Assembly: GCA_010093995.1 (NCBI GenBank)
Contig: ML992507.1
Location: forward strand, 342,463 to 406,462
DNA: 64,000 nt
Source: Elsinoe ampelina
Taxonomy: Eukaryota
Reading direction: 5' to 3'
A program made the position numbers and the translations under genes. This document shows positions 1-64,000 of this stretch, one piece after another (position 1 is the stretch's first letter; each line of letters opens with the position of its first letter). The notes beneath the pieces were generated by a model. It had not been told where the DNA came from, ran no database searches, and saw only the letters and a list, made by a program, of their open reading frames with translations.

Positions 1-667
1 AGATCTAGAGGTATATTAATAGGACTATTATAAAGGGCCTTACCTTTAAGAAGACTAATAGACTATTAGTTAACACAATTAAGGCCTACTCTAACTTAGA
101 CTTTACTAGAGATAGATTAACTACAAGATCTATATCTAGTACTATTATTTATATGCTTAGTGTACTAGTCATTTAGAAGTTAAGGCTATAGAAGATTATT
201 ATGTTATTAAGCACTAAGGCTAAATACCTTGCCCTTACTAAGACCTATAGAGAGATTAATTAGTTAAGAAATCTTATTATTAAACTTAGGCTACTTACTA
301 ATATTTACCTTGGCCTAACTATAGTCTTTGTTAACAATAAGTTAGCTATTAAACTTATAAGAGATTATACTAATTTAAGGAGATCTAAGTATATTAATTT
401 AAGGAATTATTACTATAGAGAGTAGTATAAACTTAGAGCAATTAAGCTTAAGTACATTAATACAACTTAGTAATTAGCTAATATACTTATAAAGCCTAAG
501 TCTCCTAATAAGATCCTTAATTAATTAGTAAAGGCTAATTACTTAGTATATATCTATACTATACACTTATTTGGATTTTATATGTATTATTATTTTAAGT
601 ATATTATTTATGCTACTACTACTTATTAAGCTATCTTATTTGTCTAAAGCTTAAAGTAAATTGTTTT
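1..667 (+). mobile_element. Ty1/copia retrotransposon (RIP'd), end of RT plus RNase H and start of 3' region; begins before the window
   Basis: Degenerate RNase H motifs (YSNLDF~YSDSDF, LSTKAKY~STTEAEY, SKYINLRNYY~KHIDIRYH, LANILIKP~LADxLTKP). Near-identical to 63375-64000. Confidence 0.9.
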
Positions 668-694
668 CGTCACGAAATCTCTAAGCGTAGGGAG
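668..694 (+). repeat. Left TIR of giant element
   Basis: cgtcacgaaatctctaagcgtagggag; 22/27 identical to the reverse complement of 24446-24472. Confidence 0.85.
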
Positions 695-757
695 TTAGAA
701 TATTAGGTTTCCCCGCGTTAGACTAAGTTCAACTACGTTAGGTCGCTGTAAACGCAT

Positions 758-840
758 CCTACCCACCTGAATTCAGTTCAATGCACCCCTACCTACTTGA
801 ATTCAGTTTAACGTACTAAACCTACCTGAATTTAGTTAAA
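758..840 (+). repeat. Three ~30-bp subterminal tandem repeats with palindromic core CTGAATTCAG
   Basis: cctacccacctgaattcagttca / cctacctacttgaattcagttta / aaacctacctgaatttagttaa, spaced 30 nt apart. Confidence 0.75.
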
Positions 841-977
841 GGCGTTAGCGAGATTAAGCGTAGAAGCACTTTCGCGAGGGCATGAAAGTAGACATTTCCT
901 ACTTAGTTCTCTACCTTCCGACATAAGTAATAGACTAAACTAAAATGACCTTGTTTTATTATACTCTACTGTCTCTA

Positions 978-1560
978 CTCTACTACTAAGGGGCTCGGTG
1001 TTGTTAGCTATAAGTAGTTTCGTGCGACTATCTAGCTAGGGACTAAGCTTATTCGCAACGAGAAGTAGCTCTATATAGCTGTCGCCTATAAGTTCTGCTA
1101 CCTAGCAACTCGTATCGTTACTAGTGTAGAGGACCCTTACGGAGTAGTATTTCTAAGCTAGGGTCGTAAATGTAAAGTAGCGTTCCTAGAAAAGAAGTTT
1201 GTCGTAACAGCTAAGGCTAGGTATAAGATAGAGTACGTATACCTTTAGGTCTGTTCTAGCAGCCATTAGTCTATAGCGGTCACGTAGGAGAAGAACGACA
1301 ACGGAAGCTAGATATACTACGTTAACGGCGGCCGTAGTAGCGAGGTTAAGGCCTACTCTAAGAAGATCGACACTAATATAGACAGGTATAAGAGATGTAG
1401 TAGATATCTAGTTCAGGTTAAGCCGACTTCTTTTAGGTCGACTAACACCGACTAGTACACCTACTAGAAGACGCACTTTAGGGCCGCTAAAGAGCAGCTT
1501 AAGAAGCAAGGCCTAACAGATCTCGGTATACTCTCGGAGTAGCCTAGAAGGTAGTACTAG
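978..1560 (+). pseudogene. RIP'd cargo ORF remnant of unknown function (weak resemblance to Ulp1/C48-type H-W motif)
   Basis: One frame of ~190 codons in which all stops are TAG (RIP of CAG/TGG). Contains L*VCSSSH*SIAV. Confidence 0.4.
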
Positions 1561-2939
1561 GGACATCTACCCTCTATTAAGGGGAGCTGCCTTATCCTTA
1601 TACCGCCCCCTCGATTGCCTCGCTATACGATGTAGCTAGTAAGGAGGTAACTACTAATAACTATAGGCTCCTTCCCCTCCCTCTCCTTAATCTCCTCCTA
1701 GCTTAATACTAGCGTTAGCCCTCGCCTTGCCGGCCTATCCAGTGCTAGTTCCGGCAATCGGAGAAGTAAAGGAAGCGGCGCCCGGGTTAAGCTTACCGCC
1801 CTTAAATATAGTGCTATATATCGAAGACGAGGCCACCTCGAAGCGTACTAATCTCCCCGGCGTAACCCGCCGCGAGGTCGTACCTATAGTAGATAAGGCA
1901 GCAGTAGTAGCTTCCGCGGAGGACGTAGTAGTAGTAGCTTCGGCTACAGTGTACCTCCCTATAGTAGAGAGCGCGGATAAGAGTAGGGGGGAGGAGGGGA
2001 ATATCCCCTACGCGGAGGCGGGTATAACGACACTTTCTTTTACTATATCTCGCCGCTCTACTATAACTACTACTAAGTGGTAGTAGTAGTAGAGCTAGTA
2101 ATAGTACATATAAGGATAATCTAGTTTACAATCTTATAGATAGGATCTATTGCACATATTATGCACTAATAATCTTATAAGTAAATACTTACGATCTACG
2201 TAGATATAGAGAAGGCTTTAGAGGACAAGGAAGAGGCTACTTGCTATACTAACGAAGATAACGCCTAAGTTTTCTCTCCTTCTAGGCTTAAGCGGCTCTA
2301 TACCTGTGTCACGTAGCTACTTACAGTTATAGTTATATACTATGTTGTCCTCTACTCCCTAGAAGGCGTTAAGTAGGAACTCTCTAGCGTTGTTACTCTC
2401 TATAGGGGCAAGTCCTTCTTCGATAAGCTTCCCGTGGCTAGAATAGATATTAAAATTGATAAGTATCTTTCGGAGAGGGTCTTATAAGCTAGTCTCATCG
2501 GGGGACTTATAATAGAGAAGGAGTAAACCTCTTAGATCGCCGACCTAAGTCTGTCTACGAAACTAACCTAATAACTACTTATTTACCTATACTTTTCACC
2601 GCCGTTGCAAAATATATATAGGATACCTAAACTTCTTAAAGGCCAAGAGACATCTATAACGCCTCGCTATAATTTCCTAAGCTATCGTGATCGGTATAGG
2701 GGCAAACCGGCCCTTTAACAGGAGATTGTTATAAGGCGTCTTATGCCGCCTACTATATATAGTTCAGCGACTGACCTAATAACGTACAGGTGTAAACTAA
2801 CTAGCTAGAGTAATACCTACGGATGTTATCTTATCCTTTTTACCTAACATAGTTTAGTAGTCGACCTAAGCGTACCTAAGGCGAGGCGGTCGACGTAAGA
2901 GACGACTGTTCTAGCTACGGAAGGAGTGCTTAAGCTTCG

Positions 2940-5900
2940 TTAATGCCTCTTACGCTTGCTAACTGCGCCTAGGGATCTTAGCCTCTCTCGTTTAGAAGCC
3001 TTAGCTAGGTGGAGCTACTTAGACTCCTACGACTTATTCTATAGCATGTTATATGTGTTAAAGTCGGCTATGTTATTAATGTATATCCGGCTATTTAGCC
3101 TCGTCTTATCTACCGGTACGACGTAGATACTATAGTAGATTTGCAAAGTAGAGTAGACACGCCTACTAGCAAGTGCGTTCCGTCTAGCTCTATCGCGTCG
3201 ATTCGTCTAAGGCTTAATTAGTGTTATACTATACTCTCGATTAGCTACTCTATCCGGCCGAGTAGGCTAGTATAGATCTACTAGCGCTCCCGTGTAGTAT
3301 AGGCGTTAACGTCGACTCGATCTACTAGACTAGAAGCTATCCTCTATAGTTATTATAAATACAATTCGAGCTAGTAACTTACCTTAGAGGCTATCGGGTA
3401 ATGCTCCGACAGTGCCTTCGTTATTCGTTGTCTATTCTTACACCTAGAGCTAGTCTCGCCTCTTATTGCTATGTATCCCTTGCTATTTAGTTGTGCACCG
3501 GATAAAGTTTAGTTCGTCCGTATTAGGATTATTAGGATTATAGTTAGATAGCTTTCTACACTTTAAAGAACAGTAGAACTTAACGCAGAGGTCGCTAACC
3601 TAGGAAGAATCTAGTTCGAGTCTATCGGGATCTAGTTCGGCGTCGAACTAATTAGGGTATTCAGTTATTAAGCTAGAGCCTATATCGGCTATACCTTAAC
3701 GAGCCTCGCGGACAAACACCGCTATTACTTGCTGCAATAATAGCCTAGGTAGCATGTTAATAAGCGCCTCTAGTTCTCTAACTATACGCTATATAGCTCC
3801 CCCCTTAGTACTAGGCTAGCCGAACTAAGAAGTGACGTTAACTGTATCGCTTATACTAACCGGCGTACTCTAGATCTTAATTAGTTTAGTAGCCGATAGC
3901 CTAACTAACTTCGAGGGGTTATCGAATGCCGCTAATATGTTCGCTAGTTTAGTGTTATAAGTAGCAACCTAGTCTTCCTATCCGGCCTTCTTATTCGTAA
4001 GTTTAAAGGCGTCCTTAATAAAGCGGACATAGTTGTACTCTAAATGATTAGAATCGAGGCTAGTAACTACTCTAAAATTACAAATAGCCTTTAAAAAATG
4101 TGTTATTAAGTGCTATTTCGGAAAGTTAAAGTCACTCTCTTCTTTCCTATCGCTATAGTAGGCCTAGAAGGTCTCTTTATACTTGTTTATCCTAAAGAGC
4201 GCGAGGTTAATATACTAGAGTATGTCGTCGTCGTAGGTCTTATAGTTCGCTAGTAATATAAAGTCGACTAGTGCGCGTATAAATTTAATAGCTTAAGGCG
4301 CCTTAACCTCCTCGAGTAACGGCACGAATACTAGGAGCATCTAGCGCACGATACTCTTCTACTCTTAACCTGTCTATTACTTAACGGCCGAGTAGTATAG
4401 GAAGTGTCGAATGCCGGGAAACACTAGTATACTATCGAAGCGCTTGTCGATGATATTAAGCACAATCTCCTTTGCCGAGCGCTAGTAGCCTATTCGCTAC
4501 ATAGTCTCTCTAGCCCTTATATACCGCGGTGATTTGTGTGCAGGCATTAAATCCTAGAGCAATTTTCGAATCTAGCGTAGGACGTGCATTAAAACGCCTT
4601 TAAGAAGTTAGTACAGAATATCTAGCACTATCGCGTAGTAAATATTAGTACACGGAAGATCCTACGCAAAGCAACTAACCTTATAAACCTAAGAGCTCGT
4701 ATCTAGCTTTTCGCTCTACTACTAACTCTCGCGTGCCTCTCTCTATAAGCGCTATTGTCGCTACGTAGAGCGGTGAGTTCGGAACGGTATAGTGACTACT
4801 AGGTCCTCTCTCTCGTCTTTACCGATAAGGTAGCTTATATAATAATACAGTAACTTTACACCTATTATAGTAACCTATTCGGCGTAATTCGTAGGCATAG
4901 CAGCGAGTATAGGGAAGCACCTCCGCCTCTTTCTATCCGTATAGGAGATTGTTTCGCCCTCTCTCGAGTAGCAATTGACGACGGGGTTAAAGATTTTCTT
5001 TATGCAAGCGTAGTAGGTCTTCTCCTTAACGACATTCCTACTGTCTTTAATAATAGAAAGTAAGCCGATTAGTAACTACTCCGGCCGGTTATTGCTATTA
5101 CGTGCTTCTGCCTTTAGGTTGCCTAATAATAGATAGACGGCATGTGCTATAAGATCCCCTTAATGGTTTATTACCTAGGTCTAATTACTCGCGACGATTA
5201 ATGGGATAATAGTAGCTCTAGCTATCCTAAGTCGCTCTTATACGTCCTACTACTAGTCGCCGCTTGCTATTTCGGTGTATACTCGTCGTAGTAGCTTACT
5301 CTCGACAGCTTCTATAAAGACTCTATACGGGCTGTAGTCTATGTCTACTACGAAGCTACGATAACCGAGCAAGAAGCGTATCGCTAGGAGGATATCTAGA
5401 TGCCGAAACGTATGTCTTTTAGGCCTATAATTAGTATTCAGTGTAAAGCTCGAGGTCTGCTAGCCGTTAATGCCTCTAGCTGCATCTAAGTTTTCTATCT
5501 TCTCTACTAGTTTATTCGTAGTTCGCTAACTAAGGCTCTCTACTAGAGGTTATATACGTAGGTCTTTAAGTAATCGCGTGATTACGGCTTTACTAAGTTT
5601 TTCCTTAACAAGCCACTAGGTAAGACCGGCGTCTATACTATTAATAAAGGCTTCCTTTAGTTAAGTATCGCCTGACTAATTATGATTTAGTTCATTATAT
5701 GTGTCGATGTACATGTTATACACTTAAGGAGATCTAGACAACGTTAGTCGACGTAGACTAAGTATAAACTATATCTATTACTAACTCTTCGCTACTGGCC
5801 GGTATACTAGTAACCGTCTCGAACGTGATACGATCGGATATAGCCCTACTAGACGAGGACAATCTCCTAGCACTCCGCCCTATAGATGTACTACTAGTTA

Positions 5901-6480
5901 TGCTCGCTGTAATTACTTACTCTTTCTCGTGCGTACCTTCCCTTATAACCTCTTCTATGCCCTCCTCTTCCTCGTACGCGATGTGGCCGAGCCTACCGCT
6001 ACTATTGCTGTCTACTCTACGTGCTAGGGGATAATAGTCGAGGTCGGTAAAGAGACCGAGGGGATCGTCCGCTGTAGTATGCTATATAGTAGGCAAAGAG
6101 GGGAGGACACTCTACGCTAACTATAGACTATCGTCTCTACCTCGTTATTTAGTTCGGTTCTTAGTCCTTGTAGTTGGCGGCGGAGTTAAGTGGACTACTA
6201 GGTTATTTAGCGTCGGCGGATTATGCTAACTATTGCTGCTAATGCTACCTCGTTAGTCTTTATTAGATAGTAAGCGCTCTCCCCTATTAGAGAAGAGGGG
6301 GTTATTACTAGCGTCGTCTTCGCGGAGATATCTGTTAGTACGTTAATCTAGTAAGACTTGCGCCTTGTTGCTTATTAGTAGCTCTCTCCTCTAGCAATAC
6401 GGTAGATGTTAGACAAGGCCTCTACTAGATTGTATAATCTTTCCGCAGGCCGAGCATTTAGTAATACGCTTTAGTATGTT
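2940..6480 (-). pseudogene. Plavaka-family transposase (RIP'd), with N-terminal C2H2-like zinc finger
   Basis: Minus-strand translation in order: KCSACGKIIQSSRGLV*HLPYC; RVYTEIASGD***DV*; ATIIPLIVASN*T; AHAVYLLLGNL; RRCFPILAAMPTNYAE*; DILY*LLKGV; IDKRFDSILVFPGIRHF..**TG*E*K; FNFPK*HLITHF; FIRCTTK*; YINNIADFNTYN. These match the Plavaka motif series (TGDWWW, SDKT, CADGxxRRCFPILAAYIADYPEQ, PDxLHQLxKG, QWTGxE, FNxPKxH). Confidence 0.88.
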
Positions 6481-6686
6481 AGTTCTTATCGCTTAATATT
6501 TGCATTTATGGTTAGAATTAGTGCTTCGGATTTGTAACGACAGTAGGAAGTAAGACGTTTAGGCGCTACATTATGTTAGTTCACCTAAAAGATAGTTTAA
6601 CATACACTAGCACCTAAATCGGTCTACTAAACTAAGGAATCATATTCTCAGGTGATATAGTTAGGCTATTTATCTAGTAATATCAA

Positions 6687-9600
6687 TTATTTCTCTAGAT
6701 TAACCGCATCCTTCTTCGCTATAGCTCGCACGCGTGCCTATATCTCGGCCCTCTACTTCTCTATTTCTTCGTAGATAACTTTCTACACTATCAACGGCCT
6801 ACCCTATCTACTATTAAGCCACTCCTAAGGCCTATAGAATAGGGCTGTCGGCTTTATTATAAACGCCTCCGTGTAGTTAGCCTTCTAAGACTTAATATTC
6901 CTACAGACCTAGGCGAGATACTAGAGGACTAATCGTAGCACCGACGCTATATTAAGCAAGATTATAGTGTCGAAGCGGTTGAGGTTTAGACTAGTCTTAA
7001 TCGCCCTACCCTAAGCAATTAGGATCCTTAAACCTTCTAGCCTCGGGGGCTTAATAAACATGTCGTTAGATATAGCTACGTCGACGATGTCTATATAGGA
7101 AGGTATAGGTGTTATTCTATAGTAGATAACAACTACATTAGAATCCTTATCGATCCCGATTGCTTTACCGTCTAGGTACTACTCGAGCTATTTTAGATAC
7201 TGTGCCCTTGTTAGTAATGACCTAATTAGACTAAATAGTCTAAACTAACCGTCGTAGCGACTGCTAGCACTAAAGGTGTAAACGTATAGACGATTACTTG
7301 CCTCTTTAACTACTTCGAGTAGGAGACATTCTACTTAATAATCTCGGAAATAACACTATAAAGGACTTACATCTAAGGACTAGCGTGAATCTTGTCTATG
7401 TGCTACTATAACGCTGTCGCCGAGGAGTCACGTATAATATTATAGGCGTACTTAACAGTGTAGTCGCTAAACTCCTCTTTAACCGTAGGGCTATTCTAGA
7501 AGATATCTATAAGAGCGAGGAATATAGAGAAAAGCAGCAGCGGCGCGACTAGGCTTAGCATTTACTCCTTAGTCTTCTTGTTAAGAATCGTCTCTAATGT
7601 AACTTCGGACTTATTAGGTTTGTCCTTTTACTTCTCGATTGCCTCCTATATACTCTTATCTATATCCTTTTTGATCTTCTTCTATGTAGCTATAAGACTA
7701 TAAAGATACTTATTCTCGATAGTAATCTCTAGGTCGAATGTTAAATACGGTAGGACTCTAACTACTAGCAGACCGGGGGCAGTATCGAATAGTTTCTAGA
7801 CGTAGTCTACGTTTATCTTAATAAGAATTTCGGTGAGGATGCGGCCCTATTTAGTGACCGTTATAGAGATCTCTACTATAAACTCCGTACCCCCCTTTTT
7901 GTTAAACTTACTAGAGTTGTTATTCGCCTTATACTATTTGTCAATTACGTAGGTATAGTCCGATGCCTCTTAGAAGTTAAGCTTATTAGCGATAGCTCGT
8001 CGAGTAGCGTCTAGTCCTTTCTTTAGCCTTGCTTAAACTAGGTTGTCCTTAGACTTAGTTAGCTCCTAACTAGATTTATAGATGTAGGTGTTAATATATT
8101 GTCCTGTTCCTTTTCCATTTTTAAGCTTCTCTAACCTAAAGTCCTTATGTATAGTAGCCGTTAAGAACGCTACTACGTTTAAGCACTTAACAAATAGCGT
8201 TCCGCTTATGCCTAGTATAAAAGGCCTTCCTAGTAGCATTCCTAGACAGGACTAGGTCTACGTCTTCTAGCTAGTGACCTAGTGGAACTTATCGAAGATG
8301 ACGGCAGCCTAATAGATAGGGATAGCCCCCTTCTTCCTCTTAGCTCCCCTAGGAACAAAGTCCTAGTTATTAGTATCTACGTCGTCTTCGCCGAGGAAGT
8401 AGTTAATTATAGTGTTGCAAGTAGTAAAGAAGAACTAATTATTTATCTATGCTTTCTTAGGGTGCTTATTACGTATGTCGACGAGGTCTATAACTCTAAT
8501 AGTGTTAATAGGCTTACTAGTCTTTCGATCTTTTAGCTAAGTCTCCTATTTATAGTAGCCTTTAGGTAGATCCTCTTCGCGAACTAAAGAGTCTATGTTA
8601 TATACGTTGCTATACTCTATCTTTTGTACTTCTTTGTTTAAATTTCCCTAGTATAGGACGATCTTTGCCTTAGGCATAAACTTGCGTGTCTCTCGCGCCT
8701 ACTGTTTTATTACGTTTAATCCTCTAAGAATTAGATTATAGCTAATAGTATCGGTAGAACCAACGGTTAGCTATAGGTCGTCGACAAGTGTCGTTGCCTT
8801 CTAGTACTTACTCTATTGCTCCTCGGATATAGTAGCGTATCTACGATCCTTTAGCACCTCTTTATTTAAGAGTAAAAGGAGATAGAGCATAAAGAGGCCT
8901 ATCGGAGTCTTCCCGAATCCTATCTTATATGCGAACACAAATGCTAGGTAGCCTTCGAGGTACTTCTTAATTGCGACAAGCGCCGAGTACATCTATGCTA
9001 CCTCGACTAGATACTTCTTGTTCTAATACTAACAAAATACACTAGCGTTTAGTAAGTAAATGTCTTTCTTAAAGCCTATAAAGTCGTAGCCTCTTTCCTA
9101 GAACTCTTCGGACTAGTAATCGATTCTAGTACCTACGAGGATAAAGCTCTAGTAGGCTAGATCATTACTAGTTTGCTCGTCGTTATTGTCGTTAATAGTG
9201 TAAAGTTCGACGAAGTCCGAGCTACTAAGAGTCTCGTTGAACGTGCATTTTACTAGTGCTAGTATAGGTATAGATAGCTCCTTAGGGACTAGCGGAATGT
9301 AGTATCTAGCTAACTCTTTGCTTAGTATAACTATAAAGGGATATTTATCTATGTCTCGGCATTACTTGTAGTATTTGTCTTCTGTTACTCGAGTAGAGCG
9401 CTACTCGATAGTAGAATTATCGTCGGCTAGCAGTAGAGGGGTAATTCGCTTTTTAGGGGTAGAGTCACGTAGTGGTACGACCTTAGTCGGAGATAGAGGA
9501 GCTAGAGGATTATCTTCTTCTTTACCCTCGACTAGGGCTAATAGCTTCCAACTATTACAATACTAGAGGGGGTCGACTAAGTATATTAGTAAACACCCGA

Positions 9601-10665
9601 GTTAAACTAAGCGTTAAACTTATAAAGTACTTTAGTAGGAAGTTTCTTAACGAGATCCGTGCTAGGCGTAAGATAGAAGAAGATTAGGTTAGAACCTTCC
9701 GTTAGGGAGTTGACATAGTTAATAATAGCGGCACGTAGGTCGTAATTGTCGGTAATAGGGAGAATCTTATATAGCTCCGTATAGTCTATCTATACAAGTA
9801 TAATGTTATTGCTAATTAATTTTTTCTCCTTTAGAAATAGCCTAATTTCGTCGAGGCTATATGCATTTAGATCGTAAGTGTCCTTATCTCGTTGATAGTA
9901 CTATAGACTTAACGCCTATAGACGACGCAAACATTCTCTTTTTATAATCACGCCTAGACTAACGTCCGAATACTCGACGCTTATAAACTCGATAATAGTT
10001 TTGTCGATAATACTCTAAACTAGACGGGACGTGTCTTCTAGCATTTGCTACTAACGCATAGGCTAACTAGTGCGGCCATTAAGACCTATGCCCGCGAGTC
10101 CGCTACTAAGTATAGAAGTCTCTAATCTTTCGGAGAGTCCGCTATTAGACTAGGTAGCGGAGTGGCGCTTTCTAATCTACTTCTTAGGATATGCTCTCTC
10201 GTCTACTTCGGTCTAGTTCTTCTCGTTCCTAAGCTCTTACGCCTTAATGCTAAGGACGAAATCCTTGATAATATTACGGCCGGATATATCGTTTATAACG
10301 CTAACGTTCTTCTTAAACTAGTCTTAATCTTAACAGTTTAGTCTCCCGAAGAAGATCTTCGTATAGCCTTACTAAGGGTCCTATAGGTTGTTCTTAATAT
10401 TGATTATAATCGTAGCTATATTAGCGTTACTAGTCTAAGGTTCCTTGTAATCTAATTCGAAAGACGTGCAGGTATCCTTGTATAGTTCCTATGCCCTTAC
10501 GCATGCGGCGGTGTATATGTCGTCGTCCTAGTTAAAGAATTCGAGGAAGAATGCCTTAAGCTTAATGTTCTAATCGAGCTATACTTAAATATCTATAGGA
10601 GATCTCTCGTAGAGCGGAATTTCGCTTGTAGCCTAGCTAGCGCTATTAGGCTAATTCTTAGACAT
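6687..10665 (-). pseudogene. SNF2-family (SF2) helicase/ATPase, copy A (RIP'd)
   Basis: AYKIGFGKT (de-RIP AHEMGFGKT, motif I, ~8900-8935); VIFDKFH (DEFH, motif II, ~8285-8305); ILGISGTL (SGTP, motif III, ~8200); TSLNL..TIILL (GLNL, motif V, ~6960-6995); *YLA*VCR (motif VI). ATG at 10665; probable intron near 9580-9630. Confidence 0.8.
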
Positions 10666-11484
10666 ATTACGTGCGTTTGTAAGCTTAGTATGTGCTGTAA
10701 ATAAGGCTTTAAATAATGTCTAGTAAATAGATCGAGTAGGTGCGATAGATGTTAAGTAAGAGATCTCGTAAAGGTGTAGCGTATTTATAAGTTTAGAAGA
10801 ATTAAGGAGAGGATTTATTAACGTAGTAGGTCTATACACTTTGTGATATATGTCTAACTAAGACTTAACTAAAAGAAGAGATATCCTATTTAAGAGCACT
10901 TAAAATAGAGGTTAAAGAGGTTAAAGAAGTGCTAAAGAACTACATGAGTTACTTATTTATAGCTAAGAGAGAGTAAACAAAGATAAACGATAGCGATAAG
11001 TAAGAAGAGTAGTAACCTAAATTTAGTCGATTTAGGTCGGGCCCCGAACTAAGTACGTAGGTAGTATACTAGATGCGGCATATACGTGACAGTAGATAAC
11101 TTAGTTTAGACACTAAACTAATAGTAACTATAGTCCGTGCACTTAGTCACCTTTCGTTTTATATAATGTGTAAACTAAGGATGCTACTATCGTTATTAGG
11201 CACTTAACGTAAATAGATTAAACTGTATTTTGGCAGCGGAACTGAATTCGTATACGAGGCACAAATAGAATGTAATTAGATAGTATATAGCGGAATAAGG
11301 GACATAGTATAGCTTATAGACGCTAGCAAAGGAATAAAGAAAGTTATATACTACTATCTAATTGTCTAAACTTTACGATTGCTGTATATAGAGCTAAGGG
11401 GCAGAGTAGAGCAATAGCTATACATTCCGCGTAATAAGCAATTAATAGTACATTCCACAAAATTACACATGCGCTTTATTCCTC

Positions 11485-12420
11485 GCCTAGCCCCGCTATA
11501 GAGGCAACGGCGAAGGAGGACGCTATAGGTATAGCTCCGCCTAAGACGCCTTCTACTATAAGCTTATAGCTCGAAGGAGGTAGTAGGCGTACCCTTACCT
11601 ACGATATGCTTCTATATTTCCCCCTTTGTTACACCGGTTGTAACTCTACTATCCTGTCCTAAACATTCTTGTCTTATAAGGCGGGCACTCCCTAGTAGAC
11701 ACCTTCTCCTCTATCCTCTTCGTATACGCTAGAACCCCTAATAGCGTAGTCAGCAGCGTAGAAGGGCGCTCTACGATAGATTCGTTTAGTCGTAGCTACT
11801 AGGCGGAGACAGTATTAGATTCTACCGATACTACGCGGCTAGTATAGAGGATACTATAGAGGAAGGTAGAGACGGCGAAAAGGAGAGAGCTATCGAAATC
11901 TCCTACGTACGTAGAAGTCTATATCGGCGCGGTCGGCAAGACAGGGAGGTATATTAATATAGCTTTACTTAGGTATAACTACTAGGTGGAGACGTTGTTT
12001 AATCCTACTAATACTACGCTACCGGTGTAGAGGATACAGTAGGGGGCGGTAGTAACGTCGAGAGGGAAGAAGGTGTCGAGGTCTCCCTACGCACGCTTAG
12101 GTCTATAGCGGCGTAGTCGGTATAATAGAGAGGTACACTAGAACAGATTTGCTTAGGTGTAACTACAAGGTAGAGACGTTATTTAATCCTACTAACACTA
12201 CGCTACCGGTATAGAGGATACTAATAGAGGCGGCAGCGGCAGCGAGAGAGGAGTCGATATTTAAGTCGTTATTGTAGATACGACAACGGATAATTGTAGT
12301 GCACTAGGCGGGGGCGTCGCTATAATAGCTAGCCGGCTATTGTCGAGCTCGGATAGAGAGGAGAGCGAAGGTTACGCTAGTAACGCTAACGCCTACGTTT
12401 AGGTTAGTATAGGCGGAGGA
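11485..12420. repeat. ~0.95 kb segment (copy 1) containing three ~183-184 bp tandem units
   Basis: Unit marker gagac..taatcctact..actacg at 11806, 11989 and 12173. Direct copy at 18730-19680. Confidence 0.85.
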
Positions 12421-13069
12421 GGCGAACTAAGGCGTTATTACGAGTCATATCTATAATGAAACTATGTCGCTGCGTACACGGTGTACGACGCGTTTATAAT
12501 GCTATAGAGATTACTAGTCTCTAAACGAGAAGACACTTTAGAGAGGACTAAAACCGGACGGCATTACGTAAGTGTGCTTCGGTTTGCTTAGTCGCCCGTA
12601 GCCGAAATTTAGGTCATTCTTAAACTTCGAAAGAGCGGACTAACAACTTGTTAGTTCGACGTAATAAACTACTAGCCCTCCCTACTAGCCGACACTTACC
12701 GCCGCTAAATATAACAAGCTAGAGAGAGCAAAGCAACAATTAGCCCTACTAAATTCTAGCCGACTGAGATTCCTACTAGTAAGCTATGTTTTATAGTTGT
12801 TTAGACTACTACATGCTTCGCACGTACAATTTAAATACATCTTTAGCACCCTTAGGTAGCAGTATCGTAGTTAAAGCGCTATATATAGGGCTAGTAGTTC
12901 GCTACAAGTGTATCCTACTAGAAGTTCCTACACTACAACGACCCCCTCGAGTGCGATTCATGCGTTTAGTGGCTTGCTATTCATTAGACGTTGGAGCGTC
13001 GAACCGAGATTAAAGTACCTAGCTAAAAGCTACATCTTGTCGATTACTCGGGCCGGAGAATGTGTCTTA

Positions 13070-13560
13070 TACGTAGGAGACCTAGACAATGTTAGTCTAT
13101 GCAAACTGAGTATAAACTATCTATTACTAACTCTTCGCTACCGGCCGGTATACTAGTAGCTATCTCAAACGTAGTACGATCGGATATAGCCCTACTAGAC
13201 GAGGACAATCTCCTAGTACTCCGCCCTATAGATATACTGCTAGTTATACTCGCCGTGATTACTTGCTCTTTCTTGTGTATACCTTCCCTTATAACCTCTT
13301 CCGTGCCCTTCTCTTTCTCGTGCGCGACGTAGTTAAGCTTACCGCCACTATCGCTATCTACTCTACGTGCTAGAGGATAATAGTCAAGGTCGGTAAAGAG
13401 ACTAAGGGGATTATCTAGTGTGTTATACTATGTAGTAGGCGAAGGGGAGAGAACACCCCGCGCTAACTATAGACTATCGTCTCTACCTCGTTACTTAGTT
13501 TAATTCTTAGTCCTTGTAGTTCGTAGTAGAGCCGAACGGACTAAGTTATCGAATAGCGTC
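13070..13560 (-). repeat. Duplicated fragment of the Plavaka transposase 5' region (copy of ~5725-6215)
   Basis: Direct high-identity copy. ORF-track entries 5825-6034 and 13099-13332 give near-identical antisense peptides (RSDIALLDEDNLL). Confidence 0.9.
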
Positions 13561-14118
13561 GACGGATTATAGCTAAAATTGTGTCCTCGCTATAGTACTA
13601 GACCCGTTACGACAGGGTTTACTCTAGTGCATCTATACGATAGGGATTATTAACTAGCTTTCCGCTAATAACGATATTAGCTAATGTGTTTAATTAGCTA
13701 TTGTCGCGCTATTATACTTAGCCGAGACTATTATAGCAATTATAGAGCAGAAGTGCTACGTAGGCCCTATTATTCTAGCTAGTAAATAATTTATAGTTCT
13801 TACTATATTATGTCTCGACTTGTCGCCGGTAGTATATTAAGTCGGTTGTAAATAGCCTCTACTAACAGAGAGTAAAAGGGGTAGGTAAACCTGTTTCGGC
13901 CGCGTAACGTTAGGTAGTTTATGCCTTTTAGGGGTAGGCGATTAGTTCGCTAAACTAAAACTTCAAATTTTAGGTGAAAAGTAGTACTAGGTTTCCTGTA
14001 ACTATATTTAACAAGGGTGAACTAATAAAATAACCTTCGGTGATTCACTTTTTAGTTTAAACGACTATGCTTAGTTCGATTGTCTACTTTGCTATATTAT
14101 TATATATAATATTCTATA

Positions 14119-17100
14119 TTATTGTCGGTGTACCGTAGGTACTATTAAGCTACTTCTTCGACCGCGAGGATAGAGTAGTCGGTTTAAGCGTAAATACATC
14201 TTTCGTATCTACGTAGGCAGATGTTATATTCTCTACCGACTGTCGAAGGCCTAATAAATAGATCTATAAACCGAATCCCTATCGAGCAAGATTATAGTGT
14301 TAAGGCGGGAGCACTATTGCTCTATTTATATTACCGGACTAAGCGTAATCTAAAGTTGCGAACTAACTAGTGTAACCTCCTCGAAGTAAAATTAGTTAGA
14401 CATAGCTACTTCGATAATGTCTAGGCGTTTCTCTGTTAGCGTCTTTCTATAGTAGACTATAACGACTTTAGCGCCCTCGTCGATCCCGATTACTTAGCTT
14501 CTTAGGAGTCTCTCGAGGCATCCCTAATACTCTACTCTAGTTAGTAATAACCGAACTAGACTATATAGGTCGAACTAACTATCGTAGCTACTACTAGCAC
14601 TATAGTCGTACGTACATAGACGATGATTTGCTACTTTATAGTCTTTAACTCGCGGATGTTCTATTCTATAATCTTAGGAATAATGACACGAAGGACCTAT
14701 ATTCCTAAGCTAGTATAGTGCTAGCATACATGCTTGTTTATCGCTTCTACCCTAGGTACATTTCGAAGAGAGCCTATAGAGCAATTGTCGAAGTTCCCGA
14801 GCCCTTCTATAATGTTAGCGGATTATGTAGTTCCTTCTACACTAGCGGGGCGAATAGGTAAAGGAAGTAAGCTTATAACGACATCTAGCGTTTGCACTAC
14901 TAAATTCTTTTTACTCTCTAAACAGATTATATCCTCGGACTACTCTTTCTTGTGCTACGTCTCTATAACTATAGTTTATGTACTTGCTCTTATACGCGGA
15001 GCGATTCGTGTCTATAGTGCCACTAAAGAAATAAGATGTTCGTCCTCGATTAAAACTTTAGAGTTAGAGTTAGAAATATCTCGTACCTAATAAGCCTCGG
15101 AAGTAGGCGTAGCCGCTAGATGTTTCGCAATTAGGTTAAATTACATCGCGAGAGGAATGTTTAAAAGTCTAGCCACCTATATAGGGACCAAAGCGAAGAT
15201 TTCGAACTAGAAGTAGAAAGCGGCTATCCCGTTTACGAAAAGGGGGCCCCGATAGGCTCTAGCTATCCTTGTATCACTATCGCATATATAGAGAGCTGCC
15301 TCTCGTTATATTACACAGTAATCTCGAGTTAAATCGTGTCTAGTTTATCCTCTCTTATTTCCTCCGATAGGTACGTCTTCGCCGTCCGTAGCTAGAGGAC
15401 AGCTTCTACTATGTCGAAGCTGCCGTCGTTAACTAGCGGGCGTTTATATCTATTCCCTCGGGCTAATTAACCTTATACCGAATGTCAAGCTTAATACTAT
15501 TTCTACGTATACGGTTAGTAGAGCTATACTAATACCGAGTAGCGATTGCCTAACGGGGAGAGGCATAAGACAGTAGGGCGTTAGGGTGTTTCTCTAGAGG
15601 ACTTATTCGGCCTAATATAGAATGAATCTGTCCCTAGCTTAAGGCTAATTAAACTAAGTTAAGTTCGTAGTTAGTAGGGGAGGCGCGGCCTAACCTAAAG
15701 CGACTCTACTATTTGTTAGGAGGTGGTAGCTAGCACTAATAATAGTCGACAAGGACTCTGTACTATAATTGATTTCCAAGTATACTATGTGTAAATCTCG
15801 CTAGTACTCGAGAGTGTAAAATATTAATAACATCGGTAGTAACGCCTCGGCGCTCCTTAACGGCACTATACTATTGTTATTTAATTTAGTTAACGCTAAG
15901 TTTAGTATAGACTAAGTCTCGTACAATTGCTCCTAGTATTACTAGAGGAAGAGATCCTATTCTACTAACTTGTCCTACTTATTATTAAATGCCCTTATCT
16001 GTTAAAAGTACTATAACATTGCTCGGTCTCCCTTATCGATAATATAAAGGAGATAATCTCCTCCTCGATATCGATGTTATAGTAGTTAGTGCCCCGTAGT
16101 ATAATATTCTCGGATTTGCTCTCTCTACTCGCTTGTGTCGTAGCGTGCCTAACGGGATATAGGAAGTTACTAGTTCGGAAGTAGAAGCTAGGAGAGACAT
16201 TAGAGAGCTCCGAGAGATTATGTTCGTCTAGATCAATAGCCGACCACAGGTGTACGATAGCTTCTAAGGTATCCTTAAAGTTATAAAAGTAGTATAAGTA
16301 TAGGCGATGCCTTAGTAGCCGACGCTACGTTCTAAACTAGCTATGTTCTTATAGCGAGAAAGTAGGGACTGTATTCTCTTAAGCTATATAAACTATAACT
16401 CTATCCTAGACTAAGTTACTAGGTCGATTAAGATTTGTCGAACTGTAGTTAGAGGACTATTAAGCAAATTTACCTCCGATGACGACGATAGGGATATCGT
16501 AGGCTTTATAGGGGCCGTAGTCCCTTAGGGGCAGAATAAACTAAGAGAACTTTATTAGTTAAGAACTGAACTGTTTCGTAAATAATACAATAGCAAATGA
16601 AACATAACAATATTACTGCTCTTGCCTTTAGCGTTTTTGTCGCTATCGTGTGTATTATGCATCTAGTATCTCGATGTACTCTCTATGTTTCTCTCTATAC
16701 TAATCTCCTTTACGCTCTTTTTCCGTGCTAATGTCTGCGAAGCGAAGCTTCTTAGGAGTAGTAAGCACTTCCGAGTTCTCTTCTATACTAGTCTTAACAA
16801 TAGGAGATGCTTACTAACTACTACGATATTAATAAGAGTTGTCTATAAGTGTTAGTATATATAGACGAACAGTAAAGAGGTTAACTTACTTCGTATAAAG
16901 TTAGGAAGGTCTTTAATAGATACTGTAGAAGGGGTAAGATAGAGAAAGATCTCGTAGGTACTAGGGACGAGGGCTATAATATACTTAGTGATAGTAGCGT
17001 CTAGATCGAAAGAGTCTTTAATAGCGAAGACCTATATAGAGTTATATAGATCGATCTAGTAGAGGCGGAGGAAATTACCTTTAAGATTAAGGATCTGCCT

Positions 17101-17949
17101 AAGTATACTTATAAAGTACATAATGCAATAATTATTGTCCTTGCCGGGACTAGGCAACCTTAAGTCGTGGACGCGAATATTCTTTCTCGATGTTAGGTAC
17201 GAGACAGATTCCGTTTCGATGACCTCTATAATCTAGATTATAGTAAATTCGATATCGATCTAGATACGATTAGACGCTAACGCCTAGTTAAAGCTTAAGA
17301 CTCTATAATAAGGCTATGTATGTAAGTCTAATCTCCTGTCGCCTGTCTTTATATAAGCGGTACGTCTCTCCGAGGACGGTGTTCTTACTTTAGAGAGTAT
17401 TAGCATTTACGCGGACGAGGTAGCCGAAGGATGTAGACTCTAGGTGCCTCCTCCGCCTAGTAAGGTTATCCTTTCCCTTTTAAGCGACGGTGGAATACCT
17501 AACCTTATTAATTACATAACATTTCGGAGTAATCGCTATATAGCCTTTATCTCGTTAATACTACTTACAGTCCGCAAGTTCTCTATAAACTAGTCTAGAT
17601 CTTTCCGATCTAGTCGGTTAACAAAGAGCTTTATATCCTGTGCCGTACTACCTAGTAGGTTAGTCTTAACTTTAAGGCGTGCATTAAGTATATTCTTATC
17701 GCGTAAACCTCTCCTGTCTTGTTTCTCGATTTTAATACTATAATTAGTAAAGACTTTTAAGATTATTTCCTTTATCCTCGCGAACGCGGTCTAGTACTCC
17801 TAGTCGTCCTATTTAAAGAAGAATTAGAGAGATTTCTTACTAACATTGTTCTCTATAAGCGCATTCTTAACGATAGCTAGAGTAAGTTCGTTAAGCAGAA
17901 TCTTTTCTATAGGTCCGAGCGTATTAGTTAACTTCTTCGTTTTCGGCAT
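14119..17949 (-). pseudogene. Diverged SNF2-like paralogue, copy B (RIP'd, motifs degenerate, possibly split near 16610)
   Basis: Colinear homology with copy A at the N-terminus (FFFK*DD*EY*TA vs FFN*DDDIYTA) and in the helicase-C region (14482-14630 vs 7152-7300). Canonical intron GTAAGT..CTAAC..TAG at ~16845-16890. RPTVLCLSPLG replaces RPFILGMSGTP. Confidence 0.65.
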
Positions 17950-18729
17950 AGTGCTAATATGTATATTTAATGTTTGTAAGAATATCGACTAGTAGAGACG
18001 CCGTGTAGAATAGGTAAACTTAGAGAGGTCGAGATTATATAGCTAGGAGCTAAGGATAGTAAGGTGAGTGCTATAGAGCAATCGGCGGTGATAATACGTA
18101 CCTGTTATCCGATATAGATTTAAAATGCTAAGTGGAAAGTAAATAACAAGTTCTTTAATTAGGTAAAGGTTATGTCTAATGTGATATACCGAAGTAGATA
18201 GTTAAATTTGTAACTGAAAACTAGTTCGGGCCTCGACCTAAAGTGAACTAAGTTAATAGAGTCTATGTTTCGCATGTACTAATCGTGGCATATAATAGTA
18301 AGTAGTATTAGTTCGATGCTAGAACTAAAAGGAACTAAGTTAGTTCACGACTAACAAATCTTACGCGGCGTAAATTAGGTAAGCAAACAAAATGTATCTA
18401 ACTAAAGGTACGTAGTTAGCTGTGCCGAAGGCTTATATATCTCTCCCGTGTATGTTAGCGCTTTACGTAGAGTTATATATATCTAGAACATTTAGCAGAT
18501 ATATTAACAAAGAGTAGCATTGTGTAAAGCGACAATCTAAATGTCTTTATAGCGGACAACAGACAAAACGAACACTAAGGAACAAAGAGACGTATACTAT
18601 ACTTAGATACGGTAGATAAGGAGATTTTATTACTAGTTAGAGAAGGCGAATTAAAGTAATAAGCGTACAGTCCGCGTAGAAAGAAATACATTACTAACGC
18701 TAGAGAGTCACAACAATGCGCTATTAATA

Positions 18730-19680
18730 ACCTAGGCCCGCTATAAAGGCAACGGCGAAGGAGGACGTAGCTAGTATAGCTCCGCCTACGATGCCTTCTA
18801 CTGTAAGCTTATATCTAGTAGGAGGTAGTAGACGTAGCCTTACCTACGACGCGCCTCTATCCCTCCCCCTTTGTTACACTAGTTGTGACTCTACTAACCT
18901 CTCCTAAACATTCTCGTCTTATAAGGCAGGCAATCCCTAGTAGACGCCTCCTTCTCTATCCTCTTTGTATACGCTAGAACCCCTAATAGCGTAGTCGGTA
19001 GCGTAGGCGGACGCTCTATAATAGATTCGGTTAGTTGTAGCTACTAGGCAGAGACGGTATTAGATTTCACCGATACTACGCGGCCGGTATAGAGGATGCT
19101 ATAGAGGAAGGTAGAGACAGCGAAAGGGAGGGAGCTATTAAAATCTCCTACGTACGTAGAAGCCTATATCGGCGCAGTCGGCAAGATAGAGAGGTATATT
19201 AACATAGCTTTACTTAGGTATAACTACTAGGTAGAGACGGTGTTTAATCCTACTAACACTACGCTGTCAGTGTAGAGGATGCTATAGGGGGCAGTAGTAA
19301 CGTCGAGAGGGGAGGAGGTGTCGAGGTCTCCCTATATATACTTAGGCGCGCGGCGGCGTAGTCGGCATAATAGAGAGGTACACTACAACAGATTTGCTTA
19401 GGTGTAACTACTAGGAGGAGACGGTGTTTAATCCTACTAATACTACGCTACCAGTATAGAGGATACTAATAGAGGCAGTAGCGGCGGCGAGAGAAGAGTC
19501 GATATTAACGTCGCTATTATAGATACAACAATAGATGATTATAGTACACTAGGCAGAGGCGTCGCTTTAATAGATAGTTAGCTATTGTCGAGGTTAGATA
19601 GAGGGGAGAGCATAGGTTACGCTAGTAACGCTAACGTCTACAATTAGGTTAGTGTAGGTAGAGAGTACAAACTAAGGCGT
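18730..19680. repeat. ~0.95 kb segment (copy 2) with three ~183-184 bp tandem units
   Basis: Direct copy of 11485-12420 (offset ~7245). Unit markers at 19051, 19234 and 19418. Confidence 0.85.
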
Positions 19681-19974
19681 CATTGTGTATTGTATATGCG
19701 GTGTAGCTCTATCGCTGCGGATCGAGCATACGATATAAATGTAGGGAGATAGAGTTAGGTACGTCGAACTTTAAAATTTTGCGAGTTTTAGTTTAGGCTA
19801 ACTAATTATAACTAAGTAATACTTAGGCATGTGCCCCTTGCAAACTAAGACTTACGACTTCTAAGGCTAATCTATCTCGAGCGACACTCCTACCTAACTA
19901 CTAACTATACCGCTGCTTTCCTCTTCTCTCTTCGCTCTCCTCGGCTGCACTCGTATCTGCTTCTTATTAACTAG

Positions 19975-20790
19975 CGATATACTCGATCGAAGCTATTAAG
20001 CGAGCCCTCGCCCTCGACGACAAAGGCTATAGAGACTTATATAGTCTCTTAGAGGATATTATAGTAAGTAAAGGCATAGTTAGAAGAACATTTAGGTCGA
20101 TTTCTAATAGGAGAAGGCTAGAGAAGGAGGTGCTTCTAGCGGCACTAGATAGTAATAACATCCGATGTACGTTTCGGCATACGATAGAGCTATTAGAGAG
20201 CGGCGACGGTTAAGCTGCCTTCCGTGCTCTCGTCTACAAGATAAGTACGAACTTTAGACGTCGGCAGGTATAGTTACACTTAAGATTATATAAGCCTAGA
20301 GGGACATAGAACAATGCTAATACGCCTGCCTCGATTAAATCCTCGGATTGCTAATTGCAATTATAAGCGCCTTCGCTCTCTAATCGATTAAACGATATAC
20401 TGTTAGTAGTTCGTAAGGATAGAGAGATACGCTCTATCTGCTCGATTAGAGATCTCTTACTTACACGTCGCAAAGCTATAGCTAACGTGTCTAAAGAGGA
20501 CGTAGATATCGAGTTCGATTAGCTAAGAGTAATATCGATTATAACGGACCACTATATGTACAATAGGCAAAGCGATATAATAGGGTAGAAGGACGATAGA
20601 ACGCTACATTTCGCTACGATAGAGAATGCTATTTAGTTTAAGGCTATTATCTTGTCTAAGATATTACACAGTTCGCCCCTATATATCCTAATAAGGCGAC
20701 GAGATTAAGGGAAGCATCCGGCGGAGACAAGCATAAAGTATAATAGTCTAGTGGTAGACTAAGTCGAACTAAAACGTAGTAGGTAAGCCT
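19975..20790 (+). pseudogene. RIP'd cargo ORF remnant, ~270 codons, unknown function
   Basis: Long protein-like frame (IYSIEAIKRALALDDKGYRDLYSLLEDII...) broken only by RIP-type stops. Confidence 0.5.
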
Positions 20791-20899
20791 CGCTAAGCCG
20801 TACCTACTACTAAACCCCGAGGATTTAGTTCAACTAGCACGCTTTATCCTTCCTTACCTTCTAACTAGATCGACCTATAGAATTATTCGTACAAGCTAT

Positions 20900-21640
20900 C
20901 TTTCTATAATTAATTTATTCAGTCTAGTAGTATTCTTATACAAGGCTCCTAAGTATAGATATTAACTACACCGACCTTGTTTCTTTAGCAGCTAATATCT
21001 AGACTACAGAATTAAGCACGTAGGCTTCTCTTATTTGTTTAGGTGTAGAAGTATAGTCTTTCAACAGTTTGCCTAACTAGTCCGGGCCTTAGCTTAGAAG
21101 CTCTCTACTAGACACGTAAGGAGAAGAGTACAATTACGTTAGTAGCTAGTAAAAGTAACGTAGGACTCGGTGGCCTAAACAGCTCAATAGATAGTAACTC
21201 TTAGAGGAAGACATTACACTTATGTAGTAGGAGGTAGGCCGATTACGAATAATAACGGAGGAAAACGCTAGCGTAATTAGACAACTATAGCGAGAGAACT
21301 TTATACTTAGGGAGCACATTAGCAAAGCTTTTCGGGGGTTTAGCGTCGCCTCTACGGACCTTACTAGGGAGTTTAGGGGCTTATTTAGATTAGACAAGAG
21401 TATACGGCGCTATACTAACAGTGCTACTCTACTATTACTAAGTATAGTCACCGACAGCTAATTGACGCCCGCCCCTCGTAGCGACATAATTAGTAGACGA
21501 CAAGTATCTCCGTCTAGCGTACTCTATTCGGACACACCGGACTACAAGGTAGAGAGCAATTAGTACTTTTAATACTTAGAAGACGTTCTACTCGGCAAAG
21601 GGGGGGCTACTAGCGTAATTAGTAAGGGAGCCATAGTATG
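20900..21640 (+). pseudogene. RIP'd cargo ORF with basic region plus leucine-zipper/coiled coil (bZIP-like)
   Basis: YNYVSS**K*RRTRWPKQLNR**LLEEDITLM**EVGRLRIITEENASVIRQL*RENFILREHI at ~21120-21320. Confidence 0.45.
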
Positions 21641-22125
21641 AATCGTGCCACCTATCTACATATAGAAGGGCTAATACCTATAGTCTCTCGAATTAGTTTA
21701 TAATTACTTAGTATAGGTTTAATCTACGATTTCTCTCTGCGATATTCTACCCCTAGTATTGCTTAACGTAACTACGAATACCTTATTTAGTTTAAGTATT
21801 TAGTCTAAGTAAGTTCGAGCATCTTTCTTTTTTAGTTTAGGTTCTAATAATTGGCACGCCGCGAGTTAGAACTAGCTACAAGTTCAATTTAATACCCTTA
21901 CTAGTCACAATTTTCGTAGGGTATAGGCGGGTGTAACTAGATTTAATTAGAAGAAAGTCGCGTACTCTAAACACCAAACTAAGCCGTTATCTAACTTAAA
22001 CTAACACTAAGTTACTATAACTCGTATAAGACGACTATTCCCGTTATAGTATACATTGTTAGGGCCCGTCGTGCTAAACTCTCTTACACCTGTATACCTC
22101 TTAACTAGAACGATTAGGATAAGTA

Positions 22126-24050
22126 ATGTCCTAGTTACGTCGGCGTCGGTATAGCTTAGGCTACGAGGCTAATAATTATTACAAAGACGACAATTTAAGT
22201 TAGGTAGACTAGGACGAAGAAGAGTATAGCTTTATTAGTAAGGAGGGCTAGGCTAACTACGTAGGCCGTAAACATAATATTAAAGACAAAGGAGAAGGTA
22301 TAGATCGGACATTACTACGCTCGATTCAAGATTAAGGGAGCTATAAGCCGATAAGAATAGCCTAGCGTTAGCCTCTATGCCGGTTCGGTTAGTAAAACGA
22401 CATTCATAGGACGTACTAAACGAGTATAGCGACATCTTCGTAGCGGTGCGAGACGAATTACGTGTAAGTACAGCTATTAGGTAGGATTGTAATACGATGT
22501 TACTAACGTTAAGTAATCGATAGCTTCTCGCGCGAATTACAAGGCACTAGCGCTCGATCCGTAAGTAGCTACTAGTGGCTTATCTATAGAGGACAATAGG
22601 CGAATACCCTTCCGCGATTATAGCTAGTAAAGTATGTTACTTGCTAAAGTTAATCACTTGCTAATAACGTCTAGCTCCGAGAGACGCTCCGCTACGGTCG
22701 TAACAATATTACACGATCGGTAAGTAAGATACTCTAGTGCGAATAGCTTGCATAAGAGCTAGAGGATAGCGAGCTACCGAATTAGGCACGCAAGCTACTA
22801 GAGGAACGAATGTATTAATGCAAGGACGGCGATCTAGTACGCGATAGATGTACTTATCGATTAACTACTAACGTATAGTAGCGGAAACGCTTTAGAAGTC
22901 CTTTAATATATAAAGCCTTCCGAGTAGCCTTTGTCGGACGTAGAGGCTTAGCTATAATAGATAGCACTCGCTATTACTTCTAGGAACCGACACTCTTTCT
23001 TGTCTTCTCCCTCCTAGCGACGATTTATATACTCTTAGTTAAGCGAGTAGACGGTGTTAAGTCCTACTTACCTAAGGGAGTAGTAGTGTTCTATCGCATT
23101 AAACCCTTAGAACTCGATTATGTCCGACTAAGCATTTAAAATGACTTCCTCGCGTAGATTAGCTAGAGACAAGCTCTTATTTTTCGTTAGCTAAAGCTTA
23201 GCTTTACCGAGTATGTCGAGAAGAATAGGCTCACCGTTATCGTAGTAGTATCGAACATCTCCCTTTACGCTACTACTATAGAAGGGTTATTAGATAAGGA
23301 GGATACACGCTAAAGGTACGTAGATACCTTCCTATTTTAGTTCGGTCTACTTAAATTCGAACTGACCTATAGAGAAGTTACGTACTTAAGGGCGGACCTA
23401 ATCGCGAAGGGGATAGCTATAACGTAGCGCCGGCACGTAATACTCCTACTGAGTAGCTAGTACAAGGTAGGCTTAATCGTCCTATCGGCTTTTTAGTCTT
23501 AACACAAATAGATAGAGAAGAGCGTTAAGCTAATAACGAACACTCAATCGCTGTACATTAAGGTACTACTTAGTTCGCATATAGAAACGGAGTGCTAAAA
23601 CACTATATAGCTACTCCTATAGCACGAGCGCAACCGGCGTAAGTGCCTAACATAGATAACAACCTCGCCGTAACTGCGACTATAACTACGACTACTCCTA
23701 AACTAGGTTAGGTCGCAGTTAGAGCACACAAGGAGGATTAATAGACTCGTCGACGACATCCTTACAGGCCACTTAATTATACGCGTACTATACCGTCCTA
23801 AGAACCTAATAGCGATTTACTAATAATAGAGGCACGGTGGAAGGATTTCTTAAACACACGGACATAGACGAATTTTTTGTCCTTTGTACGTAAGGAGTTC
23901 GGAGGCTTATTGCGCAAACTAGTGTTATAGTACCGAATAGCCTAGAGGCGTAGTAGCGGTAGCTTAGTAATAGAAGGGGATAGAGGACTACTAGATAGAG
24001 ATACTTTCCTAGAACTAATAAGAAGGGACATTGGATCGCAAGTAGATAAT
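22126..24050 (+). pseudogene. RIP'd intron-containing cargo gene; middle resembles DUF6532-type proteins
   Basis: ATG at 22126, acidic N-terminus, intron-like GTAAGT/GTATGT..CTAA..TAG segments at ~22464-22523 and ~22632-22674. RFRSPLIYKAFRVAF..YF*EPTLFLVFSLLATIYILLVKRVDG resembles the remembered DUF6532 consensus; unverified. Confidence 0.45.
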
Positions 24051-24445
24051 ACATATATTGTTATTAAGAGAAGTATTACGTAGAACGTTAAGTAATATAT
24101 ATACACTCTCGATAATCTCGCATCCTTACTAGACGTAATAGATAGTTAATAAGGCTTTATGTGTTTTATAGACATACGTAATACATACTACAAGGTAGGC
24201 AGTCTAAAATCGAGCTAATCGCCTTTATAACAACGAACTAATAGATCTGCGAACTGAGAGACACCCTAACTAAGACGAACTAATGCGTCGGGATGCGCTA
24301 TACACTATCGCATTTTACGTGTGCTACGTTTAGTAGGTTCTTGCAAAAAAAAATGCGTTGCTTCTAAGTAGGACCTAGGGGTGACTAGGGAATTGCATCG
24401 AACTAAATCGGACTAAGTTAGTTGCTTAGAAGTAGTCTAATGTAG

Positions 24446-24472
24446 CTCCCTAGCGTTAGGGATTTCGTAACG
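24446..24472 (-). repeat. Right TIR of giant element
   Basis: ctccctagcgttagggatttcgtaacg; its reverse complement matches 668-694. Confidence 0.85.
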
Positions 24473-24479
24473 TTATTAT

Positions 24480-25777
24480 TAAGAAGAGAGAAAGGAAAAG
24501 CTATTATAACTCTATTACTAGCTGCTTATACCTAAGCTACATCTACTACTTAGTACTATTATTACCTTTAATAACCCCTATCTATCCCCTACCTCTAATT
24601 ACTTCTTTATAGAAGGAGAACCCCTTCCCTTATTACTACTAGTAGACCTTATAGAAGTGTTAGATCTAGACCTACTATGCCTTATTAGTGCTAGGCCTAG
24701 TATAAAGGCATAAATAGGAGAAAGCTAACTAGAGTAGCTAGTAGCTATAATCCTTATAAGCTCTACTACATAGTTTATTACTATAGTAGCTAAGTTACGA
24801 ACCTTAGTAGCGGTTAGGTTAGTAGGATCTACAAAGTTTATAGGGACTACTATAAAGTAGCAAGAGTTAGTATAAGTTATCGAGGTGTTAACTACACCTA
24901 ATAATGCCCCTAGTATATAGGCCCTTAGTAAGAACCTCTAAGGCAAAGCACTACTAAAAGAGACAGACCTTAGAAGCTCTATTAGTAGGTGTGTTAGGCT
25001 GTATAGAATAGGCTAGGTAATAACCCTTAAGCCACTCGGGGTCCTTATAGGTTTAGGAGAGCTAATAGGCCTTAGAGTTAAAGTATAGTTAGCTAAGGAA
25101 CATCTAGTATATTAGTTGCTATAAGCATAGTAAGTATAGGCCTTATTAAGCTAACTAGGCAAAGTAATACACTTGCTAAACTTGCTACCCCTACTCTTAC
25201 TCTAATTATTACTAGGGTTAGATCCCTAACACTTAGTGTAGCAATTAGTGCTATAGTAGACTACTCTACTAGTAGCACTAGAAGCTATTAAAGTAGCAGA
25301 GTAGTTAGTAGATCTAGTAAGGTTAACTTGCTTAGTTAGATCCTTAACTAGAATAGAATTAGTAACTACTAGGTGTGCACTATAGGTACTAAAGGCCTAG
25401 ACTACTATAGACCTCTAGATAGGATATAAGTTAGCATAGTTGTAATAACTAATTATCCTAAGCCTAAGGAGAGTATTCTAGATTATATCGGCTAACTATT
25501 AAGTCAAAGTCTAAGTTAATTAGGCTGTTAATGTTAGCTTGTGCTATTAATGCTTTATAGCTACTTACTAAGAGCATTAAGACAAGTAATTAGTCTTATA
25601 GTAGTATTATAATTAACATTAGAAGTACTAGGTAACCTTAATAGAGGATTTCTCTTCTTACTACTACCTCCGCTACCTAGTGGACTACTTAGAGCACTAG
25701 CACTAGTAGTAATGCTACTAATGCCTAGCTATTACTACACTATAGCGCTTATGTTATAAGTGTTATTAATGTAGCAT
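24480..25777 (-). pseudogene. Antisense ORF in the copia 3' region with a Cys-rich DUF3716-like domain (RIP'd)
   Basis: CYTKC*GS..GSKFSKCITLPS*LNKAYTYYAYSN*YTRCS at ~25090-25245. De-RIPs to CxxC..GxF..CV.....ACxxC......CS. Confidence 0.55.
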
Positions 25778-26112
25778 AGTAAGAAGGTGAAAGTGTTATA
25801 TAAAAGAAAAGGCTACTACTATAAGTGTAATAAAGGAAAGAGAAATCATAAAGAGGCTAGTTAGATACTTATATCTCTTTAATTAAGACTTATAAGCTAG
25901 TCTATTTACATAAACAATAGCTGCCTAGCTATTGTTAATAGTTACTATTATTGCTAGCAATTATAAGCTAAACTAATAGTAAATTCTCACTAATGATTAG
26001 CTAACACTAACAATTATAAGCAATTATAAAGAGATAAAGTGATAAGCTAATCACTTTACTTACATGTGATAGGACAGTTCTCTAGCTCTAGCAATCTATA
26101 CTAGAGGGGGAG

Positions 26113-26254
26113 TGTTGTAATAGAAGGCTGGTATAGCTTCTCTAGTACTGAAGAACTGGTACTGATGAGTCAGCGCACGCACAGTAGATAAATCGGTTAT
26201 TGTAACTCTCTGAATGAAACACACGTCTCTCGATCCGATTTGCTAGTTACAACA
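26113..26254 (+). repeat. 3' LTR (142 bp) of copia element 1
   Basis: TGTTGTAA...TTACAACA termini, preceded by PPT. Six transition differences from 59333-59474. Confidence 0.95.
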
Positions 26255-26389
26255 TCTGCCACTGCGGCAGCGTCCGGCGAACACGCGGGGGAACCACCCT
26301 CGACGCGTCTCACCACACTCTGACCTCGTCCCTCTACTCACACGGTCCACCTGACGTTTAGCATCGCTTTCGCCTCGCGGACGACCATA

Positions 26390-26701
26390 ATGCCTCCAGC
26401 GCCAGACGAAGCCAAACGCCGCGCAGCCAAAGAAACCATCGACATACTGGAAGAGATCTCGACCCTACTCAACACGAACCTGGACCGAAAGAGCCTGTCG
26501 TACTGCGTCTCCCTGATCGAGCATGGAGTCAATCCAGAGGCACTGGCGGTACGTCACGCACATCCCGAATCGGACGGAGACGGAGCGGAGCGGAGAAGGG
26601 TTGGAGCTGACGGGAGACAGAACATGATTTTGACCTTGGGGGCGAAGTACCCCCGCGACGTCGATGGCAAGGGAGAGGACGGGGAAGGGAGAGGTGGTTG
26701 A
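26390..26701 (+). CDS. MZT1: Mitotic-spindle organizing protein 1 (MOZART1); intron 26549-26620
   Basis: AKETIDILEEISTLLNTNLDRKSLSYCVSLIEHGVNPEALA is the MOZART1 signature. Intron GTACGT..GCTGAC..CAG. Confidence 0.93.
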   Translation: MPPAPDEAKRRAAKETIDILEEISTLLNTNLDRKSLSYCVSLIEHGVNPEALAVRHAHPESDGDGAERRRVGADGRQNMILTLGAKYPRDVDGKGEDGEGRGG

Positions 26702-27251
26702 AAGAGTATACCAGCACGATATGAGTTGGGAAGTACAGCATCCATGAGGACGAGGAAGGCTGTGGGACTGCAGAGCGGATACCGCGTTGATCAGCAGAGC
26801 GACGATGCCAGAGCTCTTCGCGCGTGACCCTGAGAGGCACGGGATTCACCCGCCTGTCCTCAGGTAGAGGTCAGAACATGAGGTACGCAACGCTGCGGCT
26901 CGGGATAGAGCGCCGTGAGCCATCAGTCGAGCCACGGCCGAGGACATGTCGAGAGGAAGAGCACTACAACAGCGAAGGAAGTGTCCCGGAACGGAGAATG
27001 AGGAAAGGAGATTCGTGACTTCATGAAAGGGGTGTATCTCGGACCAACTCAGAACGCCTCTTATGCCATCGTCCCTCATCTCAAGCCTTTCACCATCCCT
27101 CGGCGCCTGCGCTGAGTTCCCTTTACCGATGCTTCCCTCAACAATGCTCCCCCTCCTGCCCTCCCCGCTCACTTCTCTCTCAATGATGCCTCGTCAGTCT
27201 TTCACCTCTGTCCACACCCACCTCTACCTCCATCTCCACCCCTAGGTCCCC

Positions 27252-30015
27252 CTATGCCAGCTGCGTCCTCTCCTTGCTCTTCCTCGCCGGCGTCGCCCTC
27301 CTGTTCAAATAATCCGTCACCTCCCCCAACTTCAATATCGAGTTCAACATGGCCGTAGTATGCTCGAACCTCAACAATATACTCGTCCTTACCGCATTCG
27401 CCAGAAAATACTTCTTTTTAAAAGCGGCTGCTTTCTCGTCCCTCGTCGTCGGTTGATGGGATGAATTGCTGTTGGTGGATGTTGCCGAGTGGGCTGGGGG
27501 AGCCGAAGAAGTGGTTGGTATAGCGGATGTAGAGGCTGTTGTGAAGGTGCGGGGGCGTTTGAATTGGCGGACTGGGGAGGTGGAGGGGATTGATTGGGGT
27601 GGAGTGTGGTAGTGAGAAGTTGGTGGGTAGGAGACGGGTTGGGAGGGAACGACGAAGGACGGTACTGATGTGCGAGGTGGTGGTTGGGGCCGGAAAGATT
27701 GAGGTTGTTGTGAGACAGGACGGAGTTGGGGCATTGGTGCGATTAGAGGCGGAGAAGGTGTGTGATTAGCGGAGCCTGCGAGTGATGTTGTGCCGGATGC
27801 AAAGGGCGTGTGGTGGCTAGTATTCAAGTACTGCTGAACTCGTTGCCGCGTCTGATTGATGTATTGCATCTGATCTGGGCCTATCATAGGCTCTTGGGTC
27901 CTGACGGGTATGTTCTCGTGACTGTGATTCTCTGATTGTACAGGGCTGAATAGTGCAGACCAGTCTTGGTTATCCCATTCATTGATATCCACGTCGAACG
28001 CGGACATGGTGTTGTCCGGCTGAGACGGCCAGCCACCCGTCGTCGCTGGCATGTTCGGCGCGCTATCACTGCGCTGGAGAACACCGCCCTGGTACGCGAC
28101 AGTCGAAGTCGGTGTCGACTTTGACAGCTGAGCAGAGTCCCTCCGCATCACGGGGCTTGCTAATGGGAGTCCTTGAGGCTCATAACTCGCAGCAGAAGCA
28201 ATCATGAGGATCCAGTAAAGCACGCCCCCCATCCTCAGCCACGTCTCGCTAATGTTGGTTTTAGTGAGCTGCTCATATATCAACGCTGGCGTCGCGTGGC
28301 ACGCGGGCTGTTTGTTGAGATTCACGCGACATTTGACCCGAGTTGCCTGATGGAATGGCACCTGATGCATAATCGCATGTGTGTATAATAGTGAAGTAAG
28401 CCGGACTGCTTCGTAATAAGGGTCGTTGAATCCCGAGTGACCAGGTTGTTTTGCTGAAAAGTAGTTGTGAACATCCAGCGCCATGCCGCTGATGCTTTCT
28501 CGATATGCTTGTATAGCAGATGTATTTGTCCCCGATGACTGAAGTCCATAGTGAGTCTTCGCTCGTTGCTCTTCTTGGCTCAACTTGATGCAAGTGTCCG
28601 TGATCTTGTGCATTATACTCAACAGTCCCAGCGTGGTGTTACCGCAATACTTGTCCGAGCGTACGCTTCGTAGGCTACCATCGGACTCTCGACAGAAGAG
28701 CGGGCTTTCTGGACCTGGCAATTTGGTGAAAGGGCGTCGTTCCACGTAATCTCGCGCATGATCCAGATATGTTGTATCAAAATCTTCGTTGTAAAGCACG
28801 GACGCTTCCAACTCAGTCTGACAGATTGTTGCCGCGATCACGCCTTCATTGCCCAATCGTTGAAGTCCACCTCTTGCAGAAACCATGTGCTTGAGATAGT
28901 TTCGATGTCCGGGAATCATCCAGGTGTAATCTCCTAGCATGTTGGATGCGAGGAGCTGCAGGACTGCTGCTACGTTTGTATCACTGTTGCCTTCATTAGG
29001 ATCCGCCAGCGATTGATAAATCATTCGTGGAACGACATCCAGGACTTCCATGGTCTGGCGACTTTCTGTCTTTGGGGTCAGGCTGTCCCACGAATTGGTG
29101 TTCGCCATGAGATCTGTATATGGAGCTGAGAGACAGAGCGAGGATAAGAATGCCGCTGGCTTTTGGCAGAGTAATGGTACCCATGCTTCAAGCATTGCTT
29201 TTGAGCCGAAAACCGTTGCACCTAGCTCGGTCAGTGTGTTGTCGTGAAGTAGCAGTGTGTGTGTGCTTACAATTCGACTTTAACAACTCCACATCGATGT
29301 ACTTGTTCTCGAGCGGCTTCATGGTCGCGAATGGATCGACAGGATTGCAGCCGAGATGGAATCCGTAGGCGTTCCCAAACGCGACGTCAAATTGGATCTG
29401 ATCTCTGGACTTGGAACTTTTGGGTACCAGTACATTATTCTCACTCTGGTAGGACAGGCTGTCCATCTCGGCTGACGAGATCAACGAGCCTGATGAGCTG
29501 ACTCCTAAATTTGAAGGCGAAGTAGTAACGAGTTCTGCGTGACTAGAAGTTGTAGTCATAGTGAAGGGCGTAGCATTTTGATGCCGGCTCACACCGGATG
29601 ACACTGATGATGGTCCGTGAGATCCAAAATGCTCAAGGTCGAAGAAGATCTGATCATCGCCCGAGGTATTTGCGCTTGTCGTCTGCACTCTGGGTTCGAC
29701 GGCGGGTGCAGAGCTTACTGGTCTGGCCAATACTGATGAGTGAGATCCTTCAGTTGGTCTTGATGACGCCGCTACCGAATTCGACATTGACGAAGCGGAT
29801 CGCTTGTGCTTGCCAGGTGCTCTCACACGCTTTTTCTTGACGCGTGGGTCTGTGCAGTCTGGGTCCAGCTCCGCTTGATCGAGGTAGCTGTGCATGACAG
29901 TCTGTCGGACCTGCCGCATCGTCTCTTTGTCCTTGAACTGGTTGAGGTCCGTAGCCGTCACGAATTGAAATGCACGACTAGGGCCCGGTGAGGCCGATTT
30001 CTTTTCTTTCGGCAT
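27252..30015 (-). CDS. Fungal-specific transcription-factor-domain protein; intron 29222-29270
   Basis: N-terminal AFQFVT..DKETMRQVRQTVMHSY, VDPFAT, helical domain (HRNYLKHMVSARGGLQRLG) and P/S/Q-rich C-terminus. ORFs 29188-30138 and 27252-29195 are joined by a GTAAGC..CTGAC..TAG intron. Confidence 0.75.
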
Positions 30016-32433
30016 GCTGGATTGATGGTATGGAATCAGCCGCCGACGATATGCCCGTGCTTGATGCAAAGAAGGGTTCCCGTCACTGTCGAATCCAATC
30101 AAGCTGTTTAGTCGGGGACTCCGGTAGTGACCTGACAAAACCCAATGGGTGACAGTATATCCCTCGGTGGGCTGATCATTGACATCGGCAATTGGCTGAG
30201 ATTGACGCGCGACGATGCACGAGTTGGTGATGAGCTGGGTAAAGAGGAAGTATCAGCTAGGTACTGGAAAGAACTTGTCTTGCGTAGTTCAGCTAGTCCC
30301 AGGAGATAGGCGGTTGGTAGGCTGGGTCGCATTAAGCAAGAGAGAAAGGCATAGGGCTGAAGAAAGCTTATAACTCGACTTGACTACCAAACCGCGCTAG
30401 ATGAGAGTGGTAGGAGATCGTGCTTGAAATAGGAGCTGGGGCAGTATTTGATTGGGTAGGATCCGCTGCTAGTCTGTGGTTGAGAAATGGAGCTTTCGCT
30501 CGGACCAGGCGTAATATAGACCGGTGAAAGCTCTACAATGTCAGCATACCTGTCGACACAATGAGGCAGTGATTGTGATCAGGAAGAAGAGGCGTAGGGA
30601 TACACCGTCATGTCCCACCTTTGTGATTGTCTGACCGGTCGCTGGTAGGGCAGTGAGTCGTAAAATGATTGATAATAGGGCGGTGGATCTATCGAGGACA
30701 CGCCGATGTCCTGAGATACGGACAGGGAAAGACGGGACGAACGGGCTTGAAAAGTGGTCTTTCGAGAGCACAGACACTGTTCGTGCACATGTGTGATGCA
30801 GAGCTGTCAAGCCATGATGTGATCTGTGTGGCTACCGAAGACAGCTCTGACTACTGTCAGTTAGGCAATCATCATGGCGCAGACTGCTGGACCCGACATT
30901 TGACTGAATCGTCAGGCACAAAGACAGAAAAAGTGGTTGCACATTGTCGGTAAGGCAAGAAGTGGCTTGCAGGTGTACATGCAATGTCGATTGTCCTAGC
31001 TGCCGGAGCCGGCGTTCCCACAAGGATGCGGTCATCATTGGGGTCTTTCATTGTTGAGATCAAAGCCACGCTGGTGGTACCTATCCCGGGACGCCCAGTC
31101 GTATGCCCCGTGATGGCTGTGTTGTGGCTGAAGCGTGCATCTGTGGCCCTCTGTAGGATTCTGCATCTTCGGCGAGAGAACTCCTTGAGGGCATCGGCGA
31201 ATGGGAAATGTTCACAGACTTCGACACATGGCTTTTCCGCCTAGCCATCGCTCCCTGAAAGATCGTTACAAGGCGGTGACACCACGATGATCCGCAGTAG
31301 ATCCAGATACCAGAGTCACGCATGTCCAGTCTAGATCCGATTCGGAAAAAGGCTCCTCAGCCGAAGTATGGGGTCGAGCGCAATGGAAAAGGGCAATCTG
31401 CAGATTCCGGCTGTGGCAGAAGACCGGCGGTGCATGACTGGCGCCTATTCGCCCTGCGTATATTAGCTGTCCTGTAGCTAGCTCTAGACCGACATTACCT
31501 CACAGAAGGCTTGGGTCGATTAAAGATGCCACTGCTGGCGGAGACAAGCTAGGCTACCAGGAGCCATCTCAAGCACTACACAACGCGCGGCCGGCGACCC
31601 GTCAATGTATTCGCGATGCGTACGCTGTATGTATGTCAGTGCATAGCGCGCCGATACTTTGGATCGTATGCTTTGTTGTGGGCCAGCGGCCACCACCTCA
31701 ATGAACATAACATCCGATGCTTCAATGGCGAAGATGCCCACTCGTGCAGTCGATTGGTCTCTCAATGATCGTCGAAGCGGATACGACCTTGCGATCAATC
31801 TCCAAAGCATTCTGTGCAATGGAACGACACTGGTATCTTAGCGTGGGAGGCCTCGGTATTGCACGTGGCCAAAAATCAGCCCTTCGTTTACGACTGCCAT
31901 GATGCATGGCGTTTTGGTGGCCTGCTGGCGTGATCTCCTAGATTCGTGCCCCGGTCTGGCGGCAGAGAATCAGCCGTCCATGGTCTGACTCGTGGTCACC
32001 ATTGTCTTGATCTGGTTAGGCGGAGATGCAGGTGCTCGAGCAACATTTGTCCGCACATGTACAAATTATCTGCATCAAGGGTTGAGCGGAAGCATCGGCC
32101 GATCTTGGATGATGTGCAGCGATGGACAATGTCGAAGACAGCGGTGTGCTGGGAAGATGAAGAAGAAGGAAAAAGAGATGTAGAGCCGTGAAGTCTTCGG
32201 CTTTGCCGCTTTCCAAACTCAATTGCTTCACAAGTTCTTGCTCTCACTTTCATGAACGCATTTGGTGTAAACATCTCTGTCATTGAATGCTAATTTCGAC
32301 GAGCTCCATGACTGCAGCTTCTCGAATCATCCTTTCGGGAGGGGCCCTGACGCCATTATCGCTTTTTCCTTTCTATGCCATGAGTCGCAAACCAGTCCTT
32401 GTCAATCTGGTTGCATCCGCCGCCACTGCAACC

Positions 32434-35400
32434 TCAAACATGGTCGGCAATCTTTGCAAGCCCCTTCAACGATCCCAAACTGAGTGCAAGACCTTGCGAC
32501 CTGCTTCTGATCCTCACGAAACCAGTGACGGGGCCATCGTCACCTTCCTTCTCCACGCTGACATTTGCCAGCGCATCCTCGCCTGCGATATATTAGCTTA
32601 CTAGGTAGCATCGACTGGAATTTCTAGCACTTACCAAATACGCTCCTGGCGTACAAATTTGCACTGAGGAATTGACAGTCTCCACTCAGACTGGCTTCCG
32701 GTGTGAGACAGTTCATGTTTGTCACCTTCATCAAGCCATTGAGGAAATCTCGCAGGCCTTTCTCCTTGGGTAGCTTCGTGTTGATGTTTACTTTGTTCTC
32801 CCACTCAAATTCAGTCCACATGGTCCGGAATTGTGTTTCGGTGCAGTTCGCTGGCTGGATGTAGTCCATGACGTCCACGTGTACATCATTGAGGATGACG
32901 ACTGATGACTCTGTGCTGCTGGCGCCTTCATAGATGACGTTACCAAATATGACGCCAGTGTCAGTGGACGAGACCTTGACCGTGGCTTGCACGTTCAAGA
33001 AGTCGAGAGGCGGGAGGTTTTGGGTTGTGGGTCTTTCGACGACCTTGAGATCGCCTAGTGTGGCAAATTCGACAGACAAATTTTGCAAGGTTTCCCGCGT
33101 TTGATTGACAAGCAGGACGTCCAGGATGATGTCGAATTGGTTGACCTGTACGTAAGCTTCGGCATACACAGGATCGGAGAAGCCAGTGAGTTGTACAACT
33201 CTGTTGAGCTTAGACGTGAGGTTCTCGGTCGCAGTATCGCCTCCGGTAGCCTTTTCAAGGTCGATCTCGACATTGTCCATCCCATCGAGAGCGTTCTTCT
33301 TGCTGAGCTGTCGGATTGGTACCACATCATCGACCTGGATAGCGTTCTTCGCCTTGAGCACAGCGTCCTTCTCAGCACGCTTGCGTTCTTCGACCTGGAC
33401 CTTGTCCCTGAAAGCTTTCCTGGTGTCGTCAAGGAACGCATTCTCGAGCTCTCGCTTTTGAGCAAATTCTGCTAGTGACCGTACACACGACATGATGCGG
33501 TCAATTGAGTCTTCGTCGATTGGCATCTTGACGAATTGTGACTGACCGGCGCGTACAATCGAGATCATGATAAGCATGGCTTCGGCACGAAGAGCGTTCG
33601 TCCGAGCGTCGTCCTTGGAGATTTCGCTGTGTCGCATGACAAGTTTCGTGAGTGTGGATGAAAGGACTGCTGCAAGGTAGTAGTCGCCGTCTAGGATGAG
33701 TTGACGGAGAGGTGGTTTTTGTGCTGCCTTGACGGCTTCCAATTTTGCTTTGACAGCAGATGCACTTGTCAAGGCACTCTCTGTAGCGTAGGTACCATCT
33801 GCGAGCACCTTGCGAGATCCTGTCGGTTCTTTCGAATGCCCGTTGACCTGGTCCTTGAGATCCGACTCGCCGTCCTGCGCTTCATCCAATAGCCGCTGTT
33901 CCGAAGCAACGATCGGGATTTCGCCCAAGCTTGCTCGTATCCGCTTCCACGCATCGCGAATGTCGTTTTGTTCGAGCGAGTATTCACCAACGATCCATAG
34001 CGCGCCTCGGTAGACCTTACCTGCCCTGACTTCGCTAAGTGTTGACACCAGACGCTCCACGATTGCAGGCCGTAGCTTCGGGAATCTCTCGACAACCTCC
34101 TTCACGAAAGAAATGACATCGATGGCTGAAGCATTGTTGAAGTCGGCGATGAAATCCATCAAGACATCGACCACGCTAGCAGCAATCTCGGAAAAGCGAA
34201 TAGCGCATTGATGGATCGCGTGAATGACAATCGATCGGTATTCGTTGTTCTAGATGGGTCAGTGAAAGCTCCTGGAGTTGATTTTCCAATCTCACCTTTT
34301 CGTACTGCTCGTCGACAGTTTTGGCGAGCTCCTTCTTGAGAAGCATGACAACCTCCTCCACATTCTTCGATGCTACCATGTCAAGCGCAATATCCAATGC
34401 TTTCCGTCGGACATCGAGATCTGTGCTCGACAATACTCGGAGAACTTCCATAATCAGATCGTCCAAGATACCCTCGTTCGTCTTCCTTAACTGATTGACC
34501 TTCTCGAGCACAATCAGCTTGACGTTGTTGTCCGACTCTTTGATGCTCAATTCGATGAACTTGGCTGCGGCCGCCTTCACCGCAACAGGGTTGTTGGTAA
34601 GAGCTGTCAGGGACGATGCGGCCTCGTAGATGACGGTGGACTCTTTCGCCTCCAGTAGGTCAAAGATTAGACGTAGATAGCGGGCTTTGTTCTGGGCGTT
34701 CGTGACAGCATCTTTCCGGATGAATTCCAGCTCGACCAGCTGAAGAAGCTCATCCGCATTCGGGATCCCTTCGAAGACGGAGCTAAGATATTCCAAGGCT
34801 TTGTCGTGGCTGATCCCTTGGAGTGCCGCGAAAGCGTTGCGCTTGCATGTAGCATCGCTCTCTGACTCGAGGAAAGCTTGCAAGAGCTCTGGCGCATCAG
34901 GTAGCAGAGCCTCATTGTGTTGGTATATCGAAGCAATGGCGAAAACCGCATTCTTTCGGACGTAGGAGTGTCTGTGTTCCAAGCAAGCTCTTGCAGGCGC
35001 CAAAAGTGGCTCGATCAGCTCGGCATCTCTGAGCTTGGTGAGGAACCGAAGGGTATTGCCTCGGATGTATTCGTTGGGGTGCTGTAGGTCCATCCGAATG
35101 CCATTGCTTTTCCCAGGTCAGATCTTGAATGTTGTGGTGATGTGTAGATACGTACCAGACAAGGATCATCTCTTGCTTGAGCTTGCCATTGCTGTCATGC
35201 TTCTGACACACCTCGTAGTACATGTATAGTAGCTTCTTCAGGGGCTTGCTCTTGGAGGGCATCACGAATCGAATGATGTGCATGAGAAGTTGTGGCATAG
35301 GATCCCCATTGAGCATGATGACCAAGATCCTCCGCATTGTGTCTTGCTTTGTATCATCATTGCCCTTCTCAAGTTGTGTCCTCAAGTCCTGGAGGGAAGG

Positions 35401-35460
35401 CTGGTCCGCAGTGTTATCCTGATGAACCAAGCTGTATGCTTGGTCCAGAAAGGTAGCCAT
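32434..35460 (-). CDS. SEC26: Coatomer subunit beta (beta-COP), 3 introns
   Basis: [42 protein letters not shown], final exon [23 protein letters not shown]. Introns at ~35108-35156, ~34250-34295 and ~32583-32634. Confidence 0.97.
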
Positions 35461-35870
35461 GATAGGCTATGAGGTGACGTAGTATGCTCTATGGCCGCGC
35501 AGTTCAACAAGAATATCCTTGATCACAATATAGGAAGTCGATGTTGGCGTGGTAGGTAGGGGTGAGATGGTGCCTGATACAGCCGAGGGTTCAATTGAAC
35601 GCTTTGAATAGCCTGTGATTGGCCTATAGTGTGACTGACCAGCTTGTCGATGGCCCGAGAAGAAAGTGAGGCAAGAGAGCTGCAGCGACTGTGTTTCAAT
35701 GCCCCTAGATTGATGGTCCGGAGTTTTGGTTCGAGCTGTCCAGCTGTTCTTCTGCGGGATGGAAGGTGACCCAAAATTGTCGTGAGCGCGAATTCTTGGC
35801 ATCAATTTGTAGTTTCGAGGTGTAGTTCTGCGTCCCTCACTTCACCACCATTGTATCACGAAAAATTATT

Positions 35871-36639
35871 ATGGCGAAGTCGGAGCCGTTCTACTTGAGA
35901 TACTAGTACGTATCGTCAATTGTCGCTAAGTGTTGTTATGAGTCAACAACTGCTGACACCTTCTCTAGCTCTGGCCACCAGGGTCGATTTGGCCATGAAT
36001 TCCTTGGTACCACATATATCCGCATGACTGTGATACGGCATACTGATGCTGTGCTGCAGAATTCGACTTTAGAGCGGTTGGTGATGGGAGGTCTGCAACT
36101 GCTCGATACGCCAACAATTCCAATTACCGCAACGACTCGCTCATTCGCAAAGAGAGTGAGTCGAGACACAGTTCATCTAGAAATCTTGAACTAATCCTGC
36201 AGTGTGCGTGAGCTCGCTCATGATCGATGAGATCAAGCGTATAATCAAGGAGAGTGAGATTCTCAAGTACGTATGGTAACTCGGACACACCGCCATGAGC
36301 TCACGTATCCTAGGGAAGACGACACCAAGTGGCCACACAAGAACAAGGATGGGAAGCAGGAACTGGAAATCCGCTTGGGCAATGACCACATATCATTTGA
36401 GGTGAGGTTTAAGACCAGTTGCGACGAGCCATCACGCTAATTCTCCAAAGACGGCTAAGATTGGATCTCTGGTGGATGTCAATGAATCTGAAGATCCTGA
36501 AGGACTTCGGGTGTTTTACTACCTGGTTCAGGATCTCAAGGCGTTGGTGTTTTCATTGATATCCCTGCACTTCAAGGTACGTATCCGAGCACCCTTGTCG
36601 AAGAAATGCACTAACAAGATCAAGATCAAGCCAATTTGA
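35871..36639 (+). CDS. MAGO: Mago nashi (exon junction complex core), 6 introns
   Basis: Spliced translation [91 protein letters not shown]. Missed by the ORF track because the exons are short. Confidence 0.96.
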
Positions 36640-37236
36640 AGGACATGGAATTGTTCTGCCTCAGCTCCGTGTCCGGCCGCTCTGCGTGTGAGACGCCAGG
36701 GACCGTATGTGCTGGCATTCTGCGCAATATCTGCGGGCCGGCCTCTTGTGCGACCACGACTCACTTCAACACTCAAGACGACATCAGTAAAGCAGCTCCG
36801 AAGACAACAATTGCATGTGTAGTGAGATAGACACCGCACGCTAGCGTGATCGGACAGGTGGAGCATGGCCTTCACATCCCCCGCATTTTGGGAACAAGAC
36901 GAGTCCGAGCTCGGACGTGAGGGTGTCCTGGTCAGAGTGTTGTGGTTCTGGCGTGCTCAAAGATAACTTAGCGTTTGGGACAAGAAGCATGGCCGATCTG
37001 CTCCAGCTGTTTCTTCCGTTCCTCTCTGTACTGTTCTGCCGACGCAGGCCCGTTTTACCGCAGCGCCGACTCATCATCATCATCACCGCATCTCGTTGTC
37101 GTCGTTTGTTCTTTGACCAACTGCCACAACGAAGAACCCATCTCGACCCTTGATCGCTTTTGTGATCTCCTGCTGCCCGATCTCAAATGTCGAGTTTTTG
37201 AATTGCTCCATCGCCTCTACTCCCGCCGACCCCAGA

Positions 37237-38368
37237 ATGCCCAGCTCTCCGGGCGAGGATAATGCCGGCACTGTGATCGTATCACTGCCTGTCGCATTAC
37301 CTGCCCCTCACGCGACATGTCCACCAGAACACATCATCGCCGGCATCCCCCAAGTGCCGTCAGAAGAGTTGGGAGATGTCACATTATCACGGCCACCGAG
37401 GCCCCGGGTGCTCGACGTGATTATGCCCGGCGCGATACCACCAGAACTTGCACACTCGGCGAGAAACATGGCCGATGTTGAGGAGGCTCTGAGAAGAGAC
37501 ACCCCGAGTCCGAGCGTACCGACGGACGAGATCCGCGAGCAAGACTACAGACTAGCCCAGTCCATGTCCGCTGCTGCCCTGTCGCCACATCACGCACAAG
37601 AATGGCCGTGCCCGTCAGAATCACCGGAGAGGGTACGCATGATCTGAATATTAGTAAGGTTTGGTCCGACATACCTGACACCTCCTAGGTGCTTCCAAAC
37701 TCGACATCATCTTATCTGCAACCCGGCAGCAAGTTTGTCGGCACACAACAATCGGATCGCCAAGTATACAACGTTCAAGTTGAGATCAAGTATGTGGACA
37801 TGGAAGAGTCGTTTCTTTGTGGATACTTGCGGATACAGGGTAAGGATTTCCCTCAAGTCTGAAAGTAAAGCAGCTCATAGCCAACCAGGTCTGACGGACG
37901 ATCATCCAACCCTCACAACATACTTTGAAGGCGAGATCATTGGAAATAAGCATACTTTCAAAACAGCACATCCCGAATGGGGATCTTCTGAAAAGGTTGA
38001 TATGCAACATTGGAATCGCTTCCCGGCCTGGAGACCACTGGCAAAACAAGCAAAATCACCAACCTTCACTTTCAAGAATTATGCTCAGCGGGAACATCTG
38101 TTCATGCGGTGGAAGGAATACTTCCTGGTCCCCGACCATAAAGTCAAGACCATAACTGGCGCAAGCTTTGAAGGGTTCTACTACATCTGCTTCAACCAAT
38201 GCTCGGGAAGCGTCAGTGGCATATACTTCCACGCAAAGAGTGAAAAGTAAGTCGCCGCCGCTCCAACTTTGTTGTTCCCAGTCTCATGCTGACAGGGACA
38301 GATTCCAACAACTCGAGCTGGAACATATAAACGATCGGGGTTGCTCAGCAGCCATGGAATTCCGTTGA
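37237..38368 (+). CDS. GID4: GID complex substrate receptor Gid4/Vid24, 3 introns
   Basis: YLQPGSKFVGTQQSD, LCGYLRIQ|GLTDDHPTLTTYFEGEII, FMRWKEYFLVPDHKVKTITGASFEGFYYICF, GIYFHAKSEK|FQQLEL..MEFR. Confidence 0.93.
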
Positions 38369-38857
38369 TTTAGCGTGGCGTTGGGAGGGTATATGTCTTT
38401 GACAGGTCATGAATGGATCAGACGACAGGTAGTGTACTAGTTGTCTGTATGTTGTAGCATGCTCTTCATCATGCACACATTTTGGGAGACGTGCCATTGT
38501 ATAGAGGAGACACGACAAACTCAATTGAATAAGTTCGCCATGTTGCCTACATCCCAACTGACGCTGCAATCTTGACATATAGCTGTGTCAGTCGCATCAG
38601 TCTCACATTAGGATCATGTTCCTTGCAGCACTGCTGATGTTGAAGCGCTGATATGCCAAGCATCTTTCGATGTGGTGACGATGCTGCATTCCGACCATCA
38701 CTATGCTTTCTTTCTCCGTCTACTACCCGGAACAGATTGAAACTGTGTCGGAAGCTGACTGATCTGGATTCTCGACAATTGACAGCGGCATGTCTACAGA
38801 TTAGCATGAACGATATCCGCATAGCGCCAATGCCTCAGACACACCGATTGATCGGCC

Positions 38858-41800
38858 ATGTACTGGCCGCTCGGCATACCGAACTTTTATAGCGCACACA
38901 ACCACGCGCCGACCTTTGGTACGCACCATCATGACACCGAGGGCACTTTCGAGCCCTTGAGCGATATCAATGGCAAGCTTGTCGACGCAGACTCGACCGC
39001 GAACGGAGATGGGGCCACTTCGAGCACCACCGCGCAGCAGCGACAAGTGGACGAGAAGGTACTCGATTTGAAGACTTCAAGAGGTGGACAATTATTCGCT
39101 ACAATCACGCAATCTACACTGCACATATGGCAGACGAAGCCGACTGTACTGCTGGCGACGGCTGTGAGGTCGAAGCAGTCGCTGGAATCCTATGGGGACA
39201 ATGTGGCTCTGCTCGTGCGGCCTGATGCACTCATCATAGTGGTTCAGACGCAAGGTGGCTACCTCATCACATACTCTCTGGCGTCAGATCCGACTGCGCA
39301 AGTCTACCAGGTGCAGGTCAAAACATCCGGAGCCAGCAGGAGACAGAGCGCGGAAGGTATCCGTAAGTCAGGCCTGGTTGGACTAGACTACGGACCAGGT
39401 GATGGGACAGGTATCAAGGACATTAGTGTTCGGTTCAGAATGGTGATCAGAATCGATGCTGGCATCTGCAAGGCAATCGCTTTGGACGATGAGCTCATGG
39501 TGGCTACCACAAAGCCGCCCGCAATACAATGCATCAGATGGTCCCCAGACAAAACTGGATCATCGCATAACACGGAGCTACTCAAGCGCATGTCTTGGTT
39601 CGGCGAGAAGACTGGTGTGGTTGATATGGTGTACGACCGACCCATGGGTCTTCACGTCTGGATAGGGAGCGATGGCAAAGCATACACAGTCCAGCGCGAC
39701 AAGGCTCGAAAGCCGAGCAACGGTCCTGCTGAAAGTGCTTTCAAAGGGTACTGTTTCCACGTCCCGGAGTCCATGGAGGCGAAAGCTCAGCATGTTGCGG
39801 TCAATGCCCGCTTCTCACTCATTGCCCTTGGATGCGCAGACTCTAAGATCCGTATCTACAACGTCAAGGATTATCTTGGAAACATTCCTGCTTTGCACAT
39901 CCTGGAGGTTCCGGTATCGCAAGCTACCTCTGGTGCCATCACCTTTCTTGCCCATTCGCCAGATGGCCACTGTCTCCTTGTTGGCCTTGAGCATGGCTGG
40001 GCGATGTGGAGCGTGTACGGCAAGTTAGGAGCACACTCTTTCCTGGCCGATCAAACAACGTCACCAAGCGAGGAACTGTGGCTAGGGGGATTCAAGGCAG
40101 GTTTCTGGGCCGGTCTCGGTTGTGAGTTGGTCTTGCTTGACACCAACCATGATCAGCTTTGCATGATGCACATGGCAAAGAGCGCTACAACTTCGTGTCT
40201 CGCCATGCCGAATATCTACAGATGTCTGTTACAGACAGCTACAAGCCTGATGCTTCATCGTGGTGAAAGCAGCCCGGATGTGTCCTCCGGTGCGGCTGAA
40301 GACTCCGCGTGGCAGACTTTGCAGATACCGTCAACCTATCTCGCCAATCAATGGCCGATCAAGATGTCCGTCGTATCAGCATGCGGCAAGTACATCGCTA
40401 CCGCCGGACGACGTGGGCTTGTTCACTACAGCAGAGCTAGTGGCAGGTGGAAAACTTTCGATGACCCATATGCCGAGAGTGAATTTTCTGTCCGAGGCGG
40501 TATGTGTTGGTACCAGCACATACTTGTTGCTGCGGTAGATAGTGATACCGGCTCGCAGGTATGCTTGCTATTAAATCCATCATCATCATTATTGATAGTA
40601 CTGCAGATCCGACTCTATTCCCGGGAGAAGAACCTCACGAGCTCAAACGTGATGCATACAGAACCACTCAAGTCATCTGTCATCTACATGACCTTGTCGG
40701 ACCACAGCTCTTTGCTGGTCTACACTCACGAGAACATCCTCTTCCACTACGTATTCGAGGCTACAGCGTCAACGATCAAGCTTATCCAGGTCGGACAAAT
40801 TGGTTTCCATGGTATTATCAGGGCACCAGCGCGGGTTCGTTCAATCAGCTGGATAGTGCCCGATGAGCAACGAGGTCAGAGCCCATGTTTGGCTCAAAAA
40901 TTGTCGCTAACGAGCAATAGAACGTGGTGATCCTTCTCAGGATGTAGCAACAGCCGCAGTCCTGTTCCTCATTGATGGCAAGCTGGTGATGCTGCAGCCT
41001 TCTCCGGAAGAGCATCGCGAGCTCAAGTACGATATGCGAGTCATTGCTCACAATGTCGAATTTTACCTGCTTGCTCGAGAGGGCAGCATGCCAACTCCAT
41101 CTGCGTTGGCATTGATCGACCCGGAACAGGCACCTCTGTCCAATTTGGGCACCTCTCTTACCGACTCACTGTGGTACTTTGATGGCCGGTCCATGTGTGT
41201 CTGGCCAGATACCCACGATCTCATTTCCTCCACATCATCAGAGCTGAACCAGGCGACGCTGACCTCAGTCTCGATATCGACCGACTTCTATCCACTAAGC
41301 CCGCTGTTGACGAAAGGCGTATTGGCTGGTCTGGAACCCGAGATCATCCAGCGCCGAGATGTCGACTTCACTTTCGCCAGAGCTACTCCCAGGACACACC
41401 TCTTTATACCGCCACTACTGCAGCACTATCTGTCCCGCTTCGATAGCCCCGCAGCTCTTCATCTGAGCGACTCCTATCGACGTCTTCCATACTTTCCACA
41501 TGCACTGGAGATACTTCTCCACACTGTTCTCGATGAAGAAGTCGACGCCCAATCAGCCGCCGATCACAACAACGAGAGCCAACTCGCCTCTCTCCTACCG
41601 TTCCTCTCCTCCTTCCCATCGTACCTGGACATCGTTCTCGGCTGCGCCCGCAAGACTGAGATCAGATCATGGAAGACTCTCTTCAAGCACTTGCCACCAG
41701 TAGTGGAGCTGTTTGAAGAGGCGATGGACAAAGGCCAGCTGAAGACCGCTGGTGGGTTCTTGCTGGTACTACACACTTTCGATGAAGAGGCGTTTAATGC

Positions 41801-41957
41801 AGAAATGATGAGCCGACTGATGAGTAAAGCCAAAGAAGAAGGCGAGTGGGACTTGTGCAAAGAGCTCGCCCGCTTCTTGGTCGGCGTGGATAACACGGGT
41901 GGTCTACTGGAGGAAGTGATGCGAGGGGCGGGGATGAGTAGCACGAATGGGGCGTGA
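38858..41957 (+). CDS. RIC1: RIC1 (Ypt6/Rab6 GEF subunit), 2 introns (~40559-40606, ~40875-40920)
   Basis: MYWPLGIP start, WD-like N-terminus, and C-terminal RIC1 domain (DFYPLS, YFPHALEILLHTVLDEE, CARKTEIRSW, WDLCKELARFL). Confidence 0.93.
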
Positions 41958-43370
41958 TAGACGCTTACTACATGACATATCGGAACCAACATTGAATAAT
42001 GGATGATGCATTCTATTCCATTACTCCGAAGCTTCACCGGTATGCTTGGTTTCTTGGTTGACAGTCTCATCTGGCTAAATGTTCGTACTCTAGAGCGAAC
42101 ATTCGTATCTGGCTGTGTTTGAGTGATCAAAGGCAGGACGGCAGCACATGCGCCCGGCATATCTCTGGGCAATATCGCCGTCGCCTTGGTGGACAATCAC
42201 ATCAAAGTTACACCGATGATTAGCCCTGGACACGTGCTAGCCTATTGGTACTTTCACTTTACCTGGCTGACGGACCTGGCAGAGCCTCTGCACCTGCATA
42301 CCCAGGATCAAAGGTACACAGTAGCATACTCTACCAGAATGCGCGCCTACATTCTTCGCATGTGAACGACCAACTCATTCCTAGACCTGCAAGTATGACG
42401 GACAATACTCGCTCGTAAAGTCCAGCCCACTTGGATTTAGAGTCGACTCGCCATTTTCTAGAGTATATAACCCAGCCAACCTCGGCACCTTCTGCCATAC
42501 GAAGTACTCTGTCCAACATGACATTATCATGAAGGTGGGATACATCCCGAACTTCCGGCAAGGCAATATATCTTCATTATTGGCGAACCCTAATGTTCGA
42601 CACCTTAGCCCATGACCCTCAAATGACGGAGTCACACCACCCTCCTTGGCGCTTTCTCCCAAGCATCCGGTGCAAGCGAGCACAAATGCGGAGAAACTAC
42701 TGCGGAGGCTCCAGACCACCTGACCAGAATATCTCATGCATGACGGCTCGTGCTCGTGGGGGCTCTGCGTACGGATACGCCGCACGGCTATTGTATGGCC
42801 GAAGTTGAGGCGACGTGCGGGCAGACGTGGGCAGATTATTATTATTGCAGGACAAATCGTGTCGGCCAGAAAGCATGGAGAAGCTAAGCCCCCGCTGTGG
42901 TGGGACTTCGGGAGAACGCCGGGCGGGGACACGTTCGGACGGGGGCGCCACTGACGAACCTCCCGTCGGCTGCGGTCAAAGCTCTTGGGGACGGACTACT
43001 GCCCGGCATCATGAAATTTTGTTTGGCTCTCCGGATTGACCTTGGGCCCCTCCCCACCAGAGATCCGCATCATCGCGTGGTTGCTCCAGGGTTGCTTTTC
43101 TGCATGGTGCTAATTTGCTTTGACAGATGATCTGCATTGGGAAGGTAAATGCAGCAATTCAAGCTGTCCGGCACTTGGCTCTGGACGAGAAATCTGGTTC
43201 CAATACCCGACCCATGCCGTCAGTGAGCTTGGTATTTTGCCTGTTATACTGGACTTCCTCCACTTGCGCATGGGTGATATATTGGTAGGTGGTCCCGTGG
43301 TGATCATCCTTGCGTGCCCTTTACTTTCTTCCCTACCCATCTCGCGGGTTCTGGTATTCTATGGTGGCTA

Positions 43371-45874
43371 ATGTATTCCCTTACTCTTCTCTCCGTAGTG
43401 GCCTCTGCCCTGCTTGGGCAAGCTACTGCTCAGGCCGCAACTACGAATGAGACTCAAGCTGCCATCACCTGGCGCGAGCTGTACTACAACTATGGCAGGA
43501 GTCCGCCAGTGTATCCTTCACGTGGGGCATCTCTCTCTGGGCTTTTAGGGCACGACCGCTAATCAATCGCAGCCGCGGGACCTGGCATTGGACCCTGGGC
43601 GGAGGCATATGAGAAAGCTAGGGCCCTGGTCGCCAACATGACCAATCAGGAGAAGGAGAATGCGACGATTGGATACACGTCGACTACAAACGGCTGCTCT
43701 GGTAACAGTGGGCCAGTCAACAGGGTTGGGTTCCCGGGGCTCTGCTTGAATGATGGCCCTGCAGGCGTGAGAGGCACGGAGGGTGTCTCTGGCTTTGCCA
43801 GCGGAGTACATGTGGGAGCATCATGGAACAGGTACGTGGAAGCGCGGCCATCATACGAGAGTGACAAGCCTGACATATGAACGGAAATCTCACACTATGG
43901 AGAGGCCGGTATATGGGCGCCGAGTACAAGGCCAAGGGTGTGAGCATGGCCCTTGGTCCAGCTGCAGGTGCTATCGGTCGTCTTGCGCTTGGTGGTAGAA
44001 ACTGGGAGGGTTTCAGCAATGACCCATATCTAATGGGTGTCTTGACCGCGGACACCGTTACTGGACTCCAGGAGCATGTTATTGCATGCACCAAGCACAT
44101 CGTCGGAAACGAGCAGGAAACGAATCGTCTTGCAGCTGGCTTGAATGCTTCAGTATCTTCAAACATTGGGGACCGAGCCATGCATGAGCTCTACCTGTGG
44201 CCATTCGCGGACGCTGTGAAGGCCGGAACCGCCGCCATGATGTGCTCGTTCAATCGCATCAACGGCAGCTACGGGTGCCAGAACTCCGCCGTACTGAATG
44301 GGTTCCTCAAGACAGACTTTGGTTTCGAGGGCTTCGTAGTCTCCGACTGGGGCGCTCAAGACTCTGGCGTGGGTTCTGCCAACGCAGGTCTCGATATGGC
44401 CATGCCCAACTCTCCCTATTGGACTGGCAATTTGACAGCTGCGGTCGCCAATGGCTCCATCGAGCAGTCTCGCCTCGACGACATGGTCACTCGTATCGTT
44501 GCCGCATGGTATCAAGTCAACCCCATCGAGAATCCTGGCTTTGGCATCCCCGTCAACCTTTCGCTCCCCCACGCTTTCACCAACGCCCGCGACCCAGCAA
44601 GCAAGGATCACCTCCTTCAAGAAGCCATCGAGGGCCACGTCCTCGTCAAGAACGTCAACAACGCCCTCCCCCTGAGCAAACCTGACTCCCTCTCGATCTT
44701 CGGCTGGGACGCCCGCGCCCCTCAGAAGTCCAACCATCCCCTCACCGGTTTCGGCAAATGGGCTCTCGGATTCGAATCCATCGACATCACCGAGAGCCAA
44801 GGTCTATCCGTCTTCCCAACCCTGAACCGCACCACCGGCCCCATCGCCATCGCCCGCAACGGCACCCTCATCGCCGGCGGCGGTTCCGGCTCCGTCACAC
44901 CCCCCTACATCTCCGCCCCTCTCGACGCTCTCTTCGACCAAGCCCGCGAAGACAACACCTGGATCCAATACGACACCGACTCCCTCACGCCCACCATCAA
45001 CCTCGGCTCTACCGCCTGCCTCGTCTTCATCAACCACTACGCCGCCGAAGGCTTCGACATGCCCAACCTCGCCGACGCCGAATCCGACCGCCTGGTCACC
45101 TACGTCGCATCCCGCTGCAACAACACCATCGTCACGATCCACAACGCCGGCATCCGCCTCGTCGACCCCTGGATCGACCACCCCAACATCACCGCCGTCA
45201 TCTACGGCCACCTTCCCGGGCAGGATTCCGGGCGCGCACTCGTCGAACTCCTCTACGGCAGGCAGAGCTTCTCCGGCCGCCTGCCTTACACCGTCGCCCG
45301 TCGCGCCTCCGACTATGGCTCGCTGTTGTCGTCGGACTTCCCCTCTGCGGACAGCGACTACTACCTCCAATCCAACTTCTCCGAGGGCGTGTTCATCGAC
45401 TATAAATCCTTCATTGCGCGCAACGTCACGCCGCGCTTCCCCTTCGGCTACGGGCTGACGTACTCTTCGTTCTCCTACGCCGACTTGGGGATCGATGTTG
45501 AGGCGCAGGATCTGCCTGAACTGCCAGCTGATCAGGACGTCACGGAGCAAGGCGGGCATCCGAGTTTGTGGGAGCGGGTGGTGACGGTTAGAGCGACGGT
45601 GAGGAATACGGGGAACGTGACGGCCGCTGAGGTCGCGCAGTTGTATTTGGGAATTCCGGCCGAGGGGGCGCCGGCGAAGCAGTTGAGGGGGTTTGTGAAG
45701 GAGGAGATTAGGGCGGGAGAGGAGGTGGAGGTGGAGTTCCCGTTGTTGAGGAGGGATGTGAGTTATTGGGATGTGGTGAGGCAGGAGTGGGCTTTGGTTA
45801 AAGGCAGGGAGTATAAGGTATACGTGGGGAAGGATGTTGGTGAGTGTGAGCTGGAGGGGACGTTTAATTTGTGA
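43371..45874 (+). CDS. Secreted GH3 beta-glucosidase with Fn3-like C-terminus, 2 introns
   Basis: Signal peptide, YGRSPPVYPS, LCLNDGPAGVR, GRNWEGFSNDPYL, KH, nucleophile motif VVSDW, FSEGVFIDY, EVAQLY. Confidence 0.95.
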
Positions 45875-46617
45875 TGCGGCGAGTTGGTCGTTGAGCTGGA
45901 AGAGTGCACTCGAGGCTCATCAAGGCTTTGGGCTTGCGAACCTCCCTGTAATATACACCAACATTATACTTCCACATAGCCACGAGACCTACTTCGTCTC
46001 CAACCATTCAGTGTCTTCCAGCGCGGCGCCCTGCAAACTATTGGGCTTCCCGCCCTGCTCGCCGTCGACTTCCCACCGAACCTCCTTCCGGCCCTTATGG
46101 CTGCAATCTACCAGGAGGATGTCAACCTTGGGTTGTCCACATATCAGGTCAGCCTCAGGAGCCGCATCCCAATTCTATATCATTCTCGCTACAGCTTGGG
46201 ATAGCCATGCTGCCCCGAGAGAATGCACATGTAAGAATGATTACCACAAGACCGCCGTTCACCCAAGAGCTATCCAGAAAGCCTTTGGCCATGCAATGCT
46301 GGTTTCCACATCAATGTCCTAAATTGAATCTTCTCGTTTAAGTCGAGCATATCCTCCGCTAAACCTTGTTAAATAGACCAGTTGCGTACGACCAAAAAGA
46401 CTGTCACTATGTGGTCATATGTCGGAGATACTGAATGAAAGGTATGTACCACGATGTTCCACACTCTCTGTCTCTCAGAAACACTCACTCCTACTCCTGA
46501 ACAATTACACATGTATCTCCCTGGTAGCTCAAGGCTCCTCTGTCCATCGCTTGAAAACGTTTGCACAGTCTGTCACCACTTGTTGCTCACTAATAATGGC
46601 TTAGCTCGTAGGGCCCC

Positions 46618-49600
46618 TTAGTCCTTGCCCTCAAGCCCCCAGAGACCTGTCCAAGCTTCCCAGGCCTCGTCTGCTCTATCCTCTTGCCGTGCAATGAGGC
46701 GTTCCAGCCGCTTCTGAACATCAACAGCATTCGTCAGCCAGACATCGTCAGCTGCCAGAACCTGCCTCCTCATCTCCACGTGACAGCCATTGACATTTCG
46801 CGCTTGCTCGTATTGCTCATCTGCTCGAAGTGCTTCTACCAAGCGATCCTGGCAAATCATCCTGCTCTTACTATCTGCTGGTAGTGAATCGGCTTCGACC
46901 TGAACCACATGCTGAAGGAGTGGAACAGCCCTCTGATGCTCGACCAACGCGGAAATAGGCTTGAGCGAGACGATCTTGTCGCACCAACAAATCAGGATGC
47001 TCTTCTCCAAGCCTCACACGGGAGATCCTGACAAGTGGCTCGAGGATGCCTATTGCCCTGTCCACTTGCCCATCATCAAGATATGCACCAGCCAGTGCGC
47101 TCTGCGACAACAGCCTTTCAGGATGATCCTCCGCTAGCACCCTTCCCTCGAGCTTCACGACATGCTCGAGCGCGTCGATAGCTCTAGACACCTGCTGATC
47201 TGCAAGATAAGCCCTCGCAAGCTCGTGCTGCGAGATAAGTCGACTCGGATGAGTCTCAGGTAACGTCTTCTCGTTCGTCCTTACTACAAGCTCGAGCAAG
47301 TCGACAGCTCTAGTCACCTGCTCATCTGCAAGATAAGCGCTCGCAAGCTCATGTTGGCAGGTAAGTCGATGCGGATGAGTCTGAGGTAACGTCTCCTCTG
47401 TCGTGCTTACTACAAGCTCGAGCAGCTCGATAGCTCGAGACACTTGCTGATCTGCAAGGTAAGCCCTCGCAAGCGCGTGCTGGGAGCCAAGTAGATCGTT
47501 GTTATTCTTGTGCATGAATTTTGATTGTTGTTCGACTACATTTCCCAATATCTCGATTGCTTCGCCATATCTTCCCTGGTCAAGATATGCACACGCAAGC
47601 TCATGGTCGCACCCAAGTCGAGTAGGAGTGTCCGCATCGCCCTCCGTCTCCAGATCGACGTGTATATCTTCGAGTAGCTCAATCGCCTTATGCGTCTGGG
47701 CATTTTTGCGGTAGGCTGTGGCAAGATATCGCTTGATAGCCAACCGTGGGTAACCACGTACACAGGCTCCGGCTTGACAAGCCTCATATACAACTTGGAG
47801 ATGGCTGATGGCTTGGTAATAGCTGGCGTTCAGGCAGTGATTCCAACCCAAGATGAACAGAATTCGGAGAGAGTCCGGGTTATGCGATGGAAACCTTTTA
47901 GACTCCATGTAACTTATTATGTTCCGAGACACACATATAGCGGTTTTGTAGTTACTTGCAAGTTCTTGAGCCTCTGCAAAGAGAACAAGGAAAAACATGT
48001 TCGGATTAGTGACTCTCGTTGGGTCAGGAGCATACTTCTTGGGCACATGGCGGAGCAATTCTGCCATAGCATCCACGAGACGCAGCTCATACAGTCGCCT
48101 TGCAAGGTGGAAGAATATCGCAGCCATTTTACTTTGTGGCTGATGACTGGTATTTCCATTCTGAAGATGTACTACCAGGGCCAGCAAATGCTGCTGCAAA
48201 TGCCGCCCACGGCGATCCCATATGTCGCTATATGCCAATATTGCGAGGAAGCAAGCCGTAGACAGGATCGAGTCTTGTCTGCGAACGGTATCCGCCCTCA
48301 GATTCACCCATTCATGTATCAGAGGGTGCATCGATAGCAGTATGTCAGCACCATCACCGCTGGTCTTTATGAGAGCCAAGGAAGATAGGAGGTTGACGGC
48401 CGTCATTAGAGGAACCCTGTCAAATGTATTGTGATCAGATCCTTGTTGTGGGGCCGTTTCTGTCAGATCGCAGGAAGAGCCTCCTCCCGGTGTCGATGCA
48501 GCCTCTAAGCTTGTGTGACTGTCTTTGATAGAGGGAATCCCTTCTGAGACCAATGTCTTGCGATGGCTGAGGGACTTGCTAAGTAACGATTTGAACTTGG
48601 AACGTTTCGATACCTTCTCCCTTACGGACTGTGCTGGTGCAACGATCGGGGATGGCTTGCTAGGCCCAGACTGGGGAATACCTCGTGCTGGAATGCCTAA
48701 TACACTGATGATATGATTGGTGTGCCACACATTCAGGTCACGAAAGTCTCCATCATAACTCTGAAATCCCTCGAGAATTCTCGTGGCCCAGTACCATACC
48801 ACTTCGAAGATCTCGATTGGTAATGGTGTCCACGTAAGCACAGACAACAGCCTTAGCAGCTCTTTGGCGTGTTCCGATAATTGCTTGTAAGACGTCTCGA
48901 AAGTCGCGAACACATTACCGTAACCAGATTTCCCCTGGACTTGCTCCCACCTCAGCATGTACGATTTCTGCCTTTTGAATCTCGAGGGATAATCCCCTAA
49001 AGAAGAGAAATTTGACTTGATGTAAGATCCGGCCTGGACGAGTGCAAGTGTATGGTTTCCGAGTAGTTGACAGACGGTGTGTGCCTCAAGTCGGGTGTGC
49101 TGAATCACCACACGAGACATCTTTCCAGCAGTCACAAGAAGGAGCTCCTCGGCGTCTGCGTCGGTGAGCGTGTCAAGCTCAATCTTCGACTCTGCGTCCG
49201 ATGCATGATCGAAGCACTCTGGATTGCGGGTAGTCAATATGACGGCACCTTGGCTGCTGGTGGGAAGGAACTGACTCATATCCTGGTCTGTGTCGTCCGC
49301 ATTGTCAAGGATGAGCAGCCACTTCTCGCGCCAATTATCCAGGACTCGCTTGCAAGAAGCAATATCATCGCCTCCGCCGCCGAGCATTGATGCAGCTGCC
49401 TTGAACCCCTCCAGTGCTTTGTCTTCGGCACTGGCATTCACCCAGAAGACGCCCTGGAACTTCTTGCCAATCGTGTTGGCTATCTTCAAGCAGATCTCGC
49501 TTTTACCTACACCTCCGATGCCGGCGATGACGATTCTGCAGGGGCTGGTAGGATCAGGATCATCGAGGTAGGCTTGGAGGAGAGCTTCTATTCGCTCCAA

Positions 49601-50731
49601 TTCTGCCGTACGTCCTGTGAACTGAACGCTTGGTGATTGATCCATCAGCCAGTGCTTTGGTTTCGAAGGCGTATCATGGAAGGGCGGTAGATCAAGAGAA
49701 GCATCTCTCGACCAGTGTTTCAGCAACCCCTTCACGCCAGCAGCAGCGACAGCAGCAGCGTAGTCTTGCCAATCTTTGTTCTTATGGCTGTCGGCATAAT
49801 CACAAACCGCCTTTACGATGAGCGTCGGGAAGTGTTCCCACAAGCCAGCAGCCTCCATCTCGAAAGCCAGAAGCTTGCCATCCTTTGCGACTTCGTCCCG
49901 GTGGTTCCCCGACTTCACCACTGTGTCGGCGGTACCAAAGCCGCCGAAGAAGATTCGGAGATCATGCTGTGCTTCTGACGGGGTAGGATGATCCCTTCGT
50001 GGACGGGTGATCTTTTCGCAGATATCGCAGCCTAGCTCTTCGCAACTGGTCTTAGCGGCCTTGTCACAGACGCCTCCAGCGGCACACTCGGCGCGGCATC
50101 CACTACCAGCATCTAGAACGTGGCGATGGACATAATTTGATGGAAAGTAGGATCCAGCATCACTTGCAGGTCTCAGATATATCGAATTATGGATGCTGAG
50201 CCGATCCAGCGTCGAAAGAAGGCCGCTTTGCATGTTTCCCTGATGGTGAGCCGTCTGGAGCTTGCTCAGTAAGGACCCGATCTCCGGTCTGGGATTACGA
50301 TTGATAGTAGATTCGTCGCCAGTCTTCTTTCGGAACCTTCCTTCAAGCTGACGGCCGAAGTCATACTGCTCGATGAAAGTGCTCAGGATGAGATCACCAA
50401 GATACACGTTCTCGCCTGCTGGTCCGATGGGAACTCCGCCACAAATGCCCACAAGCAGCGCCAATCTGATGCTGGGGAAAGAGTGGAGAGCATCTACGGC
50501 GGCCTGAGATGCAGACACCTTGCCCATGCGTCTGAGATGCACAAGTACGACTGAATGTTTTCCGATCCGACCAGTAGTATAGGCCGTTGTATTCCCAGGG
50601 GCAGCTGAGTGTGATCGAGCTGTATCGGCATCAATCTCATCCATGACGGCGATGACAGCGTCTGCTTCCCGTGGCAAAGCGCAGAGGATGGCGACCTGGA
50701 TGCGAGCCCGAGTAGCCGCAGGAGGCTCCAT
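46618..50731 (-). CDS. Fungal NLR-like protein: PNP_UDP (nucleoside phosphorylase) - NB-ARC - TPR; frameshift near 46940
   Basis: VAILCALPRE, FEMEAAG, CDYADSHKNKDWQDYAA (PNP_UDP); GIGGVGKS Walker A; WLLILDNAD Walker B; 42-aa TPRs. The main ORF stops at 46871 but the TPR pattern continues in another frame to 46618. Confidence 0.9.
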
Positions 50732-51889
50732 CTTGCATCAGTGCTCTTTGATTGAGGAGTGGATGAACGTTCTCTGAGCTCAAGCTGGAACAGTGCTGCG
50801 AGATAGAGTCCGGGAGCTTTCGGTCTTGAGCCTCAACCTCAACTTCATCATTGATAACCGAAGAGGGTCGAAGTCAGACCGATTCCTGTGGTCAGCTTCC
50901 GTGTTGTCTCGAGGACCGCTGAATCCGCGCCGACAGGAGATGCCAGCAGGATGGAGAAGTCGAGGCACGCGGGGAGCTCTGGGAAGCGACTGGACTGTAC
51001 AGCGGGGCTGTACATCACCTACTGTACGTGCGGGCCGGACTCAGCTTTTGCCTTACTTCTGGTGGTAGGAGTCCCTGCATTTTGTGCGCCCGCATTTCGG
51101 CTCAGCAATTCACTTGTGTGTGTCCTACGAGGATGTTATTGGACCAGCTGTATAGGCACACGCCACCAGCCGGTGGCGCTTATCATCCTGCCCAATCCAG
51201 TGCGTCGATGGACCTGGCAACGACGTCGTGGATCCTCCTTGTCGGTCACTGTGCAGGCTCAAATCGCGGTGCGTTACAGTTTTTCCAGCATTGCCTTCGT
51301 CCCAGGACGCTCCAGCTGAAGACCGAGGACAGACGGAGTCCTACCGCCATTTCCAGGTTGTCGGTTTCTTACCCGAGAGCGCGGGGAGTCCGAGTCTATA
51401 GGGGCAAATTTCGTTTAATCTTGCGCAATGGAAACAGGACTAGAAACCTGAAAACCTGTGTACGGTATCATGGCCGCAATTGAAGTCCCGTGGTGTCCTG
51501 CCCCGCTGGACCTGCAGGGTCACTGCTCCTGCTTCGTCGCTATCTTAGATTTTGCCATCATTATTATGCACAGAGTTTCAAATCCGATTCAAACGGCCCC
51601 AAACTACATTTCGGGCGCCTGGACATCCCGGATAATTGATAAGCTAATGGCTTTCAAGCCGAACATGCCCCCTTGACTGGACTGTAGCACTATCACTCAG
51701 ACTCAATCTGAGAGTAAAACAGGCAGTCAAGTAAGATCTTCGTGAATAGACACTGCTACATAATTGTGTATCGAATGGCCTGGGTCAATTACAGTCTTTA
51801 CCGACGACTCTCTGTTCTATCCAATTCGGCGCGACAAGAAGTATACAAAAAAGCGAGACGTCTAAATTGAGAAACGTGACTGTAGTCTT

Positions 51890-53833
51890 TCAGAAATGCA
51901 TGTCATGACCGCGACCGTGCAATTCCTTCTGAGGAGTCGCGGGAGATTTGTGTTCTGATTTGTTGCGGACCAAGGGAATGAGAGAGACGAGCGCCGCGTT
52001 GGGCTTAACTTCAGACGGATACCCAGGTAGTTCGATTGGTGACATTGAGCTTCTTAACTCGCAAGGAGCAGCAGGCTCCCCATCGAGCTCACTCGGTCCC
52101 TGAAGTAGATATTTTCGATCGACATATGGTGACAGAGATTCATGACCGAAGAAGTTCTGAACCTGCGCAGACTGCGTGTTGGCCCCCTTTTGTCTTCTCC
52201 AGACGAAGACTGTTGTGCAGGCGATGAGGGTCAGTGCGACTGCACCACAACCTGCTCCGAATCCTGCTTTTGCGCCCGTAGATATTCCATTCGAAGGAGG
52301 CTGCGATCCCATAGAGTCCGAACCAGGCTTGGATCCATTAATTGGTAATTCAGTCCAATGGTCAGCCCAGCTTCGTGCAAAAAGGGTATCGTCGTTTGCC
52401 ACGCCTTGCAAGATTGTGTCTGAATCTTGAATATCTTTAGCACCAGGACCAAGGCCCTGCCCTCCATTCCCAGGGCCTGGAGCCTGACCGAGACAGCCTA
52501 TAGCGCGGTTCCAGTTGGCACCTATGTAAGCGGCTTGTAAGAAAGCTCTCCCCAGTCTGTAGAGGTCTCCAGACGCGTCATCCGAAGTGGGGGACCTAGG
52601 TACGCATGGAAAATATTGAGTAGTCTGCGGCGTGATCGGGGCACTCAGAGTGAGGTTAAGAGGGGCGAAGGGCACTTTGATGGTCACGGTAGACAAGCTT
52701 CCTCCACCGGACGCAAAAACGAAGCCAAGGTAGCCCGGCGACTTGACGATACGCTCATATGCCGGATCTTCGGTGTCCCACAAGTAGAATTGAGTATTGG
52801 TACCGAACGAGACCGGCGAATATGATGCGATCTTAGCGCGCGTCTAGGCTGAAAGTCGAATATAGGGACCCATGGCGTCGACCTGTACTCTCACTCCGGC
52901 CGGATTGTAAATACCCTCATTTGAACTTTCGTCCAGCAGCAACCGGCTTCGGTTGACGAATCCATCGAATGGAGTACCGCCTTTTTCGACGCCGAGGACT
53001 ACGTCCAAAAGGCGAGGTCCGGCCTGTATCGTGTTGTCGATGTCTGCGGGATTATCCAGAGAGTATGTCACGTAGTCGCCCAGGATACGGCCGCTATCGA
53101 AGCCACCATAAATTAATGAACCCTGATAGGAGATAGCCACGGATCCCAAGTGAAGACCATACGAATAGGACGGGGTAACCTGAGTCCTCCATAGTCCAGC
53201 TGGATACAAGAACGACGTGATGCTACCCTCACTGATGGCATTGCTGAGCGGAAATGTCACGTTCGTCTCTCTTTTTGCCCCAACGTTCAGATATCCTAGG
53301 ACAGGGGGACCGATGAGACCGTTAGGATAGGTGATGTTGCCTTCTTGTACTGCTACAAGCGATGTGTTGTAAATGGTAGAAGCCTGCCCGCGTCCCTGCA
53401 TGGTCAATTGACGATAGTTTCGACCCATTAGAGCGTAACCTCCTGATTTGCTGCTTATAGAGGACGTGAACGTGATCTGTGAACTGAACTGGTCCTCAAA
53501 CGGCGTCCATAAGACCCCGGCAGCGCAAGCGGTACCTGGCCAGGCATCACAGAGCATTGGTGTCAGGATGTGTGAGGCGTAGCGTCCGCCGGGAAAGAGG
53601 TCCACTGCTGCAGCTTGTATGAAAGGATCCGTATCATTATCCAAACCACCAATTCTGACGCTGACAGCCGGCCATGGTCCGTCGGGGCCATAGGACCGTG
53701 AGCTCTAAGCGACCTGAACATTCTGAGCGGCTGAGAAGATCCGCAGAAGCCAGAGAAAGAGGCACGCCGCGAGCTTCGCTCGTTTGGTGCCTGACGAATC
53801 GAATGGAAACGACGTCGATGGATGAGTGTCCAT
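51890..53833 (-). pseudogene. Membrane-anchored aspartic-peptidase-A1-like protein with two in-frame TAG stops
   Basis: One frame from ATG 53833: signal-like LAACLFLWLL, V*SSRSYGPDGPWPAV, SYSYGLHLGS, GSLIYGGFD, LGRAFLQAAYIGANW, TM helix ISTGAKAGFGAG. Stops at 53705-53707 and 52844-52846. Confidence 0.85.
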
Positions 53834-54065
53834 TCAATTGTGGCGTGAGGACGATGGACACAGAAGAACCGAGGAACCCAGATCCACAGAAAATGATGCG
53901 ATAACAAGGAGATGTCTGCAACCAAGCCAAAGAGCGCTATTCCGGCCGCAATCGTCGCCTGTGCCACATTGTTGCAGACCTGACATGGTGGTATTGGACC
54001 ATTCAGAGCTGAGATGCGGGTGATGGTGGTCAAGACGACTACCTGATAGCTACGCCGCACTAATA

Positions 54066-57000
54066 TTCTCTGTTGCAAAAGGGCTGGGATTTTCTTGGCA
54101 AATTTGCTTATAAATGTCAGCTTAAACGACTAACTTCAACCTAATAGCTAATAACTTACTAATCGATTGAAAATTGAAGCTAAAAAAAGGTATAATAGTA
54201 AAGTTAGTACTTCTAGATTAAGTAATAAAATAATTAACTAATTCGTAGCTAAATTGCTAGTGTTAGTGTCGCTATTATAATACCTTAAGCATACCTTATT
54301 CTATTGCCCTATTATATTAACTATGTCTATAAGCTTTTCCTCTCTAGTATAAGTACTAATAATATTACTAACCTTACTAAAGGCCTCTTAAGGTTAAGAT
54401 CTTATTGCTTAAGAGCTAATTAACTTACCTTTAGCTATATTAAGTATCCGAAGGTATTAAAGAAGAGAGAGTAGCTACTACTATTACTACTCGAGGTATT
54501 ACTAGATATATAAAGGCTATTCGAGAAAGAGTTAGATATATACTTAGAAGAGCTATAGAATTATTTAGAGTCTTATTAGTCAATTTCTATATTAATTAGT
54601 ACTATCTCTAGAGAGCTAAAAAAGTTAAATTATATATATAAGGTATTAAGTTATACTACTAGCTAGAGAGATAAGGTACTCTATACTAAGTATTATAAAG
54701 AGATAGAGGCATTTACTACTAACTAGCTCGTATATATAGATAAGACTATAGTTAATAAGAAGACTCTATAGCGCTACTCTAGTTAGTTACTAAAGGAGTT
54801 ACTAGCTATAAATTACTTAGTAAGAAAGATAAGTAAGCGCTAGTTAGTACTTCTAGTACTTACTATTAATAAATATCTCTATAGCGTAAAGGTGTTTTAA
54901 GGCTTAATTATAGCTACAATATTTAAGTACTAGCTTTAAGAGGAGGTACTACTATAGTGCTTACTTTATCTAGGCCTATAGTTAGTGTTAGTATTAGATA
55001 ATTATTAAATTTACTAGAGGAAGGTATATAAAGAGTTTACTATTACTACTATTAGCTACTTAGCTAATTATATTAGGTAATAATTAACCTCTATTAATAG
55101 TATAGTGTTTTAGTATAATTTTTACCTAGCTATTTACTAGATTATAATCTAATTAAGCCTAGCTTCTATATATTAAAGTAGTATATATAGCATAATAGAA
55201 AGGAGGCGCTATAGCTTAATATAGAGAGATACTAGTATTAGTTTAAGATATTTATCTATAAGTCCTATAAGGACTTTTAGAGTAGTATTAACTTTAAAGC
55301 ACTATTTAAAAACTATAGATATAGGCTTAAATAAAGTTACCTATCTATCGCTATTAATCTGCTATAATTATATACTATACTTAGGTTACTTCTCTTTATT
55401 AAATAATATTATACTAGGTATCTACTAAATAAAGAGGCTAAGGTACTACTTTACCTTTACTCTAATACTATATAGAGAGATTATTCTCTTTAGTATCTTA
55501 TTACTTAATTACAAAAGCAATTTAAGGTTCTAGTAATCTATAATAAGCTACTAAGTAGCGTTATAAAGAGGCACCTTAAAGCAAGAATAGTACTATATAA
55601 GAGAGTTAAAAAAGTAAGTAATATATTAAGGGTCTTTAGCCTTAAGAGAGAGTAAGCTTAACTAGAGAATTTCTTAATTACTATTACTTATTATTAGTAT
55701 AGAGAAGAGTTAAGAGATAGTTAGAAAAGCTAAAGGTAACTCTAGATAAGGTACTAGAGGCTAGCTACTATTATAGAAGTACTAGTTAAAGATAGAGATT
55801 AAAGAAGGTCTATAGAGAGAAGGATTTAATTTATCTTATTACCTCTTATATTACTTATGCTTAGCTAACTATTTATCCTTATAAGCCTTAGTAGTAGTAG
55901 TAATAAAATTAATAATATAGACTAATAGCCTACTAGTAGTAGACTAGCCTATAGTAGTATTATATCGCTATTCGTTAATAATGTTAGTATCGATAGTATA
56001 GTAAGTACTACTAATAATAATATATACTACCTTATCTATATTTAAGTACTAGCTAGTTTTACACTAGTAAAACTTCTTAATATTATACTAAAATTACTTA
56101 CGGAATACCTTCTTAGCTTATATATTTAATACTAATAGTCCTCGAGGTGTATTATAGTTTAGTTATTATAGTATAGCTTAAGGGGAGTAGGTAGTAGTAC
56201 CTTAAATAGTATAGGGATTAGTAGTATTAGCTAGTACTAAGATTCTCCCCTTAGTAGAGATATTCTACTCTAAGGAGAATCTCCTCTATTAATTATTAAT
56301 ATATAATTATAGCTTCTTCTTCTTTAAACTATAGTAGTACCTTAGAAGGTTAATAACCTTATACTATAGTAATCCTAGTACCTTAAAGTTGTCTATAGAG
56401 TTAATAGAGTTACCCTTAGTAGAGGTAGTAAAGATCTTAGCCTTCTAAGAGAGGAGATAGTATTATAGGCCTTATATATAAGTAAATAGATAGATAGTAG
56501 TAGCTACCTTATTATAGATACTACTAATACTACTATTAACATTATAAAGCTTATTAAATTACTTAAGCTTCTTACTATTAAATTAAACTATCTAAACTAA
56601 AACAAATTAGATATTTAAAAGAGATATTAGTAATTACTAAGTCTAAGAGTTAGTAGAAAAACTTAGCGATTTTTGTTAATAGTAATAGTAAGGTAGTTTT
56701 AACTTAGATTAACTTTGCTACCTCTCTAATACTTAAGATATACTCTATAATACTTCTCTACTAGTTACCTTATTATCTAGTTACTCTTATATAGCTATTA
56801 CTAAGTTAAAAGGGAAGGAGAGTATTAGTTAAGAGATATACCTTCTTAGTACTAATATTATAGTACTCTAGTAAGTAACTCTTTAACTTTTTTAGATAGG
56901 CTATTTAGCTTATAGTTTAACCTCTTTAACTTTTTTAACTTTACTTTCTTCTTCCTTAATAACTATAGATTAACTTTAGTGCTTCTACTTTCTCTAAATA

Positions 57001-57580
57001 CTTCTCCTAGCTAGAGCTTCTAGATTAAGGTTCTTTAGAGACTTACTAGTGTTTATATATACTATTCTTCTTATAGGCGCTTCTCTATTACTATCTCTAT
57101 TAGCTTATAAAGTTTAAAGGCTAGTAAACTTAATATAGTATAAGGATTAAGCCTAGGCTAACTAAGAGAGAGAGTTAATAATCTTATAGAAGTCTTCTAA
57201 TACTAGTATTTCTAAGAGCTCTAATAGATTACTAAAATAAGATAGATATTTAGTATTTAATCTATCTTCTTTAACTAGCTCTTTATTACGCTTAATAGAC
57301 TAAGAAGAGGTAGTTATAAGGGGGGGGGAGCTTAGTAGTATATTAAAGGCACTAGAGTTAAAGTTCTTTATCTTAGTAATTATCTAGTTAATTTATATAC
57401 GAGTTAGATTAACTAGATTAAAAGACATGTAATTACACTTAGTAGTGCTATTATACCTTTTTTTAGCTTCAAAAACGACGAATTAGGCAAGTTATAGTAA
57501 GATAGGTGAGAAGTAGTCAATTTGGTGGTGGTTTACACGCTGATTTGCCAAGAAAATCCCAGCCCTTTTGCAACAGAGAA
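54066..57580 (+). mobile_element. Tc1/mariner (IS630-like DDE) DNA transposon, 3515 bp, RIP'd
   Basis: Perfect 38-bp TIRs (54066-54103 / 57543-57580) flanked by TA on both sides. Transposase remnant ~54330-55330: LVYIDKT (DE), LVLDN, LPSYLLDYNLIKPSF (~LPPYSPDFNPIE). Confidence 0.92.
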
Positions 57581-57991
57581 TAACACCAAGGTCGCAGATG
57601 TTTATCTTCCCGAGATTCCGCCGTTCTGGTGCCCTACCAAGGGTACGTCGGCTATCAGCTTCTTGTGTTACTCGCGCGCAAGCCAGAGGGCATGAACGAA
57701 CTCTAAACTTGAGACCAACTGTCCACTCACATCTGTGAGCGATTTGGGAATGTCGCGTAGCAGCGTTTGGCATTTCTCCGGGCTGGTCGTGAGACCGCTA
57801 GGCGCCACCTCTTGCATGGGGGTGGCACTGTGTGACAATCTGACAGTCGGTAATGTATTATACCCTCGTTGTCGACTCTTCATCTCCATCCGTTCGATTC
57901 GCCCATTTCCACAGGCGACTCACACAGAATACCGGTGGGGAGGTGCATGATGCAGGATACTCTATTAGGCCACGGTCGGCCGCTGTCTGCA

Positions 57992-59023
57992 ATGTTCAGC
58001 AGCAGACGAATTCGTGCCATAGGCGCTGCCATGCTACTCATTGCCCTACTCCATCTCCTCATCCCGTCTTCCCTTCTTCGCCTTGGGTCTCACTCGACAT
58101 GGCTTTCGACCTTTCATAAGGATTCATACTGGCGTCCCAATGTCGGGCAACCACACTACGGCATCACAGATCGGCAAATGAAATCTGATTTTGCGTACTG
58201 TCTGTACGTTACCAACCCACAGTATCTGTGCAACGCCGTCATGATGTTGGAATCTCTAGAGAGAGTAGGTACGCGAGCCTCGCGCCTCCTGTTATTTCCC
58301 GATACATGGCCGACACAAGAATCGACACCCACACCGACGGGCAAATTGCTCGCCCAAGCGCAACACTTGGGAGCTACGCTGCAGCCAATACAACTTCAAC
58401 ATTCGACTACCGGGGAACCTACCTGGGCTGATAGCTACACCAAGCTCCTGGCATTCAATCAAACACAATTCAAACGAGTCATCAGCCTTGACACCGACGC
58501 GACAGTCCTTCAGTCACTAGATGAATTATTTCTGTACCCATCTACACCTGTCGCGGCTCCAATCGCCTACTGGTTAAAAGATCGAACATTGTCATCGCAG
58601 CTCATGCTCATAGAGCCGTCTGACGTGGAGTTCTTGAAAATCATGGATCAAATTCAACACCACAAAGATACTGATTTTGATATGGAGATAGTAAACAATC
58701 TGTATGGCGACACAGCGACAATCATCCCTCACCGGCCTTACGACCTTCTGACTGGTGAGTTTAGGGCCGAGAACCACACTTTGTACCTGGGAGATGGAAA
58801 GCGGACATGGAATGCTACGCGAGAGCTTCAAAACGCCAAGCTTGTCCACTTTTCAGATTGGCCTATACCCAAGCCGTGGTTGGCTTCAGAAGATGACATA
58901 CAGTCGGGAAAACCACCTTGTCGATCCGATGATGATTGCAGGGATCAAGATGCGTGGTTATGGATGTATCGCGATTTTTCGCTTAGGAAAAGACGAATCT
59001 GCGATCAGATTCCGGAACGATGA
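57992..59023 (+). CDS. GNT1: Glycosyltransferase family 8, GNT1-like N-acetylglucosaminyltransferase (type II membrane)
   Basis: FAYCLYVTNPQYLCNAVM, TWADSYTKLLAFNQTQF, DxD (LDTDA), HFSDWPIPKPW; N-terminal TM segment. The start could instead be 57947. Confidence 0.85.
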   Translation: MFSSRRIRAIGAAMLLIALLHLLIPSSLLRLGSHSTWLSTFHKDSYWRPNVGQPHYGITDRQMKSDFAYCLYVTNPQYLCNAVMMLESLERVGTRASRLLLFPDTWPTQESTPTPTGKLLAQAQHLGATLQPIQLQHSTTGEPTWADSYTKLLAFNQTQFKRVISLDTDATVLQSLDELFLYPSTPVAAPIAYWLKDRTLSSQLMLIEPSDVEFLKIMDQIQHHKDTDFDMEIVNNLYGDTATIIPHRPYDLLTGEFRAENHTLYLGDGKRTWNATRELQNAKLVHFSDWPIPKPWLASEDDIQSGKPPCRSDDDCRDQDAWLWMYRDFSLRKRRICDQIPER

Positions 59024-59332
59024 AAGACGAATCTATCAGAATAGGATAGGAAAGACAATATATGCTTCCAAGAGTCGGTCCCTAATGCATCGTTAGTCAC
59101 GACACTTGACGATGCAACATGTTGACATTTCCTCGGCGCGCTGATGCTGATTTGGTCAAGTTACGACGACAAGTATCAGCAGGTCCCCGAAGGAGTATAT
59201 CAGGAAGACGGCTGGTTTGCGGATCAGCAAGTGATTCAATTCAGTCCTACAGATAGGACAAATGGAAAGTCAGCAGGTATTCCGACAGGACAGCCTGCAC
59301 GTCAGCCGGCGGTTGCGACGGAGTGTCGTTGC

Positions 59333-59474
59333 TGTTGTAATGGAAGGCTGGTACAGCTTCTCTGGTACTGAAGAACTAGTACTAATGAGTCAGCGCACGC
59401 ACAGTAGATAAATCGGTTATTGTAACTCTCTGAATGAAACACACGTCTCTCGATCCGATTTGCTAGTTATAACA
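59333..59474 (+). repeat. 5' LTR (142 bp) of copia element 2, followed by PBS
   Basis: Matches 26113-26254. Followed by ggttataagccc (RIP'd GGTTATGAGCCC, the usual fungal copia PBS). Confidence 0.95.
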
Positions 59475-62400
59475 GGTTATAAGCCCGGCGCTTCTACAAA
59501 AGCACTTAAAGCTATAGCAAATTAAGCGTGTCATTATTAAAAGAATTACTAAGCCGCCTACACTAAATTCTAGACTAGCTATATTAAGACAAACACTTAT
59601 AGTAGCCCGCATTAACCCTTTAATTAAACGGTTTAAACGGCTTAAACAAGCTAATTACATTAATCAAATCAATAGGCCTTTAGCTAATTACTATTATTAT
59701 GTCTAGATTAGTAAAAATGCTCGAGACTTAGATTCTTAAGAGAGGGAGCAACTATAATGCTTAGAGATTAACCCTTAAGGTAGCTCTCTTTAAAAAGAAT
59801 ATACTTAGATATACAATTTATAACATCGACTAGATGCTAGTAGTTATAAGGCCTAAAGAACTAGCCCTAGATGCTAGTAAAGGCACTAAGGCAATCTATA
59901 AGGTTAGAAACAAGACCTAGTATAAGAATAATAGAATTGCTTATAGTATTATTATAATAAGGATTTATAAATCTATTAGACCTTACTATAGTATAACTTA
60001 GAAGACTTTAAAGGAACTTCTAGACACTATTAAAGCCACATTTAAACCTATTATTTCATATAAGCTATATATAGCTATCTATAACCTTAATAAGGTAATT
60101 ATAACAAGTTATAACACCTAAAGGTACTATAAAGATTTTATAAAGTACTATTATTAATACACTATTACTATAGAGCAAAGAGTAAGCACTATTAGTGCTA
60201 AACTAGATAAGTTTAGGCTCTCTCTATACTATATTAAGACTATGTTTATTATAGGAATAAAGACTACTAAATAGTTAAGGAGCTAGAGATCTAGCCTTAA
60301 CTATAAGAAGAGTCTTAAAGAGATAATAGGCTCTCTTAGAATATAGAAGCCCCTATATAATAGAAGAACTAATCTAAACCCTATTTATAGAGTAGCTAGT
60401 TATATTAAGGATTAATACACTTAGTGTACTTATTATATCTACTCTAATATAGATTACTTTAAGTAGTACCCTAAGAAAGCACTAAAGAGTTAGAGCAAAA
60501 GGAATAATAAAGATAGGTTAAATAATAAAGACATAAAGGCTAAAGGCAAAGGTAACAAGTTAAAGACTAAGAAAGTTAGAGGTTAAGTAGCTATTAAAGA
60601 ATCTAGAGAACCTACTAAGGTAGGTAAATTAGATAAACGCTTTAACACTAATGTTAATATTATTACACTAGTCTATAGGGTAGTAGTAGTGTCTATATTA
60701 TTATCCTTAACCTATAGTAAGAATAGAGCAATCTATAACTCTAGTACGTTAAGGCACTTTATTAAAGACAGGTTATAGTTCTTAATAATTAAGGTATATA
60801 AAGGTGTTCTTAAATTCAAATAAGCTATTAGTATAAAGAAGCTACTTAATGTAGAAGTAGGCATAGTTAGGCTTACTCTAACTAATAGCAAAGGCAAGAA
60901 GTTAATTATTAAGCTTTATAATTACATATACTTACTATTATTACTAAANNNNNNNNNNNNNNNNNNNNNNNNNNNNNNNNNNNNNNNNNNNNNNNNNNNN
61001 NNNNNNNNNNNNNNNNNNNNNNNNNNNNNNNNNNNNNNNNNNNNNNNNNNNNNNNNNNNNNNNNNNNNNNNNNNNNNNNNNNNNNNNNNNNNNNNNNNNN
61101 NNNNNNNNNNNNNNNNNNNNNNNNNNNNNNNNNNNNNNNNNNNNNNNNNNNNNNNNNNNNNNNNNNNNNNNNNNNNNNNNNNNNNNNNNNNNNNNNNNNN
61201 NNNNNNNNNNNNNNNNNNNNNNNNNNNNNNNNNNNNNNNNNNNNNNNNNNNNNNNNNNNNNNNNNNNNNNNNNNNNNNNNNNNNNNNNNNNNNNNNNNNN
61301 NNNNNNNNNNNNCTTACTAGATAAGCTCTATCTAGACCTTATTAGTCCTATTAAACTATAGTTAAGTAAGGGCTATAAATACCTTCTCCTTATAACATAT
61401 AGTAAGAGTAAGTACAAGTTTATTACTATTCTCTTCCTTAAGAGTAATATACTAGCAGTAATTAAACTTATCTATATAAGGAATAAAATAGCCTATAATA
61501 AGCTTTTATTTATCTTTATCTCTAATAGAGGAGGTAAATTTAGGAACTATAAACTAGTAATAGCTATTTATCTTAAAGGGTAGAGATAGAACATCTCTAT
61601 ACCTAATACTTAATACTAGAATAGTAAATCTAAGGCTACTAACAAAGTGGTTATTCTTAGAACAAAGTGTATCTTTGTTAATTATAGAGCACCCCTTAAA
61701 CTCTAGTATATAGTTATAGAGTTTGTGATTTATATTAGCAATAGAATTGCCTATACTAAAACTAAGAAGATCCCTATATAAGAGCTTAGAAAGGATCTTC
61801 TTAATAATAATAAGCTAGTCTTATTAACTTACATTAGACGCTTTAGCTATAGAGCCTATGTCTATAACTAACATGTTTCTAAATTATACAAATTCTAAGC
61901 TAGAGCACNNNNNNNNNNNNNNNNNNNNNNNNNNNNNNNNNNNNNNNNNNNNNNNNNNNNNNNNNNNNNNNNNNNNNNNNNNNNNNNNNNNNNNNNNNNN
62001 NNNNNNNNNNNNNNNNNNNNNNNNNNNNNNNNNNNNNNNNNNNNNNNNNNNNNNNNNNNNNNNNNNNNNNNNNNNNNNNNNNNNNNNNNNNNNNNNNNNN
62101 NNNNNNNNNNNNNNNNNNNNNNNNNNNNNNNNNNNNNNNNNNNNNNNNNNNNNNNNNNNNNNNNNNNNNNNNNNNNNNNNNNNNNNNNNNNNNNNNNNNN
62201 NNNNNNNNNNNNNNNNNNNNNNNNNNNNNNNNNNNNNNNNNNNNNNNNNNNNNNNNNNNNNNNNNNNNNNNNNNNNNNNNNNNNNNNNNNNNNNNNNNNN
62301 NNNNNNNNNNNNNNNNNNNNNNNNNNNNNNNNNNNNNNNNNNNNNNNNNNNNNNNNNNNNNNNNNNNNNNNNNNNNNNNNNNNNNNNNNNNNNNNNNNNN

Positions 62401-64000
62401 NNNNNNNNNNNNNNNNNNNNNNNNNNNNNNNNNNNNNNNNNNNNNNNNNNNNNNNNNNNNNNNNNNNNNNNNNNNNNNNNNNNNNNNNNNNNNNNNNNNN
62501 NNNNNNNNNNNNNNNNNNNNNNNNNNNNNNNNNNNNNNNNNNNNNNNNNNNNNNNNNNNNNNNNNNNNNNNNNNNNNNNNNNNNNNNNNNNNNNNNNNNN
62601 NNNNNNNNNNNNNNNNNNNNNNNNNNNNNNNNNNNNNNNNNNNNNNNNNNNNNNNNNNNNNNNNNNNNNNNNNNNNNNNNNNNNNNNNNNNNNNNNNNNN
62701 NNNNNNNNNNNNNNNNNNNNNNNNNNNNNNNNNNACTACATTCCTTAGACTAGATATTAATATTAAGAACTATATCTCCTACCTAGAAGGCGTACTAATT
62801 CCTAGTAAATAGGACAAGCTTATTGTTCTTATAAAGAGCTTATATAGGCTTAAGTAAGCTACTACCCTCTAGTATAACGCTATAGTTAAGGTACTTCTAT
62901 TACTTAGTTTTATTAGATCCTATAGTAATACCTGTCTCTTTATTAATAAGTATTATATAGTTCTTATATATATTAATAACTTTAGGATTATTACTACTAG
63001 GTAGAAGCATATAGACAAGCTAGTTAAAGATCTTCATCTTAAGTTTCTAATAAAGATTATAAACTTAAACCTCTTCCTTAGTGTTTAACTTTATAGAACT
63101 AAGAACTTAATTAAGATTAAGCAATTACACTACTTAAAGGAGAAGCTTAAAGGTTATAATCTTTACTAAGCAAGAACTGTAAAGCATCCTATTAATTAAC
63201 TCTATAAACTAACTAATGGCTAAGTTAATACTTAGTACTATAAGACATTTAATAGAATCATTAGTAAATTACAATATCTAGCTAATAACACAAGGCCTAA
63301 TATTAGCTATGCTACTAATTACCTAGCTAGGTTCCTTTAGAATCTAACTATAGCTTATATAGTTATAGCTAAACAGATCTAGAGGTATATTAATAGGACT
63401 ATTATAAAGGGCCTTACCTTTAAGAAGACTAATAGACTATTAGTTAACACAATTAAGGCCTACTCTAACTTAGACTTTACTAGAGATAGATTAACTATAA
63501 GATCTATATCTAGTACTATTATTTATATACTTAGTACACTAGTTATTTAAAAGTTAAGGCTATAGAAGATTATTGTGTTATTAAGCACTAAGGCTAAATA
63601 CCTTGCCCTTACTAAGACCTATAGAGAGATTAATTAGTTAAGAAATCTTATTATTAAACTTAGGCTACTTACTAATATTTACCTTAGCCTAACTATAGTC
63701 TTTATTAATAATAAGTTAGCTATTAAACTTATAAGAGATTATACTAATTTAAGGAGATCTAAGTATATTAATTTAAGGAATTATTACTATAGAGAGTAGT
63801 ATAAACTTAAAGCAATTAAGCTTAAGTATATTAATATAACTTAGTAATTAGCTAATGTACTTATAAAGCCTAAGTCTCCTAATAAGATCCTTAATTGATT
63901 AGCAAAGGCTAATTACTTAGTATATATCTACACTATACACTTATTTAGATTTTATATGTATTATTATTTTAAGTATATTATTTATGCTACTACTACTTAT
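59333..64000 (+). mobile_element. Ty1/copia retrotransposon (RIP'd), gag-PR-INT-RT-RH; runs off the window
   Basis: Integrase (LYLDLISP, SNRGGKF~SDRGGEF) lies before RT (KSLYRLK*A, YINN~YVDD) and RNase H, which is copia order. Assembly gaps at 60949-61312 and 61909-62734. Confidence 0.92.

Follow-up and report, generated by a model that had tools for sequence, protein, structure and literature searches.

A 23.8-kb RIP-mutated Plavaka-type insertion within a copia element of Elsinoe ampelina

Introduction

Fungal Plavaka transposons, such as PlavakaA and PlavakaB of the Agaricomycotina (Kojima 2025, PMC12730594) and the Plavaka of Tuber (PMC12581995), encode a transposase with the PF18759 domain, are bounded by terminal inverted repeats (TIRs) and move by cut and paste; they are reported to duplicate 2 bp of their target (PlavakaA, Tuber) or 2-3 bp (PlavakaB). 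Giant relatives of 17.4-19.1 kb with tandem repeats and three accessory genes, PAG1-3, are described from the red alga Bostrychia moritziana in a preprint that also mentions Chondrus crispus and identifies PAG2 as an N6-adenine methylase (PF01555) combined with a SET domain (PF00856) (bioRxiv 10.1101/2025.02.11.637652). Both the idea of a giant, accessory-gene-carrying Plavaka and the 2-bp duplication are already published (bioRxiv 10.1101/2025.02.11.637652; PMC12730594, PMC12581995).

Here we analyse a block at positions 668-24472 of a 64,000-nt stretch of Elsinoe ampelina DNA (the window). It shares with the fungal Plavaka elements a PF18759 transposase, TIRs and a 2-bp (TT) duplication. Its ends, which read CGTCAC... 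and ...GTAACG and can be summarised as 5'-CGTCAC...GTRACG-3', differ from all published Plavaka termini (TGT..ACA, CATCA..TGATG and CATAC; most of CMCT has CA..TG), and CAC appears in them only from the fourth base. As terminal motifs define sub-lineages rather than the family, membership in Plavaka stands. We found no CGTCAC-type motif beside 80 related transposases on metagenome contigs, whose own inverted repeats are not reliably definable. The block differs from fungal Plavaka, taken as a group rather than family by family, in its length of 23.8 kb (about 16.5 kb minus a second unit), with ~18 kb lying upstream of the transposase gene. It differs further in its host, a RIP-proficient filamentous ascomycete, the nearest named relative of its transposase being from a Dothideomycete. 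With the red-algal giants it has in common a Plavaka transposase, a size class of ~17-24 kb, internal tandem repeats and the degeneration of most copies; it is unlike them in its fungal host, its inactivation by RIP and a length that derives in part from a partial second unit.

Two more distant systems provide further points of reference. En/Spm (CACTA) elements, which belong to the CMC superfamily, can be large, and internally rearranged derivatives of them are common. They share with the block a DDE transposase from the same broad clade and TIRs with subterminal repeats, but make a 3-bp rather than a 2-bp duplication; the ends of the block are not CACTA, it has no recognisable TnpA-like second gene, and Transposase_21 (PF02992) gave no Pfam match within it. 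Starships occupy the same host group, the Pezizomycotina, and the size of the block falls at the low end of their range. Unlike a Starship, the block has a DDE transposase, short TIRs, a 2-bp duplication and no recognisable cargo. No frame of 601-24602 matched the tyrosine-recombinase captain domain (DUF3435) in Pfam, in keeping with the original prediction of a DDE element distinct from Starships.

The insertion and its boundaries

The block interrupts a Ty1/copia element. To its left, 1-667 (+ strand) comprises the end of the polyprotein region and the 3' untranslated part as far as the junction, and positions 1-626 match 63375-64000 at 97%, just downstream of the RVT_2 domain of a second copia copy. 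To its right, empty-site contigs and an LTR match identify 24475-26254 (+) as the remainder of the interrupted element, with its 3' region, a polypurine tract (26103-26112) and the 3' LTR (26113-26254). The second copy, at 59333-64000 (+), has its 5' LTR at 59333-59474, an RVT_2 match (PF07727, E 2.6e-11) at 62735-63193 and runs of N at 60949-61312 and 61909-62734; it leaves the window 41 bp short of the position equivalent to the insertion site. The two LTRs measure 142 bp, end in TG...CA and are 96% alike. All features expected of Ty1/copia (RVT_2, TG...CA LTRs and a polypurine tract preceding the 3' LTR) are thus present, and the host element is as had been predicted.

The junctions can be read from contigs assembled from two sequencing runs, X1 and X2. 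Both runs stem from one sample, from which the assembly was probably made, and they do not constitute independent evidence. Contigs of uninterrupted copia (one in X1, two in X2) read to base 667 and continue with 20 letters equal to 24475-24494, a string with a single occurrence in the window, at 24475. Copia is therefore colinear across 667/24473. Because these contigs pass from 667 straight to 24475, the TT at 666-667 and its additional copy at 24473-24474, previously noted as a possible target-site duplication, represent a genuine 2-bp duplication, although the empty sites are paralogous rather than allelic copies and, had this copy carried a run of six T, a blunt insertion would be formally conceivable.

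At exactly these junctions lie the left TIR (668-697, +; 5'-CGTCACGAAATC...) and, as its inverted match in reverse complement, the right TIR (24443-24472, -). They are identical at 24 of 30 bases and agree at 27 once C/T changes are tolerated; within the outermost 17 bases, two C/T differences are the sole mismatches. None of 3,000,000 random inverted 30-mer pairs reached 24/30, and the local inverted score of the two terminal 500-bp stretches was 71, as against 44.3 +/- 7.1 in shuffled sequence (reached in 1 of 200 shuffles). The predicted 27-bp inverted termini are hence confirmed, and the insertion is exact, with inverted ends of 27-30 bp and a 2-bp TT duplication. Tandem Repeats Finder reports a subterminal repeat at 761-837 (+), with 2.6 copies of a 30-bp unit with a GAATTC core. 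This motif occurs three times at the left end and was not found at the right end; the repeats are candidate binding sites for the transposase. An internal right-end candidate at 10757-10773 was rejected, as it has three mismatches and its surroundings are unlike those of the true ends (39-46 versus 43 +/- 7 in shuffles); no other copy of the terminal repeat was found inside the block.

The transposase pseudogene

Pfam, tblastn and collinear alignment place a Plavaka transposase pseudogene at about 2970-6470 (-). The PF18759 profile matched at about 4578-5516 (E 2e-35; 123 bits, the cut-off being 26.3), over profile positions 5-322 of 325, and the transposase noted originally is confirmed as a complete remnant. 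The assignment to Plavaka rests on this profile and on the best protein matches, P0001 (1.2e-154) and the Dothideomycete protein P0002 (5e-127), both with PF18759. By tblastn the pseudogene spans residues 31-815 of P0001, 3-888 of P0003 and 17-954 of P0004. It is collinear in one frame with P0001 residues 31-815 and changes frame between 6394 and 5660. Only one transposase body was detected by tblastn in the window.

Over 1020 codons counted (2736-5795), the gene has 69 stops. Residue changes relative to P0001 (W>stop, D>N, C>Y, H>Y) are of the RIP type. At the motif positions, N replaces the first D and Y replaces both C residues; no change is seen at the second D, the H..H pair or the E. Given the nature of these changes, the ancestor probably had intact transposase motifs. 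Until C>T and G>A mutation ruined it, the gene was full-length and had an intact reading frame. A weak remnant of an N-terminal CxxC...HxxxC zinc finger lies at 6394-6459 (-; tblastn to P0010 residues 5-26, E 0.15; Pfam zf-C2HC5 at E 0.007, under its own cut-off). Long relatives (P0010, P0016) likewise have an N-terminal zinc finger. The C(2)C and H(3)H positions of fungal Plavaka transposases are also alignable with the remnant.

Internal architecture

A considerable part of the length is repeated within the block itself. Block A1 (5727-6243, -), coding sequence from the 5' part of the transposase gene, recurs as A2 (13075-13589, -), a fragment without catalytic domain and zinc finger. The two are 83% identical, differing by 78 transitions versus 5 transversions, and in purine/pyrimidine coding they are 100% identical over 5772-6175; the left boundary of the repeat is sharp. 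Block B1 (11284-12518), which includes some three internal repeats of 184 bp (about 11790-12320), recurs as B2 (18538-19763) with 86% identity, or 97-100% by purine/pyrimidine coding, and two-copy de-RIP of block B produced no long ORF. Between the A and B blocks lie the middle regions M1 (6244-11283, 5040 bp; multi-copy, no gene recognised) and M2 (13590-18537, 4948 bp), which are of the same length class and can be aligned in patches only, at 6745-7729 and about 9541-9765. A right arm (19764-24442), in which no gene was recognised, completes the block.

The stretch 13075-19763 therefore constitutes a second, partial unit of about 7.3 kb, which repeats the 517-bp A and the 1.2-kb B block at an offset of 7.25-7.35 kb, its middle part being different from that of the first unit. 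This share consists of sequence of the same family, an incomplete further unit, and is not cargo; without it the element would measure about 16.5 kb. Contigs jump between the units at 6607>13941 and 19610>12383; as they connect unit-1-like and unit-2-like sequence at a homologous point, single-unit mosaics exist in the sample. Purine/pyrimidine coding revealed no further direct or inverted repeats and no hidden LTR or TIR pairs in the element, a Pfam search of 24 frames detected no reverse transcriptase, integrase or second transposase domain and hence no nested canonical element, and a search for tRNA genes found none.

RIP and copy number

The RIP indices of the element are 1.94 (TpA/ApT) and 0.40 ((CpA+TpG)/(ApC+GpT)), as compared with 0.58 and 1.31 in host genes. 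Sub-blocks range from 1.74 to 2.31 and from 0.33 to 0.49, which makes the signal uniform over the block, as had been proposed. This uniformity implies that every part was duplicated sequence at the time of RIP. The left copia (1-667) has indices of 1.75 and 0.33 and a GC content of 0.25.

Is the element family repetitive in the same sample? Compared over 668-20000, X1 yielded 4612 contigs, 1163 of which match at at least 99%, 1078 at 95-99%, 1551 at 90-95% and 820 below 90%, and transitions account for 1614 of the 1649 changed places. In all 30 bins of this interval, depth exceeds that of exact single-copy contigs by a factor of 4-60 (10-28 in M1). The region thus consists of repeats present in multiple copies in the sample, which differ almost only by transitions, and the claim of a multicopy element holds for the family. 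Summed contig depth, which should not be taken for a copy number, differs 14-fold between parts of the element, from about 800 to 11,600: the transposase core stands at about 9000-11,600, the ends at 800-1700 and the second unit at 800-4500. For comparison, the left copia reaches ~84,000, as against ~180 for single-copy contigs. A corollary of the 14-fold variation is that parts of the element could also exist as separate repeats.

Search for cargo genes

The original prediction envisaged a multi-gene cargo with at least six ORF remnants besides the transposase. We scanned 24 frame translations of 601-24602 against Pfam, in 6-kb pieces with stops written as X, and obtained no family outside the transposase at E <= 0.01; in the ~18 kb upstream of the transposase gene no coding capacity was detected. 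Among the domains absent at this threshold are those of PAG2 (PF01555 and PF00856; PAG1 and PAG3 lack Pfam models) and the TET_JBP/2OG-oxygenase domain of the TET/JBP-carrying Plavaka of Agaricales. Two long protein-like frames stand out, 7040-9535 (-) in M1 and 19920-24101 (+) in the right arm. Neither has a homologue at E <= 0.01 in searches restricted to proteins that share 5-residue words with the query and have 0.55-1.75 times its length.

The neighbourhoods of related transposases gave a similar picture. When 2938 ORFs from the 80 metagenome loci were compared with the element, 97 of 98 matches fell in the transposase. The one exception is marginal: 19980-20264 resembles an ORF without Pfam family that sits 7 kb upstream of a related transposase at locus L006 (28% over 95 residues, E 5e-5). 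The reciprocal search returned no match, including this one, and no neighbour genes conserved around the 80 transposases were found. Two apparent signs of coding were set aside. The tblastn similarity of M1 and M2 is equal in all six frames and thus reflects DNA homology rather than coding, and stop-codon density does not discriminate, given that the genuine transposase is itself densely interrupted. In RIP-mutated DNA, a failure to find genes is weak evidence that none existed. On these sequence comparisons, neither a multi-gene cargo nor the six further remnants are supported.

Discussion

Our findings show that an unusually long element riddled with mutations resides in a copia sequence with exact ends. 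We consider it probable, at roughly three chances in four, that 668-24472 represents one autonomous Plavaka transposon (CMCT clade, DDE cut-and-paste) inserted as a single event in the 3' untranslated part of the copia, and that its 23.8 kb do not stem from recognisable cargo. How might such an element have arisen? We envision a scenario whereby binding of the transposase to terminal and subterminal (30-bp) repeats led to excision of the element and to its insertion at a staggered 2-bp cut. The family would then have been amplified, and RIP would afterwards have inactivated its copies. The second unit might be a chimera of two family variants, generated by recombination or by template switching during gap repair.

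That the inverted ends and the TT merely coincide with the edge of a RIP-mutated repeat island, with no insertion at all, may seem conceivable, considering that TT is frequent in AT-rich DNA and that a plain inverted-repeat scan of 1-27000 finds 186 pairs of at least 20 nt, with the terminal pair outside the 25 longest. Yet the empty-site contigs set the junctions independently, the 24/30 match that no random pair attained falls at exactly those bases and a complete Plavaka transposase lies inside; we regard this reading as refuted and its residual probability as negligible. A smaller Plavaka might instead have been enlarged in place by ectopic recombination and unrecognised nested repeats, such that the 23.8 kb never transposed as a whole. 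The uneven depth among parts, the sharp breakpoint within the transposase gene at which the second unit begins, the failure of its middle to align with the first and the single-unit mosaics in the sample are all consistent with such growth. The interior, however, contains no copies of the terminal repeats (the candidate at 10757-10773 fails), no LTR or TIR pairs and no foreign transposon domains, and uniform RIP indicates that all parts were duplicated when RIP acted. Growth in place thus appears unlikely, if still worth entertaining.

The same enclosure of the whole block by both ends and the target duplication would also suit a true giant carrier of 16-24 kb, whose several accessory genes have become unrecognisable through RIP. 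Such a carrier would fit an interior that is multi-copy along with the transposase and a length explained neither by a nested retroelement nor by a foreign transposase; the two long frames and the marginal L006 match could be its traces. Precedents are the PAG cassette of the red-algal giants (bioRxiv 10.1101/2025.02.11.637652), and the TET/JBP gene of an Agaricus Plavaka. But the equally mutated transposase is still detected at 2e-35 by Pfam and at 1e-154 by its homologue, while nothing else emerges at E 0.01 in 24 frames. Within the length and shared-word limits of the searches neither frame found a homologue, the neighbouring ORFs point back to the transposase and disappear reciprocally, the likeness of M1 and M2 is that of DNA, and the PAG2 and TET_JBP domains are without match. 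We therefore deem a cargo carrier improbable. More speculative still is the notion that the element is a relic of a giant (16-24 kb) Plavaka lineage of the Pezizomycotina with its own terminal motif, whose 18-kb arm once coded for conserved, undescribed accessory proteins, with M1 and M2 as alternative cassettes.

Returning to the preferred reading of a single autonomous Plavaka insertion, the locus provides a cleanly bounded example, with exact ends, target duplication and empty site, in a RIP-proficient ascomycete, and so adds to a family whose described members come mostly from mushrooms, truffles and red algae. The new terminal motif could serve the annotation of relatives. The length prompts the question whether fungal DDE transposons become large carriers as Starships do; in this copy the transposase alone is recognisable, and partial self-repetition accounts for about one third of the length. 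If a giant lineage did exist, it would be the equivalent of Starships with a DDE transposase, in RIP-proficient fungi. At present, the element is of value mainly for repeat annotation and for studies of RIP.

An Inserted Element with Matching Ends in a Copia Host

The block at window 668-24472 interrupts a copia retrotransposon. Window 1-626 is 97% identical to 63375-64000, and a match to the copia-type reverse transcriptase RVT_2 (62735-63193, E 2.6e-11; the sole match in nine frame translations) lies immediately upstream of the latter stretch. A 142-bp TG...CA repeat closes the left copy (26113-26254, with a polypurine tract before it) and opens the right one (59333-59474). Taken together, the reverse transcriptase and this repeat identify both host copies as Ty1/copia elements. 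Summed contig depth on the copia part 1-667 reaches about 84,000, compared with about 180 for single-copy contigs, and points to a very abundant family, in which saturating RIP may have made the copies converge. The two copia copies (1-667 with 24475-26112, and 59475-64000) are 97% alike at about 25% GC each. About 1.8 kb, a long interval for copia, separates the 3' LTR from the apparent end of the polyprotein, and runs of N within the second copy (60949-61312 and 61909-62734) partly account for the very low GC at 60-64 kb.

Because the right copia copy exits the window 41 bp short of the insertion-site equivalent, the two copies cannot be aligned across the insertion within the window. The empty site was taken from two public sequencing runs of one sample (X1 and X2), which are probably the source of the assembly and in which sampled words of the stretch were present at 0.61 and 0.47. 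Among run contigs mapped to 1-20000 at a likeness of at least 85%, those spanning base 667 continue beyond it for 20 letters in X1 (one contig) and for 9 letters in X2 (two contigs). The 20-letter continuation occurs once in the window, at 24475-24494, and uninterrupted copia therefore reads ...GTTTT and then directly from 24475 onward. Relative to these copies, the interrupted copy carries the 23,805-bp block and a second TT. This establishes that copia is collinear across the block, as the original prediction had required at 667/24473, with a 2-bp target duplication (TT at 666-667 and 24473-24474), with the reservation that the empty site was read from paralogous copies and not from the allelic locus.

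The left end at 668 reads CGTCACGAAATC..., and the reverse complement of the last bases at 24472 nearly matches it, with identity at 24 of 30 positions and, at three others, differences confined to C/T, the change that RIP makes. When 3,000,000 inverted 30-mer pairs were drawn at random from 1-26000, none had 24 identities (maximum 21), and the terminal 500-bp stretches score 71 against 44.3 +/- 7.1 for shuffles, a value reached by one shuffle in 200. Within the 64 kb, a 17-letter degenerate end motif is present solely at the two ends of the element. A third end-like site (10757-10773, three mismatches) was rejected, its likeness to the true ends being 39-46 against 43 +/- 7 for shuffles. A subterminal repeat (761-837; 30-bp unit, 2.6 copies) lies inside the left end only.

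A Repeated Family Inactivated by RIP

A Pfam scan of 601-24602 (six X-read frames in four overlapping pieces, 24 translations, E <= 0.01) returned two families, the Plavaka domain and, at about 6360-6510, a zinc finger that falls below its cut-off. The Plavaka transposase proposed to lie within the block is borne out by the former (PF18759, about 4578-5516, minus strand), which scores 123 bits at E 2e-35 and covers profile positions 5-322 of 325. When 2736-5795 was used as an X-read query, two proteins matched among 8000 scored, P0001 (1.2e-154) and P0002 (5e-127), the latter a hypothetical protein of the Dothideomycete Polychaeton citri; PF18759 is common to both. Residues 31-815 of P0001 align to the window in one unbroken frame, longer relatives carry the match on to 5654-5660, and the N-terminal CxxC...HxxxC finger of one of these is placed, weakly (E 0.15) and in another frame, at 6459-6394. 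The transposase gene therefore spans about 2970-6470. With P0001 as query, no second transposase copy was found in the window. With 3438 clusters at E <= 1e-3, of which 379 remain at E <= 1e-30, the family is large.

The gene contains 69 stops in 1020 codons. In the alignment to P0001, tryptophan becomes a stop, the first catalytic motif has N for D, the C(2)C motif has Y for C, and H is replaced by Y, and these differences make up the classic RIP set. The catalytic body contains no frameshift, and the sole frame change of the gene lies upstream, between 6394 and 5660, where it could be an intron or an indel. The body is broken by point mutation, not deletion. Across the element, TpA/ApT is 1.94 and (CpA+TpG)/(ApC+GpT) is 0.40, with all sub-blocks falling within 1.74-2.31 and 0.33-0.49, respectively; the same indices in the adjoining genes are 0.58 and 1.31.

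Mapped contigs (4612 in X1, 3212 in X2) reach all 30 bins of 1-20000, which supports the proposal that the family was multi-copy; the support concerns the repetition of each part rather than the ends or length of the other copies. In X1, 1163 contigs are at least 99% identical to the window, 1078 are at 95-99%, 1551 at 90-95% and 820 below 90%. Transitions make up 1614 of 1649 changed places (C>T 599, G>A 662, A>G 193, T>C 160). Summed depth, which does not equal copy number and is used solely to say that every part is repeated, ranges from about 9000 to 11,600 across the transposase core and from 1900 to 5100 across the first middle region, while the first 1.3 kb shows 800-1700 and the second unit 800-4500; exact single-copy contigs have a depth of about 160-200.

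One Full Unit and a Partial Second

How is the interior of so long an element organized? Self-comparison reveals direct repeats at an offset of 7.25-7.35 kb, comprising block A (5727-6243 and 13075-13589, 83% identical), block B (11284-12518 and 18538-19763, 86%) and weaker patches at 6745-7729 and 9541-9765. Purine/pyrimidine coding is unaffected by RIP, and in this coding identity is 100% across 404 bp of A and 97-100% in the core of B; the two A copies differ by 78 transitions versus 5 transversions. Block A corresponds to the 5' part of the transposase coding sequence and has a sharp left boundary; in its second copy neither the catalytic body nor the zinc finger is present. The A-to-B intervals (5040 and 4948 bp) align at noise level except in the weaker patches. 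The block thus comprises one full unit and a partial second one that has a different variant in its middle. In two run contigs of single-copy depth, unit-1-like and unit-2-like sequence are joined at homologous positions (6607>13941 and 19610>12383), and hence relatives with a single, mosaic unit are present elsewhere in the sample. We infer that the block is a chimera of two family variants, which might have arisen through ectopic recombination or template switching in gap repair.

Absence of Recognisable Cargo

The original prediction had assigned the element a multi-gene cargo, and this part was not supported. No Pfam match lies outside the transposase in the 24 translations of 601-24602 (E <= 0.01), and the element contains no tRNA genes, nor any additional repeat pairs of the kind that would betray a nested LTR or TIR element. 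For two long frames of protein-like character, 7040-9535 on the minus strand and 19920-24101 on the plus strand, no homologue was found at E <= 0.01 among the proteins visible to the search, namely those of similar length sharing exact words. Scanning metagenome contigs gave 559 transposase relatives among 603 candidate stretches, and 2938 ORFs of at least 80 residues from the best 80 loci were compared with the element. Of 98 matches, 97 fall inside the transposase, and the remaining one is marginal (19980-20264; 28% over 95 residues, E 5e-5), its source ORF having no Pfam family and an empty reciprocal search. The SNF2 and AAA_11/AAA_12 helicases that neighbour this relative (contig L006) were not seen in the element. 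Lacking a Pfam, homologue or reproducible neighbour match, the element has no recognisable cargo, although DNA so mutated may hold cargo that is unrecognisable.

L006 itself (1-19722) carries an intact, non-RIP transposase relative with an apparent intron between 9380-10456 and 10565-12367. SNF2-type helicase fragments lie upstream of it, downstream is an AAA_11/AAA_12 helicase of 1307 residues that bears a CCHC knuckle, and 17-bp inverted repeats about 9.3 kb apart surround the transposase.

Genomic Setting

The window is divided into three compartments. A RIP-type, AT-rich compartment (1-26254) is followed by ordinary genes at 26.3-53 kb (GC 53%; Pfam families in 6 of 10 ORFs), including coatomer beta, RIC1 and a GH3 glycosidase, and the sequence is AT-rich again, with two N runs, from 53.5 kb to the window end. 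An intact 1286-residue ORF (46874-50731, minus; internal tandem repeats at 47148-47496) combines PNP_UDP, NB-ARC and TPR domains, a fungal NLR-like architecture typical of filamentous ascomycetes. Intact long ORFs without a Pfam family (647, 275 and 358 residues) adjoin the repeat islands at 27255-30015 (minus) and 57947-59020 (plus). Another island of AT-rich, RIP-like sequence (54064-57582, GC 0.26-0.33) has inverted repeats of about 135 bp at its two borders (54064-54198 and 57448-57582, 77% alike); no Pfam match was found in six frames over 53501-59301, and the island may represent a further degraded TIR element, with no sequence relationship to the Plavaka block.

Relation to Known Elements

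Kojima 2025 (PMC12730594) places Plavaka in the CMCT clade, whose other members are EnSpm, Mirage, Chapaev and Transib. In that work PlavakaA has TGT..ACA ends and a duplication of 2 bp, PlavakaB has CATCA..TGATG ends and a duplication of 2-3 bp, and TET/JBP-carrying forms are reported in Agaricales. Plavaka with a 2-bp duplication and CATAC ends is reported in an ascomycete, the truffle (PMC12581995), and a red alga is described as having giant families that measure 17.4-19.1 kb and carry tandem repeats as well as three accessory genes (10.1101/2025.02.11.637652). Within the literature searched, chiefly titles and abstract openings, we found no giant Plavaka described from Ascomycota. The transposase family, the terminal inverted repeats and the 2-bp duplication are common to published Plavaka and the present element, which departs from them in terminal motif, length and host group. 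It differs on every point tested from CACTA proper, from PAG-cassette Plavaka and from TET/JBP Plavaka, and equally so from Starships, from which it had been predicted to be distinct. The block, for which no cargo is demonstrable, is a real and precisely bounded copy of the Plavaka family, inactivated by RIP and of unusual length.

Follow-up and report, generated by a model that had tools for sequence, protein, structure and literature searches.

The minus strand of the window, by which we mean the whole stretch of 64,000 nucleotides analysed here, carries a SNF2-like pseudogene together with its motifs (positions 6690–10665), and a Plavaka transposase follows on the same strand roughly 1 kb downstream. 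Judged from its sequence, this locus is a real former gene with several exons, whereas the present copy is a dead pseudogene without function in this genome: it can do nothing because its main exon alone contains 41 stops in 775 codons (35 TAG, 6 TAA, and 0 TGA). The explanation that we prefer, at about even confidence, is that a very divergent SNF2-like ATPase gene, killed by RIP, once moved with a Plavaka element, an EnSpm/CACTA-related cut-and-paste transposon of the CMCT clade, as an accessory gene located in its 5′ part, upstream of the transposase. Both genes would then once have lain between one pair of element ends.

Exon structure of the SNF2-like gene

The whole span (6690–10665, minus strand) is delimited by per-frame stop density, by homology in its central part, and by an ATG. 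Its 3′ limit is approximate, and its 5′ limit is uncertain, with low-stop frames extending to about 10754. The ATG is present at 10665–10663, and the frame opened there has more stops than another local frame, leaving this candidate an uncertain true start.

The main exon (7250–9574, minus strand) is read in frame F1, defined by codon starts at 10999 − 3k on that strand, and comprises a conserved N-terminal block, motifs I–III of the ATPase N-lobe, a family-specific insert, and a motif IV-like strand. It is recognized by its stop count, the lowest among the six frames, as well as by phmmer, tblastn, and frame-specific alignment scores (z 18–20). Immediately downstream, an intron of 50 nt (7200–7249, minus strand; GTTAGT...TACTAAC...CAG) can be read directly from the sequence. 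This intron falls between codons, shifts the frame from F1 to F0, coincides with the switch of the fewest-stop frame, and retains its GTTAGT and TACTAAC in a second tandem copy of the gene (copy B, described below); a canonical intron thus accounts for the move to another reading frame ahead of the presumed C-terminal half. The last exon (6690–7199, minus strand, frame F0) is assigned from its stop count and from motif resemblance. At the other end of the main exon, a candidate intron of 47 nt (9577–9623, minus strand; ATAAGT, i.e. GTAAGT with G>A, then TACTAAT and TAG) would lead from frame F2 into F1, and it is the weaker candidate because its 5′ splice site is mutated. The three exons together contain 56 stops (50 TAG, 6 TAA, and 0 TGA), and the gene is RIP-mutated as heavily as the transposase.

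The N-terminal ATPase lobe and its relatives

The stretch 9574–7250 encodes a real SNF2-like ATPase N-terminal lobe, a conclusion drawn from homology to two remote relatives. When the region 9700–6689 is translated with its stops read through (P0001; 70 stops in 1004 codons) and searched with phmmer, two matches are obtained among 1,835,955,588 library proteins at E ≤ 0.001, namely P0002 (E 1.1e-7) and P0003 (E 2.3e-7), with 350–610 residues aligned. Residues 150–733 of P0003 align to the main exon (7250–9574) by phmmer, and residues 221–548 of P0002 align to 8302–7259 by tblastn; the alignments end at nt 7259 for P0002 and at nt 7229 for P0003. Among the three minus-strand frames, F1 alone aligns to P0002 and P0003 in Smith-Waterman comparisons (z 17.9 and 20.4; 20 shuffles), in contrast to z values of 0.5–2.4 in the other two.

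An earlier note on this DNA had reported, without giving a strand, SNF2 motifs I, II, III, V, and VI in correct order once RIP changes were reversed. For motifs I–III this holds by homology: all three are found in frame F1 in the correct order, and they can be derived from the proposed AHEMGFGKT, DEFH, and SGTP by no changes other than C>T or G>A. Motif I (Walker A; 8906–8932, minus strand) reads AYKIGFGKT and lies in the phmmer-aligned stretch, where both P0003 and P0002 have DMGLGKT. Motif II (8282–8299, minus strand) reads IFDKFH, is aligned to IVDEFH of P0003, and yields DEFH after one G>A is reversed, while motif III (8192–8209, minus strand) reads ISGTLF, is aligned to LSGTPF of P0003, and yields SGTPF after one C>T is reversed. 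Along the stretch from motif II to III, 17/47 positions are identical to P0003 and a further 10/47 become so with transitions reversed. Past motif III and ahead of motif IV, a block specific to the family (7670–7831, minus strand), identified by comparison with P0002, has 14/54 identical positions plus 15/54 after the same reversal, so that identity to the relatives reaches 54–57% in the two blocks. One criterion of the Snf2 family is that motifs III and IV are set unusually far apart; here the spacer amounts to about 300 codons (8192 to 7297), and the insert is common to P0002 and P0003. Both homologue alignments end at a motif IV-like beta-strand, VIVYTF (7280–7297, minus strand), which marks the start of the C-lobe.

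The window's own translations, for which a comparison with SNF2-rel (SNF2-rel_dom, PF00176) and Helicase_C (PF00271) had been proposed, match neither. Pfam returns no family at E ≤ 1 for all six frames, two weak and irrelevant matches for P0001, and none at E ≤ 10 for four further reads; whether translated raw, with X, or as Q/Q/W, neither the SNF2 region nor unit B shows a relevant family. The SNF2-rel_dom cut-off is probably missed because of RIP damage, and the miss is therefore not decisive. In phmmer, P0001 matches no PDB chain.

It is the relative P0003 that passes SNF2-rel_dom (47.8 bits against a cut-off of 24.9; E 1.3e-12), and P0002, which in Pfam shows ResIII alone and below its cut-off, belongs to the same family (BLASTP 2e-41). 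The proposal of a SNF2-family ATPase is upheld for the N-lobe, via P0002 and P0003; the C-lobe, which no search or profile supports, stays a candidate. Pfam shows no accessory domain of a known kind here, such as chromo, bromo, HSA, or RING. Over motifs II–III, a profile of P0003 and P0002 agrees with a phage SNF2 profile (96.8% probability), and 14 of the 15 weak PDB matches of the former are SNF2-type enzymes (best E 0.012); phmmer with P0003 finds no PDB chain at E ≤ 1. Word-index searches of 5.8e9 proteins with P0003 and with the profile recover no member besides P0003, and cluster look-up lists P0002 and P0003 as singletons. Metagenome and viral scans with the profile yield generic bacterial or phage SNF2 genes only, with fewer than 50 residues matched by tblastn in the single locus matching at all. 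The ESM Atlas, searched with P0003, returns generic SNF2/ResIII clusters that add nothing, and an AlphaFold model of P0003 from a two-row alignment is unusable (mean pLDDT 29.4).

A candidate C-terminal lobe

The last exon is a candidate for the C-terminal helicase lobe that a working SNF2 enzyme needs, on the basis of the frame-switching canonical intron, a small number of stops, and motifs that look similar by eye. It contains 11 TAG stops in 170 codons, versus 19–20 stops in the other two minus-strand frames; two plus-strand frames over it also carry just 10–11. The resemblances, all on the minus strand, are YLDGK (7164–7178), SLNLN (6978–6992, frame F0), similar to motif V and to the 'GLNL' proposed earlier, TIILLN (6951–6968), and QYLAQVCRN (6897–6923, frame F0), similar to motif VI. 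Motifs V and VI can be read by eye in two different frames of 7300–6900, a sign of how readily such DNA misleads; they stand by resemblance, in a frame other than that of motifs I–III.

Pfam finds nothing in the candidate C-lobe reads, and phmmer of the reads of copies A and B against the PDB yields no SNF2 enzyme, with chance matches to BST2 and isopropylmalate dehydrogenase. In hhalign, both candidate frames (A and B combined) match a 15-sequence phage SNF2 profile at 0.4% and 0.05% probability, and RIP-aware alignment of A and B with a pair of bacterial SNF2 C-lobes gives z ≤ 3.0 with conflicting frames. A RIP-aware scan of the six frames of 1–26000 with the phage SNF2 profile finds neither lobe, and lacks power because even the verified N-lobe is missed. 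Both P0002 and P0003 end before the C-lobe; P0002 derives from a contig of 2514 bases, which exceeds its 553 codons by little.

The Plavaka transposase and the spacer

The transposase pseudogene (2976–5657, minus strand) occupies one frame and is identified by Pfam PF18759 and tblastn. Read through its stops (57 in 894 codons), the stretch 5657–2976 matches PF18759 at E 7.8e-42 with 144.1 bits (cut-off 26.3) over profile positions 4–322 of 325, and residues 8–908 of the protein P0011 align to it by tblastn. Among the transposase homologues, E values go down to 2e-129 (40% identity), PF18759 is present in 5/5 of those found, and the nearest named relative is from Polychaeton citri. The earlier observation that the SNF2-like gene lies upstream of, and is co-oriented with, the transposase is hereby confirmed. 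Between the two genes, a spacer (5760–6495, minus strand), distinguished by stop density, contains few stops in frame F2, which begins with a stretch resembling a Cys/His zinc finger; tblastn yields no homologue of the spacer, which may represent a further exon or a small gene.

RIP, tandem units, and element ends

Both genes lie in a RIP-mutated, AT-rich repeat block (1–26000), delineated by dinucleotide indices and the GC profile. In all 13 of its 2-kb bins TpA/ApT is 1.67–2.20 and (CpA+TpG)/(ApC+GpT) 0.35–0.45, versus 0.42–0.77 and 1.07–1.44 in the 14 bins of 26001–54000. The signs by which RIP is diagnosed are all found here, namely TpA excess, CpA/TpG deficit, and stops that are mainly TAG/TAA from CAG/CAA/TGG. 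Pfam detects no family in the six frames of 1–4500 and 19700–26100.

Within the block, the spacer, the SNF2-like gene, and a set of 183-bp repeats form unit A (5685–12509, minus strand), which is collinear with unit B (13034–19754, minus strand), a second tandem copy recognized by self-BLAST that is more decayed and is without the transposase. Identity between the units is 83–86% in both flanks and 70% in the single matching stretch of the gene (7065–7308), or 77–80% over the gene in a purine/pyrimidine-collapsed alphabet. When A is cut into nine pieces of 150 codons, a single one (7513–7064, z 24) has a strong protein-level match in B, and unit B does not match P0002 or P0003. Transversions between A and B number 70, 62, and 63 at codon positions 1, 2, and 3 (p 0.75, from a poor alignment); lacking codon-position bias, they give no hint that constraint on the protein acted in the two copies. 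The A/B homology stops at 13034 (equivalent to 5685 in A), right at the transposase start, implying that the repeated unit and the transposase are separable.

Upstream of the SNF2-like gene, self-BLAST reveals about five diverged 183-bp direct repeats (11716–12591), with 11716–12412 matching 11899–12591 at 81.9% in purine/pyrimidine-collapsed BLAST; TRF does not detect this array, which may consist of subterminal repeats.

Short contigs of the source sample that map to 2500–20500 number 1434 (run X1) and 943 (X2), about half of them being 95–99% alike. Their differences are chiefly C>T (48) and G>A (53), compared with A>G (12), T>C (12), and A>T (1), and the SNF2-like gene holds 14 among the 40 variant sites listed. 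These 95–99% variant contigs, which cover both genes, hint at further copies. Summed contig depth, which is not copy number, is 840–2100 over the SNF2-like gene, versus 160–260 for single perfect contigs, and rises above this to 2150–5190 over the transposase; the two genes may not always have travelled together.

The earlier note placed the ATPase gene inside the transposon, which we keep as a proposal: searches for element ends recovered neither terminal inverted repeats nor target-site duplications, and no empty site. Termini of the form TGT..ACA or CATCA..TGATG with 2–3 bp duplications enclosing both genes are likewise not found. In boundary alignments, the A/B homology fades at about 12497–12530 and 19742–19780 without a recognizable terminus. 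The 3′ flank of unit B compared with 1–3100 and 19700–26100 stays at the null level, the 183-bp repeat compared with the left flank gives z ≤ 4.3, and no significant inverted or direct match joins the flanks; purine/pyrimidine-collapsed BLAST is too noisy for locating element ends.

Origin of the gene pair

Apart from the preferred reading, the SNF2-like gene could belong to a different repeat (5685–12509, with its own 183-bp repeats) that is present twice in tandem and abuts a 5′-truncated Plavaka transposase in a graveyard of transposons, the pairing being an accident of nesting. We regard this as unlikely, though worth serious consideration. The unit stops at 5685 (A) and 13034 (B), just where transposase homology begins (5657), the transposase is absent from unit B, and the summed contig depths of the transposase and the SNF2 unit are unequal; moreover, the 26-kb block consists entirely of RIP-mutated repeat DNA, other parts of which have no family match. 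On the other hand, the two genes are close, on the same strand, and in the order usual for two-gene EnSpm-like elements, and a transposase cut exactly at its start codon would itself be a coincidence. A search of every frame of 1–26100, blunted by RIP, turned up no further transposase, no reverse transcriptase, and nothing else that could have mobilized the unit.

Improbable, in our view, is a lineage-restricted host gene that was never mobile and was locally duplicated, or located beside repeats, and suffered collateral RIP damage. RIP hits any duplicated segment and leaks into adjacent unique DNA, and the tandem duplication of A and B would by itself trigger it; the introns, too, are host-like, but fungal transposon genes also have introns. 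The variant contigs across the gene, at 95–99%, speak against a host gene, as unit B (70–86%) is too diverged to supply them, and so do the lack of orthologues among 5.8e9 predicted proteins and the distance of the family from all solved SNF2 subfamilies. The related suggestion of a core element gene rather than a captured host gene is conjectural, unit B being without a transposase. A host remodeller of the ordinary kind, captured recently, is disfavoured by the remoteness of P0002 and P0003 from all SNF2 enzymes of solved structure.

The notion that there is no gene, and that AT-rich, low-complexity, RIP-mutated DNA has produced the motifs by chance, can be given almost no credence, since the blank Pfam and PDB results for the window's own translations and the two legible frames of 7300–6900 are set against E values of about 1e-7 in 1.84e9 proteins over 350–610 residues, a single frame with z 18–20, two blocks of 54–57% identity with transitions reversed, and an intron that fits exactly; a chance match is thus refuted for 9574–7250 and stays a caution for the C-terminal lobe.

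Under the preferred reading of an accessory gene in a Plavaka element, any function in transposition or anti-silencing is purely conjectural. A SNF2-like ATPase would be a motor of the double-strand-DNA translocase type; when intact, it might have moved along DNA at the expense of ATP and loosened chromatin or other proteins at the element ends or targets, which could have eased access for the transposase or counteracted heterochromatin silencing. By analogy, such a role would parallel that proposed for TET/JBP dioxygenases in other Plavaka elements. A broader proposal, put forward tentatively and with more doubt than conviction, is that some ascomycete Plavaka elements carry a previously unrecognized SNF2-type lineage of their own as a standing accessory gene for chromatin opening or anti-silencing, the family of P0002 and P0003 being transposon-borne throughout. 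It would match the TET/JBP dioxygenases of basidiomycete Plavaka and the PAG genes of red-algal Plavaka, and the recruitment of epigenetic machinery would then be a general habit of the Plavaka group.

Comparison with known systems

The pairing of a SNF2-like gene with a Plavaka transposase was not found in print. The closest parallel is PlavakaB of fungi, which carries a TET/JBP dioxygenase gene with a proposed role in escape from silencing (PMC12730594). It shares with the present locus a PF18759 transposase and, on the preferred reading, cut-and-paste transposition and a second gene that acts on DNA or chromatin, but that gene encodes a dioxygenase rather than a SNF2-like ATPase (PMC12730594). 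The TET-carrying Plavaka families come from Agaricales, with termini TGT..ACA or CATCA..TGATG and 2–3 bp duplications (PMC12730594), whereas the present host is apparently a RIP-proficient ascomycete. In the portions of that source consulted, the supplement does not contain the words SNF2, helicase, or ATPase, and the main text uses 'helicase' once, for Helitron (PMC12730594).

Giant Plavaka elements of red algae possess the accessory genes PAG1–3 (bioRxiv 10.1101/2025.02.11.637652). As at the present locus, a Plavaka transposase is accompanied by genes of the same orientation, which in the algae encode domains that modify chromatin or DNA (methylase + SET; ParB-like + 2OG oxygenase), and tandem repeats adjoin one of these genes; the algal elements differ in being intact, defined by termini, from another kingdom, and equipped with domains other than SNF2; the sole mention of 'SNF2' in the parts consulted concerns host transcription-associated proteins (bioRxiv 10.1101/2025.02.11.637652). 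DNA transposons with a helicase gene, namely AcademH, KolobokH, and Helitron, also occur in fungi (cited after PMC10799480, consulted in part). They likewise place a superfamily-1/2 NTPase gene beside the transposase or fuse it to the latter, yet the helicase domains are DEAD/Helicase_C or Pif1 and the transposases come from different superfamilies, in contrast to the SNF2-like and Plavaka combination here (PMC10799480). Membership in AcademH or KolobokH is ruled out by the Plavaka transposase and the relatives with SNF2-rel_dom, leaving an analogy of layout alone.

With solved Snf2 ATPases (Sulfolobus Rad54-like 1z63, Chd1, CHD1L, and SNF2L2), the gene shares the order of motifs I–III and the long III–IV spacer; these enzymes are very remote from P0002 and P0003 (best E 0.012), and the C-lobe here is a candidate. 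JBP2 of kinetoplastids is a host protein in which a TET/JBP hydroxylase is fused to a SWI2/SNF2 ATPase. It thereby joins the two accessory functions seen with Plavaka, base modification and a SNF2 motor, a likeness by description.

Implications

Few eukaryotic DNA transposons have genes beyond the transposase, among them VANDAL, TET/JBP-bearing elements, and the red-algal Plavaka, and such extra genes reveal how mobile DNA fights host silencing. The present locus provides a well-supported gene wreck with an exact gene model. If the preferred reading is true, a transposon-borne SNF2 motor would be a new weapon in this conflict, one that employs ATP-driven remodelling instead of base modification. 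A protein family overlooked by standard annotation, because its genes sit in masked, RIP-mutated repeats, would thereby find its place as well.

Genomic setting of the locus

The first 26 kb of the window (1-26000) are AT-rich, with a GC content of 0.31-0.48, and carry the dinucleotide signature of RIP in all 13 of their 2-kb bins (TpA/ApT 1.67-2.20; (CpA+TpG)/(ApC+GpT) 0.35-0.45), whereas the 14 bins of the comparison stretch 26001-54000 give 0.42-0.77 and 1.07-1.44, respectively. The gene content of this comparison stretch is that of normal fungal genes, including coatomer beta, RIC1, a GH3 glycosidase, and an NB-ARC/TPR NLR-like gene. Taken together, these differences show that the SNF2-like locus belongs to a repeat block that RIP has degraded, in the genome of a filamentous fungus. 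The NLR-like gene (46874-50737, minus strand), on the gene-rich side adjoining the repeat block, is open over 1288 codons and carries PNP_UDP, NB-ARC, and TPR domains. On the far side of the gene island lie more RIP-type AT-rich blocks (54001-58000 and 59001-64000), and the two repeat regions share a 142-bp match of 95.8% at their inner edges (26113-26254 and 59333-59474). In addition, positions 1-626 recur as a direct repeat at 63375-64000 with 97% identity, so that the window is framed by another repeat family. Two runs of N at 60949-61312 and 61909-62734, either assembly gaps or stretches withheld, account for the very low GC there and for apparent ORFs that are open in every one of the six frames.

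The N-terminal ATPase lobe

Three SNF2 motifs can be read in a single minus-strand frame, F1 (codon starts at 10999-3k): motif I as AYKIGFGKT (8932-8906), motif II as IFDKFH (8299-8282), and motif III as ISGTLF (8209-8192). They differ from AHEMGFGKT, DEFH, and SGTP, respectively, by single or few C>T or G>A changes. Reading of the plus strand at the locus gave no SNF2 motifs. When P0001, the stop-read-through translation of 9700-6689 on the minus strand (1004 codons, 70 stops), was compared by phmmer with 1,835,955,588 representative proteins, exactly two were found at E <= 0.001, namely P0002 (E 1.1e-7, query 459-814) and P0003 (E 2.3e-7, query 217-826 against residues 150-733). These proteins are relatives of each other (28% identity across 391 residues, E 2e-41), and P0003, whose gene lies on a 10,888-base contig, passes the Pfam SNF2-rel_dom cut-off (47.8 bits against 24.9, E 1.3e-12). 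A profile built from the two matches a 15-sequence phage SNF2 profile with 96.8% probability across motifs II-III, and SNF2-type enzymes make up 14 of its 15 weak matches in the PDB (top 1z63, E 0.012). F1 alone aligns to P0002 and P0003, with z scores of 17.9 and 20.4 against shuffles compared with z <= 2.4 for the other two minus frames; frameshift-tolerant alignment gave the same outcome, and after reversal of transitions two blocks reach 57% (27/47 columns) and 54% (29/54 columns) identity to the relatives. The homologue matches, the F1-only z scores, and the block identities together establish three parts of the gene as real: the ATPase lobe at the N-terminus, the conserved block preceding this lobe, and an insert of about 300 codons specific to the family. 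On these sequence comparisons, a chance origin of the N-lobe is excluded. An HMMER check against SNF2-rel and Helicase_C, suggested in the earlier note, fails for the window's own read-through translations: Pfam returned no SNF2 or helicase family in six frames, in P0001, or in four more reads, and phmmer of P0001 against the PDB gave no match.

Gene structure and candidate C-terminal lobe

Across 9574-7250, F1 has the fewest stops of the six frames (41 versus 47-99), comprising 35 TAG, 6 TAA, and no TGA. Close to 7250 the lowest-stop frame switches to F0, and a 50-nt intron on the minus strand (7249-7200) with textbook fungal signals (GTTAGT at 7249-7244, TACTAAC at 7216-7210, and CAG ending at 7200) falls between codons and shifts F1 to F0 exactly. 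The GTTAGT and TACTAAC signals are kept in unit B, the second copy of the repeat unit, and the homologue alignments stop at this intron (P0002 at nt 7259, P0003 at nt 7229). A weaker 47-nt candidate intron (9623-9577, minus strand; ATAAGT, TACTAAT, TAG) would connect an upstream low-stop frame to F1. Further upstream, the ATG at 10665, previously taken as the gene start, is present but is a candidate start only: over 10754-10060, stops are fewer in another frame, and fewest in one on the plus strand.

Past the intron, F0 reads YLDGK, SLNLN (6992-6978), TIILLN, and QYLAQVCRN, and once transitions are reversed the stretch from SLNLN to QYLAQVCRN resembles SNF2 motifs V and VI; the "GLNL" reported earlier traces to this SLNLN. 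An alternative frame of the same DNA is also readable by eye as motifs V/VI, so that by-eye motif reading is worth little here. Searches of Pfam and the PDB with the candidate lobe were blank, as was hhalign against the phage SNF2 profile, and RIP-aware alignment of bacterial C-lobes gave z <= 3.0 with frames in conflict. A RIP-aware profile scan found no C-lobe; the same scan missed the verified N-lobe and hence has low power. Stop counts (11 in F0, 19-20 in the other two minus frames, and 10-11 in two plus-strand frames) back F0 over the other minus frames, but not over the two plus-strand frames. The C-terminal helicase lobe is a candidate that we rate as likely but unproven. The order of SNF2 motifs in the earlier note stands for I, II, and III, which share F1 and are backed by homologues, but V and VI rest on resemblance only.

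Repeat units and further copies

The SNF2-like gene lies in unit A (5685-12509), in tandem with unit B (13034-19754). Identity between the two units is 83-86% in the flanks and 70% in 7065-7308, the only part of the gene that matches; with the sequences collapsed to purines and pyrimidines, parts of the gene reach 77-80%. Unit B is far more decayed: neither P0002 nor P0003 matches it, and of nine 150-codon pieces taken from A, a single one matches it strongly at the protein level. A codon-phase test of A/B transversions gave no sign of protein constraint. Among the remaining transition differences in the well-aligned flanks (5685-6229 and 11396-12509), those in CpG contexts are the most numerous (C>T before G, 49; G>A after C, 52; versus 22 and 33 in CpA/TpG), reflecting either saturated CpA sites or added CpG-directed deamination. 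Upstream of the gene, each unit carries an array in which a 183-bp sequence is directly repeated about five times in diverged form (11716-12591 and 18961-19728); these are possible subterminal transposase-binding repeats. TRF does not detect these arrays, and inverted copies at the opposite flank are not significant (z <= 4.3).

Contig data came from two runs of a single sample, both containing the stretch, with 1434 and 943 contigs placed on 2500-20500, about half of them just 95-99% alike. Differences in run X1 comprise 48 C>T and 53 G>A versus 12 A>G, 12 T>C, and 1 A>T, and of the 40 variant sites listed, 14 lie in the SNF2-like gene. Because unit B is too diverged to yield variants of 95-99%, these contigs hint at more near-identical copies elsewhere. 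In both runs, one contig fuses A-like sequence up to 6607 with B-like sequence from 13941, the two being separated by 10 other letters. This contig could represent a hybrid, third copy or an artefact of repeat collapse.

The neighbouring Plavaka transposase

A Plavaka transposase pseudogene occupies 5657-2976 on the minus strand, recognized by Pfam PF18759 (E 7.8e-42) when read through 57 stops and covering profile positions 4-322 of 325. All five homologues found, one of them from Polychaeton citri, carry PF18759 (best E 2e-129, 40% identity), and tblastn aligned residues 8-908 of one homologue, P0011, in a single unbroken frame. The SNF2-like gene is, as first described, directly upstream of the transposase and co-oriented with it, about 1 kb away. 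Between the two genes, a minus-strand low-stop frame (5760-6495) opens with a zinc-finger-like Cys/His stretch and continues into an acidic region; no homologue of it was found, and it could be an upstream transposase exon or a third small gene.

Origin and possible role of the SNF2-like gene

The best reading, which we hold with middling confidence, is that the SNF2-like gene was an accessory gene of a Plavaka element and is now dead. Its main rival, in our view unlikely, treats the SNF2 unit as a repeat in its own right that only abuts a truncated transposase. Two observations fit this rival. The repeat unit ends at 5685, just where the transposase begins, and the homology of unit B to unit A stops there too, B having no transposase. 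Summed depth is also unequal, at 840-2100 over the gene and 2150-5190 over the transposase, against 160-260 for single perfect contigs; these sums are not copy numbers. No element ends were found by any approach tried. A never-mobile host gene, destroyed by RIP following local duplication, is improbable given the variant contigs across the gene, word-index searches that gave no orthologues among 5.8e9 proteins, and its remoteness from all solved SNF2 enzymes.

The literature searched, comprising titles, abstract openings, and passages rather than all literature, describes fungal Plavaka elements with TET/JBP genes (PMC12730594), red-algal giant Plavaka elements with PAG1-3 (bioRxiv 10.1101/2025.02.11.637652), and the helicase-bearing elements AcademH, KolobokH, and Helitron (PMC10799480). 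Within it, no Plavaka/EnSpm-like element with an SNF2 gene is described, and the one paper naming both Plavaka and SNF2 mentions SNF2 in an unrelated context. As the product of a Plavaka accessory gene, a Snf2-type ATP-driven translocase would open up chromatin at element ends or target sites, or oppose silencing, as the general behaviour of Snf2-family enzymes suggests. A Plavaka element carrying an accessory gene of epigenetic type would be of a known kind; what would be new here, if both genes share one element, is the SNF2-like gene.
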